A stretch of DNA of 64,000 nt from Planctomycetota bacterium (GCA_038213805.1 JBBQSO010000014.1:1-64000); one strand, 5' to 3'. Numbered from the stretch's first letter, positions 1 through 64,000 are shown. The notes: a model not told the origin generated them from the sequence alone. Program-made: numbers and translations.

Positions 1-38
1 ACCTATCGCGACGTTTCCCGCGGCGACGTCGCTTCACG

Positions 39-84
39 AGCCATCAGCCATCAGCCATCAGCCATCAGCCATCAGCCATCAGCC
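39..84. repeat. Heptamer tandem repeat (AGCCATC) x6.5
   Basis: Six exact copies plus AGCC read directly, just downstream of the stop of the minus-strand giant gene. A GACCGGC-aca-GCCGGTC hairpin follows at 85-101. Confidence 0.95.
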
Positions 85-99
85 GACCGGCACAGCCGG

Positions 100-3000
100 T
101 CACCTCTGCGGCGGCTCCACCTCCCGCACCACGCTGCCCGCCTCCGAGCTGGTGACCAGAATGGCGAACCGCGTCACGCCATCGAGGGCGTGGGCGGCGG
201 TGAGCGTGGCGTAGTCGAAGCGGCCGCGCAGGTCGGTGTAGCCGTCCTTGTGGAACTGCGGCTTGCCGGCGTGCAGGGCATAGACCTTGACGTAGACTGC
301 GGGCAGCGGCTTGCCACTGGCGCTGTCGACCACGGTGAGTTCGCCACTGGCGCTGGCCAGACGCAGGGCGCAGCGCGAGGCCATCAGCAGCAACTGCGCG
401 CGGCAGCCGGGGGCGACGGCCTCAACCTGCACGGCGCGGCCGCGCCATGCGGCGGGGATCTCAACCACGGTGGTGGCATCGCCGCTGAGCGGGACATCCA
501 GCTCGGCGGCGGGCGCCACCGGACTGGAGGGCGCACCGCTGCCAACTGCGGCGAAGGGCGCACGCGAATACGACAGTTCGAGGTCGATGGGGTGGAAGCG
601 CAGCACGCAGCCGGTCAAGCGCTGGTGGACGATGCGCAGATGGGTCTCGTCGGCCTGTGCGAGGTCGAGGCCGGGGGCTGCCGCCGACTGGTTCTCCTGC
701 CGCACCGCGAGGCCGGCCAAGGGATCGCGCTCCACCACCTTGCCACCGGCCTCGGCCGCCTGGGCGGCGAGCTCGGCGAAGCGCCAGCGCCAGCGCTCGA
801 CCGGGTGTTCGCGGTAGGTCGCGGCGACCGCCGCCGCACCCGCGGCATCGCCGGCAGCCAGCGCCAGCCAGGCGCGCGCGTAGTCGTACTGGATGCCGGT
901 CGCGAGGTGGTCGCGCCGCGCCCGCACGAACTGCGCGCGCGCCTCGACGACGCGGTCCTGCAGCAGCAGGTGGCAGCACAGCATGAGGCGGTCGAGATCG
1001 GTCGGCAGCACGCGTTCCGCGAGCGCGCCGAGGAAGCTGCGATAGCGCTCCTCGAGCGCCGCGATGAGGATGCGCGGGTGCTCGCCGAAGGGATGCGCGC
1101 GCGGATTGACCAGCGGCGCGAAGTCGCTGACCGGCAGGTCGCCCTCGGCCAGCGCGTCGCGCGCCAGCATGCGGCTGGAGAGCACTGTGCCGAGCTGATC
1201 CATGAGCTCGGGTTCATTGCGCAGGAAGGCGGCGATGCCCGCGGCATCGTCGTGCAGGAAGGCGTACTTCTGGCCCACCCAGGTGCCGAGGCCACGCGCG
1301 GCGAGGGCGGCGGTGATGCGCCGGTAGGCCGTGGCATCGCGCAGCAGGCCGAGCAACGGCGCGAGGTCCAGTCCAGAGAGGTCCGCGCTGCCGAGGCCCG
1401 CCAGCACGCGTCCCAGATCGCCACTGGTGCGCCAGTCGCCGGCCGCCGGCACCACGTGCAGCTGGCCGCCACCGCCGCGCGCGAGCACGGCGTGGCCGTC
1501 GCTGGCCACCACCGGGTGCTGGGGATAGGTGCCGGATTGGGGGAAATAAAAGACCGAGCGCAGAGTGATGGTGGCGGCCGGTGCGAGCTCAAGCAGGTCC
1601 ATGCGCGTGGCCGGGGTGGCGCGCAACGCCACCGCGCCTTGCGGGATCTGCGCCAGCACCGCCAGCGTGCGCGGGCTGGAGCCGGTATTGACCAGGGTGA
1701 TGCGCTGGACGTAGGCGGTGCGTGGCGCGAGGTCGGCGACCAGCAACGGTGCGCGCTCGCTCGCCTGGACATCCTCGGCGGCGTTCGTCAGCTCGACGCG
1801 CAGCAGCACGTCGGAGGCCGCGTTGGGCAGCGCTTCGAGCGCAGCGCGCGCGAGGATCGCGGGTGAACCGGCGATCAACGTGGTGGTCTGGCCGTCGCGC
1901 ACCACCTGGTGCACGCCGGCCGTGAAGGGCAGGTCGCTGAGCGCCAGCGCGAGCAGGCGTTCCGTGGCGTCCGGGCCAAGCTCGCCCATGGCGGTGGACA
2001 GGAAGGGCGCGCCCGCGGGCGCCGCCGCGAACTCGGCCCATAGGCGCGCGGGCGGCACCAGGCCGGGGTTGCGCTCGCTACGCGGCACGCCGTGGTAGGC
2101 GCTCTCGACCAGCATGCGCGTCGCGCCGGGTTCGACGTAGAGCTCGGGGGCGGGCTCGACAGCGAGCATGAAGGCGTTGCCGGCGCTCTTGGCGCGGGAC
2201 GTCGCGGCGACCGGAGCAGGTGTCATCGCCGGGGGCGCGGCGGCGTCAGCTTCCTTCTCGAACTTCGCCCCTTCCTCTGGAGCCGGCGCTGGCGGCAGCA
2301 TCCGCGACCCCGTCGACTGCGCGGCGGCCGACTGCGCGGCGAGGTCGAGTGCGGCGCCGACCGCCCGCGCGAAGCGCTCAGCGGGTGCCGGATCTCGAGC
2401 GACCGCGTCGGCCAACCAACGCGCCTGACCACCACCAAGCGCCTGGTGGCCGGGACCGGCGAGCGCCTGGGCGAGCATCGCGCGCTCGGCGGCGTTGCAC
2501 TGTTCGAGGCGCCACGGCACCGCGTCGCCAGCGAGATCGACGCCCAGCAGCCAGCGGTCGACCAGTTCCGGCTGGGCCTTGTTGCGCAGGTAAGGCGCGA
2601 TCGCCTGGGTGAAGAAGGCGGGATCGTGGCGCGCCAGGAAGCAGTGCAGCTCGTGCCCGGCGAAGCGCCGGTAGAGCTCGCGCTTGCGCGCGTCGCTGAG
2701 CCCTGGCCACGTGCCCAGGAACGACCACTCGCCGAGATCTGCGCCATCTTGCGCCGCCAGCCAGCGCCACGCGGTGTCGATGGTGTCGATCATCTGGTAG
2801 CGCTCGAAAGCGCCGCCCAGGGCCACGCGCTCGCCCGCGCGCAGGACGCGCAGGGTCGGCACGTAGGCCAGGCCGAGGGCGGGATCGAGGGCCATGGCCA
2901 GGCGGCGGTCGCGCAGCTCTGGCGCGTGGGCCGGCAGCGTCAGCTGACGGACGGTGATGCGCGCGCCGGCGCAGGCGACCACGGTCAGCAGGCTGGCGTC

Positions 3001-6000
3001 GCCGAGCGCGGCGCGCGGAATGGTCACGCGTCCCTGCGCGTCGGCGCGCAGGTTGGCGAGCAGCGCTCCGGGATGGGCGAGGACGTCCCAGGAAGCGGTG
3101 GCGTGCTGCGGCTCCGGCGCCATGAGCGATGGCATGCGAGCCCCACCGCCCGCGCTTAAAGCGCGCCTTTTTCCGCCGCCGCTACGGCTTGCGAACGCGT
3201 CGTTGCGCTCGACCGCGCTGTCGTCGGCGGGATTGAGCACCAGGCCCGGGCGCTCGGCCATGACGCCGGGCGCCGGCACCAGGCGCCGGCGTTCGAGGAC
3301 GTAGCGCTCTTCGTCGTCGAGCTGACGGACCGCAGTGATGCTCGCGGGCCGCGGCGCATCCTCCTGTGGCTCAGCGCCCGGGCAGGCGCCGGCGATGCGG
3401 TCTCCGGCGAGAACCGCCGCGAACACGTGCACGCGCGCACCCGCCCCGGCACCGCCGAGCGGTACCACCAGCGCCTGGCCCTGCTCGACGGGAACGCCGA
3501 TCGCTAGCGCCTCGCCGCCGCCGATGGGTACGCTGCGCTCGCGTTCGACCACCACCGCGCCGACGGTGGGCCCATCAGCGACCGTCACCGGCACCAGGCG
3601 TGCGCGACCCGTGCGGTCGCGCACCGTCAGCAGATAATCGTCGGCCCCCAGGCCGGCGCAGCTGAGCACGCCGTCGGCATAGGCCAGGCGCGCGCTGAGA
3701 TCGGTCGCGCGCACCGCGCCAGCCACCTGGTAGAGGCGCCACGGCGGGTCGGCCGGGTCCATGGCGAACGCGCCGACCACGATGCTGAAGGGCGCAGCGG
3801 CGCGCACCGCGATGGCGGCGGGCAACGGCGGCGCGGGGATCAGCTCCCAGGACTCGCCGATGCGGCCGGCGCCCAGACCGCCCTCGCCGACGGCTCCAAC
3901 CTCGGCCAGCTGGCCGAGCGGGATCCGCCCGCCCGCGCCGCTGCGCAGGGTCACCGGCAGGGCGTCCTGGCGCAGGTCGCTATGCAGCTCAAGCAGCGCC
4001 GACTCATCGGCGAGCGGCTCGCCGCCGCGGCCGAGCAACAGCGCCGTCCAACCGTCCTGGTCGTGCAGCAGGTGCAGGTTGCCGAGGCGGTCGCTGTCGT
4101 TTGCCGCGCCGAGGGCGATGCGGCCCTCGAGGCTGACCGGCACCATCCCGCCATCGCTGCGGCGGCGCACGCTGCCCAGCAGCGCCACGCGCAGGTCGCG
4201 CAACTCCTCGGGGACGGCGAAGCGCACCACCAGGTCGGCGTCGTCGGCCAGGCGCAGGTTGCGGCGCACGTCGTGGCGTTCGATCTTGTCGGCGCAGGTC
4301 CAGGTCAGCTCGACGCGCGCGTCCTCGATGGTGGCGAGCGGCAGGGCGCGACCGCCGAGCAGCAGCTCGACGTGGATGGGCAGCGCCGCCTCGGCGCCGG
4401 CGACGAACTGGCTGCGCGCGCACAGCACCTGGCCGCGCAGCGCGTAGTCCTCGCGGGCCATCTGCACGCTGGCGCGGCTGGCGCGACCAGCGCCGCGCAG
4501 CAGCGCGCTGACGCGTTCGCCAGAGCCGTACGGCAGGCGCACGCGGCCGTCGGCGGCGGCGATGAAGTCCTGCTCCTTGATGCGCACCTGGGCATCGGCG
4601 ACGGTGCGCCCGCGTTCGTCGAGCAGGGTCAGCCACTGGCCGTCGCGGTCGTAGGACGGCACCGCCACCAGCTCGCCCTTGGTGATCAGCGTGCGCAGGC
4701 TGCGCCCGCCGGCGACCACATCGACCACGTACTGCCCGGGCGCCGCCAGCTCAGGCAGCGCCAGGTGCTCGCGGTGGCGCAGCAGCGGCGCCTGCGCGTA
4801 GACCACCTCGCGCTCGGCGCTCGGCACCAGGCCGGCCAGCTCGAGGTCGGCCCCAGCCTCGTGGCCGCCGCGCAGCAGCGCAGCTGCGTCGAGGCGGTAG
4901 ATGCGCACCAACAGGCGCTCGACGTGCTTGATGTCGAGGTCGAGGGCGACTGCGTCATCGCCGTCGTAGAAAGCGCGGTTGGCTGGCGCGAAGGCGAGGT
5001 CAACGCGGTCGCGCAGCTCCTCGAGCGCGCTGGCGGGCAGCGCGGCCGCGCCCGGCTCGGGCGGCTCGCCCCGCAGCAGGCGGTCCTCGGCATAGCGCCG
5101 CTCCAGCCACTCCTCGGCGATGGACGGGGCGACCGCCTTCACGTCCTCGCGCGTACGCAGCAGCTGCAGCAGCAGGTCGTCGAGCAGGTCGGCGTCGGAG
5201 ACGGGGACGATGCCGGCAGCGCGCAGCACGTCTTCCGCGGGCAGCTCGCCCTCGCCGTGCGCGGCAGTGCGCGGCACCGGCGATTCGTCGGGGCGCACCG
5301 CGAGATAGGCGAGCAGATGCGCGCGATCGTAGACGCCGAGCGCGCGCTCGGCTTCGAGCTGGGCGCGCAGCGCCTGCTGGTGGAGGCGGCCGAGGTGGTG
5401 CGGCAGCGGCGCGGAAAGTTCGGCAAGGCGCGTGGCCCAGGCGCGCTGCAGGGCGGTGTCCCAGCGCAGGCGGCGCGTGGCGAAAGCTGCGCGCTCGGCC
5501 GCGACCCAGGCGGCGACGAAGGTCTCACTGCCGCGTAGGGCCGGCCGCGCCACGGCGAGTTCGCCGAGCTGCGCGAGGGTCAGGGCGCGGTGGCAGGGCA
5601 GGTCGGCGAAGCGCGCGCCCTTGCGTTCGGTGAGGTCGGCGAGCACGGCGGCGGCCAGCGGCGCGGTGTCGGCCTGCTCAAGCAGCAGCAGCAACTGATG
5701 GCGGCGCTCGGGTTCGTGCACCTCGCCGAGCAGCCGGCGCACGCCCGCCTGGGTGAACTGCCCCGCGACCTCGGACCCACGCGCGAAGGGCTCGCGCAGG
5801 GTGGCCCAGGCGAGGAAGGCCGGGTCGAGGTGATCGCTGAGCGCGGCGCGCGCCGCGCCGGGGATGGTGTCGTCAAAGGCCAGGCTGAAGCGCGTGATCA
5901 GGCGCTTGCGGCCTTCCGCGGGATCGCGGTCGTACCACAGCACGTCTTGGCGCGCCGCGAGCCGCTCAAGCAGCTGGCCGCCGCCGTTCTCTTGCGCACG

Positions 6001-6255
6001 CCACGCCGCGATGAGGCGGTCGACCGCCGGTAAGTCACCGGTGGCCTGCAGACCCAGACCAGTGAGGAAGCGCTGCGCGTCGCTGTCCGGCACCAGTCCG
6101 GCGAGGGCGTGCGCGCGGTCATCGGCGAGCACCACCGCCTCGAGGGTCGGGATGTCCAGCTCCTGGGCTGCGCTCAGACGCGGCAGGGCACCGAACAGCG
6201 CGACCAGCGCGCAGCCAGCAAGGATGAGACGGCGGTTGCAGGTGATGATGCGCAT
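100..6255 (-). CDS. Very large (~2,050 aa) secreted hypothetical protein, possibly with macroglobulin-like beta-sandwich domains
   Basis: 6.3-kb open frame with strong GC3 bias. Likely start MRIITCNRRLILAGCALVALFGALPRLSAAQ (signal-peptide-like). C-terminal VYVKVY...FHKDGYTDLRGRFDY block. No CxEQ thioester motif seen. Confidence 0.85.
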   Translation of the reverse strand: MRIITCNRRLILAGCALVALFGALPRLSAAQELDIPTLEAVVLADDRAHALAGLVPDSDAQRFLTGLGLQATGDLPAVDRLIAAWRAQENGGGQLLERLAARQDVLWYDRDPAEGRKRLITRFSLAFDDTIPGAARAALSDHLDPAFLAWATLREPFARGSEVAGQFTQAGVRRLLGEVHEPERRHQLLLLLEQADTAPLAAAVLADLTERKGARFADLPCHRALTLAQLGELAVARPALRGSETFVAAWVAAERAAFATRRLRWDTALQRAWATRLAELSAPLPHHLGRLHQQALRAQLEAERALGVYDRAHLLAYLAVRPDESPVPRTAAHGEGELPAEDVLRAAGIVPVSDADLLDDLLLQLLRTREDVKAVAPSIAEEWLERRYAEDRLLRGEPPEPGAAALPASALEELRDRVDLAFAPANRAFYDGDDAVALDLDIKHVERLLVRIYRLDAAALLRGGHEAGADLELAGLVPSAEREVVYAQAPLLRHREHLALPELAAPGQYVVDVVAGGRSLRTLITKGELVAVPSYDRDGQWLTLLDERGRTVADAQVRIKEQDFIAAADGRVRLPYGSGERVSALLRGAGRASRASVQMAREDYALRGQVLCARSQFVAGAEAALPIHVELLLGGRALPLATIEDARVELTWTCADKIERHDVRRNLRLADDADLVVRFAVPEELRDLRVALLGSVRRRSDGGMVPVSLEGRIALGAANDSDRLGNLHLLHDQDGWTALLLGRGGEPLADESALLELHSDLRQDALPVTLRSGAGGRIPLGQLAEVGAVGEGGLGAGRIGESWELIPAPPLPAAIAVRAAAPFSIVVGAFAMDPADPPWRLYQVAGAVRATDLSARLAYADGVLSCAGLGADDYLLTVRDRTGRARLVPVTVADGPTVGAVVVERERSVPIGGGEALAIGVPVEQGQALVVPLGGAGAGARVHVFAAVLAGDRIAGACPGAEPQEDAPRPASITAVRQLDDEERYVLERRRLVPAPGVMAERPGLVLNPADDSAVERNDAFASRSGGGKRRALSAGGGARMPSLMAPEPQHATASWDVLAHPGALLANLRADAQGRVTIPRAALGDASLLTVVACAGARITVRQLTLPAHAPELRDRRLAMALDPALGLAYVPTLRVLRAGERVALGGAFERYQMIDTIDTAWRWLAAQDGADLGEWSFLGTWPGLSDARKRELYRRFAGHELHCFLARHDPAFFTQAIAPYLRNKAQPELVDRWLLGVDLAGDAVPWRLEQCNAAERAMLAQALAGPGHQALGGGQARWLADAVARDPAPAERFARAVGAALDLAAQSAAAQSTGSRMLPPAPAPEEGAKFEKEADAAAPPAMTPAPVAATSRAKSAGNAFMLAVEPAPELYVEPGATRMLVESAYHGVPRSERNPGLVPPARLWAEFAAAPAGAPFLSTAMGELGPDATERLLALALSDLPFTAGVHQVVRDGQTTTLIAGSPAILARAALEALPNAASDVLLRVELTNAAEDVQASERAPLLVADLAPRTAYVQRITLVNTGSSPRTLAVLAQIPQGAVALRATPATRMDLLELAPAATITLRSVFYFPQSGTYPQHPVVASDGHAVLARGGGGQLHVVPAAGDWRTSGDLGRVLAGLGSADLSGLDLAPLLGLLRDATAYRRITAALAARGLGTWVGQKYAFLHDDAAGIAAFLRNEPELMDQLGTVLSSRMLARDALAEGDLPVSDFAPLVNPRAHPFGEHPRILIAALEERYRSFLGALAERVLPTDLDRLMLCCHLLLQDRVVEARAQFVRARRDHLATGIQYDYARAWLALAAGDAAGAAAVAATYREHPVERWRWRFAELAAQAAEAGGKVVERDPLAGLAVRQENQSAAAPGLDLAQADETHLRIVHQRLTGCVLRFHPIDLELSYSRAPFAAVGSGAPSSPVAPAAELDVPLSGDATTVVEIPAAWRGRAVQVEAVAPGCRAQLLLMASRCALRLASASGELTVVDSASGKPLPAVYVKVYALHAGKPQFHKDGYTDLRGRFDYATLTAAHALDGVTRFAILVTSSEAGSVVREVEPPQR

Positions 6256-6367
6256 GGTCGGCCTCCCGAGGGTCGCCCGATGGTGGCGATGGGCACCGTC
6301 CATGCAAAGGAAGGTCGGCCGGGCGACGGCCGGGTGGCTAACGATGCCTGAGGCACGTGGGTTCATA

Positions 6368-7140
6368 ATAAGCGTCAAACCAAGCCGCCTAGCGACTGAG
6401 CCGTAGCCGATAGCTTCGCGTGCATGGAGGTCCCATAAAGCCAGGCCAACGCACGCAGAGCGTGCCCTGAAACGAGATGCGGTTAATCAAGGCCGAGCCT
6501 TGAGCGCTGCCTGGCGACGTTCCGACCTGTCGCGAGCAGCCAATTCCCGTCAGCACCAGGTCGGTGCTCATCTGCTCATGTACTGGTTCAAGCGCCTGCG
6601 CAAGCTGAGGACCGTGCCAGCACGTGCCACGGGGCCGGCCACTGCCCCGACCCTCTTCAGATATGACCTTCTGCGCGCGGCGCAGCTCCTCCCCCGGCGT
6701 CAGCCAGCTCCGTGGTGGAGATCCTCTTTTCCCGCGGCGTCGCCGTGCGCATCAGACCCGGCAGCGACTTGGTGCTGCTGCACACCGTGATCGCCGCCCT
6801 GGAGGCTTTAGCCGTGCTGACTTCGGCGGCACCCATCGCATCTTCACCGCTCGCCAGGCCACCGACTTGCGCAAGAGCTGCGCTTCCCTGGCGGACGTGG
6901 TCGGGAATGCCTTCGGCCAGGATCCCTTTGTCGGTGACTTTTTCGTCTTCATCGGCACGCACAAGACCCGCGTCAAGATCGTCGCCTGGGATCGCTTGGG
7001 CTTCTGACTCTGTGCGAAGCGCCCAGAGCAGGGCACCGTCACGGTGCCCACGGGTGCCGCCATCGCGGACGGCACCTGCACCATGACGCTCTCGCCGGCG
7101 CCGATTCAGATGCCGCTTGAGGGCCGCCAAAAACTTGGCC
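6368..7140 (+). mobile_element. Degraded IS66-family element (left end, tnpA and tnpB relics; no tnpC)
   Basis: ATAAGCGTC... at 6368 resembles the IS66 GTAAGCG terminus. TnpA-like pieces (LMYWFKRL; VEILFSRGVAVRIRPGSDLVLL). TnpB-like TDLRKS..L..VV...FGQDPF.GDFFVFIG..KTRVKIVAWDRLGF. Confidence 0.8.
6814..7130 (+). pseudogene. tnpB: IS66 TnpB (orfB) pseudogene
   Basis: GTG start after GGAGG, a frameshift a few codons in, and an in-frame TGA at 7005-7007 where the family has GFW. Reading continues as LCAKRPEQG. Confidence 0.8.
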
Positions 7141-7229
7141 GGCTCACGCAATGGCTGTAATCAGGATGGGCGCGTGGGGGCATATGCGTATGTCCTTTGT
7201 TGCGACTTCCCGTCTTTCTTTGCCTCTTC

Positions 7230-7600
7230 GTCCCCGTTCGCTGCCGGCTGGTCGAGCGAGATCGCCCGCGCGGACAGCAGCGAAAGGGATCGACCAAGGA
7301 ACGCATGGTCATCCACACCGCGCTCACGGTAGATTCCCGGTTTCCCTGACAGGAGTTCATCGCCATCCACAGCGCGCGCTGCACCATCAAATCGCACGCT
7401 GGCGAACTAAATCCCTTGATGAACATTGAGCCGTTCCACGCAGATTTTTTCTGTGGGCGTGAGCAAAATATTGCGGCCTCGCCGATAAGGATGGCCCTCG
7501 CCACGGCCATGCAGGCCGAGGCCGAAAGCACGCTCGCCGGACCACGGGGGGTCAGGGAGGATTTCCTCCGTCATATGCCGACGATCCGATCGGTGAGTTC
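7230..7600 (+). pseudogene. IS4-family transposase C-terminal relic
   Basis: One frame reads VRCRLVERDRP...MVIHTALT..SRFP*QEFIAIHSARCTIKSHAGELNPLMNIEPFH...GREQNIAA. This is a decayed version of the IS4 Y-x2-R-W-x-I-E-x6-K region with an internal stop. Confidence 0.55.
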
Positions 7601-7798
7601 CTCAGCGGAGAACCCTATCGCTGAAATGACGGAGCGGTGTTTCAGCGTTCTCCGACAATTTTCCTACTCACCCGACCAAACAGACACGCCCCCAGGGAAT
7701 CCAAGATGCCCTTCGGAAGGTCCGTCCAGAGGGATGGGTGATACGTGAACGCCATTGGGCCCAGCGCTCACCCACGTCGATGACGTGGCTTGGGTTCG

Positions 7799-8395
7799 TT
7801 ACTTCGCTGCCTTGGGACGGTTCAGCACCTCGTTCTTCACGCTGCCAACGATCGCCATCACCTGGTCGATCAACGCCTTCTGCACTTTGCACTCTTCGAG
7901 AGTCTTCAACAGGTTCTCGGCCACCGCATTGAAATCGGACTCGGTCAGCTTGAGATCGGCATGGATCGCGCGCAGATCCCCGCCGGCCCACGCCGTCGGT
8001 GCGCCGAACGCGGCTGCCAGGAAGGCCTTCTGCTTCCTGGCCTGCTTATCCATATTGACCTCGGCGAAGAAGTGCTTGATACGCTCGTCAGCCAGGACCT
8101 TGACATAGAACGCATCCACCACGGCGTTGATCGCGGCCCTTCCGCCGAGCTTCTGATAGAGGCTGTTTTCCCGCGCTTCGTTGAATTTCTTGCGCGAGTC
8201 ATCATCGGCGAAGGCATAGGTCCTGCCCTCGTAGACCACGGTGATCTTCGGATCGACGGGTTTTCCGCTGATCGGGCATACCGTGTTGATCTCGGTCGCA
8301 GGAACCTTCGGCGCTCCATCTTCGCACCAGCTGGCGGGACCGCCCAGTACGATAGCCAAGCAGGCGATGGCGAGACGGATGAGCAGGCTGTTCAT
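7799..8395 (-). CDS. Signal peptide + YHS-like domain + group I truncated hemoglobin (GlbN-like) fusion
   Basis: Hydrophobic N-terminus. NTVCPISGKPVD..ITVVYEGRTYAF (YHS-like). SLYQKLGG..AI.AVVD.FY..VLAD.RI..FF...QKAFL..AFG...W.G.DLR.IH..L (TrHb1). Confidence 0.9.
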   Translation of the reverse strand: MNSLLIRLAIACLAIVLGGPASWCEDGAPKVPATEINTVCPISGKPVDPKITVVYEGRTYAFADDDSRKKFNEARENSLYQKLGGRAAINAVVDAFYVKVLADERIKHFFAEVNMDKQARKQKAFLAAAFGAPTAWAGGDLRAIHADLKLTESDFNAVAENLLKTLEECKVQKALIDQVMAIVGSVKNEVLNRPKAAK

Positions 8396-8435
8396 GCTGG
8401 GCTACCTTGGGGTGATGGCGCGGGGCGCTCGCGTT

Positions 8436-8466
8436 GTTGAAGATGTATTCTTGATACATGTTCAAC
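8436..8466. promoter_or_regulatory. NsrR-type operator between the divergent globin and rrf2 genes
   Basis: GTTGAAGATGTATTCTTGATACATGTTCAAC. The core AAGATGTAT-N5-ATACATGTT matches the known 11-1-11 NsrR box, and the inverted repeat extends further outward. Confidence 0.85.
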
Positions 8467-8587
8467 GCAAGGGGCAAATTCGCTTCTGGTCCGCACCCGC
8501 GGCGATGGAATGCTGTCGCCGGATGGCCATGGTTACGCACATCCCGCCGCGCCCGCGTCGGCCGCCCGCAGTCAGGTAGTCCGCCTC

Positions 8588-9055
8588 ATGAAACTCAGTC
8601 TTTTCAGTGACTATTCGCTGCGCACGCTGATGTATGCCGCGCTGCGGGACGAACTCTTCCCGCTCGATGACGTGAGCACGGCGTACGCCATCTCGCGCCA
8701 TCACCTGGCCAAGATCGTCCACCACCTAGCGAAACAGGGATACCTGGAGACCCAGCGCGGACATGCCGGCGGCATTCGCCTGGCACGGCCAGCCCAGGAC
8801 ATCCGCATCGGCACCCTCATTCGCGAGACCGAAGCCCAATCCGTCCTCGTCGAGTGTTTTGATTCCGCCACGAACACCTGCCCGATCAACGGCAGTTGCC
8901 GGCTGAAGGGTCTGCTCGCCGAAGCCTTGGTCGCATTCTATGCCAGCCTAGATCGCTATTCTCTGCACGATCTGGTGAGCGGCCCACGCCGCGCAGAGCT
9001 GCACCGCACCCTGCTGCCGCTCGACCGCGACCATCACGGAAAGCATGGTAAATAG
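8588..9055 (+). CDS. nsrR: Rrf2-family NO-sensing regulator (NsrR-like)
   Basis: MKLSLFSDYSLRTLMY...ISRHHLAKIVHHL...GYL.T.RG..GGIRLARP, with three Cys in VECF.SATNTCPI.GSCRL. Confidence 0.85.
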   Translation: MKLSLFSDYSLRTLMYAALRDELFPLDDVSTAYAISRHHLAKIVHHLAKQGYLETQRGHAGGIRLARPAQDIRIGTLIRETEAQSVLVECFDSATNTCPINGSCRLKGLLAEALVAFYASLDRYSLHDLVSGPRRAELHRTLLPLDRDHHGKHGK

Positions 9056-9190
9056 GCGGCCTTCGTCATACCGGACGATCGCAACGGATACTGCCAACAC
9101 CGCCACGTTCGCGCGGCCGCGATCGCCGCACCAGCTGCTGAGATGCAATCGGTCATAACGAGCATGGCCTACTCTCTGGAATGAGGACCC

Positions 9191-9214
9191 CGAATACTTT
9201 TATTGCGCATCTGA
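9191..9214. promoter_or_regulatory. Possible second, degenerate NsrR site upstream of the hemerythrin-ric-qnor operon
   Basis: AT-rich CGAATACTTTTATTGCGCATCTGA with one good half-site (GCATCT) at the expected spacing. Confidence 0.35.
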
Positions 9215-9300
9215 CTCGCCACCCACGGCCATAATGGCACGAATGCCATGGCACGGTCTACGCATGGTGTCCCTCGACGCATCCACCCACCGAGGCTCCC

Positions 9301-9942
9301 ATGCACTGCGCTACCCATCTGCCCCTCGTCGACCTCACCCGCGTCAGCGCGACGAGTATCCTGTCCGGTGAGCACCAGGTCATCCTACAGGTGCTCACTG
9401 TACTGGAAAAGCTCGCCGCAATCGCGACCAGTGACCGGCGCATCCCCATCGACCATGCCAGCCGGGCGCTGGAAGTCCTGACCAGATTCGCCGACCACTG
9501 CCACCACGGCAAAGAGGAGAACGTCCTCTTCCCGGCCCTGGAGGCGATCCAACCCGGCTTCGGTCCCGTCCAGGTCATGCGCGCCGAACATGTGGAAGGA
9601 CGCGCATTCATCCGCGCCATGCTCGAGGCCGTGGCGCAGGAAGACGCCGCCCGTTTCGCCCAGGCCGCGACCGGTTACATCGCGTTGCTGCGCCAGCACA
9701 TCGCCAAGGAGGATGACGTCCTCTTCCGTTTCGCCGGACAGATGCTGACCCCGACCCAGGATGCCGAAATACTTGAAGGCTATCGCGCGATCGAACACGA
9801 TGACATGGGTAATGGGACCCACGAGCGGCTCCTGGGCATCGCTGATGCCCTGGCCACCACCTACGGCGTGCCGCGTGCCAGCGACAATCCGCAGATCATG
9901 GACCTGCTGACCGCCATCTGCGGCTGCAAGAAGAATGACTGA
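9301..9942 (+). CDS. Hemerythrin/HHE cation-binding domain protein
   Basis: EHQVI...HCHHGKEE.VLFP...MRAEH..GR...LRQHIAKEDDVLF di-iron ligand pattern. C-terminal CGC. Confidence 0.9.
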   Translation: MHCATHLPLVDLTRVSATSILSGEHQVILQVLTVLEKLAAIATSDRRIPIDHASRALEVLTRFADHCHHGKEENVLFPALEAIQPGFGPVQVMRAEHVEGRAFIRAMLEAVAQEDAARFAQAATGYIALLRQHIAKEDDVLFRFAGQMLTPTQDAEILEGYRAIEHDDMGNGTHERLLGIADALATTYGVPRASDNPQIMDLLTAICGCKKND

Positions 9943-9945
9943 GCC

Positions 9946-10251
9946 ATGACAACTCCCATCCCCGTCTGGGGCGAACAGATCGCCGCATTACGTTTCCTCG
10001 CACACAGGGTGGCTCGCGTCCACGGACCAACCCATTCCGACGCCGTCACCCTGGCTGAAGTGGTGAATGCATTGGCAGACACGCCAATCATCGACAGGGC
10101 GGCCCAGATCGTGCTTGGGCGACGACTCCGCGAACTGACGGAAGATTTCCAACCCTGGGCCGGCTCGTGCGGATCAGTCTGTCAGCTCTACGCCGGCCTC
10201 GCATCCGTCGCCTCCGCCCTGCCCCACACGCATGAAAGCAGCACGCATTGA
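9946..10251 (+). CDS. Short RIC/YtfE-like (iron-centre repair) protein
   Basis: LAHRVARVHG..H and LRELT.DF.P..G.C.S...LYAGL are the characteristic RIC segments. Its stop overlaps the qNor TTG start. Confidence 0.7.
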   Translation: MTTPIPVWGEQIAALRFLAHRVARVHGPTHSDAVTLAEVVNALADTPIIDRAAQIVLGRRLRELTEDFQPWAGSCGSVCQLYAGLASVASALPHTHESSTH

Positions 10252-12512
10252 ACCGTCGCCTCTGGCTACTCCTCGTCCTCACGGTCGGGACGACCTTCAT
10301 CCTGCTTGGATTCTTCGGACGCGAAGTCTACCGGCAGGCCCCACCACTGCCGAATGCGGTGGTTTCGAACGGCAAGGCGCTCTTCACCAAGGACGACATC
10401 CTCACTGGACAGCAGGTCTACCAGTCGATGGGCGGACAAGAGGTCGGCACGGTCTGGGGCCATGGCGCCTATGTCGCACCAGACTGGTCAGCCGACCAGT
10501 TGCACCGTGAAATCACCGGGCTGCTCGAGCTGTGGGCCCAGCATGAAGCGCAGAAACCCTATGCGCTGCTCGATCCCGAACGTCAGGCCGCCCTGCGCGA
10601 TCGCGCCACCCGCACCATGCGCACCAACACCTTCGATGCCGCGACCGGTGTCGTCACCGTTTCAGCCGATAGGGCCGTGGTGATGTCCGGGATCGCCAGC
10701 CACTACGATGCGCTCTTCGGCGGGTCGCAGGATCACTCGATCCTCAAACTGCGCGAAGCGTACGCCTTGCAGGATCAGGCCATCCCCGACGCGCAGCGGC
10801 GGGCCCAGCTCGCGGAGTTCTTCTGGTGGGCCGCGTGGAGCTGTGGCACGGAGCGACCGGGCGACACCATCACCTATACAAACAATTGGCCGCACGAGCC
10901 GCTGATCGGCAATGTGCCGTCCAGCGCCAACCTGTTGTGGTCGCTGATCTCGTTCGTGTTCCTGATCGCCGCCATCGGCGGCATGGTCTACTGGCAATCA
11001 CACCACCAGGATCACGACGTGCTGGTCGCGCCGATGAACGATCCGCTGGATGGATTCGCCGTCACACCATCCATGAAGGCCATCGCCTGCTACGGTGCCG
11101 CGGTCGTGGGGCTGTTCATGCTCCAGATCGCCTGCGGTGTCATCACCGCCCATTTCGGCGTCGAAGGTCGCGGATTCTACGGCTTCAATCTGGCCGAGTG
11201 CCTGCCCTACGCCGTCTCGCGCACCTGGCACCTGCAGCTCGGCATCTTCTGGATCGCCACCGCCTTCCTGGCAGCCGGGTTGTTCCTGGCTCCGATCGTG
11301 GGTGGACGCGAGCCGCGCTTCCAGGCGGCAGGCGTCTGGTTCCTGCTGGTCGCGCTGGTGGTGATCGTCCTTGGCTCGCTCACCGGCGAGTGGTTCTCCA
11401 TCGCCCAGCGCATGGGCCTCGACACCGGTTTCTGGTTCGGCTCGCAAGGGTATGAATACGTCGACCTGGGCCGCTTCTGGCAACTCTTCCTGCTCGTCGG
11501 CCTGGTGCTGTGGCTCGGGCTCATGCTGCGTGGTTTCTGGCCCGCTCTGACCGCAAAGGTGGCCGACGGGGACGTTGAAGGCGTGAATCGGAAACAACTG
11601 CTGACCATGTTTGTCGGCTCGACCGTCGCCATCGCACTGTTCTACAGCGCAGGCCTGATGTACGGGGCGCGTACTCACCTGTCGGTCATGGAGTATTGGC
11701 GCTGGTGGGTCGTCCACCTGTGGGTTGAAGGCTTCTTCGAAGTCTTCGCCACGGTGGCGATCAGCTTCATCTTCAGCCGACTGGGACTGGTCAGCGCCAA
11801 ATCCGCCACCCGCGCATCCCTGTTCGCTACCGCCATAGTCCTGCTTGGCAGCATTCCCGGCACCTTCCACCACCTGTACTTCAGCGGCACCCCGGTTGCG
11901 GTCATGGCGGTCGGCGCGGTGTTCTCGGCACTGGAAGTGGTGCCACTCGTACTCATCGGCCATGAGGCCTGGAAGAACCGCCAATTCGGTCTCGCCGCGC
12001 CCTGGGCAGCGACCTACCGTTGGCCCATCGCCTGCTTTCTGGCCGTAGCCTTTTGGAATCTGATGGGCGCCGGCGTTTTCGGCTTCCTCATCAATCCGCC
12101 GATCAGCCTGTACTATCTCCAGGGCCTCAACACCACGGCCGTGCACGCCCACACCGCCATGTTCGGTGTCTACGGCATGCTGTCGCTCGGCATGGTCCTG
12201 TTCATCTTCCGGCGCCTGACAGCGGGCGCAGAGTGGAAGGAAGGCCCATTGAAGTTCTCCTTCTGGGCGATGAACATCGGCATCGGCCTGATGGTGGCGC
12301 TCTCGCTGCTGCCGGTTGGCCTTTGGCAGGCCTATGAGTGCATGCAGCACGGCCTGTGGTCGGCGCGCTCCGCCGACTTCATGCAGCAGGAGCCCATGCA
12401 GACCCTGCGCTGGTTGCGCGTCATCGGCGACACCATCTTCGCTGCCGGGGGCATCGCGTTCGCCTGGTTCACCCTGGGCCTGTGGACCGGGTGGTCGATC
12501 AGGCGGAGCTGA
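10248..12512 (+). CDS. norB: Quinol-dependent nitric oxide reductase (qNor/NorZ)
   Basis: 754 aa. WGHGAYVAPDWSAD, YTNNWPHEPL, RTWHLQ, QGYEYVDLGRFWQ, WWVVHLWVEGFFEVFAT, GTFHHLYF, INPPISLYY.QG...T..HAH. Confidence 0.97.
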   Translation: MNRRLWLLLVLTVGTTFILLGFFGREVYRQAPPLPNAVVSNGKALFTKDDILTGQQVYQSMGGQEVGTVWGHGAYVAPDWSADQLHREITGLLELWAQHEAQKPYALLDPERQAALRDRATRTMRTNTFDAATGVVTVSADRAVVMSGIASHYDALFGGSQDHSILKLREAYALQDQAIPDAQRRAQLAEFFWWAAWSCGTERPGDTITYTNNWPHEPLIGNVPSSANLLWSLISFVFLIAAIGGMVYWQSHHQDHDVLVAPMNDPLDGFAVTPSMKAIACYGAAVVGLFMLQIACGVITAHFGVEGRGFYGFNLAECLPYAVSRTWHLQLGIFWIATAFLAAGLFLAPIVGGREPRFQAAGVWFLLVALVVIVLGSLTGEWFSIAQRMGLDTGFWFGSQGYEYVDLGRFWQLFLLVGLVLWLGLMLRGFWPALTAKVADGDVEGVNRKQLLTMFVGSTVAIALFYSAGLMYGARTHLSVMEYWRWWVVHLWVEGFFEVFATVAISFIFSRLGLVSAKSATRASLFATAIVLLGSIPGTFHHLYFSGTPVAVMAVGAVFSALEVVPLVLIGHEAWKNRQFGLAAPWAATYRWPIACFLAVAFWNLMGAGVFGFLINPPISLYYLQGLNTTAVHAHTAMFGVYGMLSLGMVLFIFRRLTAGAEWKEGPLKFSFWAMNIGIGLMVALSLLPVGLWQAYECMQHGLWSARSADFMQQEPMQTLRWLRVIGDTIFAAGGIAFAWFTLGLWTGWSIRRS

Positions 12513-12837
12513 TCACCCCCGATCTCCTCTCTTTCATCACCCCACACCCTGCGAACCCTGGGGAATCACCAGCCCGTCATGCGCAGAAATCCATAGCGAC
12601 CGGATCCCGATCACCATGTCTCCGTTCCACTTCAAGCAGCCCACACCACGTCCTTGAGCCTTCTGAGGCCGACTTCCAGGCTTGAAGACGGCGGCGGAAT
12701 ATCAGGACACGAAATCGTGCCTCATGCGGGAGCTGTGCGGGGCAACCCCGGAGATGCAGGTGGCGAGCAGCGGCGTGCGCGCCACGAAATCGCCGAGTGC
12801 ACGATCCCACCAGTTCCGCCCTCATCCACCGAGCGGC

Positions 12838-14814
12838 TTATTTTGCGGCCGGATCCTCCACCGCCAGGTCCCAGCTCTCGCTGAAGAATCCCGCCGCCGC
12901 GATCACCCCCGGCGCCGCGCCATCGGGATCCTTCGCCAGGTCGATCACCGCCCAATCGGGCAGCTTGGGATTCTGCAGCGAATTGGTGCGGTCGCTGGCC
13001 TCGCGGAAGGTGAGGCCGCTGTTCAGCACCACGTAACGCGCTGGATTGAGCGGGTTGGGGAAGATCAGCGTCGGCACATGGTCGGCAGCGGAAAAGTGAC
13101 GAGTGCCCACGGTGATGTCTTGATCGCTCCAACGGATCGGCAACTTGCCCGCGACCTTGGCGATCAGCGCGTTCGACGCGGCATCGCCCCACAGCACCAG
13201 GTTGTAGTCGCGGATGTCGGCGTCGGTGACCTCTTTGTCGGTCTTCACCCGTGCCGCGCCGCGCATCAGCCCGGCCCAGCGGGCGATGGCGTGAGCGCTC
13301 TCGAACTCGACCCAGCGCTGCACGCGCGGCTGAGCACTGCGCCCGCTGGGCAGCACCATCAGGAACGGGCCCATGAAGGCGTCATCGATCGGTCCCTGCA
13401 GGCCGTGGACCTTGCGCAGGCCGGGGACAGGTGCCTTGGCGTCGACCAGCGACCACTTCCCCTCCGCCTTGGCAAGGGACGGCGCGGGCAGGCCGGGGCC
13501 CACCGCGACTTTCTGGCCATCGACGGTCACGACCGAAGCGGCGCCGAGGTGCGGCCATGCGACGCGCAGGCGGGTGATATTGGTGGTGGTCAGGGCGACG
13601 TCGGCGCCATGCGCCTGTGCGTCGATGCGCGCGTCGGCCCAGTGGTGTTCCAGGCCCTCGGCGCGCAGCCAGAAGAGGCGGTCGTAGCGCAGCGTGCGCG
13701 TCTGCAGGGTGAGGGTGTCCGGCGCGGCCGGCCGGCCGGCGACGACTGCGTCGCTCACGAAGGCGAGGATCTCCTTGAGGGTCGCGGGGTTGTACTGGTG
13801 GGCGACGCCGGGGCCGATGAAATGACGCAGGGTGCGGCCGTTGGCGGTGTAGGCCTCCTCCATCATGCGCGCGCCCTGGATCTGCGCGTCCTTCTCGCCG
13901 CTATAGCAGGAGAACTGCACGGCGAAGGTGTTACGCACGTAGTCGGGCGCGTCGTAGAGGCCCCACAGGGTCTGTTCCCACGGCGGCGGATACGTCTCTG
14001 GGGTAAGCTTATTATAGTGCGCGGTCTCGGCGAAGCCGGCGCCGCAGCTGATGGCGCAGAAATGATCGGCGTAGTGCGCGCCGAGATGCTTGGCGCCGGC
14101 GCCGCCCATCGAGAAGCCGATCAGCACGATGCGCGCAGGATCTATGCGGTAATGCGCCTGGGCGTCCGTGATGGCGTCGAGCACGTCGAGCTCGCCCGCC
14201 GCCTTGAAACCGACGCAGCCGCGTCCGAAGGCCTGCAGCACGATGGCATCGTCAGGGTGGACTTCGCCGCGGTTGTGCGCGCAGCCGCTGAGGAAATGCA
14301 GGTCGGTGCCGCGCTCGTCGCGGCCGTGCAGCCACACGTAAAGGGCAGCGGGCTTGGCCAGGTCGAGCTTCTCGGGGATGACCAGGCCGTACGGCAGGGC
14401 CGCGCCGTCGACCGGCGAGAGGTAGCCGCGCACCACCAGGCCCTTCTGCGCTGCCCACGGCGCGGCGGCGAGCTGGTCGAGGCGCTGGGCGGCCTCTTTC
14501 AGCGCCCAGTCTGCGAGCGCCGTGTCCTTGACCGCATCGAAGAATTCGCCGTCCTGCAGCGCGAGTTCGACCGCCTTGGTGAAGATGCGCACGTCGGCGA
14601 TACGTGGATCCTTGGCCGCGGCGGCCAGGCGCGGGGCCAACGCTGCCAGCACCGCGGCGAGGCGCTGGCGATCGGGCTCCGGAAGAACCTGGGCCGCCGC
14701 TGGCAGCAGGCGCGGGATGGGCGCGATGTCAGCGGCCGGCAGCGGTGCCGTGCCGGCGATGAGGATGGATGCGGCCAAGAGGACGGCACGCAGCTGATCA
14801 CGGGTGGGACGCAT
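12838..14814 (-). CDS. Secreted alpha/beta-hydrolase (prolyl oligopeptidase/esterase-like)
   Basis: Signal peptide. PYGLVIP, VWLHGR, GELDVLDAI...YRIDP.RIVL.GFSMGGAGA nucleophile elbow. Confidence 0.85.
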   Translation of the reverse strand: MRPTRDQLRAVLLAASILIAGTAPLPAADIAPIPRLLPAAAQVLPEPDRQRLAAVLAALAPRLAAAAKDPRIADVRIFTKAVELALQDGEFFDAVKDTALADWALKEAAQRLDQLAAAPWAAQKGLVVRGYLSPVDGAALPYGLVIPEKLDLAKPAALYVWLHGRDERGTDLHFLSGCAHNRGEVHPDDAIVLQAFGRGCVGFKAAGELDVLDAITDAQAHYRIDPARIVLIGFSMGGAGAKHLGAHYADHFCAISCGAGFAETAHYNKLTPETYPPPWEQTLWGLYDAPDYVRNTFAVQFSCYSGEKDAQIQGARMMEEAYTANGRTLRHFIGPGVAHQYNPATLKEILAFVSDAVVAGRPAAPDTLTLQTRTLRYDRLFWLRAEGLEHHWADARIDAQAHGADVALTTTNITRLRVAWPHLGAASVVTVDGQKVAVGPGLPAPSLAKAEGKWSLVDAKAPVPGLRKVHGLQGPIDDAFMGPFLMVLPSGRSAQPRVQRWVEFESAHAIARWAGLMRGAARVKTDKEVTDADIRDYNLVLWGDAASNALIAKVAGKLPIRWSDQDITVGTRHFSAADHVPTLIFPNPLNPARYVVLNSGLTFREASDRTNSLQNPKLPDWAVIDLAKDPDGAAPGVIAAAGFFSESWDLAVEDPAAK

Positions 14815-14946
14815 GGGATCTCCGCGCAGATCCTACCCGAGCGTGGGCCGCGCGCTGCCGATTTCACCTGGCGCACAGGGCGCCGGGCCCGCGATCCGCG
14901 CAGGAAAGCGCCGATTCCGCGCCGGACGCGAAACGTGCCACCGGGC

Positions 14947-15792
14947 TTACAGCGCCGGAATGACGCGGATGCGCTTGATCACCACCGGCGTGGACGGTCT
15001 GTCATTCTGGTCGACGGCGGTCGTGCCGATCGCCTCGACCACGTCGAAACCGGCGATCACGCGACCGAACACGGTGTGCTTGCCGGCGAGGTGCGGGGTA
15101 TCGCCAAGATTGATGAAGAACTGCGAACCGTTGCTGTCGGGCCCTGAGTTGGCCATCGCCAGCGCACCCTTCATGGGCACGTGCGAACCGGGCAGCGCAT
15201 CGTCGTAGTGGTAGCCGAGGGCGGTGTAGAAATCCTTGAGCGTCGCGTCCTTCAGGCCGGCAAGCGCCGCGGTGAAGGCCGCCTCCTGCTCGGCCTGCGG
15301 GGTGGCCTCGGTGATGCCCTTGGCCTTCAGCAGCGGCTGCACCATGACGCGCATGAAGTCCTGTCCCTGGTAGGCGCACTTCTGGTTGAGCGCCTGGGGG
15401 CCGATCAGCGCCTTCTCGGCGTCGAGGCCGAGCGCCTTGGCGCTGATCTCGTCCGGGAAGGTGAAGCCCGGGCCGCCACTGCCGGTGCCCAGAGGATCGC
15501 CACCCTGGATCATGAAGCCCTTGATGACGCGGTGGAAGACCAGCCCGTCGTAGAACGGCCGCGTCGCCTGTTGGCCGGTGGCGGGATCGGTGAAGGGCTT
15601 GGTACCCGCGGCCAGGGCGAGGAAGTTCTCGACCGTCTTGGGCGCCTCGTCGGCGTAGAGCTCGACGGTGATGTCACCGAGGCTGGTGGTGATCAGCGCG
15701 TGCGGGCGGGTGGGATCCGGCTCGGCCGTCCCGGCAACGGCGCAGCAGAAGACCAGGAAGGCGGCGACGGCCGCAGTGCGGATGACTGGCAT
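14947..15792 (-). CDS. Cyclophilin-type peptidyl-prolyl isomerase with signal peptide and internal insertion
   Basis: APKTVENF, FYDGLVFHRVIKGFMIQGGDP.G.G.GGPG, GALAMAN.GP.SNGSQFFI, HL.GKHTVFGRV. Start taken at MPVIRT. Confidence 0.93.
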   Translation of the reverse strand: MPVIRTAAVAAFLVFCCAVAGTAEPDPTRPHALITTSLGDITVELYADEAPKTVENFLALAAGTKPFTDPATGQQATRPFYDGLVFHRVIKGFMIQGGDPLGTGSGGPGFTFPDEISAKALGLDAEKALIGPQALNQKCAYQGQDFMRVMVQPLLKAKGITEATPQAEQEAAFTAALAGLKDATLKDFYTALGYHYDDALPGSHVPMKGALAMANSGPDSNGSQFFINLGDTPHLAGKHTVFGRVIAGFDVVEAIGTTAVDQNDRPSTPVVIKRIRVIPAL

Positions 15793-15848
15793 GGGGGCTC
15801 CGTGGCCTGCGATCATTCGCCGGAATGGCGAAAAGGCACGCGGGATGT

Positions 15849-17216
15849 CTACTCGATCTTCTTCGTCAACCACGTCCACACCCCGCTTGCGGTGTTGCGC
15901 AGGTGCGAACGTTGCGCGGACAGGTGGCTGCGACGGTAGTCCGCGGCCGCGCACACCAGCCCTGAGACCAGGATGTCGGCGAGTTCGGCGCTGGGATCGC
16001 GGTGCTTCTGCCCGGTGCCGAGCACCACCGGCAGGTCGAATATCTCCTTGAGGTGTGCGGCCAGGCCACCGAGCGAGCTGGCGCGGCCGAGCAGGTGCAC
16101 CTGGCCCTGCTGGCCGAGCAGACCGTGGTCGCGCAGTTCGCCGGCGCGGGCACGGAAGAAGTCGCCGATCACCTCGGCGCAGATCGCCGCGCCGGGGCCG
16201 ACCAGGCGGTGGCGCTCGCGCACGTCGCTCCAGATGAACTGCTGGCCGCCGAGCAGGTTCTCCTGCTTGGCCTCGGCGTGGATGTCGAGGTCGCGCTTGA
16301 GGTCCTCGGCCTGATGCTGGGTGATGCCCAGCCGCTCGACCAGCGCGGCGGTCAGGTCGTCGCCGCCGAAGGCGTGACACTCGAGGTGCATCAGGCGCTC
16401 GCGCCGGCGCACCAGGATCGAGGTGCAGCGCGCGCCGCAGTCGATGACATAGGTGGTGCCCTTGCGCGGCAGGTTGCTGGCCATGCCACGGTAGAGCGCC
16501 ACCGGCTGGGCGATCACGCCTTCAAGCTCGAGATCGAGGCCCTTGACCAGGGCGGCGAGCTCGTCGCGGTAGCCGCGGCGCGCGGTCACCAGCAGCGCCT
16601 GGCAGGTCAGGCGGCTGCCGCGCTGACCGACCGGGTCCTCGACCTCGCGCTCGCCGCTGCGGTCGCGCACCGTCCATTGCACCGGGATGGCCTCGACCAG
16701 CTCGTGGTCGGCGCCGGTCGCCTGGTCGCGCGCGCGCTTGAGCGCCCACGCCGCCTCGTTGGCGGAGAGCACGACCTCGTCACCCGGATCGGCCCAGCCG
16801 ATGGCCAGGCGCGAGGTGATGCTGGGGTCGGACATCGACAGGTAGACGGAGAAGGCCTCGACCCCGGCGCTGTCGCTGGCCAGGCGCACCACGTCGGCGA
16901 GCGCCTCGCGCTTGCCCGACTCGCTGAGTTCGGCCCACACGCAGTCGATCGACTTGTGCGCGACCACCTTGTCGCCGTGCTCGGGGTGCAGCGCGGCGAC
17001 CGTCGCGGAGACGCGCTGGCTGGCGATCAGGACGATGACGACGACATTTTCGGGGGCGATGGGCATGATGGCTGGCCGTCGTGCAGTGATACGCGGCGCA
17101 CGCGGCGCGCCACCGGCGAAGGCCAGGCGCGCCAGCGCCGCGCGCCAGCGGCCGGGGTGGGGCAGGGCCGCGGCGGCGCGACCGCTGTCGCTGCTCCAGG
17201 CTTCATCGTTCCTCAT
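15849..17216 (-). CDS. ftsA: Divergent FtsA-like actin-fold cell-division protein
   Basis: Directly after ftsQ. EDPVG..GSRL, VIDCGA..T, FGGDDLT..L...L......AEDLK, and an amphipathic C-terminus GVWTWLTKK. Start is either 17216 (GGAG RBS) or 17066. Confidence 0.7.
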   Translation of the reverse strand: MRNDEAWSSDSGRAAAALPHPGRWRAALARLAFAGGAPRAPRITARRPAIMPIAPENVVVIVLIASQRVSATVAALHPEHGDKVVAHKSIDCVWAELSESGKREALADVVRLASDSAGVEAFSVYLSMSDPSITSRLAIGWADPGDEVVLSANEAAWALKRARDQATGADHELVEAIPVQWTVRDRSGEREVEDPVGQRGSRLTCQALLVTARRGYRDELAALVKGLDLELEGVIAQPVALYRGMASNLPRKGTTYVIDCGARCTSILVRRRERLMHLECHAFGGDDLTAALVERLGITQHQAEDLKRDLDIHAEAKQENLLGGQQFIWSDVRERHRLVGPGAAICAEVIGDFFRARAGELRDHGLLGQQGQVHLLGRASSLGGLAAHLKEIFDLPVVLGTGQKHRDPSAELADILVSGLVCAAADYRRSHLSAQRSHLRNTASGVWTWLTKKIE

Positions 17217-17268
17217 GGTAGGCTCCGGGCGTCTAAGGTCATTACGGTGCGGGCGGCAGGCGGGCGGC

Positions 17269-18474
17269 TCAGCGCCCGTCGCGCATCACCAGGAAGGGTT
17301 GGCGGAAGCGCACGTTGATCAACGCGACGCGGCCCAGGTCGCCCTGGCAGCGGATGGCGTGCACCAGGTCGCGCACCTTGTCGTCGGGCTTGACGCCAAA
17401 GCGCTCCTCGGCGGGGTTGCCCCACACCAGGCGGCTGCCCTGGCGGGTGTAGAGCACGATGCCGCGGCTGCTGCCCTTGGCGTCGAGGACGTCGGCGAGG
17501 TGGATGTCGGTGACCAAGCCGGGCTCGATCTGCGGTTCGAGCCGCGCCCACAGGTCGAGGGCGGCGCGCGCCGCAGCCAGGCCACCCTGCTCGAGCGCGC
17601 GCACCAGCGGGCGGCGTACCGTCGGGCCGGGCAGGATTCCGGGCAGGACGCGCGCTTCGGCGTCGAGCCAGGCGCGCTCGCCGCTGGCCAGCACCACCGG
17701 CATGACCGGCTGGCGCAGGCCAAGCTCGAGTGCCAGGGTCCGGCGCACGCGATCGGGCGCGCCCGGTAGCGGCTCGTGCACCACCACCACCTGGCGGACC
17801 TCACCGATCGCCGGCAGCACGCGCAGCCACGCCGCGAGCTTGTCCAGCACCCACGGCTGCGGCTCGCCGAGCTTGTCGCGGTAGGGGAAGGCGCGCAGCC
17901 AGCCGATGACCTCGGCCTGGGCCAGGCGCGGGCCGGGCAGGAAATCGACGCGCACGTTGCTGACCGGGATGGGATCCGGGATCTGGCTGCCGGCATAGAA
18001 GCTGAACAGCACCAGCACGGTGATCACCGCGGCGGCGGCCACGCCCCACGGACCGGCGCGGCGCATGCCCGATTGCACCTGCTGCGCGCCGTCGAGGCCG
18101 GCGTGGATGCCGCGCGTGAGCGCGCCCTTGTCAGCGGGCATGGCGTCATCCTCCTGGTCGACGGCGTTGAACACCCCGGCACGCGCCGCGCCCTTGAGCG
18201 GCTTGCGGCGCGGCTTGCGCTTCTCAATGGCGCGGCTGCCGGCCTCGCCATCGACCAGGTAGCCCTCGGGCGGGGTCTCCTCGTGCGCTGCGAGGGCGTC
18301 GAGGGCTTCCGACGAGGGGTTGCGCGCGCGGCGGCCGCGGCGCTTGCGGTCGGCGGCGGCGATGATCCCGGCGCCGTCATCGGCACCGTCGTCGGCGGGC
18401 GGTGCGGGCGCACCGCGGCGCCGCGCCGGCGGCAGCGGGTCGAGGGCGGCGAGCAGGTCGTCGTGGTCGCTCAT
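17269..18474 (-). CDS. ftsQ: FtsQ/DivIB-like protein with long disordered N-terminus
   Basis: Directly after ddl. Single TM, then POTRA-like and beta domains (LRQPV.PV, WLD.EARVLP), ending ALINVRF. Confidence 0.7.
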   Translation of the reverse strand: MSDHDDLLAALDPLPPARRRGAPAPPADDGADDGAGIIAAADRKRRGRRARNPSSEALDALAAHEETPPEGYLVDGEAGSRAIEKRKPRRKPLKGAARAGVFNAVDQEDDAMPADKGALTRGIHAGLDGAQQVQSGMRRAGPWGVAAAAVITVLVLFSFYAGSQIPDPIPVSNVRVDFLPGPRLAQAEVIGWLRAFPYRDKLGEPQPWVLDKLAAWLRVLPAIGEVRQVVVVHEPLPGAPDRVRRTLALELGLRQPVMPVVLASGERAWLDAEARVLPGILPGPTVRRPLVRALEQGGLAAARAALDLWARLEPQIEPGLVTDIHLADVLDAKGSSRGIVLYTRQGSRLVWGNPAEERFGVKPDDKVRDLVHAIRCQGDLGRVALINVRFRQPFLVMRDGR

Positions 18475-19406
18475 GCGTGTTCCTTGGCGCGGGAGCGCGC
18501 GGCGGCGCGGGCCACCAGACGCTCGGCGAGCTCGCCGAAGCCGATGCCGGCGGCGGCGGCGGCCTTGGGCGTCAGGCTCTGGTCGGTGAAGCCGGGCAGG
18601 GTGTTGAGCTCAAGCACCGCGATGCCGCCGTCGGCGCAGCGCATCAGATCGGTGCGCGACAGGTCGCGACAGCCGCAGGCGCGATGCGCGGCCACCGCGA
18701 GCGCGGCGAGCTCGCTGGCCAGGGCGGGATCGGCGACCGGCACCTCCTGGGTGTCGGCGCGCTGGTACTTGGCCTCGAAATCGAAGATCCCCGACGCCGC
18801 GCGGATGGTCAGCGGCGGCAGCGCCCGCGGCCCCGCGTCCTCGTCGATCACCGCGACCGTGTACTCGGGGCCCGGCAGGCGTTCCTCGAGCAGGTAGGGG
18901 ATGGGCCCCGACTCGCGCAGGATCTCTTCGACCGCGGGCAGCAGGAAGCCTGGATTGGCGATCATCTTCAAGCCCACGGAGCTGCCATCGTTCGCCGGCT
19001 TCAGCACCAGCCCGGCGTGGTGCGGGATGCGCAGGTCACGCGGCGAGAATGGGCGCGTGAGGTCGAGCTTCACCCCCCACGGCACGCGGATGCCGGCCTG
19101 CTCCAGACGCTTCTTGGCAGCGTCCTTGTCCATGCACAACGCGCTGGCGGCGGCGTCGCTGCCGACGTAGGCGCGGCCGAGCGCCTCAAGCTCGCGCTGC
19201 AGCGTGCCGTCCTCGCCATAGGTGCCGTGCACGATATTGAAGACCACCGACCCCTGCCGCAGCTGACCGGCATCGAGGCGGCCGGCGAGGTCGATGACCA
19301 GCACGTCGAAGCCGCGCGCGCGCAGCGCCGCCGCGATCGCGGTGCCGGAGCGGCGGCTGATCTGGGCCTCGTGCCCCGGCCCACCCATGACCACATCGAC
19401 GATCAT
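18471..19406 (-). CDS. ddl: D-alanine--D-alanine ligase
   Basis: MGGPGHE..IS..SG, HGTYGEDG.LQ, CMDK, KPANDGSS.G, FDFEAKY, LELNTLPGFT..SL.P. Confidence 0.96.
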   Translation of the reverse strand: MIVDVVMGGPGHEAQISRRSGTAIAAALRARGFDVLVIDLAGRLDAGQLRQGSVVFNIVHGTYGEDGTLQRELEALGRAYVGSDAAASALCMDKDAAKKRLEQAGIRVPWGVKLDLTRPFSPRDLRIPHHAGLVLKPANDGSSVGLKMIANPGFLLPAVEEILRESGPIPYLLEERLPGPEYTVAVIDEDAGPRALPPLTIRAASGIFDFEAKYQRADTQEVPVADPALASELAALAVAAHRACGCRDLSRTDLMRCADGGIAVLELNTLPGFTDQSLTPKAAAAAGIGFGELAERLVARAAARSRAKEHA

Positions 19407-20344
19407 GCCACCACCTCGCTGAGCTGTTCCGGATGGACGTGCAGTTCCGTCGGGCAGGCCCAGGTCTCGATCTCCATCTCCAGCACCACACCGCGCTCAC
19501 GCCAGGCGCGACCGCGGATGAGCCGCACCAGCGCGGCGACGTCGGCGGCGCTGGCGTCGCGGCCCGGGTTGACGATGAAGTTGGCGTGCACCGCACTGAC
19601 CTCGGCGCCGCCGTGGCGCGCGCCCTTCAGGCCGAGCTCGTCGATCAGGCGGCCCGCGGGCAGGCCCGGCGCCGGATTCTTGAACACGCAGCCGGCGCTG
19701 GGTTGGGCGAGCGGCTGGCTGGTGGCCTTGGCCTTCTTCAGCGTCGCCGCCTGGGCACGCAGACGTTCGGGATCGCCTGCGGCCAACTCCATTTCGCAGC
19801 CCAGGAAGAGCGTGCCGGGCGGCAGCCCGCAGGAGCGGTAGGCGGCGGCGAGCGCCGCGCGCTCCAGCCAGCGCGGCGCGTCCTCGCCGGGCAGCACCAC
19901 TTCGACGCGCGTGACCCAGTCCATGGTCCAGCAGGTGCTGGTGCCGGCATTCATGCGCAGCGCGCCGCCCACCGTGGCCGGTACACCGGCGAGGCCCTCG
20001 GGGCCGGCCAGGCCGGCCTTGATGCAGGCGCTGATCAGTTCGGCGAGGTCGACGGCCGCACCGCACTGGACGGTGGCGCGGCCGGCGCGCAGTGGGCCGA
20101 GCACGCAGCTGGCGAAGGCGCCGCCTAGACGCACCACCGCCTCGGGCACGCCGTCGTCGCCGACCAGCAGGTTGGCGCCCTTGCCCAGCCAGCGGTGCGG
20201 CTGAGCGAGCAGCTCGGGCAGATCGGCGCGGTCGGCGAGCGTGACCAGGGTGGCGGGGCCACCGATGCGCATGGTCGTGCACTGCGCGAGCGCGGTGGTG
20301 GCGACCGGGTTGCGCGCGAGGAAGCCGGGAGTGAAGCGCATCAT
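19403..20344 (-). CDS. murB: UDP-N-acetylenolpyruvoylglucosamine reductase
   Basis: TTMRIGGPA, GKGANLLV.D.G, GVPATVGGALRMNAG, SAGCVFKNP, S..HANFIVN. Confidence 0.95.
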   Translation of the reverse strand: MMRFTPGFLARNPVATTALAQCTTMRIGGPATLVTLADRADLPELLAQPHRWLGKGANLLVGDDGVPEAVVRLGGAFASCVLGPLRAGRATVQCGAAVDLAELISACIKAGLAGPEGLAGVPATVGGALRMNAGTSTCWTMDWVTRVEVVLPGEDAPRWLERAALAAAYRSCGLPPGTLFLGCEMELAAGDPERLRAQAATLKKAKATSQPLAQPSAGCVFKNPAPGLPAGRLIDELGLKGARHGGAEVSAVHANFIVNPGRDASAADVAALVRLIRGRAWRERGVVLEMEIETWACPTELHVHPEQLSEVVA

Positions 20345-21813
20345 GCCCTCACCTGCTCGCGCTGCTGGGGCGGATACGCATCGGGCTGATGCGCGTCGCA
20401 CGGGTCGCCGGCGTGCGGGCCATGCTGATCATGGCCCGGCGCGAAAAAATCGAGGAGCGGCCCTGCAAGCTCTCCGACGTCGCCCGCGCCCAGCACCAGC
20501 ACGGTGTCACCTTCGCGCGCATGCGCGGCGACCGCGGCGATGGCCTGCTGGCCGTCGGCCGCAAAGGCGACGGTTTCGGCGGCGAAGCCGGCGCGGCGCG
20601 CCGCAATGGCCTCGGCCAGGGTGCGGCCGTCCACACCGGGGATGGGTGCCTCGCTGGCGGCGTAGATGGGAAGGATGGCGAGGGCATGCACCTGGTCGAA
20701 GGCGGCGGTGAAGTCGGCGAAGCAGGCGGCGGTGCGGGTGTAGCGGTGCGGCTGGAAGATGACGTGCACGCGACCGCCGCCCAGGCGCGCCGCGGCGATG
20801 GTGGCGCGCACCTCGGCGGGATGATGGCCGTAGTCCTCGACCACGCGGATGCCGCGCGGGCTGCCGTGCACGGTGAAGCGCCGGCGCACACGCTCACAGC
20901 GCGCCAGGGCGGACAGTGCGAGATCGGGCAGCACCTGGCGCGCCGCGGCGACCGCCATCAGCGCGTTGTGCAGCATGTGCGCGCCCGGCAGCGGCACGCT
21001 GATCCAGCCCAGGTCCTGGCCATGCGCGATGACGCGCGCGCGGCTGCCGTCGGCGCCCAGCTCGACCTCGGCGCTGTGATAATCGCCGGCGTCCAGCCCG
21101 CAGCGGATCACCGGGCAGGCGAGCCCGGCGGTGACGCGCTCCGCCAGGCCGGTGGTCGGCACGATCGCCGCGCCCTGCGCGGGGATGCGCCCGAGCCAGC
21201 CGCGGAAGGCGTCCTCAAGCGCGGCGAAGCTGCCGTAGTGGTCGAGGTGCTCGCGATCGAGGTTGGTGACGATCGCCACGCTCGGCTCGACCTGGGCGAA
21301 GCTGCCGTCGCTCTCGTCGGTCTCGGCCACGAACAGGTCGCTGCGCCCGGCGCGCGCGCCGCCGCCGCCCAGCGCGCCGACCGCGCCGCCGACCATCACC
21401 ACCGGGTCGAGGCCGGACTCGACCAGCAGATGGCCGAGCATCCAGGTGGTGGTGGTCTTGCCGTGGCTGCCGGCGACCGCCAAGGTGCGCGTCCCCGACA
21501 TCAGCTTGACCAGGCATTCGCCGCGCGTCAGCACCGCCAGTCCGAGCGCGCGCGCTGCGACCAGTTCCGGATGGTCGACAGGCACCGCGGCGGTGTGCAC
21601 GACGATGTCCACGCCCGCGAGATGGGCCGGCGAGTGGCCGAGGTGCACGGCGATGCCACGCCGCGCCAGGCCCGCGGTGACCGCGCCGGCCTGGCCGTCG
21701 CAGCCCGAGACCAGCGCACCGACCTGGATGAGCAGCGGCGCGAGGGCGCTGACGCCGGCCCCACCGATGCCGATGAGGTGGACGTGGCGGTCGCGGAAGA
21801 AGCTGGTGATCAT
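20341..21813 (-). CDS. murC: UDP-N-acetylmuramate--L-alanine ligase
   Basis: HLIGIGGAGVSALA, GSHGKTTTT, ETDESDGSF, TNLDREHLDHY, DYGHHP.E, FQPHRYTRT. Confidence 0.97.
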   Translation of the reverse strand: MITSFFRDRHVHLIGIGGAGVSALAPLLIQVGALVSGCDGQAGAVTAGLARRGIAVHLGHSPAHLAGVDIVVHTAAVPVDHPELVAARALGLAVLTRGECLVKLMSGTRTLAVAGSHGKTTTTWMLGHLLVESGLDPVVMVGGAVGALGGGGARAGRSDLFVAETDESDGSFAQVEPSVAIVTNLDREHLDHYGSFAALEDAFRGWLGRIPAQGAAIVPTTGLAERVTAGLACPVIRCGLDAGDYHSAEVELGADGSRARVIAHGQDLGWISVPLPGAHMLHNALMAVAAARQVLPDLALSALARCERVRRRFTVHGSPRGIRVVEDYGHHPAEVRATIAAARLGGGRVHVIFQPHRYTRTAACFADFTAAFDQVHALAILPIYAASEAPIPGVDGRTLAEAIAARRAGFAAETVAFAADGQQAIAAVAAHAREGDTVLVLGAGDVGELAGPLLDFFAPGHDQHGPHAGDPCDAHQPDAYPPQQREQVRA

Positions 21814-23060
21814 GGCGTGGCCGGGGCCGCGGACAGGGCGGAGAGTTCGGCGGACGCATCGGCTTCCACCGCCAGCGCGGACGCGACCCTGCCCGGGGCC
21901 GAGCGCGCAGAGAGCGTCAGCGACGGCAGCAGTTGGGCGACGTGCGCGGTGCGTCCGGCGCTGCGCTGCGCGACGCCCGCGGCGCGCCGACGCTGCGGGC
22001 CGAGGCCCTCGACCAGCGCTGCGACCTCGGCGGCGGCCGTCGGCCGTGCCAGGCGCAGCGCGGCCACGCCCATGCGCGCGACCAGGTCGCGGCGCGCGGC
22101 TAGGCGCGCGAGCAGCGCGGCCAGCTCCAGCGGGGTGGTCGTGCCCTGGGGCAGCACCAGCGCGCCGCCGACGCGCGCGACGGCGCGCGCGTTGGCGGTC
22201 TGGTGGTCTTCGGCCGCCCACGGCAGTGGCACGTAGAGCGCGCCGATGCCGGCCGCGCACAGTTCGGCGACGGTGGTGGCGCCGGCGCGGGTGATGGCGA
22301 GGTCGATGGTCGCGTAGAGGCCGGGCATGTCCTGGTAGAAGCCGTGCACCTCAGCGGCGACGCCGGCCGTGGCGTAGAGCGCGCGCACGCGCTCCTGGTC
22401 CTCGTCGCCGGCCAGGTGGACGACGCGCAGGCCGGGGATGGCGGCGAGTGTCGGCGCGGCCAGCGCGACCAGGTCGTTGAGGGTGCGCGCCGCCAGGCTG
22501 CCGCCGGCGACCAGCACGGTCAGGCCGGCGCCGCCGCCGCGCGGCAGCGGGGCGATGGCGCGCACCGGATTGCCGATTTGCACGACGCGCGCGCCCGGCA
22601 GCTCGCGGCGCGCCTCGGGGAACTGGGTGACGACGCGGTCGGCGAAGCGCGCTAGCAGGCGGTTGGTGCGGCCGGCGCGCGCGTTCTGTTCCATCACCAC
22701 CAGCGGCCGGCCGAGCAGCGGCGCGAGCAGCCCCGGCACCAGCGCGGCGTAGCCGCCGAGCGCCACCACCGCGGCGGGCGGCCGCCGGCGCAGCTCACGC
22801 AGGCACTGCCACGCCGCCCACGCGGAGGCGAGTAGCCAGCGCGGGCTGCTCAGACGCGGCCGCGACAAGCCCCAGGGCAGCAGCGCGATGCCCGCAGCGG
22901 GCACCAGCCGCGCCTCGATGCGCTGCGGATCGCCGATCCAGCGCAGCGTGCCCTGGCCACGAGCGCGCAGCGCGCTGGCCACGGCCAAGCCGGGCAGCAC
23001 GTGGCCGCCGGTGCCGCCACCGCAGAAGAGGATGCCGTCAGCTTTCGGCATGGGTTTCAC
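21810..23060 (-). CDS. murG: Lipid I N-acetylglucosaminyltransferase
   Basis: GGGTGGHV.P, GGYA, EQNA..GRTNR, GNPVR, GGSLAA, RAGATTVAE, HQTANA. Confidence 0.96.
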   Translation of the reverse strand: MKPMPKADGILFCGGGTGGHVLPGLAVASALRARGQGTLRWIGDPQRIEARLVPAAGIALLPWGLSRPRLSSPRWLLASAWAAWQCLRELRRRPPAAVVALGGYAALVPGLLAPLLGRPLVVMEQNARAGRTNRLLARFADRVVTQFPEARRELPGARVVQIGNPVRAIAPLPRGGGAGLTVLVAGGSLAARTLNDLVALAAPTLAAIPGLRVVHLAGDEDQERVRALYATAGVAAEVHGFYQDMPGLYATIDLAITRAGATTVAELCAAGIGALYVPLPWAAEDHQTANARAVARVGGALVLPQGTTTPLELAALLARLAARRDLVARMGVAALRLARPTAAAEVAALVEGLGPQRRRAAGVAQRSAGRTAHVAQLLPSLTLSARSAPGRVASALAVEADASAELSALSAAPATP

Positions 23061-23269
23061 GCATGGGGCACATCGCGCAGCTCACGGCGCGCGCCGCGCT
23101 GCATGACGCGCAGGCGGGTGACGACCGAACGCAGGCGCTCGCGCGTGCGCTCGGCGAGGTCGAGGCTCAGCACCACCCCTTCACCGGCCAGCAGCACGGG
23201 CAGCACCGCGCCGGCTGCAGTGGCGGAGGCGAGCGGATCGCGGCGGCGCACCGCGTGATTGAGCTTCAT
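23057..23269 (-). CDS. Small (70 aa) hypothetical protein between ftsW and murG
   Basis: ATG overlaps the ftsW stop (ATGA) and is preceded by GGAGGTG. Its stop overlaps the murG GTG (GTGA). Confidence 0.6.
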   Translation of the reverse strand: MKLNHAVRRRDPLASATAAGAVLPVLLAGEGVVLSLDLAERTRERLRSVVTRLRVMQRGARRELRDVPHA

Positions 23270-24459
23270 GAGGCACCTCCTTCGTTCCAACGCCAGGCCT
23301 TTTCGCTGCGCACCGCTGCGCCGATGCGCGTGGTGGTGAGATTGCGCTTCGCCGCCAGCACGTTCGCGGCGGCGACCGCGTCGAGCACGCCGATCAGGCA
23401 CAGGCACACCACCACGCTTGAGCCGCCATAGCTGATCAAGGGCAGGGTCAGGCCCTTGGTCGGCACCGCGCCGGTGACCACCAGCATGTTCCAGAACGCC
23501 TGGGTGCCGAGCACCACCGTCGCGCCGACCGCGAGCAGGCGCAGGTAGCGGTCCTTGGCCTGGGCGGCGATGAGCAGGCCGGTGACCACCAGCAGCAGGT
23601 AGACGCCGGCCACCGCCAAGCCGCCGACCAGACCGAGCTCTTCGCAGATCACCGCGAAGATGAAGTCGGTGTGCTTTTCGGGCAGGAACGAATACTTCGC
23701 GGTGCTCTGGCCGAGGCCGACGCCGAACAGCCCGCCGCTGCCGATGGCGATGAAGCTCTGGCGCAGATGGTAGGCGGCGGGGCCTTCGGCGTTCCACGGA
23801 TCGAGGAAGGCGAGCAGGCGGTCGCGGCGGTACGAGACCTGGATGACGGTGACATAGAGCAGCGCCGGCACGCACGGCACCGACACGCCGAGCAGATACC
23901 ACCACGGCGCGCCAGCGAACAGCAGCATCGCGCCCAGCACCACCGCCATCACCACCACCGAGCCGAGGTCCTTGGTCATGTACACCAGGCCGGCAACGAT
24001 GGCGAAGCCGGCGAGCGGCAGCAGCACGCCGTACCAGTTCGAGCGCACGCGCTCAGCGACGCGCGACAGGTGCCAAGCAGCGGCCACCACCAGCGCGAAC
24101 TTGGCGAGTTCGGCGGGCTGCAGGTTGATGGGACCGAGGTCGATCCAGCGCTTGGCGCCGTTGATCTCGCGGCCGATCGCCAGCACGCCGACCAGCGCGC
24201 CGAGCGCGCCAAGCACCACTATCGCGATCAGCCAGCCCGAACGCAGGCGCTCCGCGCCCAGGCTGCTGATGACCATGGCCAGCACCGCGCCCACCGCCAT
24301 GGCGAGCGCCTGCTTGACCAGGAAGGCGTAGGACACCGCGGCCTCGCGCCCGGCCGCGCCGATGCCCATGGTCGTGGTGCTGGCGATCATCACCAGGCCG
24401 AAGCAGGCGATCAGGGTGACCAGCAGCCAGAGTTGGAGACGCAGCCAGCGCGGGGTCAT
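23266..24459 (-). CDS. ftsW: SEDS peptidoglycan polymerase FtsW
   Basis: INGAKRWI.LG...LQPAELAK, DLGS, QSFIAIGSGG.FG.GLG, LPEKHTDFIF..I.EELG, PTKGLTLP.ISYGGSS. Confidence 0.96.
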   Translation of the reverse strand: MTPRWLRLQLWLLVTLIACFGLVMIASTTTMGIGAAGREAAVSYAFLVKQALAMAVGAVLAMVISSLGAERLRSGWLIAIVVLGALGALVGVLAIGREINGAKRWIDLGPINLQPAELAKFALVVAAAWHLSRVAERVRSNWYGVLLPLAGFAIVAGLVYMTKDLGSVVVMAVVLGAMLLFAGAPWWYLLGVSVPCVPALLYVTVIQVSYRRDRLLAFLDPWNAEGPAAYHLRQSFIAIGSGGLFGVGLGQSTAKYSFLPEKHTDFIFAVICEELGLVGGLAVAGVYLLLVVTGLLIAAQAKDRYLRLLAVGATVVLGTQAFWNMLVVTGAVPTKGLTLPLISYGGSSVVVCLCLIGVLDAVAAANVLAAKRNLTTTRIGAAVRSEKAWRWNEGGAS

Positions 24460-24629
24460 GGGCGGAAGTCCCGGGGACGCGAGGCGGAGGGCGGGTGGCG
24501 ATGAGCGGATGCCGCTAAGCGGTCCGCGCTGAGCGCCGCACACGTCGGCAAGCGCGAGGCGCGAGGAGCGAGGCGCGAGGCCGTGCGCACCAGGTGCATG
24601 CCGTGGAAGGGGCGGGCGGTGGTGCTCAT
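24456..24629 (-). CDS. 57-aa bridging ORF in the murD position, partly encoded by a repeat
   Basis: ATGA overlap with the mraY stop and ATGA overlap with the ftsW start. Contains GCGCGAG-type heptamers. Confidence 0.4.
   Translation of the reverse strand: MSTTARPFHGMHLVRTASRLAPRASRLPTCAALSADRLAASAHRHPPSASRPRDFRP
24552..24580. repeat. Degenerate heptamer tandem repeat (GCGCGAG/GAGCGAG x4)
   Basis: GCGCGAG GCGCGAG GAGCGAG GCGCGAG G. Near-identical to the reverse complement of the CTCGCGT array at 39591. Confidence 0.75.
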
Positions 24630-25843
24630 CTGACCTTCAACGTGGCGAGAGCGGCCAGGGCGCCGAGCGCCGCGACGATCCAGAAGCGCAGCACGATCTT
24701 CGACTCGGGCCAGCCCTTGTATTGAAAGTGGTGGTGGATGGGCGCGCACAGGAACACCCGCTTGCCGCCGCGCAGGCGGTAGCTGGCGACCTGGATGGCC
24801 ACCGAGGCGGCCTCGACCACGAACACCAGGCCGACCAGCAGGATGAGGAATTCCTGCTTGGTGTTGAGCGCGATCAGGCCGAACACCCCGCCCAGCGCCT
24901 GGCTGCCGGTATCGCCCATGAAGACCTCGGCGGGCGCCGAGTTGAACCACAGGAAGCCCAGGCACGCACCGGCGATGGCGGCGCAGTAGATGGCGACGTC
25001 CTGACCGCCGGAGATGTACAGCACCTTGAGGTAGTCGGCGCTGTCGACGCGGCTGGTCAGATAGGCGATGCCCATGAAGGCGAGCGCAGCGATCAGCATG
25101 GTGCCCGAGGCCAGGCCATCCATGCCGTCGGTGAAGTTCACGCCGTTGGCGCACGACACGCTGACGAAAACCACCCACAGCACCGAGCCCACGCCGAGGT
25201 TGACCGCCCACTCCACCGGCACGAACGGGAAGCTGAGCTGGTGCACGCCTAGGCGCACGGTGTAGCTGATGTCGTGGCCCTGCAGCTCGAAGTGCTTCTT
25301 GTACCAGTCGAGCGGGAAGCCCGCCGGGTGGTCGGCGCCGGTCAGCAGCAGGTCGGCGTTGTGCTGGTTGATGATGTAGAGCCCGATGCCGCACACCGCG
25401 GCGGCGAGCAGCTGGATGCCGAGCTTCACCGAGGACGGCGTGCCCTTGGCGCCCTTGAAGATCTTGGTGCGGTCGTCGAGGAAACCGACCAGCGCGAACG
25501 ACAGCAGCCCGAACTGCAGCAGCCAGCTGCGCAACTCGAGCGGATCGCACCACAGCAGGCCGGTCACCGCGATGCACGCCACCAACCCCAGCCCACCCAT
25601 GGTCGGCGTGCCCTTCTTGCCCTCGCGCATCGCGTCGACCACCACCGCGCCGTCGCCCTTCGCGCCGGACTCGCCGAACTTCTTGCGCTTCAGCCAGCGG
25701 ATCAGCGGCGGCATCGCCACCAGCATGAGGATGAACGCGGTCAGCGCCGCCAGCACCACGCGCGTGGTGACATAGTCGAGCAGGCGCAGCGGGCCCCAGT
25801 AGATGCCCCAGTCGGCGAGCAGGTTGTTGAGGCGGCTCATCAT
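24626..25843 (-). CDS. mraY: Phospho-N-acetylmuramoyl-pentapeptide transferase
   Basis: [50 protein letters not shown]...GW.E.KIV.RFW. Confidence 0.97.
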
Positions 25844-27297
25844 GGCGTGCAGACCCCGGCGTGGCGGCCGGTGGGGACGTCGACCAGGGCGCGCACCACG
25901 GTCTCAAGGCCGGCGGAGCGGCTGGCCTTGACCAGGATGGTGGTCGTGCCCGCCGCGAGGCGGCGCGCGATCAGCGGCAGCGCAGTCTCGCGATCAGCGG
26001 CGTGCTCGCCGTCGGGACCGCCGGCGGCGCGGTAGGCGTCGAGGATGGCGCGTGCGCGCTCCCCGACCGTGAGCAGGGGCAGGGCGAGGCGCGCGGCCTC
26101 CGCACCGACCTGGGCGTGGCCGGCGGCGCTGCCGTCGCCCAGTTCGCCCATGCCGCCCAGCACCGCCAGGCGGCGCCCGGCGTAGCCGGCCAGCACCTGC
26201 AGGCCGGCGGCCATGCTGCCGGGGTTGGCGTTGTAGCTGTCATCAAGGACCAGGTGCCCGCCACTGGCCGGGCGCGCGCGCAGGCGGCCCGAGACCGCAG
26301 TGATCGCACCCAGCGCGCGCAGCGCGGCATCGGCGGGCACGCCGGCCGCGACCGCGGTGCGCCAGGCGAGCGCCGCATTGGCGAGGTTGTGCGCGCCGAG
26401 CAGGGTGAGGTCGACGCTGCCGCTGGCGGTGCGCAGGGTGATGCCGGCGTCGCGCACGTCGCCCTCGACCGGCAACGCGCTGGAGCCGACCTCGAGCAGA
26501 TGCCGACCCGCGGCGCGCTCGCGTAGCGCGGCGAGCAGCACCGCGGCGTCCTGGCCGCCCGCGCGCGCCGCGGCCTCCAAGCCGTGCAGGCCGAGCAGCG
26601 CCGGCGCGCCAGCGGGCAACGCTGCGAACAGTTCGCCCTTGGCGCGCGCCACGCCAAGCAGTGAACCGAAGCCCTCAAGATGGGCTGGGCCGATGGCGGT
26701 GATGACGCCGAGCTGCGGCTGGGCGATGGCGGCGAGCGCGGCGATCTCGCCGGGGTGGTTGGCGCCCAGCTCGATGACCGCGTGCGCCACCCCAGGCGGC
26801 GTGTTCAGCACCGTCACCGGCACGCCCAGGTGGTTGTTGAGATTGCCGCGCGTCGCGTGCACCGCGCCGCCCGCGCCGCAGGCCAGCGCGATCAGCTCCT
26901 TGACGGTGGTCTTGCCGTTCGAGCCGGTGACGCCGATCCAGGTCGCGCCCTGGTAGCGGCGGCGGAACTCCATGGCCAGGGCGGCAAGCGCCAGGGTGAC
27001 GTCGGCGACCACCAGCACCGGCACCGGCACCGCCACCGGACGGGTGGCGAGGATCAACGCCGCGCCGTCCCCGACCGCGGTGGCGGCGAAGTCGTGGCCG
27101 TCGTGGCTGGCGCCGGGCAGGCAGGCGAAGAGGTTGCCGCGCCGCACCGCACGGCTGTCGATGCTCGCGCCGTGGACGACGACCTCGCGCGCCGCACCGT
27201 GCCACACCCCGCCGGTCAGGCGCACCGCAACCTGCTGATCGAGCAGGAACGGAGCCGGGCGGGGAACGCTGGCGACGGGCAGGCGCGCGGAGGTCAT
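25840..27297 (-). CDS. murF: UDP-MurNAc-tripeptide--D-Ala-D-Ala ligase
   Basis: IDSR, HDGHDF, GVTGSNGKTTVKE, NLNNHLGVP, ELGANHPGEI, DDSYNANP.SM, LVKASR. Confidence 0.97.
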   Translation of the reverse strand: MTSARLPVASVPRPAPFLLDQQVAVRLTGGVWHGAAREVVVHGASIDSRAVRRGNLFACLPGASHDGHDFAATAVGDGAALILATRPVAVPVPVLVVADVTLALAALAMEFRRRYQGATWIGVTGSNGKTTVKELIALACGAGGAVHATRGNLNNHLGVPVTVLNTPPGVAHAVIELGANHPGEIAALAAIAQPQLGVITAIGPAHLEGFGSLLGVARAKGELFAALPAGAPALLGLHGLEAAARAGGQDAAVLLAALRERAAGRHLLEVGSSALPVEGDVRDAGITLRTASGSVDLTLLGAHNLANAALAWRTAVAAGVPADAALRALGAITAVSGRLRARPASGGHLVLDDSYNANPGSMAAGLQVLAGYAGRRLAVLGGMGELGDGSAAGHAQVGAEAARLALPLLTVGERARAILDAYRAAGGPDGEHAADRETALPLIARRLAAGTTTILVKASRSAGLETVVRALVDVPTGRHAGVCTP

Positions 27298-28904
27298 GGG
27301 CGGGTTGGCTCCGCACCGGCCGCCGGGTCGCCGCTGGCAACGATGCCGCCCTCGAGTCCGGCCACGAAGGCGCGGTCGTCCCACGGCAGCACGCGGTCCT
27401 TGATGATCTGGCTGGTCTCGTGGCCCTTGCCCGCGACCACCACCACGCCCTCGGGCCCGGCCAAGGCGCGTGCCAGGCGGATGGCGCGCGCGCGGTCGAG
27501 CTCGACCACCAGCAGGCGGCCATCGGGCATGCGCTTGCCATCCATCATCACCACCGGCGTGGCGCCAGGGGTGCGCAGCGCGGCGGCCAGGACCTGCAGA
27601 TCGGCGCCGGCGCCACTCTCGGCCCAGAACACCTGGGTGCTCTGCGGCAGGCCGGCGATGACCTCCTCGGCGATGCTGCGCGGCTCCTCGCCGCGGCTGT
27701 TGTCGGTGGTCAGCACACCAAGGTCGGCCTCGAGCGCAGCGCAGCCCATCGGCCCGCGCTTGGTGCGGTCGCGGTCGCCGCCGCAGCCGTAGACGCACAC
27801 CAGGCGGCGCTGCGGAAACTCGCGGCGCACCGCGCGCAGCATCACCGCGATCTCCTCCGGAGTGTGCGCGTAGTCGACGAAGGTGTCGGGGCCGTGCGCA
27901 AGCAGCTCAAGGCGGCCGGGCACCGCCGGCAGCGTGGCGAGGCGCGCCAGTGCGGTCGCCAGCGGCACGCCGGTGGCGCTAGCCATCAGCGCGCCAGCCG
28001 CCGCGTTCCAGGCGTTGAAGTCGCCGGGCAGGCGCACCGGCAGCGGGTAGTCGATGCCGGCGAAACGCAGCCGCCAACCGCGTTCGGCCTTGACGATGCG
28101 CGCCTCGCCCTTGGCGAAGCCCAGGGTCAGCACGCGCGCGCCCGCGGTCTGCGCGGCGTGGGCGACGGTGTGCGCGTGCGCGTCCTCGGCGTTGACGATC
28201 GCCAGGCCGCCCGGTGCCAGCCAGCGGAAGATGCGCAGCTTGGCCTGCAGGTAGGCGCCAAGCGTGCGGTGGTAGTCGAGGTGGTCCCGGCCCAGGCCGG
28301 TGAAAGCGACCGCGGCGAAGCGCAGCCCGGCGAGGCGCTGCTGGTCGCCGGCGTGCGACGAAGCCTCGAGCGCCACGCCCGGGCAGTCGCCGGGCAGCCC
28401 GGCGAGGAAGCGGTGCAGCTCTTCGGGCGGCGGCGTGGTCTGCGCGTTGGGGCGCTCGGCGGTGCCGTCATGCCAGCCGATGGTGCCGACGCGCGCGGCG
28501 CGCGTCTCGGCCCCGCCCATCGCCCACCACGCGCAGTGGGTGGTGGTCGACTTGCCCGCGGTGCCGGTGACCGCGACCAGCGGCGGGTGCGCCAGATCCA
28601 GACCGTGCGCCGCGGCGCTGGCGCGCGCGAAGGCCCAACGCGGGTGCGCGCTGCGCAGGCCCGGCCCCTCGTCCTCGAGTTCGGCGACGATCACCGCGGC
28701 GCCGGCGGCGTGCGCCTCGGCGCGGTGCCGGGCGCGTTCCGCGGTGCGGCCGCTCGCCACGTAGGCCTCGCCGGGGCGCACCGTGCGGCTGTCGCGCGCG
28801 ATGCCGGCGAGCGCGGCCGGCAGCACGAGCGCGCCGCCGGCCGGCTGCGCGGTCAGCGCGGGCAGCAGGGCCTGACCAGCGAAGAGACGGGCGATGGGCA
28901 TCAT
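27294..28904 (-). CDS. murE: UDP-MurNAc-dipeptide--(meso-DAP) ligase
   Basis: VTGTAGKSTT, TTPP, LEASSH, RDHLDYH, PGRLE, VDYAHTP, GCGGDRDRTKR..MG, DNSR.E, AGKGHE. Confidence 0.93.
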   Translation of the reverse strand: MMPIARLFAGQALLPALTAQPAGGALVLPAALAGIARDSRTVRPGEAYVASGRTAERARHRAEAHAAGAAVIVAELEDEGPGLRSAHPRWAFARASAAAHGLDLAHPPLVAVTGTAGKSTTTHCAWWAMGGAETRAARVGTIGWHDGTAERPNAQTTPPPEELHRFLAGLPGDCPGVALEASSHAGDQQRLAGLRFAAVAFTGLGRDHLDYHRTLGAYLQAKLRIFRWLAPGGLAIVNAEDAHAHTVAHAAQTAGARVLTLGFAKGEARIVKAERGWRLRFAGIDYPLPVRLPGDFNAWNAAAGALMASATGVPLATALARLATLPAVPGRLELLAHGPDTFVDYAHTPEEIAVMLRAVRREFPQRRLVCVYGCGGDRDRTKRGPMGCAALEADLGVLTTDNSRGEEPRSIAEEVIAGLPQSTQVFWAESGAGADLQVLAAALRTPGATPVVMMDGKRMPDGRLLVVELDRARAIRLARALAGPEGVVVVAGKGHETSQIIKDRVLPWDDRAFVAGLEGGIVASGDPAAGAEPTRP

Positions 28905-30925
28905 CGGGCGGAATCTCCGGAGATGGTGACGGCGCGCGGGGCGGCGGAACTGGAGACGGTCAGCGGGGCGTCGGCGTCCTCGCGCGGCGCGGCAGGCGCG
29001 TGCGCGGCGGTCGGGCGCGCCGCGCCGCGGACGGGACGGGCGGATCGCGCCGGCGCGGCGCTGGCAGCGGCGACCGGTCGTGCAACCGCGGCAGCCGGAG
29101 CGGCCGGCGCACCGGCGACCGTGCTGGTACGGCCGGCCTTGGCGTCCTTCGCCGCGAGCTTCTCCTGCTCCGCCGCGACCAGGTCCGCACGCTTGGGCAC
29201 GTGCAGATATTCGAGCGATGCCTGCAGCGCCTTCTGCACCACCGGTGCGGCGGTCTCGGCGCCGTAGTGGCCGCCGCGGCTGGGGTCGTCGATCACCACC
29301 AGGCACAGCAGTTCGGGCTCGACGTTCGGCTCGGCCGGGGCCCAGCACACGAACGAGCCGACGTGGTTGGCGTGCGAATAGTGGCCGCCGACCAGTTTCT
29401 CGGCGGTGCCGGTCTTGCCCGCGGCGGTGTAGCCGGAGAGCTCGGCTTTGCGCCCGGTGCCCTCGGTCATGGTGTGGGTCATCGCCTCCTGGATCTGCGC
29501 GGCGTCGTCGACACTGAAAGTGCGCCGGGCCGGGGGCAGCACCGGCAGCGGCAGCTCGCGGCCGCGCCCGTGCTCGTCGAGCGAATAGATGCGCCGCACC
29601 AGACGCGGCGGCAGCCACACCCCGTGGTTGGCGGTGGCGGCGTGGGCCATGGCCAGCTGCAGCGGCGTAACCGCGATCTCGTGGCCCATCGGGATCGACA
29701 TGCACGAGCCGAGCACCGACCAGCGCGGGCGCGCCAGCACGATGCCGGCATCCTCGCCGGGCAGACAGATGCCGGTGCGGCGGCCGAAGCAGAAGGTGCC
29801 GACCCAGCGGAACAGGCGCTCGACGCCCAGGCGGATGCCGAGCTTGGCCATCAGGATGTTGTCGGACAAGGCGATGCCCTGGGTGACGGAGAGGTTGCCG
29901 TGGCCGCCGCTGCCGACGCTGTGGTCAGTGATGGTACGCACCGCCTTGCCTTCGCGGTGCGTCCAGCGCCCATGCTCGCAGAAGATGCTCTCGGCCCAGG
30001 TCGTCAGGCCCTCGGCCACGGTCGCGCCGGCGATCAGCGGCTTCATCGTCGAGCCCGGCTCGTAGACGAAGGCGATGACGTTGTCGCGCAAGGCGCGCGG
30101 CTGCAGCTTGGTCATGTCGGTCGGGTCGAAGGACGGATAGCTCGCCATCGCCACGATCTCGCCGGTGGTCGGGCGGACCATGATCGCCGCGGCGTTCGCG
30201 GGCCGGCTCTTCTCGACCTGCTCGAGCAGGGCCTGTTCGAGGATATGCTGCAGGGTGGCGTCGATGGTCAGCTGGACGTGCGCGCCGCCCTGGGCGGGCA
30301 CGCTTTCGGCGTCGGTCAGACTGGGCTTGCCGAGCGCGTCGATGGTCACGGTCTCGTGCCCGGGTACGCCGCCGAGCAGCGCGTTGCAGGTCTGCTCGAG
30401 GCCGGCGCCGCCACTGCCGTCGCTCTGCACGAAGCCGAGCACGTGCGCGGCGAGCGGCCTTTCCGGATAGCGGCGGGTGAACTCGCGGCGCACGTAGACG
30501 CCGGTCAGGTTGAGCTTGCGGATCTGCTCGGCGTGGTCGTCGTCGACGCCCTTGGCGAGCAGCCGACCGTTGCGCGGCGACTCGAACTGTTCGCGCAGAT
30601 GGTCGCGCGGCAGGCCGAGCAGGCGCGCCAGCTCGACGGTCGCGCGCAGGCGGTCGTCCATGTACACCGGGTCGCAGCTGATCGTCCAGGTGCCGTCGCT
30701 GACCGCGAGCGGCGCACCCTGCGCGTCGTAGAAGTTGCCGCGCGCCGCGGGCAGCGTCCAGGTGCGGGTGCGCTGCTTCTCGCCCATCTGCGCGAGGTGC
30801 TCCGCCTGGTCGACCTGCAGGTGGTGCAAGCGCATCGTCACCAGTCCGAACAGCCCCGCGAACACCAGCAGGGCAAGGCCGGTGCGCCAGGGTTGTGCGG
30901 TGACAGGGACGAGCGCTTCGTTCAT
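28901..30925 (-). CDS. ftsI: Class B penicillin-binding protein (FtsI/PBP3)
   Basis: N-terminal TM, RG.FYD, R.YP, G..GLE, YEPGSTMK (SxxK), SDN, GKTGTA. Ala/Pro-rich C-terminal tail. Confidence 0.93.
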   Translation of the reverse strand: MNEALVPVTAQPWRTGLALLVFAGLFGLVTMRLHHLQVDQAEHLAQMGEKQRTRTWTLPAARGNFYDAQGAPLAVSDGTWTISCDPVYMDDRLRATVELARLLGLPRDHLREQFESPRNGRLLAKGVDDDHAEQIRKLNLTGVYVRREFTRRYPERPLAAHVLGFVQSDGSGGAGLEQTCNALLGGVPGHETVTIDALGKPSLTDAESVPAQGGAHVQLTIDATLQHILEQALLEQVEKSRPANAAAIMVRPTTGEIVAMASYPSFDPTDMTKLQPRALRDNVIAFVYEPGSTMKPLIAGATVAEGLTTWAESIFCEHGRWTHREGKAVRTITDHSVGSGGHGNLSVTQGIALSDNILMAKLGIRLGVERLFRWVGTFCFGRRTGICLPGEDAGIVLARPRWSVLGSCMSIPMGHEIAVTPLQLAMAHAATANHGVWLPPRLVRRIYSLDEHGRGRELPLPVLPPARRTFSVDDAAQIQEAMTHTMTEGTGRKAELSGYTAAGKTGTAEKLVGGHYSHANHVGSFVCWAPAEPNVEPELLCLVVIDDPSRGGHYGAETAAPVVQKALQASLEYLHVPKRADLVAAEQEKLAAKDAKAGRTSTVAGAPAAPAAAVARPVAAASAAPARSARPVRGAARPTAAHAPAAPREDADAPLTVSSSAAPRAVTISGDSAR

Positions 30926-30941
30926 CAGGGGGTCGGCGGGG

Positions 30942-31247
30942 TCAGCGGACGGCGAGCGGGGCGGCGGCGCGGTCGCGCGCAGCGGTGGGTTCCGGACCGG
31001 TGAGCGGCAGCTCGATACGGCGCGCGATGTCCTCGAGCGCGGTCGGGCTGGCCGCCTGGTCGAGGACCGCGCGCAGGCGCTCCTGCTTGTAGGCGAGGTC
31101 GGTGCGCGCCTTGAAGTCGGCACCGCGCTGCTTGGCGAGCGCGGCCTGTTCGTTGCCGAGCAGCGCGACCTTGAGGGCGATGGCCAGGGCCAGGCTGATC
31201 CAGGCCACCGCGACCAGGGCGTGCAGGAAGAGGTCGGGACGCTTCAT
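30942..31247 (-). CDS. ftsL: FtsL-like bitopic coiled-coil protein
   Basis: 101 aa, TM followed by a coiled coil, located between rsmH and ftsI and coupled to the rsmH stop. The call is mainly positional. Confidence 0.65.
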   Translation of the reverse strand: MKRPDLFLHALVAVAWISLALAIALKVALLGNEQAALAKQRGADFKARTDLAYKQERLRAVLDQAASPTALEDIARRIELPLTGPEPTAARDRAAAPLAVR

Positions 31248-32143
31248 GGGTGGGCTCCGGCGCGTTCAGCCCAGCGCAGCTTTGCGGGGGCGGAACGCGG
31301 GTTGGCGGACAGTTCGGCTGCACCGGCGGTGATCACGCGGCGCGCAGCGTCGGCATAGGTGCCGGCCTCGCGGCGATCGCGGAAGTCGGTCTTCACGGCG
31401 CGGTCTTCAAGGCTGTGGAAGCTGATCACCACCGCGCGCCCGCCCGGGGCGAGCAGCGCGGGCAGCGCGGCGAGCAGGCGGCCGAGCTGGCCGAGCTCGT
31501 CGTTCACGGCGATGCGCAGGGCCTGGAAGGTGCGGCCCGCGGGATGGCGGTTATGGTGACCGGGCACCACGCGGCGGATCTCCTCCGCGAGCTCGGCGCC
31601 GGTGTGCAGGCGGCCTTCCGTGCGGCCGCGCTTGAGTGCGGCGGCGATGCGCCGGCTGAGGCGCTCTTCGCCGTATTGGTAGATGATGTCGGCGAGCTCG
31701 TCCTGGCCGAGCGCATCGATCAGCTCCAGCGCGCTGCGCGGGCAGCCGTCGCCCATGCGCATATCGGCCTGCGCGGCCGAGCGGATGGAGAAGCCCCGGT
31801 TGTCGTCGTCAAGTTGCATGCTCGAAACCCCGAGATCCGCCAACACGCCGTCGAAACGCTCCCCCTCCCTGACCAGCGCCTCCATGGCGTCGGCGAAGGT
31901 CCCGGCGCGCACGCTGAAGCGCGCCCCGTAGGCCGCGAGCCGCGTCGTCGCCAACGCGCGCGCCTGCGCATCGCGGTCCACTCCGTGGACCGTGGCCCCG
32001 CCTGCAAGCAGGGCCTCGCTGTGGCCACCCAGACCCAGGGTGCAGTCCAGCACCCGCCGGCCCGGCGCGGGGCGGAGGTGTTCGACCACCTCCGCGAGCA
32101 GCACCGGGATGTGACGCGCCGCGGCGTCGGTCGGCTCAGGCAC
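31244..32143 (-). CDS. rsmH: 16S rRNA m4C1402 methyltransferase
   Basis: HIPVLL.EV, DCTLGLGGHS, DLGVSSMQLD...RGFS, YGEER, FQALRIAVNDEL, ISFHSLEDR.VK, NPRS..AKLR. Confidence 0.97.
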   Translation of the reverse strand: MPEPTDAAARHIPVLLAEVVEHLRPAPGRRVLDCTLGLGGHSEALLAGGATVHGVDRDAQARALATTRLAAYGARFSVRAGTFADAMEALVREGERFDGVLADLGVSSMQLDDDNRGFSIRSAAQADMRMGDGCPRSALELIDALGQDELADIIYQYGEERLSRRIAAALKRGRTEGRLHTGAELAEEIRRVVPGHHNRHPAGRTFQALRIAVNDELGQLGRLLAALPALLAPGGRAVVISFHSLEDRAVKTDFRDRREAGTYADAARRVITAGAAELSANPRSAPAKLRWAERAGAHP

Positions 32144-32369
32144 CGACGGCCACGCGCGGCGCCGCCGCGGCCGCGTGGTCGACGGTCCGGCGCAAAAAAG
32201 CGAGGTAGGCACTGTCCTCGGCCACCGCCGGGCCGAGGCGCCGACGCAGGCAGGTAAGGCGCAGGGCGGCGAGTTCGAGGTCGCCCTGCAGGTCGGTGCC
32301 GCTGGCGGTGGAGTGCTCCACCGCGGCGTCGAGGGCGTGCAGCAGGCGACCGAGCGTGACATCGTGCAT
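32136..32369 (-). CDS. Small (77 aa) helical hypothetical protein between mraZ and rsmH
   Basis: ATG preceded by GGAG. GC3-biased codons. Its stop overlaps the rsmH start by 8 nt. Confidence 0.6.
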   Translation of the reverse strand: MHDVTLGRLLHALDAAVEHSTASGTDLQGDLELAALRLTCLRRRLGPAVAEDSAYLAFLRRTVDHAAAAAPRVAVGA

Positions 32370-32425
32370 GGCGGTCTCCATGGTCGTGACGGCGCAGATC
32401 CGGGCGGCGGGGGCGGGGCTCATGC

Positions 32426-32926
32426 CTAGATCATCAGGTAGGAGTTGAGGTCGGCGTTGTAGCTGGGGCCCGCATCGCGGCCCGACCAGGCGAGGTAGTC
32501 GGCGGGATTCCACACCTGGATGGTGGTGTTGGTGCAGACGAAGAAGACGTCGCGCTCAAGGCCGAGGTAGCCGACCAGGTGGGCGGGCAGCACCACGCGG
32601 TGCTGGGCGTCGATCGCCATCGAGGCCATCTCGCCATTGAGCGCGGTGACCAGGTGCAGGCGCTGCTCGGGACTAAGCCGGGCATCGTCAAGGATGCGCT
32701 GCTCGCGGCGCTGGAGCTCCTTCTCGGTGAGCAGCAGAAGGATCGGGTAGACGCGATTTTCTGCATTTTTCCCGGCATTTCCCGCGCCGCCCACGGTCGG
32801 CATCGCGTGCTTCATGCCGCGCAGATGGTCCACGCCGGCCTCCTGCAGGAGGGCACGGGCCTCGCGCGGGATGGTCACCTGATTCTTCGGCGACAGACGT
32901 TGGGTTGGAAGCACGGCCAGCTCCAC
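32426..32926 (-). CDS. mraZ: Divergent MraZ transcriptional regulator
   Basis: First gene of the cluster. Two AbrB-like repeats (LSPKNQVTIP; IDAQHRVVLP..L...LGL..DV.FV......QVWNP). Confidence 0.8.
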   Translation of the reverse strand: MELAVLPTQRLSPKNQVTIPREARALLQEAGVDHLRGMKHAMPTVGGAGNAGKNAENRVYPILLLLTEKELQRREQRILDDARLSPEQRLHLVTALNGEMASMAIDAQHRVVLPAHLVGYLGLERDVFFVCTNTTIQVWNPADYLAWSGRDAGPSYNADLNSYLMI

Positions 32927-32941
32927 TGGACTGGGATACTG

Positions 32942-32996
32942 CTAATAGGCTCTACTCTATGCAACCGGAAACTACTTCCTGCAACTGGCAATTACA
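32942..32996 (-). promoter_or_regulatory. Putative MraZ operator: six pentamer boxes at exact 10-bp spacing
   Basis: Plus-strand CTAAT/CTACT/CAACC/CTACT/CAACT/TTACA at 32942, 32952, 32962, 32972, 32982 and 32992 (minus strand ~RGTWG), immediately upstream of mraZ. Confidence 0.7.
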
Positions 32997-33108
32997 GATG
33001 CCGTGCAGCGTGCAACCCGCATGCAGTGGGTCGGTTAGGACTCACGAAATGGCCACCTGCCATTCCGGGCCCGTTGCGCGCGCGCGTCACCGGCCACGCT
33101 GCGCGCCC

Positions 33109-33501
33109 ATGAGCCGCTATGACGATCTGGGTGGAGACGCGGTTCTGGAACCGCTGCTCGCCGACTTCTACGGGCGCATCGCCGGCAGCGCGATCGCCCC
33201 CCTCTTCCCACCGACCATGGATGAGACCCGCGCCAAGCAGGCCGCCTTCCAGAGCGAGTTCTGGGGCGGCCCTGCGCGCTATTCACCATGGCGCGGCCAC
33301 CCCCGCCTGCGCGCCCGCCACCTGCCCTTTCCGATCGGCCCTGCCGAGGCCCGCGAATGGCTGCGCTGCATGCGCGAAGCCGTCGCGGCGAGCGCCATGC
33401 CGGAGGGACAGCGCGCGATGTTCTTGCTGCAAATGGAGCGCACGGCGGCGGCGATGATCAACCGCGGGGAGGAAGGGGATACGGGAGAGCTGAGACTTTA
33501 G
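33109..33501 (+). CDS. Group II truncated hemoglobin (GlbO/YjbI-like)
   Basis: YDDLGG...L...FY......I.PLFP...Q..F...FWGGP..Y...RGHPRLRARHLPF.I....AREWL.CM. Confidence 0.92.
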   Translation: MSRYDDLGGDAVLEPLLADFYGRIAGSAIAPLFPPTMDETRAKQAAFQSEFWGGPARYSPWRGHPRLRARHLPFPIGPAEAREWLRCMREAVAASAMPEGQRAMFLLQMERTAAAMINRGEEGDTGELRL

Positions 33502-33530
33502 GCTCACGCCCACGTTCCAGCGCATCGCTA

Positions 33531-34469
33531 TCAAGATTCCCCGACGTACTCCCGCGTCGCCGTCTGCAGCAGCCTCAACAGCACCTCCTGGCGGCTCGTC
33601 TCCCACGCCTGAGCCTGGTCCTCGAGACTCAGCCCATCGCCCAGCAGCACCACCTCATCACCAGGCCGGTCACCCACCCCGAGTTCGACGAAGGCGGTCT
33701 GCATGCCGACTTCCAGCACCCATCGCCGCGTGCCCGCGACCTGGCACCAGCCGGTGCGCAGGCCATTGCTGTAGCCCATCGGGATGACCCCATGGCGGGT
33801 GGCGGCGAAGCCGGTGTAGCCCGCAGGGCCGCGGGTGTCACGGCACTCGGCGAGGCGCACCGCGATCCGCACAGCATCACGATAGAGCGCCAGCCCTGGA
33901 CGCACCCCGTCGAGCCAGGCATCGGGCCGGTCGAGCAGGGCGGTGGCGGCGGCGTGCAGGCGCAGCCCGCGACCGCCGACTGCGGCGAGTAGGCGGGTGA
34001 CGTGCTCGGGCCTGGTGGCATGGGTGAAGGCCTCGCTGCACCCGCCGGCGGCAAGCGCGGCCGTGACCTGATCAGCCGGGCAGGCGAAACGCTGCATGCC
34101 GGTATCGACGCACAGCACCGGCCCGGCGGCGCACAAGGTCGCCGCCTGGGTGGCGTCATGGACGGCCGGACGCACCCCGGCCATGCGGTAATCAGCCGCG
34201 GGGAGATCCACCGGTGGACCCATCGCCAGCACCGGCAGAGCAGTCGCCGCATGGATGCCCGCGCTCGCCGCCTCGGCCAGGGTGAAGGTGGCGAACCCGG
34301 CGACGGTACCTGCCAGTGCGGCTACCACGCGCCCCGCCCCGCAGCCGTACGCGTCCGCCTTGACCACGGCGAACACCGGCACCCCGGTGCGGGCGACGAT
34401 GGCGGCAGCGGCGGAACGGATGCGCCCGAGGTCGATGGTGGCCGTGATCGCCGGCGTGCGGAAGGTCAT
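33531..34469 (-). CDS. alr: Alanine racemase (compact form)
   Basis: IDL..IR, AVVKADAYG.GA PLP-lysine motif, VDTGMQR, VRPGLALY, GY, MGYSNG. Confidence 0.85.
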   Translation of the reverse strand: MTFRTPAITATIDLGRIRSAAAAIVARTGVPVFAVVKADAYGCGAGRVVAALAGTVAGFATFTLAEAASAGIHAATALPVLAMGPPVDLPAADYRMAGVRPAVHDATQAATLCAAGPVLCVDTGMQRFACPADQVTAALAAGGCSEAFTHATRPEHVTRLLAAVGGRGLRLHAAATALLDRPDAWLDGVRPGLALYRDAVRIAVRLAECRDTRGPAGYTGFAATRHGVIPMGYSNGLRTGWCQVAGTRRWVLEVGMQTAFVELGVGDRPGDEVVLLGDGLSLEDQAQAWETSRQEVLLRLLQTATREYVGES

Positions 34470-34479
34470 CTCGCCCGGC

Positions 34480-34974
34480 TTACGGATGAGCGGCCAGCTT
34501 CTGCAGCCACTCCCCACTCAACCGGTAGGTGGTCCAGGCGCTCGTCGGAGTCGCCCCAAGCGTCTCGAAGAACTCGATCGCTATCGTATTCCAGAGCAGC
34601 ACGGTGAACTCGACGCGACCGTAGGCGCGCTCAACCGCCGTGCGCGCAATGAAGCGTAGGATGCCAGTAGCGATACCGCGATTACGGTACTCTTCTTTCA
34701 CGAAAATATCTTCCAAGTACAGACCACGACGGGCGTTGAACGTCGAGTAAGTCTGGAAGAACACGGCCATGCCCACGGGCACGCCATCCAGGAAAGCGAG
34801 CACGGGTTCGATGACTTTGTCCGGCCGACCGAGCTCACTTTTCAGCGACTCCATCGTCGAATGGTTGGGGAGGCGCTCAAAAGCCGCGAAGGCTGCGACC
34901 ATGTCATTGAGGACGGCCGCGTCATCGAGAGTGGCCATGCGCACGACCAGTCCGGGGACGTCCTTCTTGACCAC
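34480..34974 (-). CDS. GNAT N-acetyltransferase (SSAT/diamine acetyltransferase-like)
   Basis: FFQTYSTF.ARRGLYLEDIFV..EYR.RGIA, RVEFTVL.WN..AI.FF..LGA. GTG start after AGGAG. Confidence 0.9.
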   Translation of the reverse strand: MVKKDVPGLVVRMATLDDAAVLNDMVAAFAAFERLPNHSTMESLKSELGRPDKVIEPVLAFLDGVPVGMAVFFQTYSTFNARRGLYLEDIFVKEEYRNRGIATGILRFIARTAVERAYGRVEFTVLLWNTIAIEFFETLGATPTSAWTTYRLSGEWLQKLAAHP

Positions 34975-35058
34975 CTGCCGCTCCTGGTAGGCCGGGAGTA
35001 GAGCCACGCATGGGGGGGCGTCAAGCTGCGGAATGCAGCAGTGGACGCTTCGCGCCCG

Positions 35059-35213
35059 GTCCGGCAGTCCGGGGTCCGGAAGTCCGGAAGTCGGCTGCTG
35101 ACGGATCCCGTGCACCCGAGACTTGAGGATGGCCTCCCGACCCAGGCCCAGGGATGACCGGCTCGCACCCTGCCGACAAGACTTCCGGACTTCCGGACCC
35201 CGGACTGCCGGAC
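35059..35213. repeat. Palindromic element: perfect 34-bp inverted repeats built from (A)GTCCGGA(A)-type octamers, with an 87-bp spacer
   Basis: 35059-35092 GTCCGGCAGTCCGGGGTCCGGAAGTCCGGAAGTC is the exact reverse complement of 35180-35213. Confidence 0.92.
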
Positions 35214-35268
35214 TTCCCCAAAACGGCCATTGAGTTCCCCCCCCTCCGCCCTTCAATGCCCGCCCGTT

Positions 35269-36564
35269 ATGGTACAGCGCACCGCCGCCCTCATCAGCCT
35301 TGGCTGCTCGAAGAATCTCGCCGACAGCGAAGATCTGATCACCGCGCTGCGCTCGGTCGACTTCGGCCTGACCAAGGAGCTCGGCGAGGCCGATCTGGTG
35401 CTGATCAACACCTGTGGTTTCATCGAGGGCGCCAAGCAGGAGAGCATCCAGCACATCCTGGATGCCGCGGCCGGGCGCAAGGAGGGTGCCAAGCTCTTCG
35501 TGGCGGGCTGTCTAACCGAACGCTACCTGAGCGAACTCCAGGCCGACATCCCCGAAGTCGACCAGTGGGTGACCTTCAAGGACTACGACCGCTTCCCGGC
35601 GGTGGTGCGCACCCACTTCGGCGACATCCCCGAGCATCGCCTGCGCCACGACCAGCGCAGCCAGCTGACCCCCCCGCACTTCGCCTTCCTGAAGATCGCC
35701 GAGGGCTGCGACAACACCTGCAACTTCTGCGCCATCCCACTGTTCCGCGGCAAGCACCGCTCGCGCCCGCAAGAGGACCTGGTCGCCCAGGCGCGCACCC
35801 TGGCCAAGCGTGGCGTGCGCGAGATCAACCTGATCTCGCAGCACCTCGACTATTACGGCCAGGACCTTTACGGCGAGAAGCGCCTGCCCGGGCTGGTGCG
35901 CGCCCTGGCCGCGGCCGCCCCGGAATCGTGGCTGCGCCTCCACTACTGCTATCCCAACGATTTCACCGACGAGCTGATCGCGGCCATGGCCGAGACGCCC
36001 AACGTGGTGAAATACGTCGACATGCCGATCCAGCACGGCGCCAGCCGCACCCTGGCGGCGATGGGCCGGCGCACCACGCGCGCGCAGATCAGCGAGCGCC
36101 TGGCGCGCATCCGCGCCGCCATGCCCGAGGTGGTGGTGCGCACCTCGTTCATCGTCGGCTTCCCCGGCGAGCGCGACGAGGATTTCGCGGAGCTGCTCGA
36201 CTTCGCCAAGGAACAGTCCTTCGACTCGGTCGGCTGCTTCCAGTACAGCGACGAGGACGGCACCACCGCCGCCAAGATGAAGCACAAGGTCCCAGCCGAC
36301 GTCATCGCTGCCCGCCACCACGCCTTCATGACCCAGCAGAAGAAGCTGCACCGCGCGCGCCTGAAGCGCTGGATCGGCCGCGAACTGACCGTGCTGGTCG
36401 ACGCGCAGCGCGACTTCGGGGTGTTCGCCACCCGCCACTACGGCCAGGCCAGCGAGGTTGACGGCGCCACCATCCTGGCCAGCGAGCTGGCCAGCGTCGG
36501 CAGCTGGGCGAAGGTCAGGATCACCGGCTCCAAGGGGTACGATCTCATCGCCGAGGCGGTGTGA
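35269..36564 (+). CDS. rimO: Ribosomal protein S12 methylthiotransferase
   Basis: ISLGCSKNL.DSE, INTCGFI..AK.ESI, LKIAEGCDNTCNFCAIP..RG (CxxxCxxC), WLRLHYCYP, RTSFIVGFPGE, EVDG, YDL. Confidence 0.95.
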   Translation: MVQRTAALISLGCSKNLADSEDLITALRSVDFGLTKELGEADLVLINTCGFIEGAKQESIQHILDAAAGRKEGAKLFVAGCLTERYLSELQADIPEVDQWVTFKDYDRFPAVVRTHFGDIPEHRLRHDQRSQLTPPHFAFLKIAEGCDNTCNFCAIPLFRGKHRSRPQEDLVAQARTLAKRGVREINLISQHLDYYGQDLYGEKRLPGLVRALAAAAPESWLRLHYCYPNDFTDELIAAMAETPNVVKYVDMPIQHGASRTLAAMGRRTTRAQISERLARIRAAMPEVVVRTSFIVGFPGERDEDFAELLDFAKEQSFDSVGCFQYSDEDGTTAAKMKHKVPADVIAARHHAFMTQQKKLHRARLKRWIGRELTVLVDAQRDFGVFATRHYGQASEVDGATILASELASVGSWAKVRITGSKGYDLIAEAV

Positions 36565-37385
36565 GGGCCAGGCGCCGGTGCCTGCTGCTCGCCACCCTGG
36601 TTCTCGCTGGCTGCGGCTCGGCCCCGGTCCGCACCCAGGCCGACGCCCAGCCGCCAGCGACCGCCGACCAGGCCGCGGCTCTGGCCGCCGACGTCCAGCG
36701 CGTGCACGGCCAGGCCGCGGCGGTGACCGCTGATCTGCTGGTGCGAGTCAAACCGGATGGCGCGGACGCTGAAATCTTCCAGCTGCATCTGTGGTGCGCA
36801 GACGACGGACGCATCCACCTCGAGGCGACGCGCCTGGAAGTGCCGTTCATCCGCGCCCTGGTCCAAGCTGACGGGCACTTCACCGCGGAGCTGGTGCAGA
36901 CTCGGGAGGTGGTCCACGGCACGCTCGCCGATCTCGCTGAGCGCGACGCCCAGGGCAAGCCGCTTGGCCTGCCCTTCCTCACCTACCTGACCCTGCTGGT
37001 CAGCGAGGCCAAGGCCGGTCCCCTGCCGACCGGCACCGCGCCCACCAGCCCGGCCGCTGGCACGCTGCGCTTCACCGACCCGGCCAGCGGACTGGACGCG
37101 CAGCTGACCGTCGACCACGCCAGCCATCAGGCGGTGGGCAAGCGCCTGAGCGATGCCAGCGGTGCGCCGGTGCTGACCCTCGAGTACGGCAAATACCAGG
37201 TTTTCGACCTGCTCAACCGCGCCAGCCGCGTGAAGCTGGTGGTCGCCGGCGACAACGGCGAATACTCCCTGCGCCTGCGCGACCTGCGCGCGGTGCCGGC
37301 GATCAGTGACGAGGGCATGCGCTTCGCGCCGCCAGCGGGTCTGACGGAGATCACACCCGCGGAGTTCCTGCAGCGGTTGCATTAA
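36561..37385 (+). CDS. Lipoprotein, possibly of the LolA/LolB-like fold
   Basis: LVLAGC lipobox. Beta-rich sequence. GTGA overlap with rimO. Confidence 0.75.
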   Translation: MRARRRCLLLATLVLAGCGSAPVRTQADAQPPATADQAAALAADVQRVHGQAAAVTADLLVRVKPDGADAEIFQLHLWCADDGRIHLEATRLEVPFIRALVQADGHFTAELVQTREVVHGTLADLAERDAQGKPLGLPFLTYLTLLVSEAKAGPLPTGTAPTSPAAGTLRFTDPASGLDAQLTVDHASHQAVGKRLSDASGAPVLTLEYGKYQVFDLLNRASRVKLVVAGDNGEYSLRLRDLRAVPAISDEGMRFAPPAGLTEITPAEFLQRLH

Positions 37386-37401
37386 GGGCACGGCAGGCAG
37401 G

Positions 37402-37449
37402 AGTCGCGGGCTGCGGGCTTCAAGCCACGTTTCCTCGCAGCTCGCAGCT
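37402..37449. repeat. Short inverted heptamer pairs (GCGGGCT x2 / CGCAGCT x2), possible terminator hairpin
   Basis: Lies just after the lipoprotein stop. The arms pair with G-U wobbles. Confidence 0.4.
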
Positions 37450-37494
37450 GGTCCCGGGCCCAACTCTCCACACGTGGAAGCCGGGCTTCGGGGC

Positions 37495-37522
37495 TGTAAC
37501 AACAAGCCCCTGGAACCGGTAT
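37495..37522 (+). promoter_or_regulatory. Putative ECF sigma-dependent promoter
   Basis: TGTAAC-N16-CGGTAT upstream of an operon that encodes an ECF sigma factor. AAC at -35 and CG at -10 are typical ECF features. Confidence 0.5.
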
Positions 37523-37568
37523 ATCCACCGATCCCAGCCGGGATCGTCCCTCTTCCGCCGAGGCGCCC

Positions 37569-38513
37569 ATGTCACTGACCAGCACGATCCTCACCCTACC
37601 GCTGGCCTGCGCCCTGTGGGCCGCCACGACCCCCGCGCAGGCCATGGACCTGGGTCAGATTCCCGGGGACGAACGCTGGCTGGTACAGGTCGACGTCGCC
37701 GCGGTGATGCAGGGCCGGCTCGGCCAGTGGCTGCTCCAGCATCAGGACGGCATGATCAAGGCGCGCCTGAGCTTGCTCGCCGCGGTCAGCGGCCTCGACC
37801 TGACCAAGGACCTCGACTCGCTGACCCTGTGCGGCGCCGACGCCGGTGAGGACAACGCGCTGATCTATGCGCGCGGCCGCTTCGATGCCAAGCGCCTGAC
37901 GACCCTCGTCCAGGCGGCCGAGGGCTACACCAGCATCCCCTACCAGGGGCACGCCATCGCGCAGTGGCACGACACCAAGCGTGGCGCAGGCAAGCTCAAC
38001 GCCGCCTGTCTGGTCGGCGACGGCCTGCTGGTGTTCTCGCCGCGCGCAGAATTGGTCGAGCTGGCGCTCGACGTCCTCGAGGGGCGCAACCAGGCGACCG
38101 CGGCCAAGGCCGGTCAGTTCGATGCCGCCGCGTTCCCCGCCGGCGCGCCGCTGGTGCTGGCGGCGACCGTCGACATGCAGAACTGGGCCAGGCTCGCGCC
38201 GCAGGCGGCGATGCTGCGCAACGTGCGCGGGGTGGTCGCGGGCGTCGCCGAGCAGGGCGACGACTTCGTGCTCAGTGCATACCTCAGTGGCCGCGACGCC
38301 GCGGCCGCCGCGCAGCTGCGCGACCTCGCCCAGGGCCTGATCGCCCTGGCCAAGCTCAACCAGGGTGCGGCCATGGAGCCGCTGGTGCAGGCGGTGGTCG
38401 ACAGCGCGCAGATCAGCGCGAGCGGTACCGCACTCAGCGCCAGCGCCCACGTCCCGGTCGCGGCGGTGCTCGGCATCATGGAGCGCCGCAACGCCGGGCA
38501 GGCGGCGCCCTGA
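37569..38513 (+). CDS. Secreted hypothetical protein (ECF operon partner)
   Basis: Signal peptide ending AQA. 314-aa GC3-biased frame. Confidence 0.85.
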   Translation: MSLTSTILTLPLACALWAATTPAQAMDLGQIPGDERWLVQVDVAAVMQGRLGQWLLQHQDGMIKARLSLLAAVSGLDLTKDLDSLTLCGADAGEDNALIYARGRFDAKRLTTLVQAAEGYTSIPYQGHAIAQWHDTKRGAGKLNAACLVGDGLLVFSPRAELVELALDVLEGRNQATAAKAGQFDAAAFPAGAPLVLAATVDMQNWARLAPQAAMLRNVRGVVAGVAEQGDDFVLSAYLSGRDAAAAAQLRDLAQGLIALAKLNQGAAMEPLVQAVVDSAQISASGTALSASAHVPVAAVLGIMERRNAGQAAP

Positions 38514-39109
38514 TGAGCGCCGGCCAGCCGGTCCACATCTCAGGCCCGGTCGCTGACGCCGATGTGCCGCGCCTGGTGGCGGCCGCCCGCGCCGGCGACG
38601 GCGAGGCGTTCGCTGCCCTGGTGCGCGCTTACGCGACGCGCCTGCACCGCTTCGTCACCGCCCTGGGCATCAGCGCCGCCGACGCCGACGACGTCTTGCA
38701 GGACGCTTTCCTGCGCGCCCACCAGAACCTCGACCGCTATGACCCGACCTGGGCCTTCTCGACCTGGCTGTTCACCATCACGCGGCGGCTGGCGCTCAAC
38801 CAGCTTGCCAAGCGCCGCACCGTGCCGTTGCCCGAGCAGGCCGCTGAACTGTGCGCAAGCGCACCGCCCGAGCCCGACGAGGATGCCGGACGCCTCTGGC
38901 TGCAGGCGCGCGCAGTGCTGCCCGAGCGCGCCTACCAGGTGTTGTGGCTGCACTATGGCGAGGATCTCGACGCCGGCGGCGTCGGTCGCGTCATGGGCAT
39001 CACCGCGCTGCACGCGCGCGTCCTCCTCCACCGCGCACGCGCCCGCCTCGCCAAGGCCCTCGGCCCCGGCCGCGCCCCCATCCAGGTCCCGCACGGAGTT
39101 CAGCCATGA
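38513..39109 (+). CDS. ECF-type RNA polymerase sigma factor
   Basis: GD.EAF..LV..Y...L.RF, DADDVLQDAFLRA...L.RYD....FSTWLFTI.R, region-4 RVLLHRARARL. Confidence 0.92.
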   Translation: MSAGQPVHISGPVADADVPRLVAAARAGDGEAFAALVRAYATRLHRFVTALGISAADADDVLQDAFLRAHQNLDRYDPTWAFSTWLFTITRRLALNQLAKRRTVPLPEQAAELCASAPPEPDEDAGRLWLQARAVLPERAYQVLWLHYGEDLDAGGVGRVMGITALHARVLLHRARARLAKALGPGRAPIQVPHGVQP

Positions 39110-39558
39110 GTCCTGAAACCAACGATGAGCAGCAGCGCCTGTCCGGACGGCTGCGCCGCGCCGCGCAGGCGTGGCCGGCGGACGCCCCACTTGGCCTGGG
39201 CGAGCGCATGGCCGCGCGCGTCGCGGTCGCGGTCGCCGCGCCGATGGGCCGACGCCCCCTGACGATGCCGGCGTGGGCCTGGCTGACCGCTGCGGCCGGC
39301 CTGCTGATCGCGATCGGCGCACTGGCGAGTGCGCGCGGCGCGCCCTCGACGGTGGCAGTGCCGGTGGTCGCGCTGCAGCCCCTTGCACACGCGGCGGACG
39401 ACGATTTCACGCTGCCAACCATGCCCAGCGAGATTCCGCTCAACCGTGAACTGCGCAACCTCGACGCCGACATGCGCGCAACCGCGGCATTCCTGGTCGA
39501 CCGGCTACCGGTGATCGAGCTGGCGCAGCGCGAGCCGGGGCCGAAGACGCAGCCGTAA
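39106..39558 (+). CDS. Putative membrane anti-sigma factor
   Basis: Coupled downstream of the ECF sigma gene. One TM segment (WAWLTAAAGLLIAIGAL). Confidence 0.65.
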   Translation: MSPETNDEQQRLSGRLRRAAQAWPADAPLGLGERMAARVAVAVAAPMGRRPLTMPAWAWLTAAAGLLIAIGALASARGAPSTVAVPVVALQPLAHAADDDFTLPTMPSEIPLNRELRNLDADMRATAAFLVDRLPVIELAQREPGPKTQP

Positions 39559-39590
39559 AGGAGAAGGGAGACGTTGAACACGAGACGCAT

Positions 39591-39681
39591 CTCGCGTCTC
39601 GCGTCTCGCGTCTCGCGTCTCGCGTCTCGCGTCTCGCGTCTCGCGTCTCGCGTCTCGCGTCTCGCGTCTCGCGTCTCGCGT
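39591..39681. repeat. Heptamer tandem repeat (CTCGCGT) x13
   Basis: 13 exact copies between convergent genes. An inverted copy, CGAGACG, lies at 39581-39587. Confidence 0.97.
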
Positions 39682-39787
39682 CAGGGCGGGCCACGGCGAT
39701 CAGCGCAGCCTCATGTCAAAATTCCTGTGACGCTGCGCGTTATCGTCGCGCCTCGCGCCGAGGTACCCAACCGCGCAACGGGGAGCG

Positions 39788-41692
39788 CTACTCGACCGTC
39801 ACCGACTTCGCCAAATTGCGTGGCTGATCGACGTCGCAGTTCCGGCGCCGCGCGACGTGGTAGGCGTAGCGTTGCAGCGGCAGCACGCTGAGCAGCGGCT
39901 GGAGCAGATCCTCGCCGGCGCGCGCCACGGGAAAGAGATGGTCGCTGAGATCGCGCAGGGCGCGATCGCCCGCCAGGCCGACGGCGATGACGCGGCCGGC
40001 GCGGGCGCGCACCTCTTGCAGGTTCGAGAGCATCTTCTCATAGAGCGCGTCCCGCGGGCACAGGCAGATCACCGGCAGGTGGCTGGTCACCAGCGCGATG
40101 GGGCCGTGCTTGAATTCGCCGGCGGGGTAGCCGACGGCGTGCACGTAGGCCAGCTCCTTGAGCTTGAGCGCGCCCTCAAGCGCGGTCGGGTGCTCGCCAC
40201 CGCGGCCAAGGAAGACCGTGGCCTGCGCGGCGGCGAAGATGTCCGCGGCCTCGGCGACGGGCTCTTCGGCGGTGGCCAAGGTTGCGGCCGCGAGTTCGGG
40301 CAGGGCGCGCGCAGCGGCCACGGCCTGGGCCTCGGCGGCGGCGTCGAGCAGGCCCTTGGCGCGCGCCACCTGCAGGGCGAAGAGGTAGAGCGCCAGCACC
40401 TGCGCGGTGTAGGCCTTGGTGCTGGCCACGCCGATCTCGGGGCCGGCGAGCAGCGGCATGACGCCGTTCGATTCGCGCGCGATGGTCGAGGTGACGGTGT
40501 TCACCAGGCCGACGACCGGGATGAACTTGGCGCGCGCCAGGCGCAGACCGGCGAGGGTGTCGGCGGTCTCGCCGGACTGGCTGATCGCCACCACCAGGGT
40601 GTTGCCCGAGGCCACCGGGTTGCGGTAGCGGTACTCGCTGGAGATGTCGACCTCGACGTGGATGCGCGCGAGCTGCTCGAGGAAGCGCTTGCCGAGCAGC
40701 GCCGCGTGCCAGCTGGTGCCGGCGGCGAGGAACACCACGTGGTTGACCGAGGCGAGGTCGAGACCGAGGTCGGGCTCGACCAGTGCGCCGCCGCGCAGGC
40801 GGCTGTCGAGCAGGCGCGCCAGCACCGCCGGCTGCTCGGCGATCTCCTTGGCCATGAAACTGTCGTAGCTGCCCTTCGAGACCGCCTCGGCGGTGACCTC
40901 GATCGCCTTGAACACCGCCTCGGCCGGCTGCCCGGCGAAGTCGCTGAGCGCGAGGCCCTGGTCGGTGAGGTCGGCGATCTGACCGTCGGCCAGGAAGCAC
41001 ACCTGGTGGGCGTGCGGCAGCAGCGCCGGCACGTCGGAGGCCAACAGCATCTCGCGCACCGGCGTGCGCCCGGCCTTGGCGAAGCTCGCGGTGCTGCCCT
41101 CCGCGGCCGGCTCGTTGAGGTCGTAGGAACGGCCCTTGCCGACCAGGAGCGGCGAGCCCTGGCGCACCGCGACGATGCGCCGCGGGTGGTCGGCGAAGAC
41201 CACGGCAAAGGCGAAGCTGCCCTCCAGGCGGGCCACCGCCGCGCGCACTGCAGCCAGCGCGTCGCCGCGGTAATGGTGGGCGATGAGCTGCGGAATGACC
41301 TCTGTGTCGGTCTCGCTGCGGAAGATCGCGCCGGCCTGGGTCAGCTCGCGGCGCAACTGCTCATGGTTCTCGATGATGCCGTTGTGCACCACCGCGATGC
41401 GCCCGTCGTACGGCCCGCCGCTGGCGAGGTGCGGGTGACAATTGATCTCGGTGGGCGCGCCGTGGGTGGCCCAGCGCGTGTGCGCGATGCCGCAGTTGCC
41501 GTCCACCGGCTGGGCCTCGATGAGATCGCTGAGCTGCTTGAGCTTGCCGGCCGCCCGACGCAGATGGATCTCACCGTCGCTCATCACCGCCAGGCCGGCG
41601 GAGTCGTAGCCCCGGTACTTGAGGCGCTCGAGCGCGACGATCAGCACCGAATCCGCAGGCTTGGGACCGAGATACCCGGCGATTCCGCACAT
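39788..41692 (-). CDS. glmS: Glutamine--fructose-6-phosphate aminotransferase
   Basis: MCGIAG, YRGYDSAG, AHTRWATHG, VHNGIIEN, SQSGETADT, AGPEIGVASTKA, GEFKHGPIAL, DQPRNLAKSVTVE. Confidence 0.98.
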   Translation of the reverse strand: MCGIAGYLGPKPADSVLIVALERLKYRGYDSAGLAVMSDGEIHLRRAAGKLKQLSDLIEAQPVDGNCGIAHTRWATHGAPTEINCHPHLASGGPYDGRIAVVHNGIIENHEQLRRELTQAGAIFRSETDTEVIPQLIAHHYRGDALAAVRAAVARLEGSFAFAVVFADHPRRIVAVRQGSPLLVGKGRSYDLNEPAAEGSTASFAKAGRTPVREMLLASDVPALLPHAHQVCFLADGQIADLTDQGLALSDFAGQPAEAVFKAIEVTAEAVSKGSYDSFMAKEIAEQPAVLARLLDSRLRGGALVEPDLGLDLASVNHVVFLAAGTSWHAALLGKRFLEQLARIHVEVDISSEYRYRNPVASGNTLVVAISQSGETADTLAGLRLARAKFIPVVGLVNTVTSTIARESNGVMPLLAGPEIGVASTKAYTAQVLALYLFALQVARAKGLLDAAAEAQAVAAARALPELAAATLATAEEPVAEAADIFAAAQATVFLGRGGEHPTALEGALKLKELAYVHAVGYPAGEFKHGPIALVTSHLPVICLCPRDALYEKMLSNLQEVRARAGRVIAVGLAGDRALRDLSDHLFPVARAGEDLLQPLLSVLPLQRYAYHVARRRNCDVDQPRNLAKSVTVE

Positions 41693-41859
41693 CGCATACG
41701 CTCCAGAAGCTCAGCGTAACGCCGGCACCGCAAGGCGGAAGGCCCGGCGCCTCCTGGCATCATCCCACCATCCCCGTGCGTGGGGGGCGACGGCGCTTCC
41801 GGGATGCATTCGGTGGTCGGCGTGGATGATGCGCAACGAGCACCGCCCGGACCGCCACC

Positions 41860-43971
41860 ATGCCCAACGCCCTCGCCACCTCCGCCTCGCCCTACCTCAA
41901 GCAGCACGCGGACAACCCCGTGGCCTGGCAGCCGTGGGGAGAGTCCGCTTTCGCCGAGGCACGCCGCCGCGATGTGCCGGTGCTGGTCTCGATCGGCTAC
42001 AGCACCTGCCACTGGTGCCACGTCATGGCTCACGAGTCGTTCGAGGACGCGCAGACCGCGGCGCTGATGAACGCGCACTTCGTGTGCATCAAGGTCGACC
42101 GTGAGGAGCATCCCGAGGTCGACGCCATCTACATGGACGCGGTGCAGGCGCTCACCGGCCATGGCGGCTGGCCGCTCAACGCCTTCACCGACGCCGACGG
42201 ACGGCCGTTCCACGCGCTCACCTACCTGCCGCGCCCCGCCTGGCGCAAGCTGCTTGACCACCTCGCGGCGCTGTGGGCAGGCGACCGCGCACGCATCGCC
42301 AAGGCGGCGGAGCAGATCACCGCCCACCTCCAGGATGCGGGCGTCGCCCCGGGCGCGCTGCCGGCCGACCTGTGGAGCGGCCTCGAGCAGGGCCTGGCGC
42401 GCGCCTGGGACGGCGCCGCGCCGGGCTGGGCGTATGGCGAGGCCAAGGCGCCGAAGTTCCCCTCCAGCCAGGTGCTGCCGCTGCTGCTCGACAGTGGGCG
42501 CGCGCCGGTGCTGCGCCAGGCCGAGCTGGTCCTCGAGGCGATGCAGGACGCCGGCCTGCACGAGCGCGTCGGCGGCGGATTTCACCGCTACAGCGTCGAC
42601 CGTCACTGGCGGCTGCCGCACTTCGAGAAGATGCTCTACGACAACGCGCAGCTCATCGTCGCCTACGCACGCGCGGGGGCGGCGCTCGGGCGACCCGACT
42701 TCACGCGCACCGCGGTCAACGCCGGCGACTACCTGCTGCGCGACCTGCGCGTGGTCGAGGACGGCGTGTTCCGCGGCTATGCCAGTGCCGAGGACGCCGA
42801 CGATCCGGATGGCGAAGGCAGTTTCTACGCCTGGCCACCGGCCGAGCTGGCCGCGGCGCTTGGCGCGGCGACGGGCGCCGCGCTGGCAGCCGCCTGGGAC
42901 ATCACGCCCGGCACGCGTCCGACGAGCGCGCACGGCCACCTCGAGCCGATCGTCAGCCACATCCCACACCCGCGCGGCACCGCGCTGGCGCGGCTCGCCC
43001 CGGACGGCGACGTGCAGGCACTGCGGGCATCGTGGGAGGTGCACCTGCCGGTGCTGCGCGCGCGCCGCGCTGCCCGCCCGCGCCCCGGCCGCGACGACAA
43101 GGTGCTCACCGACCAGAACGCCCTGGCCCTGGAGGCCTTCGCTGCGCTCGGCCGTCACTGTGGCGATGAACGTGGCGAGGCACGCTTCACCGCCGCCTGC
43201 AGCGAACTCGCCGCCGTGCTGATGGCGCGCCACCATGCGGATGGTCTGATCCGCCTGCCGGGCGCCGCCGGGCAGCCGGCGCGCCCTGCCTACATCACCG
43301 ACTACGGCGCGCTGGTGACCGGGCTGTGCGCGGCCTTCGACCTGCTCGGCGAGCCGGCGCTGATCGACGCGGCCGAACGCGTCGCCGACGAGGCCTGGAC
43401 GCGCCTGCACGCGGACGACGGCGGCTTCTACACCACCCCAGCGGGCCGCACCGACCTGGTGCGGCGCGGCCGCGAGCAGACCGACAACGCGTGGCCTTCC
43501 GGGCAAAACAGCCTTGCGCTGGGCTGCGTGCGCCTGGCCGCGCTGACCGGCACGGGCCGCTGGCGGGCGCTCGCCGAGGGTGTGTTCTCGGCCAGCGCCG
43601 CGATCGTCGCGCAGGCCCCCAGCGCCTGCGCGACGTTGCTGCGCGCCGCCGTGCAGGCGCGACGCGGAGCGCTCATCGCGGTCGTCGCCGGCGCCGCCGA
43701 CGATCCGGCCACCGTCGCGCTGCTCGCCACCTGCCGGCGCGCGACCCTGCCGGGACTGGTGATCGTGCCGCTGGCCACCTGCCGCGAGCGTGCCTGGGCC
43801 TGCCTCGACGGACGCCGCGACATCGACGAGGCGCAGGTGATGCTGTGCATCGGCACCACCTGCCTGCTGCCGGCGCGCGATCCGGAAGCCCTCACGCTGC
43901 GCCTGGTCGAGGCCGGCCGACGCCTGGCGGAACGCCGCGCTGAGCGCTCTGGCGTCGCGGAGGCGCCGTGA
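41860..43971 (+). CDS. YyaL/SSP411-family thioredoxin-domain protein
   Basis: N.L....[63 protein letters not shown]. Confidence 0.95.
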
Positions 43972-43993
43972 GCGCGGGCGCCGGCGGGTCGCC

Positions 43994-44308
43994 ATGACGA
44001 CCATTCCAATCGCCGCTCCACACGATGGCCAGCACGTCGCCGCGCAGGTCGGCGACGTGCTGGATATCGCGCTGGAGGAGACGGCGGGCAGCGGCTTCCA
44101 GTGGCGCCTCGCCGGGCCACCGGCGGGCTGCACCGTCACGGACGAGACGCGCACGCCGGGCGATGCGAAGCACCCAGGCGCCAACGGCAGCCACCGTTGG
44201 CGGGTGGCGCTCGGTGCGGTCGGCGCGCATACGCTGGTCTTTAAGCTGGGGCGCGGGTGGGAGGAGACGTCTCGTCAGCGGTTGGCAATCACCGTCAGCG
44301 TGGGCTGA
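43994..44308 (+). CDS. Chagasin-family (I42) cysteine-protease inhibitor
   Basis: VGDVL.I.LEE..G.GF.W, PGA.G...W, L.R.WE: the three chagasin loops in divergent form. Confidence 0.75.
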   Translation: MTTIPIAAPHDGQHVAAQVGDVLDIALEETAGSGFQWRLAGPPAGCTVTDETRTPGDAKHPGANGSHRWRVALGAVGAHTLVFKLGRGWEETSRQRLAITVSVG

Positions 44309-44399
44309 CGCATACGACCATGCACACACCTCGACGCGCCGGTCGGGAGTGCGCACGACCATTCCAGTGTTCGGGCCACGGCGACACTGGATGCAGGCA

Positions 44400-45350
44400 T
44401 CAATCCGTGGGCCGATATTCCAGCGTCCAGCTGAAATGCCCACCCGCTGGAACATCGATCCGGATATACGGCTCGGGGCAGAATGCGGCCGCTTCCACAT
44501 ACACTTCGTAGCGTGATGGCGGCGGCGTGGTGGTGATCTGCAGCCCTCCCGTCGGCGTGGTGACGGAGACCCGTGCGTCCGACCAGGTCCAGGGGATCGT
44601 CGTCCACGATCCGTTTGGAATCGGATCCGTGAACCACATCCTGGTGCCGTCGACAACCGCTGCCGGTGGGTGGGGCTGCGGTACGGGGATGCCGGGAAAG
44701 GTGAGCCGGTAGGACGAAGCGATGGGTGCCGTCCCAATCCGCAGCATGGCATGACTGTAGAAATCGGTCGCGATCGTCCGGGAACCCGTGTTCTCGAGGC
44801 GGTGATCAATCGCCACGCCGCCGCCGATGACCAGACGGACCGTCTTCGCATACCGGTAGCCCCAACCATCGGCGCGAAGCGGCAGATCCTGGTGAAACGC
44901 CACGCTGCCCGTAGTCCCGACGACCGTCCATGGGGGGGTTTCGCGGATGGGATAGGCGACGTTGAAGTGGTAGTCCGGAGCGCCCATGCGGGTCAGACGG
45001 CCGATGCCGATCTTTACGAAGGATCCGCCGTCACCCGCCTCGTCCCAACCAGGGGGATCGCGCAGCCCGAATTCCTCGCAGGGTCCGGCCCCATGATCGT
45101 GTCCAGTGGGATCGTGCGCCGGGCGCAACTGGCTGAAATACTCCCGCTCATGCCAGCGCATGCCGACGATCATCCCGCTCCAATCGAAGCGTTGGCCTCG
45201 GTACCAGCCCTTCTCGGCATCAGGCAGGCGGATCTCCACCCGGGTCACGCCATCATCGAGGGTCAGCGCGGGCCACTCCTCGGCTGAAGCGCACATGAGC
45301 GTGGCGCCCAGGATGACTGCGCTGCGCGACGCGCTGGTTGTTGCGCTCAT
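44400..45350 (-). CDS. Secreted galactose-mutarotase/aldose-epimerase-like protein
   Basis: Signal peptide. PD.EKGWYRG.RFDWSG, GPCEEF, FVKIGIG.L, H.LENTG...I..DFYSH, FCPEPY. Confidence 0.75.
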   Translation of the reverse strand: MSATTSASRSAVILGATLMCASAEEWPALTLDDGVTRVEIRLPDAEKGWYRGQRFDWSGMIVGMRWHEREYFSQLRPAHDPTGHDHGAGPCEEFGLRDPPGWDEAGDGGSFVKIGIGRLTRMGAPDYHFNVAYPIRETPPWTVVGTTGSVAFHQDLPLRADGWGYRYAKTVRLVIGGGVAIDHRLENTGSRTIATDFYSHAMLRIGTAPIASSYRLTFPGIPVPQPHPPAAVVDGTRMWFTDPIPNGSWTTIPWTWSDARVSVTTPTGGLQITTTPPPSRYEVYVEAAAFCPEPYIRIDVPAGGHFSWTLEYRPTD

Positions 45351-45618
45351 GACACGTTCCCGATGTGGGCGCAGAATGCCTGGCTCCCGGCAGCAGGCCA
45401 GGCGATCACCCCAGGCCCTTCCAACAATTTGCTCCGCAGCGAAGTATGCCCAGCAGATGGTCGCGCGATCCCGGTTCGCTGGCGTACGGGGTCGAGGCGT
45501 CCGCGATCAGCGATGGAGGATCGCAGATGCGTCGTTGCAGGCGGCAGCGACATGTTCGCCGGTGGCAATCCGGGCTCCGTCCGGGGCTGAGCCTCGCCCC
45601 CGTGGTTCCGTGGGCCCC

Positions 45619-47529
45619 TCACCGTCCGGCCCTAAGCAGCGCCCAGCCCTGCCAATCACGTTTGGGCACCGTGTGCACGATGCCGTCGAGCTTCTCCAGC
45701 GCCGGGACGTTCCAGAAGGCGCCGCCGAAGTTGATCTCCTGATGGCACGCACTGGATAGCGAGCCGTCCTCGACCGCGATGCATGGGTGGTCGTCCCTGA
45801 TGCCCGAGGTGTTGTAGATCAGCGTGCCGAGAATCTCGGTCCTGCCGCCACTCCTGGTCAGAACCTTGGTGCCGTCGCCTTCGGTCTTCATGCCCAGGAT
45901 CCACATGGTGCCGCCGTCGTTGCGGGTGTTGACGCGCACGGCCTTGGGGGTTCCTTCGGTGTTCCATTGACGCAGATAGGCGGTGGCGCCCTTTTCGATG
46001 TAGGCGTGGCCGACGCAATTGGTCATGAACAGCGTGGCGCCGGGGCGGGCGATGGCGGCGCCACTGCAGGTGCGCATCAGCACCGCGCGTTTGGTGGAGC
46101 GTACCTCGATGCCGAAGTTCGGCCACGGTGCGAACACCTGGAGGTGTTCGAACACCACCACCGGCGCGGCCTTGGCGGATGGATCGTCCTCGACCACGAA
46201 CTTGGCGAGGTTCTCCGGATAGGTGGGCGCATCGGTCGGCCCGCCGAGCAGGCGGATGAAACCGAACCCCCAGATGCGGTTGACCGAACCGTGGACCTTC
46301 ACGTCTTTTTTGATCCAGTACCAGTTCGGATCCCCGCCCTTGCCACCGCGCAGATAGACGGTGGTGGCGCCGATCTCGGCCGCGTGATCGATCGCCTTCT
46401 GCAGGGCCGCGCTGTCGTCGTCCTCATCGCCGAACGCGGCGCCGAACTCGTTGGCGCACACCCATTTCTTCGGGTCCTTCTCCAGCGGCACCACCGGCTC
46501 CGGCCTGGGGGTCAGCCCCAAGCCGGAGCCGGGCGCGGCGGACCCGCTGGGCCGGGTGACGGGCTCGCTGCTGAACTCGGCGATGATGCCGCCGGCGAGA
46601 TCCTTCTGCGGCGCATGGATGGCGGTGGTGAAGCCCGTGGTGGTCAACCGCTGCGCGTACAGCCGGCCTTTCGCGCCCAGCGACACCGCGGGGCCCGCGG
46701 GGCCCGCGGTACCTGCAGGGGCTTCGAAACGGCAATCGACCAGGCACAGCGAGCCTTCGTCGCTGTCGACGGCGAGGGGCGCGCCGATCACCGTGAGACC
46801 TTCCACCGCGAACACCTGGCCGCGATGCCGGAGCCCGACCTTGGCCTTGGTCACCGTGACCCGCGAGATGGTCTGGCTGTTGATGCCGCTCGCGGTGTGG
46901 ATCCCGGTGGCGAAGCCGTTGATCTCGACGTCCTGGATCAGGTGCGGCCCGTTCTGATCGTGCAGGCCCAGCTCCAGACCGACCACACCGTTGCCGGTGA
47001 TGCGCACGTCCCGCACCAGGCCGGTGTTGTTGGAATAGAACAGCAGTCCGATGGCGCCCGGATTGTTGCCCGTATCGATGGTCAGGTTGACGATCGTGCG
47101 ATCGAAGAAGTCGGCATTCATATGCGCGCTATCAGCGCGCGACATGGCGCGGATCGCCGCCTGCGGATGTTCCGGATCGCCAAACCCCGTGGCCTTGTCG
47201 TCGAGGCGGATGATCGTGGTGTCGCGCTCCTGACCATAGAACCAGGGCCCGACCATGGCCCCCTCGCCGCCCTTCGCCTCGGGCTTGAACACCAGTGGAC
47301 GGGTGATGCGGTAGACGCCCTTCGGCAGGTAGATGGTGCGGCTGAAGTCGCTGGCCTGGCAGCGGTACACCGCCTGCTGCAGCGCGTCGGTGTCATCGGC
47401 CTTGCCGTCACCCTTCGCCCCGAGGTCGCGCTTCACGTCGAGCACCGCCTTGGGGTCGTCGGGGAAGATGATCTCCGCTGCCGGGAGCTCAGCGGCAAGC
47501 AGACAGCAGAACAGCAAAGCGAGGCGCAT
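45619..47529 (-). CDS. Secreted pectate-lyase-superfamily beta-helix protein (GH28/GH55-related)
   Basis: Signal peptide. Two repeats of the (F/L)GA.GDG..DD..ALQ.A...T(I/V)YL..G motif. Confidence 0.85.
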   Translation of the reverse strand: MRLALLFCCLLAAELPAAEIIFPDDPKAVLDVKRDLGAKGDGKADDTDALQQAVYRCQASDFSRTIYLPKGVYRITRPLVFKPEAKGGEGAMVGPWFYGQERDTTIIRLDDKATGFGDPEHPQAAIRAMSRADSAHMNADFFDRTIVNLTIDTGNNPGAIGLLFYSNNTGLVRDVRITGNGVVGLELGLHDQNGPHLIQDVEINGFATGIHTASGINSQTISRVTVTKAKVGLRHRGQVFAVEGLTVIGAPLAVDSDEGSLCLVDCRFEAPAGTAGPAGPAVSLGAKGRLYAQRLTTTGFTTAIHAPQKDLAGGIIAEFSSEPVTRPSGSAAPGSGLGLTPRPEPVVPLEKDPKKWVCANEFGAAFGDEDDDSAALQKAIDHAAEIGATTVYLRGGKGGDPNWYWIKKDVKVHGSVNRIWGFGFIRLLGGPTDAPTYPENLAKFVVEDDPSAKAAPVVVFEHLQVFAPWPNFGIEVRSTKRAVLMRTCSGAAIARPGATLFMTNCVGHAYIEKGATAYLRQWNTEGTPKAVRVNTRNDGGTMWILGMKTEGDGTKVLTRSGGRTEILGTLIYNTSGIRDDHPCIAVEDGSLSSACHQEINFGGAFWNVPALEKLDGIVHTVPKRDWQGWALLRAGR

Positions 47530-47659
47530 GGCACGCTCCCATGGCAGGTGAGAACAGGGCTGGGCGTCAGCGGAATCGATCGGGAGGGGTTCGCATCCCT
47601 GGTCCTGCCTGAGGATCGAGTACCGCTCCACGCCACCAGGATGATGCGAGCCAGGAAGG

Positions 47660-48283
47660 TCAGTGCCCATATCCACCCGCATGCGCACGCAGGCCCGCGG
47701 CGCTGCTCGCCTGGTCACCCGCCCAGGCGCCTCCCAGCAGCAGGGCCTCAAAGACTTCGGTGTCATTGGGGCCCTTGGCCTTCCCCTTGAAAGACTCCTG
47801 GCCATTGCCACAGAGAAAGGACGCGTTGGAGGTGGTCTTGCTGATGGACAGGTCATCGCCCAGGCTGCCGTCCCCCTGATGATGCGCGAAGGTCGCATCT
47901 GCGACCCGCCACCCGTCATCGATCCACGCCTGGCGTTTGAGCGCGACGCTCATCGCCAGGGTGTGCATGCCGCCACGCTGGTGCCCCGCCTCGAACTCCC
48001 TCTGCGCCTGTTGGAAGCTGACGAATCCGCGGGCGTCACCGGAACCGCCCCGCCAGGGCTCCATCACTGCCGACGGGAGCGAGCGCAGGAGCGCAAGTTC
48101 GCTGACCACCTGCAGATCGTTCTTCGCTCCGGCCGCAGCGGCGGTAGCGGCGGTAGCGGCGGTAGCGGCGGTAGCGGCGGTAGCGGCGGTAGCGGCGGTA
48201 GCGGGGCCGGAAACCGTACATGCCAGCGCCAGGGCGCACCACAGGACGCGAAAGAAATTCCGGGAGCGCTTGATGTTCTTCAT
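47660..48283 (-). CDS. Secreted hypothetical protein with Thr-Ala-Ala repeat (possibly a degraded gene)
   Basis: Signal-peptide-like N-terminus followed by an in-frame 9-bp repeat. No family recognised. Confidence 0.5.
   Translation of the reverse strand: MKNIKRSRNFFRVLWCALALACTVSGPATAATAATAATAATAATAATAAAAGAKNDLQVVSELALLRSLPSAVMEPWRGGSGDARGFVSFQQAQREFEAGHQRGGMHTLAMSVALKRQAWIDDGWRVADATFAHHQGDGSLGDDLSISKTTSNASFLCGNGQESFKGKAKGPNDTEVFEALLLGGAWAGDQASSAAGLRAHAGGYGH
48137..48204. repeat. Nonamer tandem repeat (AGCGGCGGT) x7.5
   Basis: Seven exact copies plus a partial copy. Encodes (TAA)n peptide on the minus strand. Confidence 0.95.
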
Positions 48284-48338
48284 GGTGTGACCGGGGATTC
48301 CCAGAACAGGGCAGCGCGGGATGTTGCGGTCATGGTAT

Positions 48339-48356
48339 TATTAGCACGTACTAATA
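48339..48356. promoter_or_regulatory. AT-rich palindromic operator-like site
   Basis: TATTAGCACGTACTAATA, an 18-bp palindrome with one mismatched pair and a central CG, ~55 bp upstream of the ORF starting at 48283. Confidence 0.6.
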
Positions 48357-49131
48357 CTGCGGATTATGCTCGTTTCTCCACATCGTGAATGAGCCACGGT
48401 GCGCGCCGACGCCAAGCATGGGCGCCCGCATCACCGCCGCGCGGTACAGCGTGCACAGCGAGGCTGACCTTGCCCAGCAAGGTCTGGGCACATGGCGCCA
48501 GGCGCACCGGGATCGCACGGATGCTGTCCGGGTCCGGCGCTTCCGGCTGTTCGCGAAGGCTGCGGACGAACGCGCCTGGGATCAACGGAATGCTCGCCCT
48601 CGCAGATCGCGGCCACGGGAATCCCACTCCACCTCCTCCCCAGTGCCCACGTCAAACCACTGGCCGTGCTGGCGGTTGGCACTTGCGAGACTGACGTGTG
48701 GGAAGCTCTGCCGATGGTCGCTCGCAGGGTTCATCCTGGTGATGACCCGCACAAGGGCGACGACCGCGCTCGCGGTGATGGCAGCGGAAGCATCCGCTGA
48801 TCCACCGTGGCGGTCGCTGACCGTGACGATCACGATGGCGACACCAGCGCAGGCGTCAGCGCGGGAGGGAGCGCTGCCCGTGCCGGTACCGCCATCGCCG
48901 GAGGTCCGGGCGGAGGTCTGCGTGTCGCCAGCTCCATCGCTGGATTCGACGGTTCACGACGCCATCGGCCTGGATGCGCCTGCGCTCGTGGTCATCGCCG
49001 AACATGCGGCGCCAGGATTCTCATTCCGAATCCCGGCGGCCGCTGGGCCTTACGCCCCCGAAGGGCCACCACCGCACCTGGTGCAGCTCATGCTGGCCCA
49101 CTGATTCCGCGGCCGCGGTGGCTGGCCGCGC

Positions 49132-49902
49132 TCACTCCGCGACGGTCTGCAGCGTCCAGAAGTCGTCGGACAGGTCCGGATCGGTGAGGTAGCCGTAGGG
49201 CATCGTGAAATAGCCCTTCATGCCCCACTTGGGGCCCCAGGAATTGCGCACGATGAAGGCCTGCTTGCTCTCGTCGTAGCCGACCGCGAGTACGGCGTGG
49301 CCGCCCAGGGTCGCCTCCTTGGGGCCCGGCATCGAGACGACGCCGGTCTTGGCGACGGCGGCCGATTCGAAGCCCTCATAGACGGTGAAGCCGAAGACGA
49401 ACGGGAAGCCGCTGGCCAGGGTGCCCTTGAATTGCGAGAGCAGACGCGGCACGCGCTGGTAGGAGAGCAGTTTGTGCTTCTTCGCCTCGGCGTACACGGC
49501 GGCCGGGGGCTTCTGGGTGAACTTGCCGGGATTGGCGTCGCTGTAAGTCCACGCGGTCTCGGGCGGGGTGCCCAGGTTGTGCACCGACTTGACGCCATCG
49601 CGGATCATCGCGCCGCTGTCGGACGCGACGGTGTGCTCCATGTCGCGCTCGTTGTAATAGATGAACAGGCGCGATGGGGTGAAGACCTTCTTGGCCTTGG
49701 CCTTGAGCTGCGCGAATTCGAGCGCGCCGGCGATGGCGTTGGCGGTGCAGCTGCCGATCTGGCCCTGATCGTAGACGGTCTTCGGACACAGCTTGCGCAG
49801 GTCGACCTTGGCGGGCAGGGCGCGCATGATGGCGTGCGGCGCAGCATACAGCAGGTCGCGGTGATCGGGGAGGTCGGGAACCCAGCCATACTTGTTGGCC
49901 AT
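49132..49902 (-). CDS. Papain-family (C1A) cysteine peptidase, xylellain-like
   Basis: YGW.PDLPD.RD, VDLR, VYDQGQIGSCTANA (catalytic Cys), GGHAV (His), VRNSWG..WG..GYF (Asn). Confidence 0.95.
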   Translation of the reverse strand: MANKYGWVPDLPDHRDLLYAAPHAIMRALPAKVDLRKLCPKTVYDQGQIGSCTANAIAGALEFAQLKAKAKKVFTPSRLFIYYNERDMEHTVASDSGAMIRDGVKSVHNLGTPPETAWTYSDANPGKFTQKPPAAVYAEAKKHKLLSYQRVPRLLSQFKGTLASGFPFVFGFTVYEGFESAAVAKTGVVSMPGPKEATLGGHAVLAVGYDESKQAFIVRNSWGPKWGMKGYFTMPYGYLTDPDLSDDFWTLQTVAE

Positions 49903-50160
49903 GCGGTGTCTCCTTGACGGTGCGCCCCCGGGCGGGGACGGGTGATGGCGGAAGGGATCTGCCGCAGCGCGGCGGTGCGCGGCGGACTGCGTGAAGTACT
50001 GCGAATTCGGCCAGGAACCGGAAGCAGTTCCGACCAGTCGCGGAGTTTGCCGGCCGGGAAGAAGCGGTCCACTACAGAGGGCGGCTGTCGTGGAACCAAC
50101 CGGACCGCCGCCTGCCGCAGCGCACGGTCAGATTGCTCTCGCCTCCCACTGCACACGCAA

Positions 50161-50197
50161 GCGACTCACGCGTCCCGGGACTTCCGGACTTCCGGAC
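50161..50197. repeat. Single arm of the CCGGACTT octamer element
   Basis: GCGACTCACGCGTCCCGGGACTTCCGGACTTCCGGAC. Its reverse complement matches 53677-53705 beyond the octamers. Confidence 0.8.
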
Positions 50198-50204
50198 CCT
50201 CCCG

Positions 50205-50963
50205 CTAGTGCACGCTGCCACCGCGCACCACCAACGGCTCGAGCGCTTTTTCCGCCGGCACGTGCGGACAGCCCGCCGGGTAGGCGCCGCCCTCGGGGCG
50301 CGCCCAGGCCACCGCGTTGCGCAGCAGCTGCTGCACCAGCGGATGGTGGTAGGTCGGATACGCCTCGTGGCCGGGGCGGAAGTAGAAGATCTTTCCCGCA
50401 CCGCGCCGGTAGGTCACGCCGGAGCGGAAGGCCTCGCCGCCCTGGAACCACGACAGCAGGACCACCTCGTCGGGATTGGGGATGCCGAACGGCTCGCCGT
50501 ACATCTCCTCCTGCTCGATGTCGAGGTGCGTGCCAGGCAATCCGCGCACGATGGCGTGGCCGGGGTTGCAGAACCACAGGCGCTCGCGCTCGCCGGCCTC
50601 GCGCCAGCTGAGGTCGCAGCTGGTGCCCATCAGACGCTTGAAGATCTTGGAGTGGTGGCCGCTGTGCAGGACGATCAGGCCCATGCCGTCGAGCACGCGC
50701 CGCTGCACGCGTTCGACGACCGCATCCGCGACCTCGCCGTGGGCGGCGTGGCCCCACCAGGTCAGCACATCGGTCGCGGCGAGGCGCGCGTCGGTCAAAC
50801 CGTGCTCCGGCTCCTGCAGAGTGGCCGTGGTGGCCTTGATGCCAGGATCGGCGTTGAGCGCCGCGGCGAGTGCGCCGTGCAGGCCTTGCGGATAGATGCT
50901 CGCCACCAGCGGCACCCGCTGCTCGTGGACGTTCTCGCCCCACACGGTGACGCGGATGGTCAT
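50205..50963 (-). CDS. thuA: ThuA-family (trehalose utilisation) protein
   Basis: IRVTVW.EN.HE, IYP.G.H, EHGL, WWGH.AH, LHSGH.SKIFK.LMGT.C.L.WRE, EEMYGE.F, FRPGHE.YP. Confidence 0.9.
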
Positions 50964-51997
50964 GGGCTCTCCTTGCTGGTGCGCGCGGCGCGCGGCGCGC
51001 GGGTGGTGGCGCGCGGCACCAGCACCACGGGCAGCTCGAGCGCGGCGACGCTCGGCGCCTTGCCGGCGGTGGGGCGGTGGAGCAGGGTGGCGATCGACTG
51101 CGCCGCCCACGCGCCAAACTCGCCCATCGGCTGGCGGATGGTGGACAGCCCGATGATGTCCATCAGCGGCTGGTCATCGAAACCGATCACCTGCACATCG
51201 CGCGGCACCTGGTGGCCGCGCGCGCGCAGCTCCTCGAGCACGCCAACCGCGATCATGTCATTGACGCAGACGATGCCATCGACTTGCGGGTGCTGGTCGA
51301 GCAGCGCCGCGGCCGTGGCGCGCCCCGCCTCCGGGGTGATGGCGTCGGCGCGCAGCTGTGGGGCCTGGCTGCCGGCCACCGCCACGAAGCCCTCCTCGCG
51401 GTCGAGGAAGGACTGGGTCTCGGCCGAACCGGTGATCAGCGCCAGCGCCTTGCTGCCGCCGCGCTGCAGGTAGCGCGCGGCGCGTGTGCCGGCAGCGACG
51501 TTGTCGATGGTGACCGAAGGCACCCCGGGCAGCGCGTACTCGACGCTCACCACCGGGATGCCCATCTGCTGGAGCTGCGCGACGCGCTCCGCGGTGATGC
51601 CCATGCTGCACAGCACCAGGCCCTCGCAGGCGTGCTCGCGCACCAGGCGGTCGAGGACGCGGTTCTTGTCGTCGCGGTCCTGGATGTTGTAGAGCACGAA
51701 ATCGAGATCGGCCGCGGCCAAGCCGAGCGACAGCGGCTTCGACACCGAAAAGTAGAAACTGGCGCTGAAGAACGGCATCAGCGCGGCGACGCGCTGGCGG
51801 TTGGGTCCGCGCACCGCCAAGCGGCGCGCCGCGCGGTTGGGTCGGAAGCCCAGCTCGACCATGGCGCGCTGCACCGAGAGGCGCGTGGCGCTGGCCACGC
51901 GTTCGCTGCCATTGAGCACGCGACTGACCGTGGCGATGCCGACGCCGGCGCGTTTGGCGATGTCATAGATGGTCGGGTCGCCGAGCATGGACGCCAC
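50960..51997 (-). CDS. LacI-family transcriptional regulator
   Basis: [31 protein letters not shown] hinge, VP.DV.VIGFDD, LSTIRQP. The start may be 51988. Confidence 0.95.
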
Positions 51998-52021
51998 GGT
52001 CGTACGGACCGGGACGGGGTC

Positions 52022-52035
52022 GGCAACCGCTCTCG
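52022..52035. promoter_or_regulatory. Possible LacI-type autoregulatory operator
   Basis: GGCAACCGCTCTCG resembles GNAANCGNTTNC and lies immediately upstream of the LacI gene. Confidence 0.3.
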
Positions 52036-52040
52036 TCGCT

Positions 52041-52424
52041 CTAGAGCTCGCGCAGGCGCGGCAGGAGCAGGATCACGCCCAACACCGCCATGGTCACCTC
52101 GAGCGGGAAGATGTACCAGGCGTTGCCGCCGGGCTCGGACTGGGTCAGGAAGGCGGCGCTGCGGAAGAGCACGATGCCCACGTAGGTGCAGGCCGCGACC
52201 AGCAGGCCGGCGGTCTGCAGGCCGGGGCGCCACGCCGCGAGCGCGAAGATCACCGCCAGTCCGAACTCAAGGCCACCGTAGACCGCGAAGTACTCGCTGC
52301 GCCCGGCGCCCCCCACCGGCTGCAGGCCGACGAAGGCCGCGGTCTGCGCCGGTTGGATGACGCACCACACCGCGAACACCAGGTAGATGACGGCGTTGAC
52401 GGCGAGGTAGATGGTGGCGGTCAT
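52041..52424 (-). CDS. Small four-TM membrane protein (DUF4345-like)
   Basis: Four hydrophobic segments. SE..AVYGGLE.G motif. Confidence 0.75.
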   Translation of the reverse strand: MTATIYLAVNAVIYLVFAVWCVIQPAQTAAFVGLQPVGGAGRSEYFAVYGGLEFGLAVIFALAAWRPGLQTAGLLVAACTYVGIVLFRSAAFLTQSEPGGNAWYIFPLEVTMAVLGVILLLPRLREL

Positions 52425-52621
52425 GGCGAAAACCTAGGACCCCGACGACGGGGCGCGAGAGGCTTTCCGGGATCTTCCGGCAGCCGCGCCAGCGCCTGCT
52501 GCACGCGGCAGCGCCCGCGCCGCCCAGGTCGCCCTTGCCCCCGCACTGTGCGCTTCCACAGTCGGCTCCGGGTTCCGCCGCGCGCGCGGCAGGCACATTT
52601 CCCCCGCGCTCCGGAGCGTCC

Positions 52622-53631
<1,010 letters not shown>

Positions 53632-53635
<4 letters not shown>

Positions 53636-55440
53636 GGAGCGGCTGCGCCGCGGTCCGGAAGTCCGGAGGTCCGGCAGTCCGGAAGTCCCGTGACGCGCGG
53701 GTCGCGACCGCGCCCCGATGCGACGGACCGCCCCCAGGAACGGATTGGCCGCGGCCCCGGACTGCCGGACTTCCGGATTTCCGGACTTCCGGACTCGTGC
53801 ACGCCGCCTGCGCGCTCCTGATCCTGCTCACCAGCGCCGTCGCCGTGAACGCCGAAGAGGACCTCGCCGTCACCGTCGCGACCTCATGGCTGGATGGCCA
53901 CGGCTATACGCCGCTGATCATCACCATCGCCGCGCGCATCGAAGCCGATGTCACCCTTGAGGCGACATGCGGCTCCATGCATGCCCGCCTCGCGACGCAC
54001 GTGACACCAGGTGGGCCGGCGCGCCGCACCCTGCTGCTGCCCGCACAGGGCAGCGACTACCTGCCGGGTGGCGAGCTCACGTGGAATGACGGGCACGGCC
54101 ATGCCGGCACGGCGGCATTCAATGGCGGCAGCGCGCGCGGGCAGTCCGATCTCTCCCTCGCGGTCATCGACCCGGGTGAGGAACTGCACCTGCCGGCGCT
54201 CGTTGAAGCCCTCGAGAAGGGCAGCGGTGTTAACACGCGCAGCTTGCAGCGCATCGCCCCCGATCTGCTGCCGGAGCGCTGGCAGGGCTATCCCTCGTGG
54301 CTGACGGTCTGCCTGACCCCGGGCGGCGAGGCCGCGCTCGGAAGCGCCCAGCGCGCCGCGCTGGTGCTGTGGACGCAGGCGGGCGGCGCGGTCTTCGTCA
54401 CCACTCCGGCCCAGGTGGCGCGCTGGGCGAAGGACGGGGTGGCGGCGACGCCCGTCGACACCGCCGACGCCGCGCAGGTGCGCGCGCTGCATGAGCGCAT
54501 CGCCGCCGCCGGCGAGGGCGGCGGGCTGCTCGACCGCCTGTCCGTGCCCGGCACCGAGAACGTGCCGGTGGCCGGCTTCTTCATCCTCGCCATCGGCTTC
54601 GCGCTGGTCGCGGGCCCGCTCAACCTGTGGTGGGCGCGGCGCCGCAACGCGCGGCACTTGTTGCTGCTCAGCACCCCGCTGCTGAGCGCCGCGACCTGCC
54701 TGGTGCTGCTGGTGGTGAGCATGCTCCACGACGGCCTGGGGGTGCGCCGCAGCGTCATCCAGGCGACCTGCCTGGACCTGCGCAGCGGCCGCGCCGTGAC
54801 CTGGACCGCCTGCACCTATTTCGCCGCCTTCGCACGCAGCAGCACGCTGCTCGACCAGGACGCGCGGCTCGAGCGCATCGACTTGGAGGACTCGTCGGAG
54901 CGCTATGGCCGGCGCGAGCTGCCGCTTAGCGTTGACTGGCGCGCGGGCCAGCTGCTGAGCGGTGACCTGGTGCCGGCACGCCGCAACCGCACGCTGATCT
55001 GGGTCGAGCCGCGGCCCGACCGGCGGCGCATCGCGATCAGCGCCGCGGGCGACGGCTGGACGGTCGGCAACGGTCTGGGCGCGACCATCACCGCGGTGGT
55101 GTGGTTCGATGCACATGGCCAGCCGTGGCGCGCGGACGGCCTTGCCGATGGCCAGCGCAAGCCGCTGGAGCGCATGCCGCGCAATCCCTCGGGCAACGAC
55201 TGGCGCCAGTACCCGCCCGCCGCACTGGCCCCCGGTGCCCGCCTGCACCAGGGTTTCCTCGGCCACAGCCACCGTCAGATGGCGCTGCGCCTGGCCGAGG
55301 CGCCCGGGGCCTTCGTCGCGCTGCTCGACCGGCCGTTCGCGGCCGTGCCCGGCCCGGATGGCAGCGAGGCGCAGGCGGTGCAATCCACGGTGTTCGGCAC
55401 CTGCCTGCCGGACCCGGCCCCCGCCGCGGGAGGGCGCTGA
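53632..55440 (+). CDS. Membrane-anchored hypothetical protein of the MoxR/ABC operon
   Basis: In-frame GTG at 53632 overlaps the moxR stop (alternative GTG at 53797). Signal peptide, LPERWQGY, and two TMs around GPLNLWW. Confidence 0.8.
53653..53794. repeat. Second palindromic CCGGACTT-octamer element
   Basis: GTCCGGAA-type octamers at 53653-53687 face CCGGACTT-type octamers at 53757-53794. Confidence 0.9.
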
Positions 55441-55441
55441 G

Positions 55442-56413
55442 ATGGCCTTCGTCGAGGTCCGCAACCTGACCCGCACCTTCGGCGCCGTGCACGCGGTGCG
55501 CGACATCGGCTTCAGCTTCGAGCGCGGCGACATCTTCGGCTTCATCGGCCCCAATGGCGCCGGCAAGTCGACGACCATGCGCATCCTCGCCAGCCTCGAC
55601 CTGCCGAGCAGCGGCGACTGCACCGTCGCAGGGCTGAGCACGGTCGACGACGCCGCCGAGGTGCGCCGCATGATCGGCTACATGCCGGACAGCTACGGCA
55701 CCTACCCGAACATGGCGGTGCGCGAGTACCTCGACTTCTTCGCGCGCGCCTACGGTCTGGACCCGGCCCGCCGCCGCCGCGCGGTCGCGGACGTGGTCGC
55801 CTTCTGCCAGCTCGGGGCGCTCGCCGACAAGCTCATCACCACGTTGTCGAAGGGCATGAAGCAGCGCCTGTGCCTGGGGCGCTGCCTGATCCACGACCCG
55901 CAGCTGCTCATCCTCGACGAACCCAGCGCTGGCCTCGATCCGCGCGCGCGCATCGAGTTCCGCGAGCTGCTGCGCCTGCTCGCCGGGCAGGGCAAGGCGA
56001 TCTTCATCAGCAGCCACATCCTCGCCGAACTTGAGGAGCTGTGCAGCGGCGTGGCGATCATCGAGCAGGGCCAGCTGGTGCGCACCGGGCGCGTCGCCGA
56101 GATCAAGGCCAGCGTCGCCGCCGCGGTCGCCGAGCGTGGCGAGGCCAGCGCCGACGCCCAGGGCGTGATCATCGAACTGCGCCTGGCCACCGCCCACGAC
56201 GCGCTGGCGCGCGTGCTGGCCGAGCAGCCCGAGCTCGCCGAGGTACGCATCGACAACCTGCTGGTCACCGCGCGCGTGCGCGGCGGCGGCGCGGTCCAGG
56301 CCGCGCTGCTGCGCCGCTTGGTCGAAGCCGGCCTGCCGATCTGCCGCTATGCGACCCGCGAGCAGAACCTTGAGGACCTGTTCCTCCATCTGACGGAAGG
56401 GAAGGTGCAATGA
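55442..56413 (+). CDS. ABC transporter ATP-binding protein (ABC-2 type)
   Basis: GPNGAGKST, LSKGMKQR, LLILDEP.AGLDP, SSH.L. Confidence 0.95.
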   Translation: MAFVEVRNLTRTFGAVHAVRDIGFSFERGDIFGFIGPNGAGKSTTMRILASLDLPSSGDCTVAGLSTVDDAAEVRRMIGYMPDSYGTYPNMAVREYLDFFARAYGLDPARRRRAVADVVAFCQLGALADKLITTLSKGMKQRLCLGRCLIHDPQLLILDEPSAGLDPRARIEFRELLRLLAGQGKAIFISSHILAELEELCSGVAIIEQGQLVRTGRVAEIKASVAAAVAERGEASADAQGVIIELRLATAHDALARVLAEQPELAEVRIDNLLVTARVRGGGAVQAALLRRLVEAGLPICRYATREQNLEDLFLHLTEGKVQ

Positions 56414-58008
56414 CCACTCCCGGCGCAGCGGCTGGCGGCGGCACACCCGCGGCGAGCGTCCGGCGTGGCCCGGCAGGACGGCTCCTGGCCTTGATCGCCG
56501 ACCGCGCTAATCCCATGCTGGTGCGCTGCGTCCGCCAGGAACTGCGTAGCCGCACCTTCATCAGCGTCTACCTGCTGCTGCTCGCGGTCGCGACCCTGGC
56601 CGCGACCTTCGCGGCGGGCTGGGCCGACGCCGGGCAGGACCAACGCGCCGGGCAGGGGCTGTTCGGCATCCTCGCCTGGGCGTGGAGCTTCGTGGTCGCG
56701 GTACAGGCGCTCGGCACCTACTCCGCGGTCACGCGCGAGCGCAACGAAGACACCTGGGACCTGGTCGACCTGACCGGCATGCGGCCAGGACAGGTGCTGC
56801 GCGGCCTGCTGCTCGCCAACCTCGCGCACGGGCAGCTCTACACCGCCGCCCTGGCGCCCTTCCTGGCGATGTCCTATCTGCTGCGTGGCCTCGACCTGAT
56901 GACCATCGCCTTCGCCCTGGTGGCGATCCCGCTGGCCGGCATCGCCGCCTCGACCCTGGCGGTGTTCTGCGCCTGCCTGGGCAACAACAAGGGCAGCCGT
57001 GCCTTTCTCGGCGGCCTGCTCGGCCTGTTCCTGACAGGCTGCTGGTGGGTAAGCGGCTATATGTGGACGGGTGGTCAGTCGGCGATCGACGCGGCGATCG
57101 GCGGCCTGCGCGACGGCCAGGCCGACGCCTGGCTGGCCCTGGGCATGCTGGCCAACGCCTGGGCAGCCTTCGTGATCCTGATGCTGGTGCTCAGCGGCGC
57201 GCTGCTCACCCACCGCGCCGGCGACCGCTCGGGCGGTCCACGCCTGATCTGGTTCCTGCTCTGGCTCGACCTCACGCTGTGGCTGCTGGTCGTGACCTGG
57301 CGCAACGCCGCGACGGGGCGCAGCTTCCTGTGGACCTCGCTGTCCGAACCGCTGCTGACCAGCGGCCTGATCGGCGTGGTCTGGGCCGCGGCGCTGGGCC
57401 TCTTCAGCGTCAGCGAGGACTATGAACTATCGCCGCGCCAGGCGCGCGCGATCACCGCGGCGCGCGGCTGGCGGCGCCCGCTGACGCCGCTGCTCGGGCC
57501 GGGCGCGGCGCGCGGCCGCCTGGCGTTCTGCGCCTTCACCGCGCTTGCGCTGCTCCTCAGCGGCATCGGCGCGGCCTGCGACAGCGGCGACAGCGGCTTC
57601 GCATGGATGCTCGCCAGCGCGCTCATCGCCGGCCACGCGTCGCTGATCCTGTGGACCACCGATCTGATCTACCGCGGTCCGCTGGCGCGCTGGCTGGACA
57701 CCCCGCTGCTGCGCCGCGGCTTCCTGCTGGTGATGGTCGCGGTGTGGAGCCTGGGCCCGGTGCTGGCGGCGCTGGTCTTCGACACCGGCCACGTCGAAAA
57801 GAGCTGGCTGGCGACGCTCAGCCCGTTCTGGGGGGCGGCGCAGATCCTCGACCGCCACGGCAGTGATATCAACCCCTTCGACGTCGCCGTCCCCGTGCTT
57901 GGCGGACTCGCGGCGTGGCTGGTGCTGCTCATCCAAGGCATCCGCCTGACCATCATCACGCGCCGCGTCCAGGCGCGCGGCGACGACGCCAATCCGCGGG
58001 GCGGCTGA
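56410..58008 (+). CDS. ABC-2-type permease-like multi-pass membrane protein
   Basis: NPMLVR.VRQ.LRSR.F and ER.E.TWDL..LT motifs, with many TM segments. Confidence 0.8.
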   Translation: MTTPGAAAGGGTPAASVRRGPAGRLLALIADRANPMLVRCVRQELRSRTFISVYLLLLAVATLAATFAAGWADAGQDQRAGQGLFGILAWAWSFVVAVQALGTYSAVTRERNEDTWDLVDLTGMRPGQVLRGLLLANLAHGQLYTAALAPFLAMSYLLRGLDLMTIAFALVAIPLAGIAASTLAVFCACLGNNKGSRAFLGGLLGLFLTGCWWVSGYMWTGGQSAIDAAIGGLRDGQADAWLALGMLANAWAAFVILMLVLSGALLTHRAGDRSGGPRLIWFLLWLDLTLWLLVVTWRNAATGRSFLWTSLSEPLLTSGLIGVVWAAALGLFSVSEDYELSPRQARAITAARGWRRPLTPLLGPGAARGRLAFCAFTALALLLSGIGAACDSGDSGFAWMLASALIAGHASLILWTTDLIYRGPLARWLDTPLLRRGFLLVMVAVWSLGPVLAALVFDTGHVEKSWLATLSPFWGAAQILDRHGSDINPFDVAVPVLGGLAAWLVLLIQGIRLTIITRRVQARGDDANPRGG

Positions 58009-58009
58009 G

Positions 58010-58855
58010 GTGCCGGCCTGGGACGAGGCCGGCGTCGCAGCCGCCGCGCGCCGCCTGCGCCTGTCCGCCGATCCGCGCCGCCGCCGCCACGGCAGTGGCA
58101 CGCGGCTCGGCTCCGGCCCGGGCGCGAGCCTGGAATTCCACGACCACCGCGCCTTCGTGCCAGGCGACGACCTGCGCCATGTCGACTGGGGGGTGTACGC
58201 GCGCAGCGATCAGTTGGTGTTGCGCCGGCACCGCCAGGAGGTCAGCCCGCGCGTCGAGATCGTGCTCGACGGCTCGGCGAGCATGGCCATCAGCCCAGCC
58301 AAGAGCGCGCTGGCCACCGCGCTGGCAGCGCTGCTCACCACCCTCGCCGAGGCCGATGGCGCGCGCCCGCTGCTGTGGTGGCTGGGCGCCGGCACGCGTC
58401 GCCTCGGCCCTGACTGGCGCGCCGCGCTGCGCGACCAGCAGCCGGCCGGCCAGACCGGCCTGGAGGCGCGCCCGCTGCCGCCGTTCGCCGCCGGCGGCGA
58501 CCGCATCCTGGTTTCCGACGGTCTATGCCCGGCCGGTGGGGCGCAGGCGGTGCGCGCGCTCGGCCAAGGCGCCGGGCGCATCTGCATGCTGCAAATTCTG
58601 ACCCGCGATGAGCGCGAGCCGGCAGCGTCCGGCGCGGTGCGCCTGCACGATGTCGAGGGCGGCGAGAGCGACGTGCTGCTCGATGGCGCCGCCTGCGCCG
58701 CCTACCGCCTGCGCCTCGCCCGCCACCAGGGCGAGTGGCAGGCCGCCCTCGCCGGCCGCGGTGCCGGACTGATCACCTGCGCCGCCGAGGATGGCCTGGA
58801 AGCCGCGCTGCGCGCATTGCTCGCCGCTGGCGTGCTCGAGGCGCGCGCCGGATGA
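58010..58855 (+). CDS. DUF58 (VWA-like) MoxR-associated protein
   Basis: G.SLEF.DHR.F.PGDDLRHVDW.VYARSD.L, LDGSASM, LVSD. Confidence 0.92.
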   Translation: MPAWDEAGVAAAARRLRLSADPRRRRHGSGTRLGSGPGASLEFHDHRAFVPGDDLRHVDWGVYARSDQLVLRRHRQEVSPRVEIVLDGSASMAISPAKSALATALAALLTTLAEADGARPLLWWLGAGTRRLGPDWRAALRDQQPAGQTGLEARPLPPFAAGGDRILVSDGLCPAGGAQAVRALGQGAGRICMLQILTRDEREPAASGAVRLHDVEGGESDVLLDGAACAAYRLRLARHQGEWQAALAGRGAGLITCAAEDGLEAALRALLAAGVLEARAG

Positions 58856-58909
58856 TGCGGACGCGGATGGTCAGCGGCGATACGCGTGGGAGAGAAAATG
58901 CGGACAGCC

Positions 58910-59135
58910 GATCGAACATGAGACGCGGAGACGCGGAGATCGGATGAGGACGGCGGGAAGGGTGACTGCCGACGTGCAGACGGCCGAGCGCTCCACTCGC
59001 TGGCGGCTCAGAGGTCGAAGCTCGCGCGCGCCATCAGCGGCTTCGAGCCAGCAGTCCGTTTCCGGTCCGCTAAACTTCCATCCTTCCTTCTTTCCCCTCC
59101 TCCGATCTCCGCAGCTCCGCGCCTCCTGTTCGATC
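58910..59135. repeat. 226-bp element bounded by imperfect ~40-bp inverted repeats (MITE/REPIN-like)
   Basis: Left arm GATCGAACATGAGACGCGGAGACGCGGAGATCGGATGAGG versus reverse complement of the right arm GATCGAACAGGAGGCGCGGAGCTGCGGAGATCGGAGGAGG. Lies between convergent genes. Confidence 0.8.
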
Positions 59136-59170
59136 CCTCCCGCAGCACCCTGATCAGCGCAACCACCCGG

Positions 59171-61144
59171 CTACGCGGGCGGGCGTTCATCCGGCAACGT
59201 GAACAAGAAGGTCGCGCCCTGGTCGGGCGTGGCCTCCGCCCAGATGCGGCCGCCATGGCGCTGGATGATGCGGCGTACCGTGGCCAGGCCGATGCCGGTG
59301 CCCTCGAAGTCGTCGCTGCGGTGCAGGCGCTGGAAGGCGCCGAAGAGCTTGTCGGCCAGCGCCATGTCGAAGCCGGCGCCATTGTCGGCGATACGGAAGA
59401 CGCGCTCGCCGTCCTGCTCGATCGCGTCGACGATGATGCGCACGGACGCGCGGCGCGCGGAATACTTCCAGGCATTGCCGAGCAGGTTGATCAGTACGAT
59501 GTGCAGCAGGCGCGCGTCGCCGTGCACGCCCAGGCCCGGCGCGATGGTGGTGACGACCGCGCGCCCGGGCTCGGCCAGGCGCAGCTGCCGGTCGACCTCA
59601 CCGGCCATGGTCGAGAGATCGACCGGCGCGCGCACCAGGTCGCCGCGCGCCACCCGCGCCAGGCTGAGCAGCGCCTCGATGAGCTGGCCCATGCTGGTGG
59701 CGGCGCGGGCGATGCGCCCGAGGTAGTCCTGGCCGCGCGCGTCGAGCAGCGGCGCGTAATCCTCGCTCAGCGCCCGACTGAAGCCGGCCAGGCTGCGCAG
59801 CGGTGCGCGCAGGTCGTGGGAAGCGGAATAGCTGAAGGCCTCCAGCTCGTGGAAGCGCGCCTCGAGGTCGTCGAGCAGTGCGGCGCGCGCCTCGGCCTGC
59901 TCCTGCGCGGCGCGCATGCCGGCGGCGAGCAGCTCGCGGCGCTGCTGCTGCTCGCGCTGCGCGCGCACCTCGCCCACCGACTGTTGGCGGCGCAGCAGCG
60001 CGCGCAGGCGGGCGCGCACCACCTCAAGGTCGCCGTCCTTGGGCGCGCTGCCGTCCGCGCCGAGGTCGACGCTGGCGATCTGGGCCTCGCGCGACTCCCC
60101 GGCGGTTGTGATCAGCAGCGGGATGTCGCGCCATGCCGGGGACTGCTTGATGCGCAGACAGGTCTCCGGACCACTGAGGCCGCCGACATCCAGGTCGAGC
60201 AGGATCGCGTCGACCGCCTGCACCGCGAGCAGCTCGAGCGCCTCGTCTCCGGAGCGCGCGGCGATGGTCTCGCAGCCGTCATCGCGCAGGCGGTCGCCCA
60301 GACGCTGCGGCCACGCAGGATCTTCGTCGATCACCAGGATGCGCTTGGGTCCATGCAGGCTCGCGGCGTCCGGCTCGCCACCGGCCGCGAGCCAGCCGCG
60401 CACCAGTCCATCGACGCGCGCCACCGCCACGCCCATCTCATGATCCTTGCGCAGGAACCCGTCGGCGCCGGCCTCGAGCGCGCGCAGCTCCTCATCGGGC
60501 GCGTCGCTGGCGGTCAGCAGCAGACAGGCGGTGAGGCGCATGACGCGGTCGTGGCGCAGGCGCCGGATCACGGTCAGGCCATCGACGCCCGGCAGCACGC
60601 GGTCGACCACCGCCACCGCCGGGCGCTGCGCGGCGGCAAGTGCGAGACCCTCCTCGCCATTCGCGGCGACCACCACCGCCATGCCGGCGGCGCGTAGCTC
60701 GGCCGCGAAGCGCTCGCGGAAGGTGGCGCTGTCGTCGATGACCAGCACCAAGGCGCGGCGCGCTGCGGTGGGCTGGCGGGCCGCGACCAGGGTGCGGGCG
60801 CGGTTCACCACATAGGCGGGATCGTAGGGCTTGCCGACGTAATCGTCGGCGCCGGTGCGCAGGCCGCGCACGCGGTCGCGCACCTCGGCCTCACCCGACA
60901 GCATCATCACCGGCAGGATGGAGGTCAGCGGATCGTCGCGCAGCGCGCGCAACAGATCGATGCCGTCGCCGTCGGGGAGCTGCACATCGAGGACCACCAG
61001 CGCGAAAGCGGCCGCGGCGAGCGCCTCGCGCGCCGCGGCCAGGGTGGCGCAGGTGGTCACCGCGAAACCGGCGGCCGCGAGGTGCTCGGCGAGGTCCATG
61101 CGCACCGTCAGGCTGTCGTCGACGACCAGGACGGCAGGGATCAT
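59171..61144 (-). CDS. Hybrid histidine kinase with three N-terminal receiver domains
   Basis: Three REC repeats (VLVVDDS, VLVIDDS, ILVIDED). FSYSASHDLRAPL H-box, NLLGNAWKY, DNGAGF, F..FQRLH, GTGIGLA. Confidence 0.93.
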   Translation of the reverse strand: MIPAVLVVDDSLTVRMDLAEHLAAAGFAVTTCATLAAAREALAAAAFALVVLDVQLPDGDGIDLLRALRDDPLTSILPVMMLSGEAEVRDRVRGLRTGADDYVGKPYDPAYVVNRARTLVAARQPTAARRALVLVIDDSATFRERFAAELRAAGMAVVVAANGEEGLALAAAQRPAVAVVDRVLPGVDGLTVIRRLRHDRVMRLTACLLLTASDAPDEELRALEAGADGFLRKDHEMGVAVARVDGLVRGWLAAGGEPDAASLHGPKRILVIDEDPAWPQRLGDRLRDDGCETIAARSGDEALELLAVQAVDAILLDLDVGGLSGPETCLRIKQSPAWRDIPLLITTAGESREAQIASVDLGADGSAPKDGDLEVVRARLRALLRRQQSVGEVRAQREQQQRRELLAAGMRAAQEQAEARAALLDDLEARFHELEAFSYSASHDLRAPLRSLAGFSRALSEDYAPLLDARGQDYLGRIARAATSMGQLIEALLSLARVARGDLVRAPVDLSTMAGEVDRQLRLAEPGRAVVTTIAPGLGVHGDARLLHIVLINLLGNAWKYSARRASVRIIVDAIEQDGERVFRIADNGAGFDMALADKLFGAFQRLHRSDDFEGTGIGLATVRRIIQRHGGRIWAEATPDQGATFLFTLPDERPPA

Positions 61145-62202
61145 GGGGTCTCCGGGGCGGTGCCCTGGACCAGGCGGGTGAGTTCGGCGGCGATGCCCCC
61201 GAGCGGCAGGACGCGGCCGGCGGCGCCGATCTCACTGGCCTCGCGCGGCATCCCGAAGACCACCGACGTGGCCTCGTCCTGGGCGATGGTGGTGGCGCCG
61301 GCGTTGCGCATCGCGAGCAGACCCTGCGCACCGTCCCGCCCCATGCCGGTGAGCAGGCAGCCGATGGCGCGCGGGCCGAGCGCGGCGAGCGAGGAGAAGA
61401 GCACGTCGACCGATGGCCGGCAGGAGTGCCGCGGTGCGTCTGCAGTCAGGCGCAGGCAGCCGCCCTGCAGCACCAGGTGGCGCTCGGGCGGGGCGACGAT
61501 CACGCGCCCGCCACCGCTGGGCAGCGGCTCGCCGTCGACCGCGTTGGCGACGTGCAGCGGCGTGTACTGGTCGAGCCAGCGCGCGAAGTCGTCGCCGAAC
61601 GGCGCGCCGATGTGGATCACCGCCAGGATCGGCACCGGGAACGCCGCATCCAGGCCGCCGAGCAGGCGCACCAGCGCGCCCGGACCGCCGGTAGAGGTCC
61701 CGATCGCCACCGCGGCGAAGCCGCGTGGCTTCGCCTGTTGGCGGCTGAAGCTGTCGGTGCCCGGGGTGCGCACTGGCAAACGCCCGCGCAGGTGGGTGAT
61801 GACCTTGATGCGCGAGACCAACTTGGTGCGCGCAACCAGACGGCGCTCCCAGTCATGCCTGGGCTCCGTCCCGGAAGACTTTTCCAAAACCTCGAGCGCG
61901 CCCGCGGCCAACGCCGCATACGTCTGAAAGTGCTCGCCGCGGTTGTCGGCGGCCGAGACCACCAGGATCGGGGTGGGCTGGTGCGCCATGATCTGCTCGG
62001 TGACCGCCAGCCCGTCGACGCCGGGCAGCACCAGGTCGAGGGTGATGACGTCCGGGCGCAGCGCGCGGCATTGGGCGATGGCGTCGGCGCCGTCGGCGGC
62101 CTCGCCAACCACCTCGAGATCGGGATCAGCGGCGAGGACCTCGACCATGCGCCGGCGCACGGTCAGGGAATCCTCGACGACCAGGACGCGGATGCGCGGC
62201 AC
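61141..62202 (-). CDS. cheB: Chemotaxis methylesterase CheB (REC + esterase)
   Basis: REC domain, then GTSTGGP (Ser), VIH (His), RPSVDVLF, LTGMGRDGA.G (Asp), QDE.TSVVFGMP. Confidence 0.95.
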   Translation of the reverse strand: MPRIRVLVVEDSLTVRRRMVEVLAADPDLEVVGEAADGADAIAQCRALRPDVITLDLVLPGVDGLAVTEQIMAHQPTPILVVSAADNRGEHFQTYAALAAGALEVLEKSSGTEPRHDWERRLVARTKLVSRIKVITHLRGRLPVRTPGTDSFSRQQAKPRGFAAVAIGTSTGGPGALVRLLGGLDAAFPVPILAVIHIGAPFGDDFARWLDQYTPLHVANAVDGEPLPSGGGRVIVAPPERHLVLQGGCLRLTADAPRHSCRPSVDVLFSSLAALGPRAIGCLLTGMGRDGAQGLLAMRNAGATTIAQDEATSVVFGMPREASEIGAAGRVLPLGGIAAELTRLVQGTAPETP

Positions 62203-62204
62203 GG

Positions 62205-64000
62205 TCAGCCCTCCAGCCCGCGGATGATCTCAAGTAGCCGGTTCTGGTCGAACTCGGACTTGGCGATGTAGGCGTGAGCGCCCGCCGCCGCGCCCCGGGC
62301 GCGGTCCTCGGGCGCGTTGCGCGAGGTCACCATGATGGCCGGCACGCGGCCCAGACGCGGGTCCGCGCGGGTGCGCGCCACGAAGGTGTAGCCATCCATG
62401 CCGGGCATCTCGACGTCGACCACGAAGACCGCGTAGTCGCGCCGCGCCGCCATCGCCAGAGCCTGTTCGGCCGAGGCGGCGCTCTCGACCTCGTAGCCCG
62501 CCGCCTCGAGGATGCTGCGCTCAAGCGCACGCGTGGTGAGCGAATCGTCGATCACCAGAATGGGCGCACGGCGCAGGACAGTCTGGTGATGGCCACGTGC
62601 GCCGTACCATGCACGCACCGCCTGCACCGTGCCCGGCGCATCCAGCACCAGGCGCGGGCCGCCCCCCTCGTCGAGTTCGGCGCCAGCCAGGAACGCCACC
62701 GGCGCGCAGCCCGCCGGCAGCGGCCGCAACGCGACCTCGGCGGTGCCGAGGAGGCGGTCCACGCCGAGCGCGGCGGTGGACCCGCCGGCCTCGATCAGCA
62801 CCACCGTCCAGGTGCCCACGACGCGCGCCACCGGCGCCGCCCCCAGCAGGGTGGCCAGCGCCAGGAATGGCACCGTGGTTTCGTTGACGAGCAGGAAGTC
62901 GCAACCATTCGAAACCACCAGCTCGCGCACCGCGACGCGCTGCGTGCGCCGCACCGCATCAAGCGGCACCGCCACGGTGCGCCCCTGCGCCTCGACCAGC
63001 AACGCCGGCAGCGACGACAGCGCGACCGGTAGGTCGATGTCGACCACCGTGCCCTGCCCCGGCCGGCTGGCGAGCGCGACCACGCCACCGGCACCCTCCA
63101 GCGCCGCGCGCAAGGCATCGAGGCCGACCCCGCGCCCGGCGAGGGTGGTGGTTGCGGCCATCGTGGAAAGGCCGCCGCGCAGCAGCAAGGCGTGCAGCGC
63201 GGCGGGGTCGAGCGCCGCGGCCTCGGCGGGGGTGAGCCGCCCGCGCTCCGCCGCGCTGGCGCGCACCGCGGCGAGGTCGACGCCACGACCATCGTCGCGC
63301 AGCGTGACGCGCACCCGCCCGCCGTGGCGCACGACCTCGAGGCGCACCGTGCCGACCCCAGGCTTGCCAGCCGTGGCCCGCACCGCGGCCGGCTCCAGGC
63401 CGTGCACGACAGCGTTGCGCACTGCGTGCGGCAGGACCTCGGCGAGCAGCCCGTGCAGCGCCGCCTCGATGCCGATGGCGCCGCCGACGGCCTGCCAGCG
63501 CGCCGGCACCGCAAGCTCCTGCGCGGCATCGCGCAGCACGCGCTCGAGCGGCCCGAACAGGCTCGCGGCCGGCAGCAGCCGCATACGCGCAGCGCGCTCG
63601 CGAATGTCGCGCAGATCGCGCTGCGCGCGCTCACGGCCGGCCTCCAGCCGACCCTGCAGATGCTGCAGACGCTCGCCGAGTTCGCCGACGATGGCGCGGC
63701 CGCGCGCCGCGGCGGGGCCCGCCTGCGCCACCACCTCGCCGAGCGCCAGCACCAGGGCACGGGTGGCGGTGAGCTCCTCGGGCTCGGCAGTCATGCTGGC
63801 GAGATCCTGGCCGAGCGTGGCGACTCCGGCGAGCAGCGCCTCGGTCTCGCTGGTCTCGATGCGCACCGCCAATGCCGACCCGCGGACCGGGTCTGCGGCC
63901 GTCGGCGAGGTGGCCGAGGCGGGTACATCAGGCGCAGGCTGCGGCGCGTCGAGCAGTGCCAGCGCGGCGCGCATGGCATCGACCAGCTTGATCGCGGCGT
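62205..64000 (-). CDS. cheA: CheA-like kinase with CheW and REC domains (5' end outside the window)
   Basis: HAVRNAV.HGLE, DDGRGVD, GLST...GRGVGL, PGQGT, a CheW-like domain and a C-terminal REC. The frame stays open to the window edge. Confidence 0.9.
   Translation of the reverse strand, partial: AAIKLVDAMRAALALLDAPQPAPDVPASATSPTAADPVRGSALAVRIETSETEALLAGVATLGQDLASMTAEPEELTATRALVLALGEVVAQAGPAAARGRAIVGELGERLQHLQGRLEAGRERAQRDLRDIRERAARMRLLPAASLFGPLERVLRDAAQELAVPARWQAVGGAIGIEAALHGLLAEVLPHAVRNAVVHGLEPAAVRATAGKPGVGTVRLEVVRHGGRVRVTLRDDGRGVDLAAVRASAAERGRLTPAEAAALDPAALHALLLRGGLSTMAATTTLAGRGVGLDALRAALEGAGGVVALASRPGQGTVVDIDLPVALSSLPALLVEAQGRTVAVPLDAVRRTQRVAVRELVVSNGCDFLLVNETTVPFLALATLLGAAPVARVVGTWTVVLIEAGGSTAALGVDRLLGTAEVALRPLPAGCAPVAFLAGAELDEGGGPRLVLDAPGTVQAVRAWYGARGHHQTVLRRAPILVIDDSLTTRALERSILEAAGYEVESAASAEQALAMAARRDYAVFVVDVEMPGMDGYTFVARTRADPRLGRVPAIMVTSRNAPEDRARGAAAGAHAYIAKSEFDQNRLLEIIRGLEG

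Follow-up and report, generated by a model that had tools for sequence, protein, structure and literature searches.

A dcw operon that ends in ftsA

The window analysed here is a stretch of 64,000 nucleotides (GCA_038213805.1 JBBQSO010000014.1:1-64000) from an uncultured Planctomycetota MAG that is 90.3% complete and comprises 180 contigs. On the minus strand, positions 15849-32926 carry mraZ-rsmH-ftsL-ftsI-murE-murF-mraY-ftsW-murG-murC-murB-ddl-ftsQ-ftsA. [quoted passage not shown] They follow the canonical one-strand order, with neither murD nor ftsZ in its usual slot. In the direction of transcription, and with one neighbour at either end, the features are:

33531..34517, minus: alanine racemase-like gene; Pfam Ala_racemase_N 71.5 bits, Ala_racemase_C 31.9 bits, both above cut-offs
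32426..32926, minus: mraZ, 166 aa; Pfam MraZ 27.1 bits (cut-off 23), NCBIfam MraZ models below their cut-offs
31244..32362, minus: rsmH/mraW; Pfam Methyltransf_5 276.6 bits and synteny; start uncertain (alignments with relatives begin near residue 52-84)
30942..31247, minus: ftsL-like, 101 aa, bitopic; from position and topology; ATGA overlap with rsmH
28901..30925, minus: ftsI (class B PBP); Pfam Transpeptidase 186.2 bits, PBP_dimer 58.7 bits; start ATG 30925 or GTG 31123
27294..28904, minus: murE; Mur_ligase_M, Mur_ligase_C; ATGA overlap with ftsI; named from cluster position
25840..27297, minus: murF; Mur_ligase, Mur_ligase_M, Mur_ligase_C; ATGA overlap; named from cluster position
24626..25843, minus: mraY; Pfam Glycos_transf_4 101.7 bits; ATGA overlap with murF
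23266..24543, minus: ftsW (SEDS); Pfam FTSW_RODA_SPOVE 313.2 bits; start between 24390 and 24543
21810..23060, minus: murG; Glyco_transf_28, Glyco_tran_28_C
20341..21813, minus: murC; Mur_ligase, Mur_ligase_M, Mur_ligase_C; ATGA overlap with murG
19403..20344, minus: murB; MurB_C, FAD_binding_4; ATG 20344 overlaps the murC stop
18471..19406, minus: ddl; Dala_Dala_lig_C, Dala_Dala_lig_N
17269..18474, minus: ftsQ, 401 aa; fold match of a predicted model to FtsQ structures
15849..17066, minus: divergent ftsA, 405 aa from the Met at 17066; Pfam FtsA, SHS2_FTSA; longest ORF, from 17216, 455 aa
14947..15792, minus: cyclophilin-type PPIase with a signal-like N-terminus; Pfam Pro_isomerase 166.5 bits; neighbour outside the cluster

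The canonical order proposed in the initial annotation is confirmed by Pfam or NCBIfam matches for mraZ, rsmH, ftsI, murE, murF, mraY, ftsW, murG, murC, murB, ddl and ftsA, by position and topology for ftsL, and by fold for ftsQ. Its description of the genes as mostly translationally coupled likewise holds, with ATGA overlaps at eight junctions. The mraY-ftsW slot is an 82-nt gap with no gene inside, and the other intergenic gaps measure 63, 205 and 52-202 nt. Among the SEDS models TIGR02614 scores best for ftsW (323.6 bits, cut-off 337.5). The alanine racemase-like gene lies directly upstream of mraZ across a 604-nt gap and reaches 55.4 bits with TIGR00492, below the cut-off of 168. The murD gene, which had been reported as missing, is indeed absent from its slot but has been relocated, not lost: it is found among unrelated genes on another contig (G000:C78:15089-16345; TIGR01087 271.3 bits, cut-off 211.95). 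The genome also encodes MreB (456.2 bits).

As previously noted, a cyclophilin begins shortly after ftsA, its ATG lying 56 nt past the ftsA stop. The ftsQ-ftsA-cyclophilin junction is identical in two independent assemblies (L002 and L003) and is therefore not a misassembly. The cyclophilin follows ftsA in these two closest relatives but not in more distant family members. Across the family no conserved gene occurs downstream of ftsA, the DNA there being non-conserved and often occupied by convergent genes.

FtsL proteins are small and bitopic, have a coiled coil in the periplasm and pair with FtsB. The 101-residue product encoded between rsmH and ftsI matches no Pfam or NCBIfam family; its N-terminal membrane helix is followed by a helical stretch, and the designation ftsL-like derives from position and topology alone. 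The gene is kept at the same position in all five complete family clusters (33-53% identity). For FtsB/DivIC, no match above the cut-off occurs anywhere in the genome (best 19.9 bits versus 28.9). The ftsL-like gene is also the sole small gene of the cluster, where three extra ones had been counted. Two further ORFs were considered and rejected as genes, one of 112 aa (17213-17551) overlapping ftsQ and one of 282 aa (23057-23905) overlapping ftsW, each in another frame and with no family match. All other small ORFs likewise lie over named genes in different frames, as is usual in DNA of 72% G+C.

The ftsQ product finds no sequence match in Pfam, NCBIfam or the PDB. In its AlphaFold model, residues ~150-400 exceed a pLDDT of 90, and Foldseek ranks 1-10 are all FtsQ (8hhf_Q with E 2.2e-7, 2vh1, 6h9o, 8bh1_C; target-normalised TM-score 0.51-0.67). 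A cytoplasmic N-terminal region of ~150 residues, mostly modelled at low confidence and carrying a family-conserved LIAAAxRKR motif (alignments A2 and A6), precedes a single membrane helix and a POTRA plus beta domain. Sequence models fail here, and it is this predicted bitopic fold that points to FtsQ/DivIB.

A diverged FtsA with a complete fold

The last gene of the operon is a real but strongly diverged ftsA. Its product matches Pfam FtsA (34.7 bits, cut-off 31.8) and SHS2_FTSA (27.9 bits, cut-off 25.4) and stays, with 74.7 bits, below the equivalog cut-off of TIGR01174 (175.85); together with the altered nucleotide motifs described below, this score bears out the term degenerate that had been applied to the gene. 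Profile A1 retrieves FtsA from the PDB with an E-value of 2.9e-69 (7q6d) while the top MreB or PilM reaches 3.9e-15. The predicted model (pLDDT 89) displays an actin-like fold in which the 1C (SHS2) subdomain replaces 1B, the hallmark of FtsA, and FtsA structures fill Foldseek ranks 1-14, PilM entering at rank 20. The fold is shared with the canonical proteins of E. coli, Vibrio, S. aureus and T. maritima (7q6d, 7q6f, 3wqt, 4a2a; TM-score 0.63-0.73), as is the location of the gene after ftsQ, whereas sequence identity is only 11-19%, all three nucleotide loops are altered and an FtsZ partner is missing. In more distant members of the family, the alignment with the 455-aa ORF begins near its residues 48-58.

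FtsA usually anchors FtsZ to the membrane, and subdomain 2B of FtsA is the binding site for the C-terminal peptide of FtsZ. The family's protein preserves the FtsA fold in full, 1C subdomain included, and in addition a C-terminal Trp-Leu tail. This tail, GVWTWLTKKIE in the window, lies where FtsA has its membrane anchor, an amphipathic membrane-targeting helix, and its Trp-Leu is nearly invariant in 21 sequences. It is modelled as a helix (pLDDT ~67); with a hydrophobic moment of 0.39, reached in 30% of shuffles, the tail is not measurably amphipathic.

A descendant of FtsA might have been recruited outside division, for instance as a PilM-like platform of a pilus or secretion machine, or by joining MreB in elongation. 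Its weak resemblance to PilM (Pfam PilM_2 25.5 bits; Foldseek ranks 20-29) and the separation of ftsA from ftsQ in three of eight family loci would fit such a role. We consider it improbable, however, because FtsA structures clearly outrank those of PilM, no pilN/pilO-like partner lies downstream, and ftsA is the last dcw gene in the other five family loci and also in the families f17, f47 and f90.

Altered nucleotide loops under conservation

The phosphate-1, phosphate-2 and adenosine loops are the nucleotide-binding motifs of actin-fold ATPases. In the window's family, the phosphate-1 signature DIGS/T is replaced by LISS (VLIAS in the window's protein), phosphate-2 DIGxGTT by DCGARxT (DCGARCT) and the adenosine loop LTGG by LVGR (LLGRAS). 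Two invariant arginines, R213 and R328, stand in the altered loops where glycines are normally found. The loops are degenerate in each of 14 FtsA sequences from the family, and in each of three from family f17. In the alignment of profile A1 with the PDB, E. coli FtsA itself has Glu instead of Asp in phosphate-1, a caveat for conclusions on ATP binding drawn from motifs.

Degenerate motifs, the long branch (1.58 substitutions per site) that carries the window's family in a quick FtsA tree computed without the duplicate G122 and the 5'-truncated G036, and the reported loss of ftsA from most planctomycetes (PMC12673574) could together mean that the gene is a functionless relic nearing loss, its broken ATP site reflecting decay and not adaptation. 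The pattern of conservation makes this very unlikely. The gene is full length and stop-free in 24/24 family genomes from at least 13 genera, at 41-71% identity, and 41 columns of the protein are invariant in the family; the invariant residues include the replacements themselves (D209, G211, R213, T215 and R328). Moreover, the structure is modelled with confidence, and in the three loci where rearrangement has unlinked ftsA from ftsQ the gene has nevertheless been kept.

No FtsZ detected across the family

Pfam profiles for Tubulin (PF00091), FtsZ_C (PF12327) and Tubulin_2 (PF13809) each give zero matches in the genome; in control genomes the Tubulin and FtsZ_C searches match in 13 of 14 and Tubulin_2 in 3 of 14. 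Among the 35,734 six-frame ORFs of the genome, the best E-value obtained with a planctomycete FtsZ profile (A5, hmmsearch --max) is 0.37. The pattern of the FtsZ C-terminal peptide occurs once, within an ORF of 168 aa but away from its C-terminus; by a rough estimate, one occurrence is about the chance expectation. ZapA and SepF were not found in the genome either. The earlier observation that no tubulin or FtsZ follows ftsA thus extends to the whole genome.

At 90.3% completeness, absence from a single genome is not proof, and the claim of FtsZ loss rests on the family-wide result. Pfam Tubulin matches 0/24 family genomes and 0/23 in a second search. Custom profile A3, whose positive controls score E 3.4e-141 (G198) and 2.9e-36 (G122), finds no homologue in 41 family genomes, the window's included, of 61-96% completeness, and profile A5 finds none in 23. 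With no normal ftsZ found in the genome or in any of the 41 family genomes, the simple gene relocation that the initial annotation had considered does not apply; the window's family has lost ftsZ outright.

ftsA-ftsZ pairs in other Planctomycetota families

In six other uncultured planctomycete families (f13, f47, f57, f59, f79 and f90), a divergent ftsZ directly follows ftsA, and its product ends in (L/V/I)D(I/V/T)P(A/T)F(L/I/V)R, the FtsA-binding tail. These families have the dcw order in common with the window, lack murD in the mraY-ftsW slot where this is visible, and encode FtsQ and FtsA of matching type, in most cases with the C-terminal Trp-Leu tail. Unlike them, the window's family has neither FtsZ nor canonical FtsA loops. 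Pfam Tubulin misses the FtsZ of f47 and of G298 and G312 (f57), which only the custom profile detects, the weakest at an E-value of 1e-12. Across the families the GTP-binding signature of FtsZ ranges from GGGTGAG over GGQTG and GKGFGSG to no discernible motif; the FtsA-binding tail persists.

FtsA loops vary with the presence of this partner. Phosphate-1 is canonical in every loop-covering FtsA examined that has an adjacent FtsZ homologue (f47, f13, f79, f57 and f59); in these families the other two loops, phosphate-2 and adenosine, mostly have the canonical sequence as well. Phosphate-1 is also canonical in f31, where a contig end cuts off the downstream DNA. Degenerate loops coincide with the lack of a detectable FtsZ homologue, namely in the window's family and in f17. 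One or two events of FtsZ loss may account for these two families, and the correlation between motifs and FtsZ may therefore reflect as few as one or two events.

An FtsZ missed because it lies in the unassembled 10% of a genome of 180 contigs, or has diverged past all profiles as the homologues that escape Pfam Tubulin could suggest, is a very improbable alternative, given the empty custom searches of 41 and 23 family genomes, the best E-value of 0.37 in the genome itself, the lack of ZapA and SepF, and the fact that every family with a homologue has it directly after ftsA, where here a cyclophilin or non-conserved genes reside.

The ftsA-ftsZ pairs in six uncultured families run counter to the published view that ftsZ has been lost in all planctomycetes (PMC12673574, PMC12283558). 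The comparison suggests that this textbook view is valid just for the cultured classes.

A candidate FtsA-based division machinery

The loss of FtsZ as such is not new, as it has already been described for the phylum, and Chlamydiota, another phylum of the PVC bacteria, likewise have an FtsZ-less divisome that keeps wall-synthesis parts. As far as the consulted sections of the literature describe them, the FtsZ-less dcw clusters of Phycisphaerae, Brocadiia and Planctomycetales similarly lack ftsZ and a recognisable ftsB, and like the window they keep mur genes, mraY, ftsI, ftsW, ftsQ and ddl, with MreB present (PMC12673574, PMC12283558, PMC5147048). The window differs from these clusters in being almost intact and in canonical order, in keeping ftsA and in its adjoining alr-like gene; the same sections report ftsA and alr as lost in most planctomycete species (PMC12673574, PMC12283558, PMC5147048), the wording for ftsA being 'in most species' or 'with few exceptions' (PMC12673574, PMC12283558). 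There, ftsA is treated solely as a presence or absence call, and an altered nucleotide site is not mentioned (PMC12673574, PMC12283558, PMC5147048). The less ordinary point is thus the retention of an FtsA with an apparently dead ATP site after FtsZ has gone.

We propose, with a probability of roughly 0.7, that this dcw operon, devoid of ftsZ and with murD moved elsewhere, encodes a diverged FtsA that serves as an ATP-independent scaffold for the septal wall synthase. Judged by its motifs, the family's FtsA would no longer bind or hydrolyse ATP in the usual way. Attached to the membrane, it may organise or activate the FtsQ/FtsL/FtsW/FtsI synthase without an FtsZ ring, and positioning and force could be supplied by MreB or by wall synthesis itself. 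The comparison across families is consistent with a scenario in which the loss of FtsZ freed FtsA from its ATP-dependent interplay with this partner, after which the ATP site would have decayed while the scaffold surfaces were kept. An uncontrolled complex prediction for FtsA with residues 1-140 of FtsQ, the cytoplasmic region with the LIAAAxRKR motif, returned a score of 0.00, a value that speaks neither for nor against contact.

The picture of an FtsZ-less divisome that keeps FtsQ, FtsL, FtsW and FtsI along with a repurposed FtsA, as drawn in the initial annotation, is a fair description of a family that has no detectable FtsZ and an altered FtsA. Of the suggested intermediate or alternative system, it is 'intermediate' that gains some support, as other families keep the ftsA-ftsZ pair and the window's family ftsA alone. 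In the cultured Planctopirus limnophila, the remaining dcw genes are described as non-essential except for ftsK (PMC12673574, PMC12283558); that such genes are present is hence no proof that they act in division.

In the cultured model planctomycetes, most dcw genes have either disappeared or become dispensable. The window's family, by contrast, retains a dcw operon that is almost whole and tightly coupled, and its FtsA, still there after the partner has gone, is a candidate organiser of FtsZ-free septation. More tentatively, and with the odds rather against it, FtsZ might not have been lost once at the planctomycete root but have had its signature eroded stepwise, several uncultured families still carrying ftsA-ftsZ and the window's family being an end state. 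There, FtsA would have turned into a nucleotide-independent membrane scaffold that by itself organises the FtsQ/FtsL/FtsW/FtsI synthase, an FtsA-based mode of division with no need of FtsZ. The cross-family series, from canonical FtsZ through FtsZ without a GTPase signature to FtsA alone with an apparently dead ATP site, could show the order in which the Z-ring was dismantled.

Gene order of the dcw cluster

The window has a G+C content of about 72% and, for this reason, long spurious open reading frames (ORFs) occur throughout all six frames; genes were chosen by family matches together with codon-position G+C. On the minus strand, positions 15849-32926 carry, in order, mraZ, rsmH, an ftsL-like gene, ftsI, murE, murF, mraY, ftsW, murG, murC, murB, ddl, a 401-aa gene and an actin-fold gene. 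The features that matter most here are:

between rsmH and ftsI, minus strand: ftsL-like gene, 101 aa, bitopic
17269-18474, minus strand: bitopic 401-aa gene, between ddl and the actin-fold gene
15849-17066, minus strand: actin-fold gene, 405-455 aa, last of the cluster
14947-15792, minus strand: cyclophilin gene

Eight ATGA stop/start overlaps (rsmH/ftsL, ftsI/murE, murE/murF, murF/mraY, murG/murC, murC/murB, murB/ddl and ddl/ftsQ) link the genes, the remaining intergenic gaps measure 63, 82, 205 and 52-202 nt, and the cyclophilin gene starts 56 nt past the stop of the last dcw gene. The initial annotation is therefore correct on the order of the genes, their translational coupling and where the cluster ends. 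The three extra small genes that it also listed were not found; the small ORFs overlap named genes in other frames.

The last gene encodes FtsA

The last dcw gene is a true FtsA. It narrowly passes the cut-offs of Pfam FtsA and SHS2_FTSA, and with 74.7 bits does not reach the cut-off of 175.85 of the NCBIfam equivalog for FtsA. Profile A1, built from 21 planctomycete homologues, matches E. coli-type FtsA in the PDB with an E-value of 2.9e-69 over positions 4-378 of 406, compared with 3.9e-15 for the best MreB or PilM. The AlphaFold model of the protein has a mean pLDDT of 89, and a Foldseek search with it returns FtsA structures at ranks 1-14 (TM-score 0.63-0.73), followed by PilM. Since more distant family members align with the longest ORF only from residue 48-58, the ATG at 17066, giving 405 aa, is the likely start. 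The C-terminal residues GVWTWLTKKIE correspond by position to the site of the FtsA membrane-targeting helix, and their Trp-Leu is nearly invariant across all 21 sequences; the hydrophobic moment of this tail, 0.39, was equalled or exceeded by 30% of shuffled sequences.

Absence of ftsZ from the genome and the family

The assembly of which the window is contig C14 (5.5 Mb in 180 contigs, 90.3% complete, 2.6% contaminated) yielded no match to Pfam Tubulin and FtsZ_C, searches that were positive in 13 of 14 control genomes, and none to Tubulin_2, the FtsZl1 family found in planctomycetes by Makarova and Koonin (PMC2875224). ZapA and SepF were likewise not found in it. Besides this genome, the uncultured Planctomycetota family to which it belongs (hereafter the window's family) contains at least 40 species-level genomes, spread over 18 genera; Pfam Tubulin had no match in any of 24 family genomes and, in another search, none in 23.

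One rival reading, an unlikely one, is that FtsZ was missed. As the Pfam matches in other genomes of the phylum are weak, we built two profiles, A3 and A5, from those planctomycete FtsZ homologues. Profile A3 recovered FtsZ from a genome represented in it (E 3.4e-141) and from one that is not (E 2.9e-36), and found none in any of 41 genomes of the window's family, the present one included, which also answers the question of a normal ftsZ in close relatives raised by the initial annotation. Profile A5 detected nothing in this genome, nor in any of 23 family genomes, and when run with hmmsearch --max against all 35,734 six-frame ORFs of at least 80 aa in the genome, its best E-value was 0.37. 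Two independent assemblies show the same ftsQ-ftsA-cyclophilin junction, so the lack of the gene is not due to a misjoin. The reported absence of ftsZ from the genome is thus borne out by Tubulin, FtsZ_C, Tubulin_2, A3 and A5 alike, and we take the loss as real across the whole family. Lack of ftsZ is an already known state of the phylum (PMC12673574 and PMC12283558) and is not new; these papers also give ftsA as lost in most species or with few exceptions.

A retained FtsA with an altered nucleotide site

In all 14 sequences of the window's family that were aligned, the FtsA loops phosphate-1, phosphate-2 and adenosine, which bind nucleotide in actin-fold ATPases, are altered.

Nucleotide loops of FtsA (loop; other planctomycete families; window's family)
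phosphate-1; (A/V)(L/V)D(I/V/L)G(S/T); VLIAS / ISS
phosphate-2; D(I/V)GxGT; DCGAR(C/H)T
adenosine loop; LTGG; L(V/L)GR(A/G)

R213 and R328, the arginines among the replacement residues, do not vary. From these sequences we infer that FtsA of the window's family has lost ATP binding. The description of ftsA as degenerate thus holds for the nucleotide loops and the sub-threshold equivalog score.

Such loops could mark FtsA as a decaying relic. By profile search, however many genera they come from, all 24 family genomes carry the gene at full length and free of stops, with 41-71% identity to that of the window; it is not decaying. It is the last gene of a complete dcw cluster in five of eight fetched family loci. 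In the other three, ftsA is detached from ftsQ, yet intact: in G021 (L117, contig C428) it lies on the strand opposite to ftsQ-ddl, facing that pair, and in G011 (L114, C102) and G023 (L115, C34) the upstream stretches retrieved, 17 kb and 4.5 kb respectively, hold no dcw gene.

FtsA and FtsZ across the phylum

An evenly sampled survey of 401 genomes of Planctomycetota identified full-length FtsA in 23 of 23 genomes of the window's family and in families f47 (10 genomes), f79 (7), f13 (3/3), f17 (3/4), f57 (at least 3), f59 (2), f90 (1) and f31 (1). Pfam Tubulin matched 15 of the 401 genomes and profile A5 matched 26; 24 of these matches are clear and fall in f13, f47, f57, f59, f79 and f90, and two, in f40 and f51, are marginal (E near 1e-3). 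Neither the window's family nor f17 (0/4) gave an A5 match.

The FtsZ homologue lies directly 3' of ftsA in the loci inspected of f13, f47, f57, f59 and f79 (loci L001, on contig C123 of G036, L131-L135, L138, L139, L141, L143, L146-L148, L151 and L152); in the f90 genome G229 the two genes are on separate short contigs. Over its full length, profile A5 matches experimentally determined FtsZ structures (E 3e-67), and (L/V/I)D(I/V/T)P(A/T)F(L/I/V)R, the conserved FtsA-binding peptide of FtsZ, forms the C-terminus of all nine aligned homologues. The GTP signature reads GGGTGAG in f13 and f90, GGQTG in f79 and GKGFGSG in f59, with nothing recognizable in f47. Judged by sequence, some uncultured Planctomycetota families appear to carry a bona fide but divergent ftsZ after ftsA, contradicting a review statement that ftsZ was lost in all planctomycetes.

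In two of these loci a gene 3' of the FtsZ homologue encodes a multi-pass membrane protein, about 222-225 aa long and without Pfam match (L001:2105-2782 and L143:2380-3048, both plus strand). The genomes, G036 (f13) and G122 (f47), belong to different families, and an EIEN...W-P-L-F stretch is common to both proteins, whose gene may be a conserved third member of the ftsA-ftsZ unit.

Three states thus exist in the phylum: FtsA with canonical loops, accompanied by an FtsZ homologue; a lone FtsA whose loops are degenerate (14/14 in the window's family, 3/3 in f17); and neither gene, the case in most genomes. In a quick FtsA tree the window's family and f17 occupy long branches (1.58 and 1.3) and may or may not be sisters; the correlation between loop degeneracy and FtsZ absence may therefore reflect only one or two events.

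Proposed role of FtsA

The window's family possesses FtsQ, an FtsL-like protein, FtsW, FtsI, all Mur enzymes, Ddl, an alanine racemase-like gene beside the cluster, MreB and FtsA; FtsZ, ZapA, SepF and a recognizable FtsB were not found. We propose that FtsA would serve as a membrane-bound, nucleotide-independent scaffold for the FtsQ/L/W/I synthase, and that FtsZ may have been lost first and the ATP site of FtsA thereafter. Alternatively, though less probably, FtsA could have been recruited to another machine. A conserved gene downstream of ftsA was sought in the family loci and none was found.

The initial observation is largely right; its missing murD is a relocation, and the extra small genes were not found. 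The finding that stands is an FtsA conserved beyond the loss of FtsZ, its nucleotide cleft rebuilt. We found no description in the literature searched of such an FtsA, or of ftsA-ftsZ in uncultured planctomycete families, though figures or supplementary tables of two 2025 papers may list FtsA-positive species.

The true MreB is encoded on contig C3 (21609-22595, 456 bits). Three further ORFs with weak MreB_Mbl matches of 41-64 bits (C37:2674-3636, C4:49947-50714 and C75:13607-14296) probably encode different proteins of the actin-fold or Hsp70 type.

murD, flanking genes and FtsQ

The murD slot of the cluster is indeed empty, but the gene is present on contig C78 (15089-16345; TIGR01087, 271.3 bits against a cut-off of 211.95), among unrelated neighbours: an IF-2B family gene, an RF-1 domain gene, CorA, a phosphodiesterase, a FAD flavoprotein and a Rieske protein. 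As the mraY-ftsW stretch lacks a murD match in the fetched complete clusters, including five of five from the window's family (in other planctomycete families MraY or FtsW was at times matched partly or not at all), this relocation looks old, and it is trivial.

Two further genes flank the cluster:

33531-34517, minus strand: alanine racemase-like gene, 328 aa, immediately upstream of mraZ, both Pfam domains above cut-offs
12838-14814, minus strand: ORF of about 658 aa past the cyclophilin gene, weak esterase / peptidase S9 matches, no relation to the dcw cluster

Loss of alr is reported for most planctomycetes (PMC12673574).

The 401-aa gene has no sequence match in Pfam, NCBIfam or the PDB. 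Its protein model, computed with 13 homologues as input, has a pLDDT above 90 for residues ~150-400, and because FtsQ structures occupy Foldseek ranks 1-10, the model identifies it as FtsQ. Residues 1-150 form a long cytoplasmic N-terminal extension in the window's family, mostly of low confidence in the model, whereas FtsQ of f47, f17 and f90 lacks it. Within the extension lie an LIAAAxRKR helix that includes invariant Ala/Arg and, in addition, another basic run.
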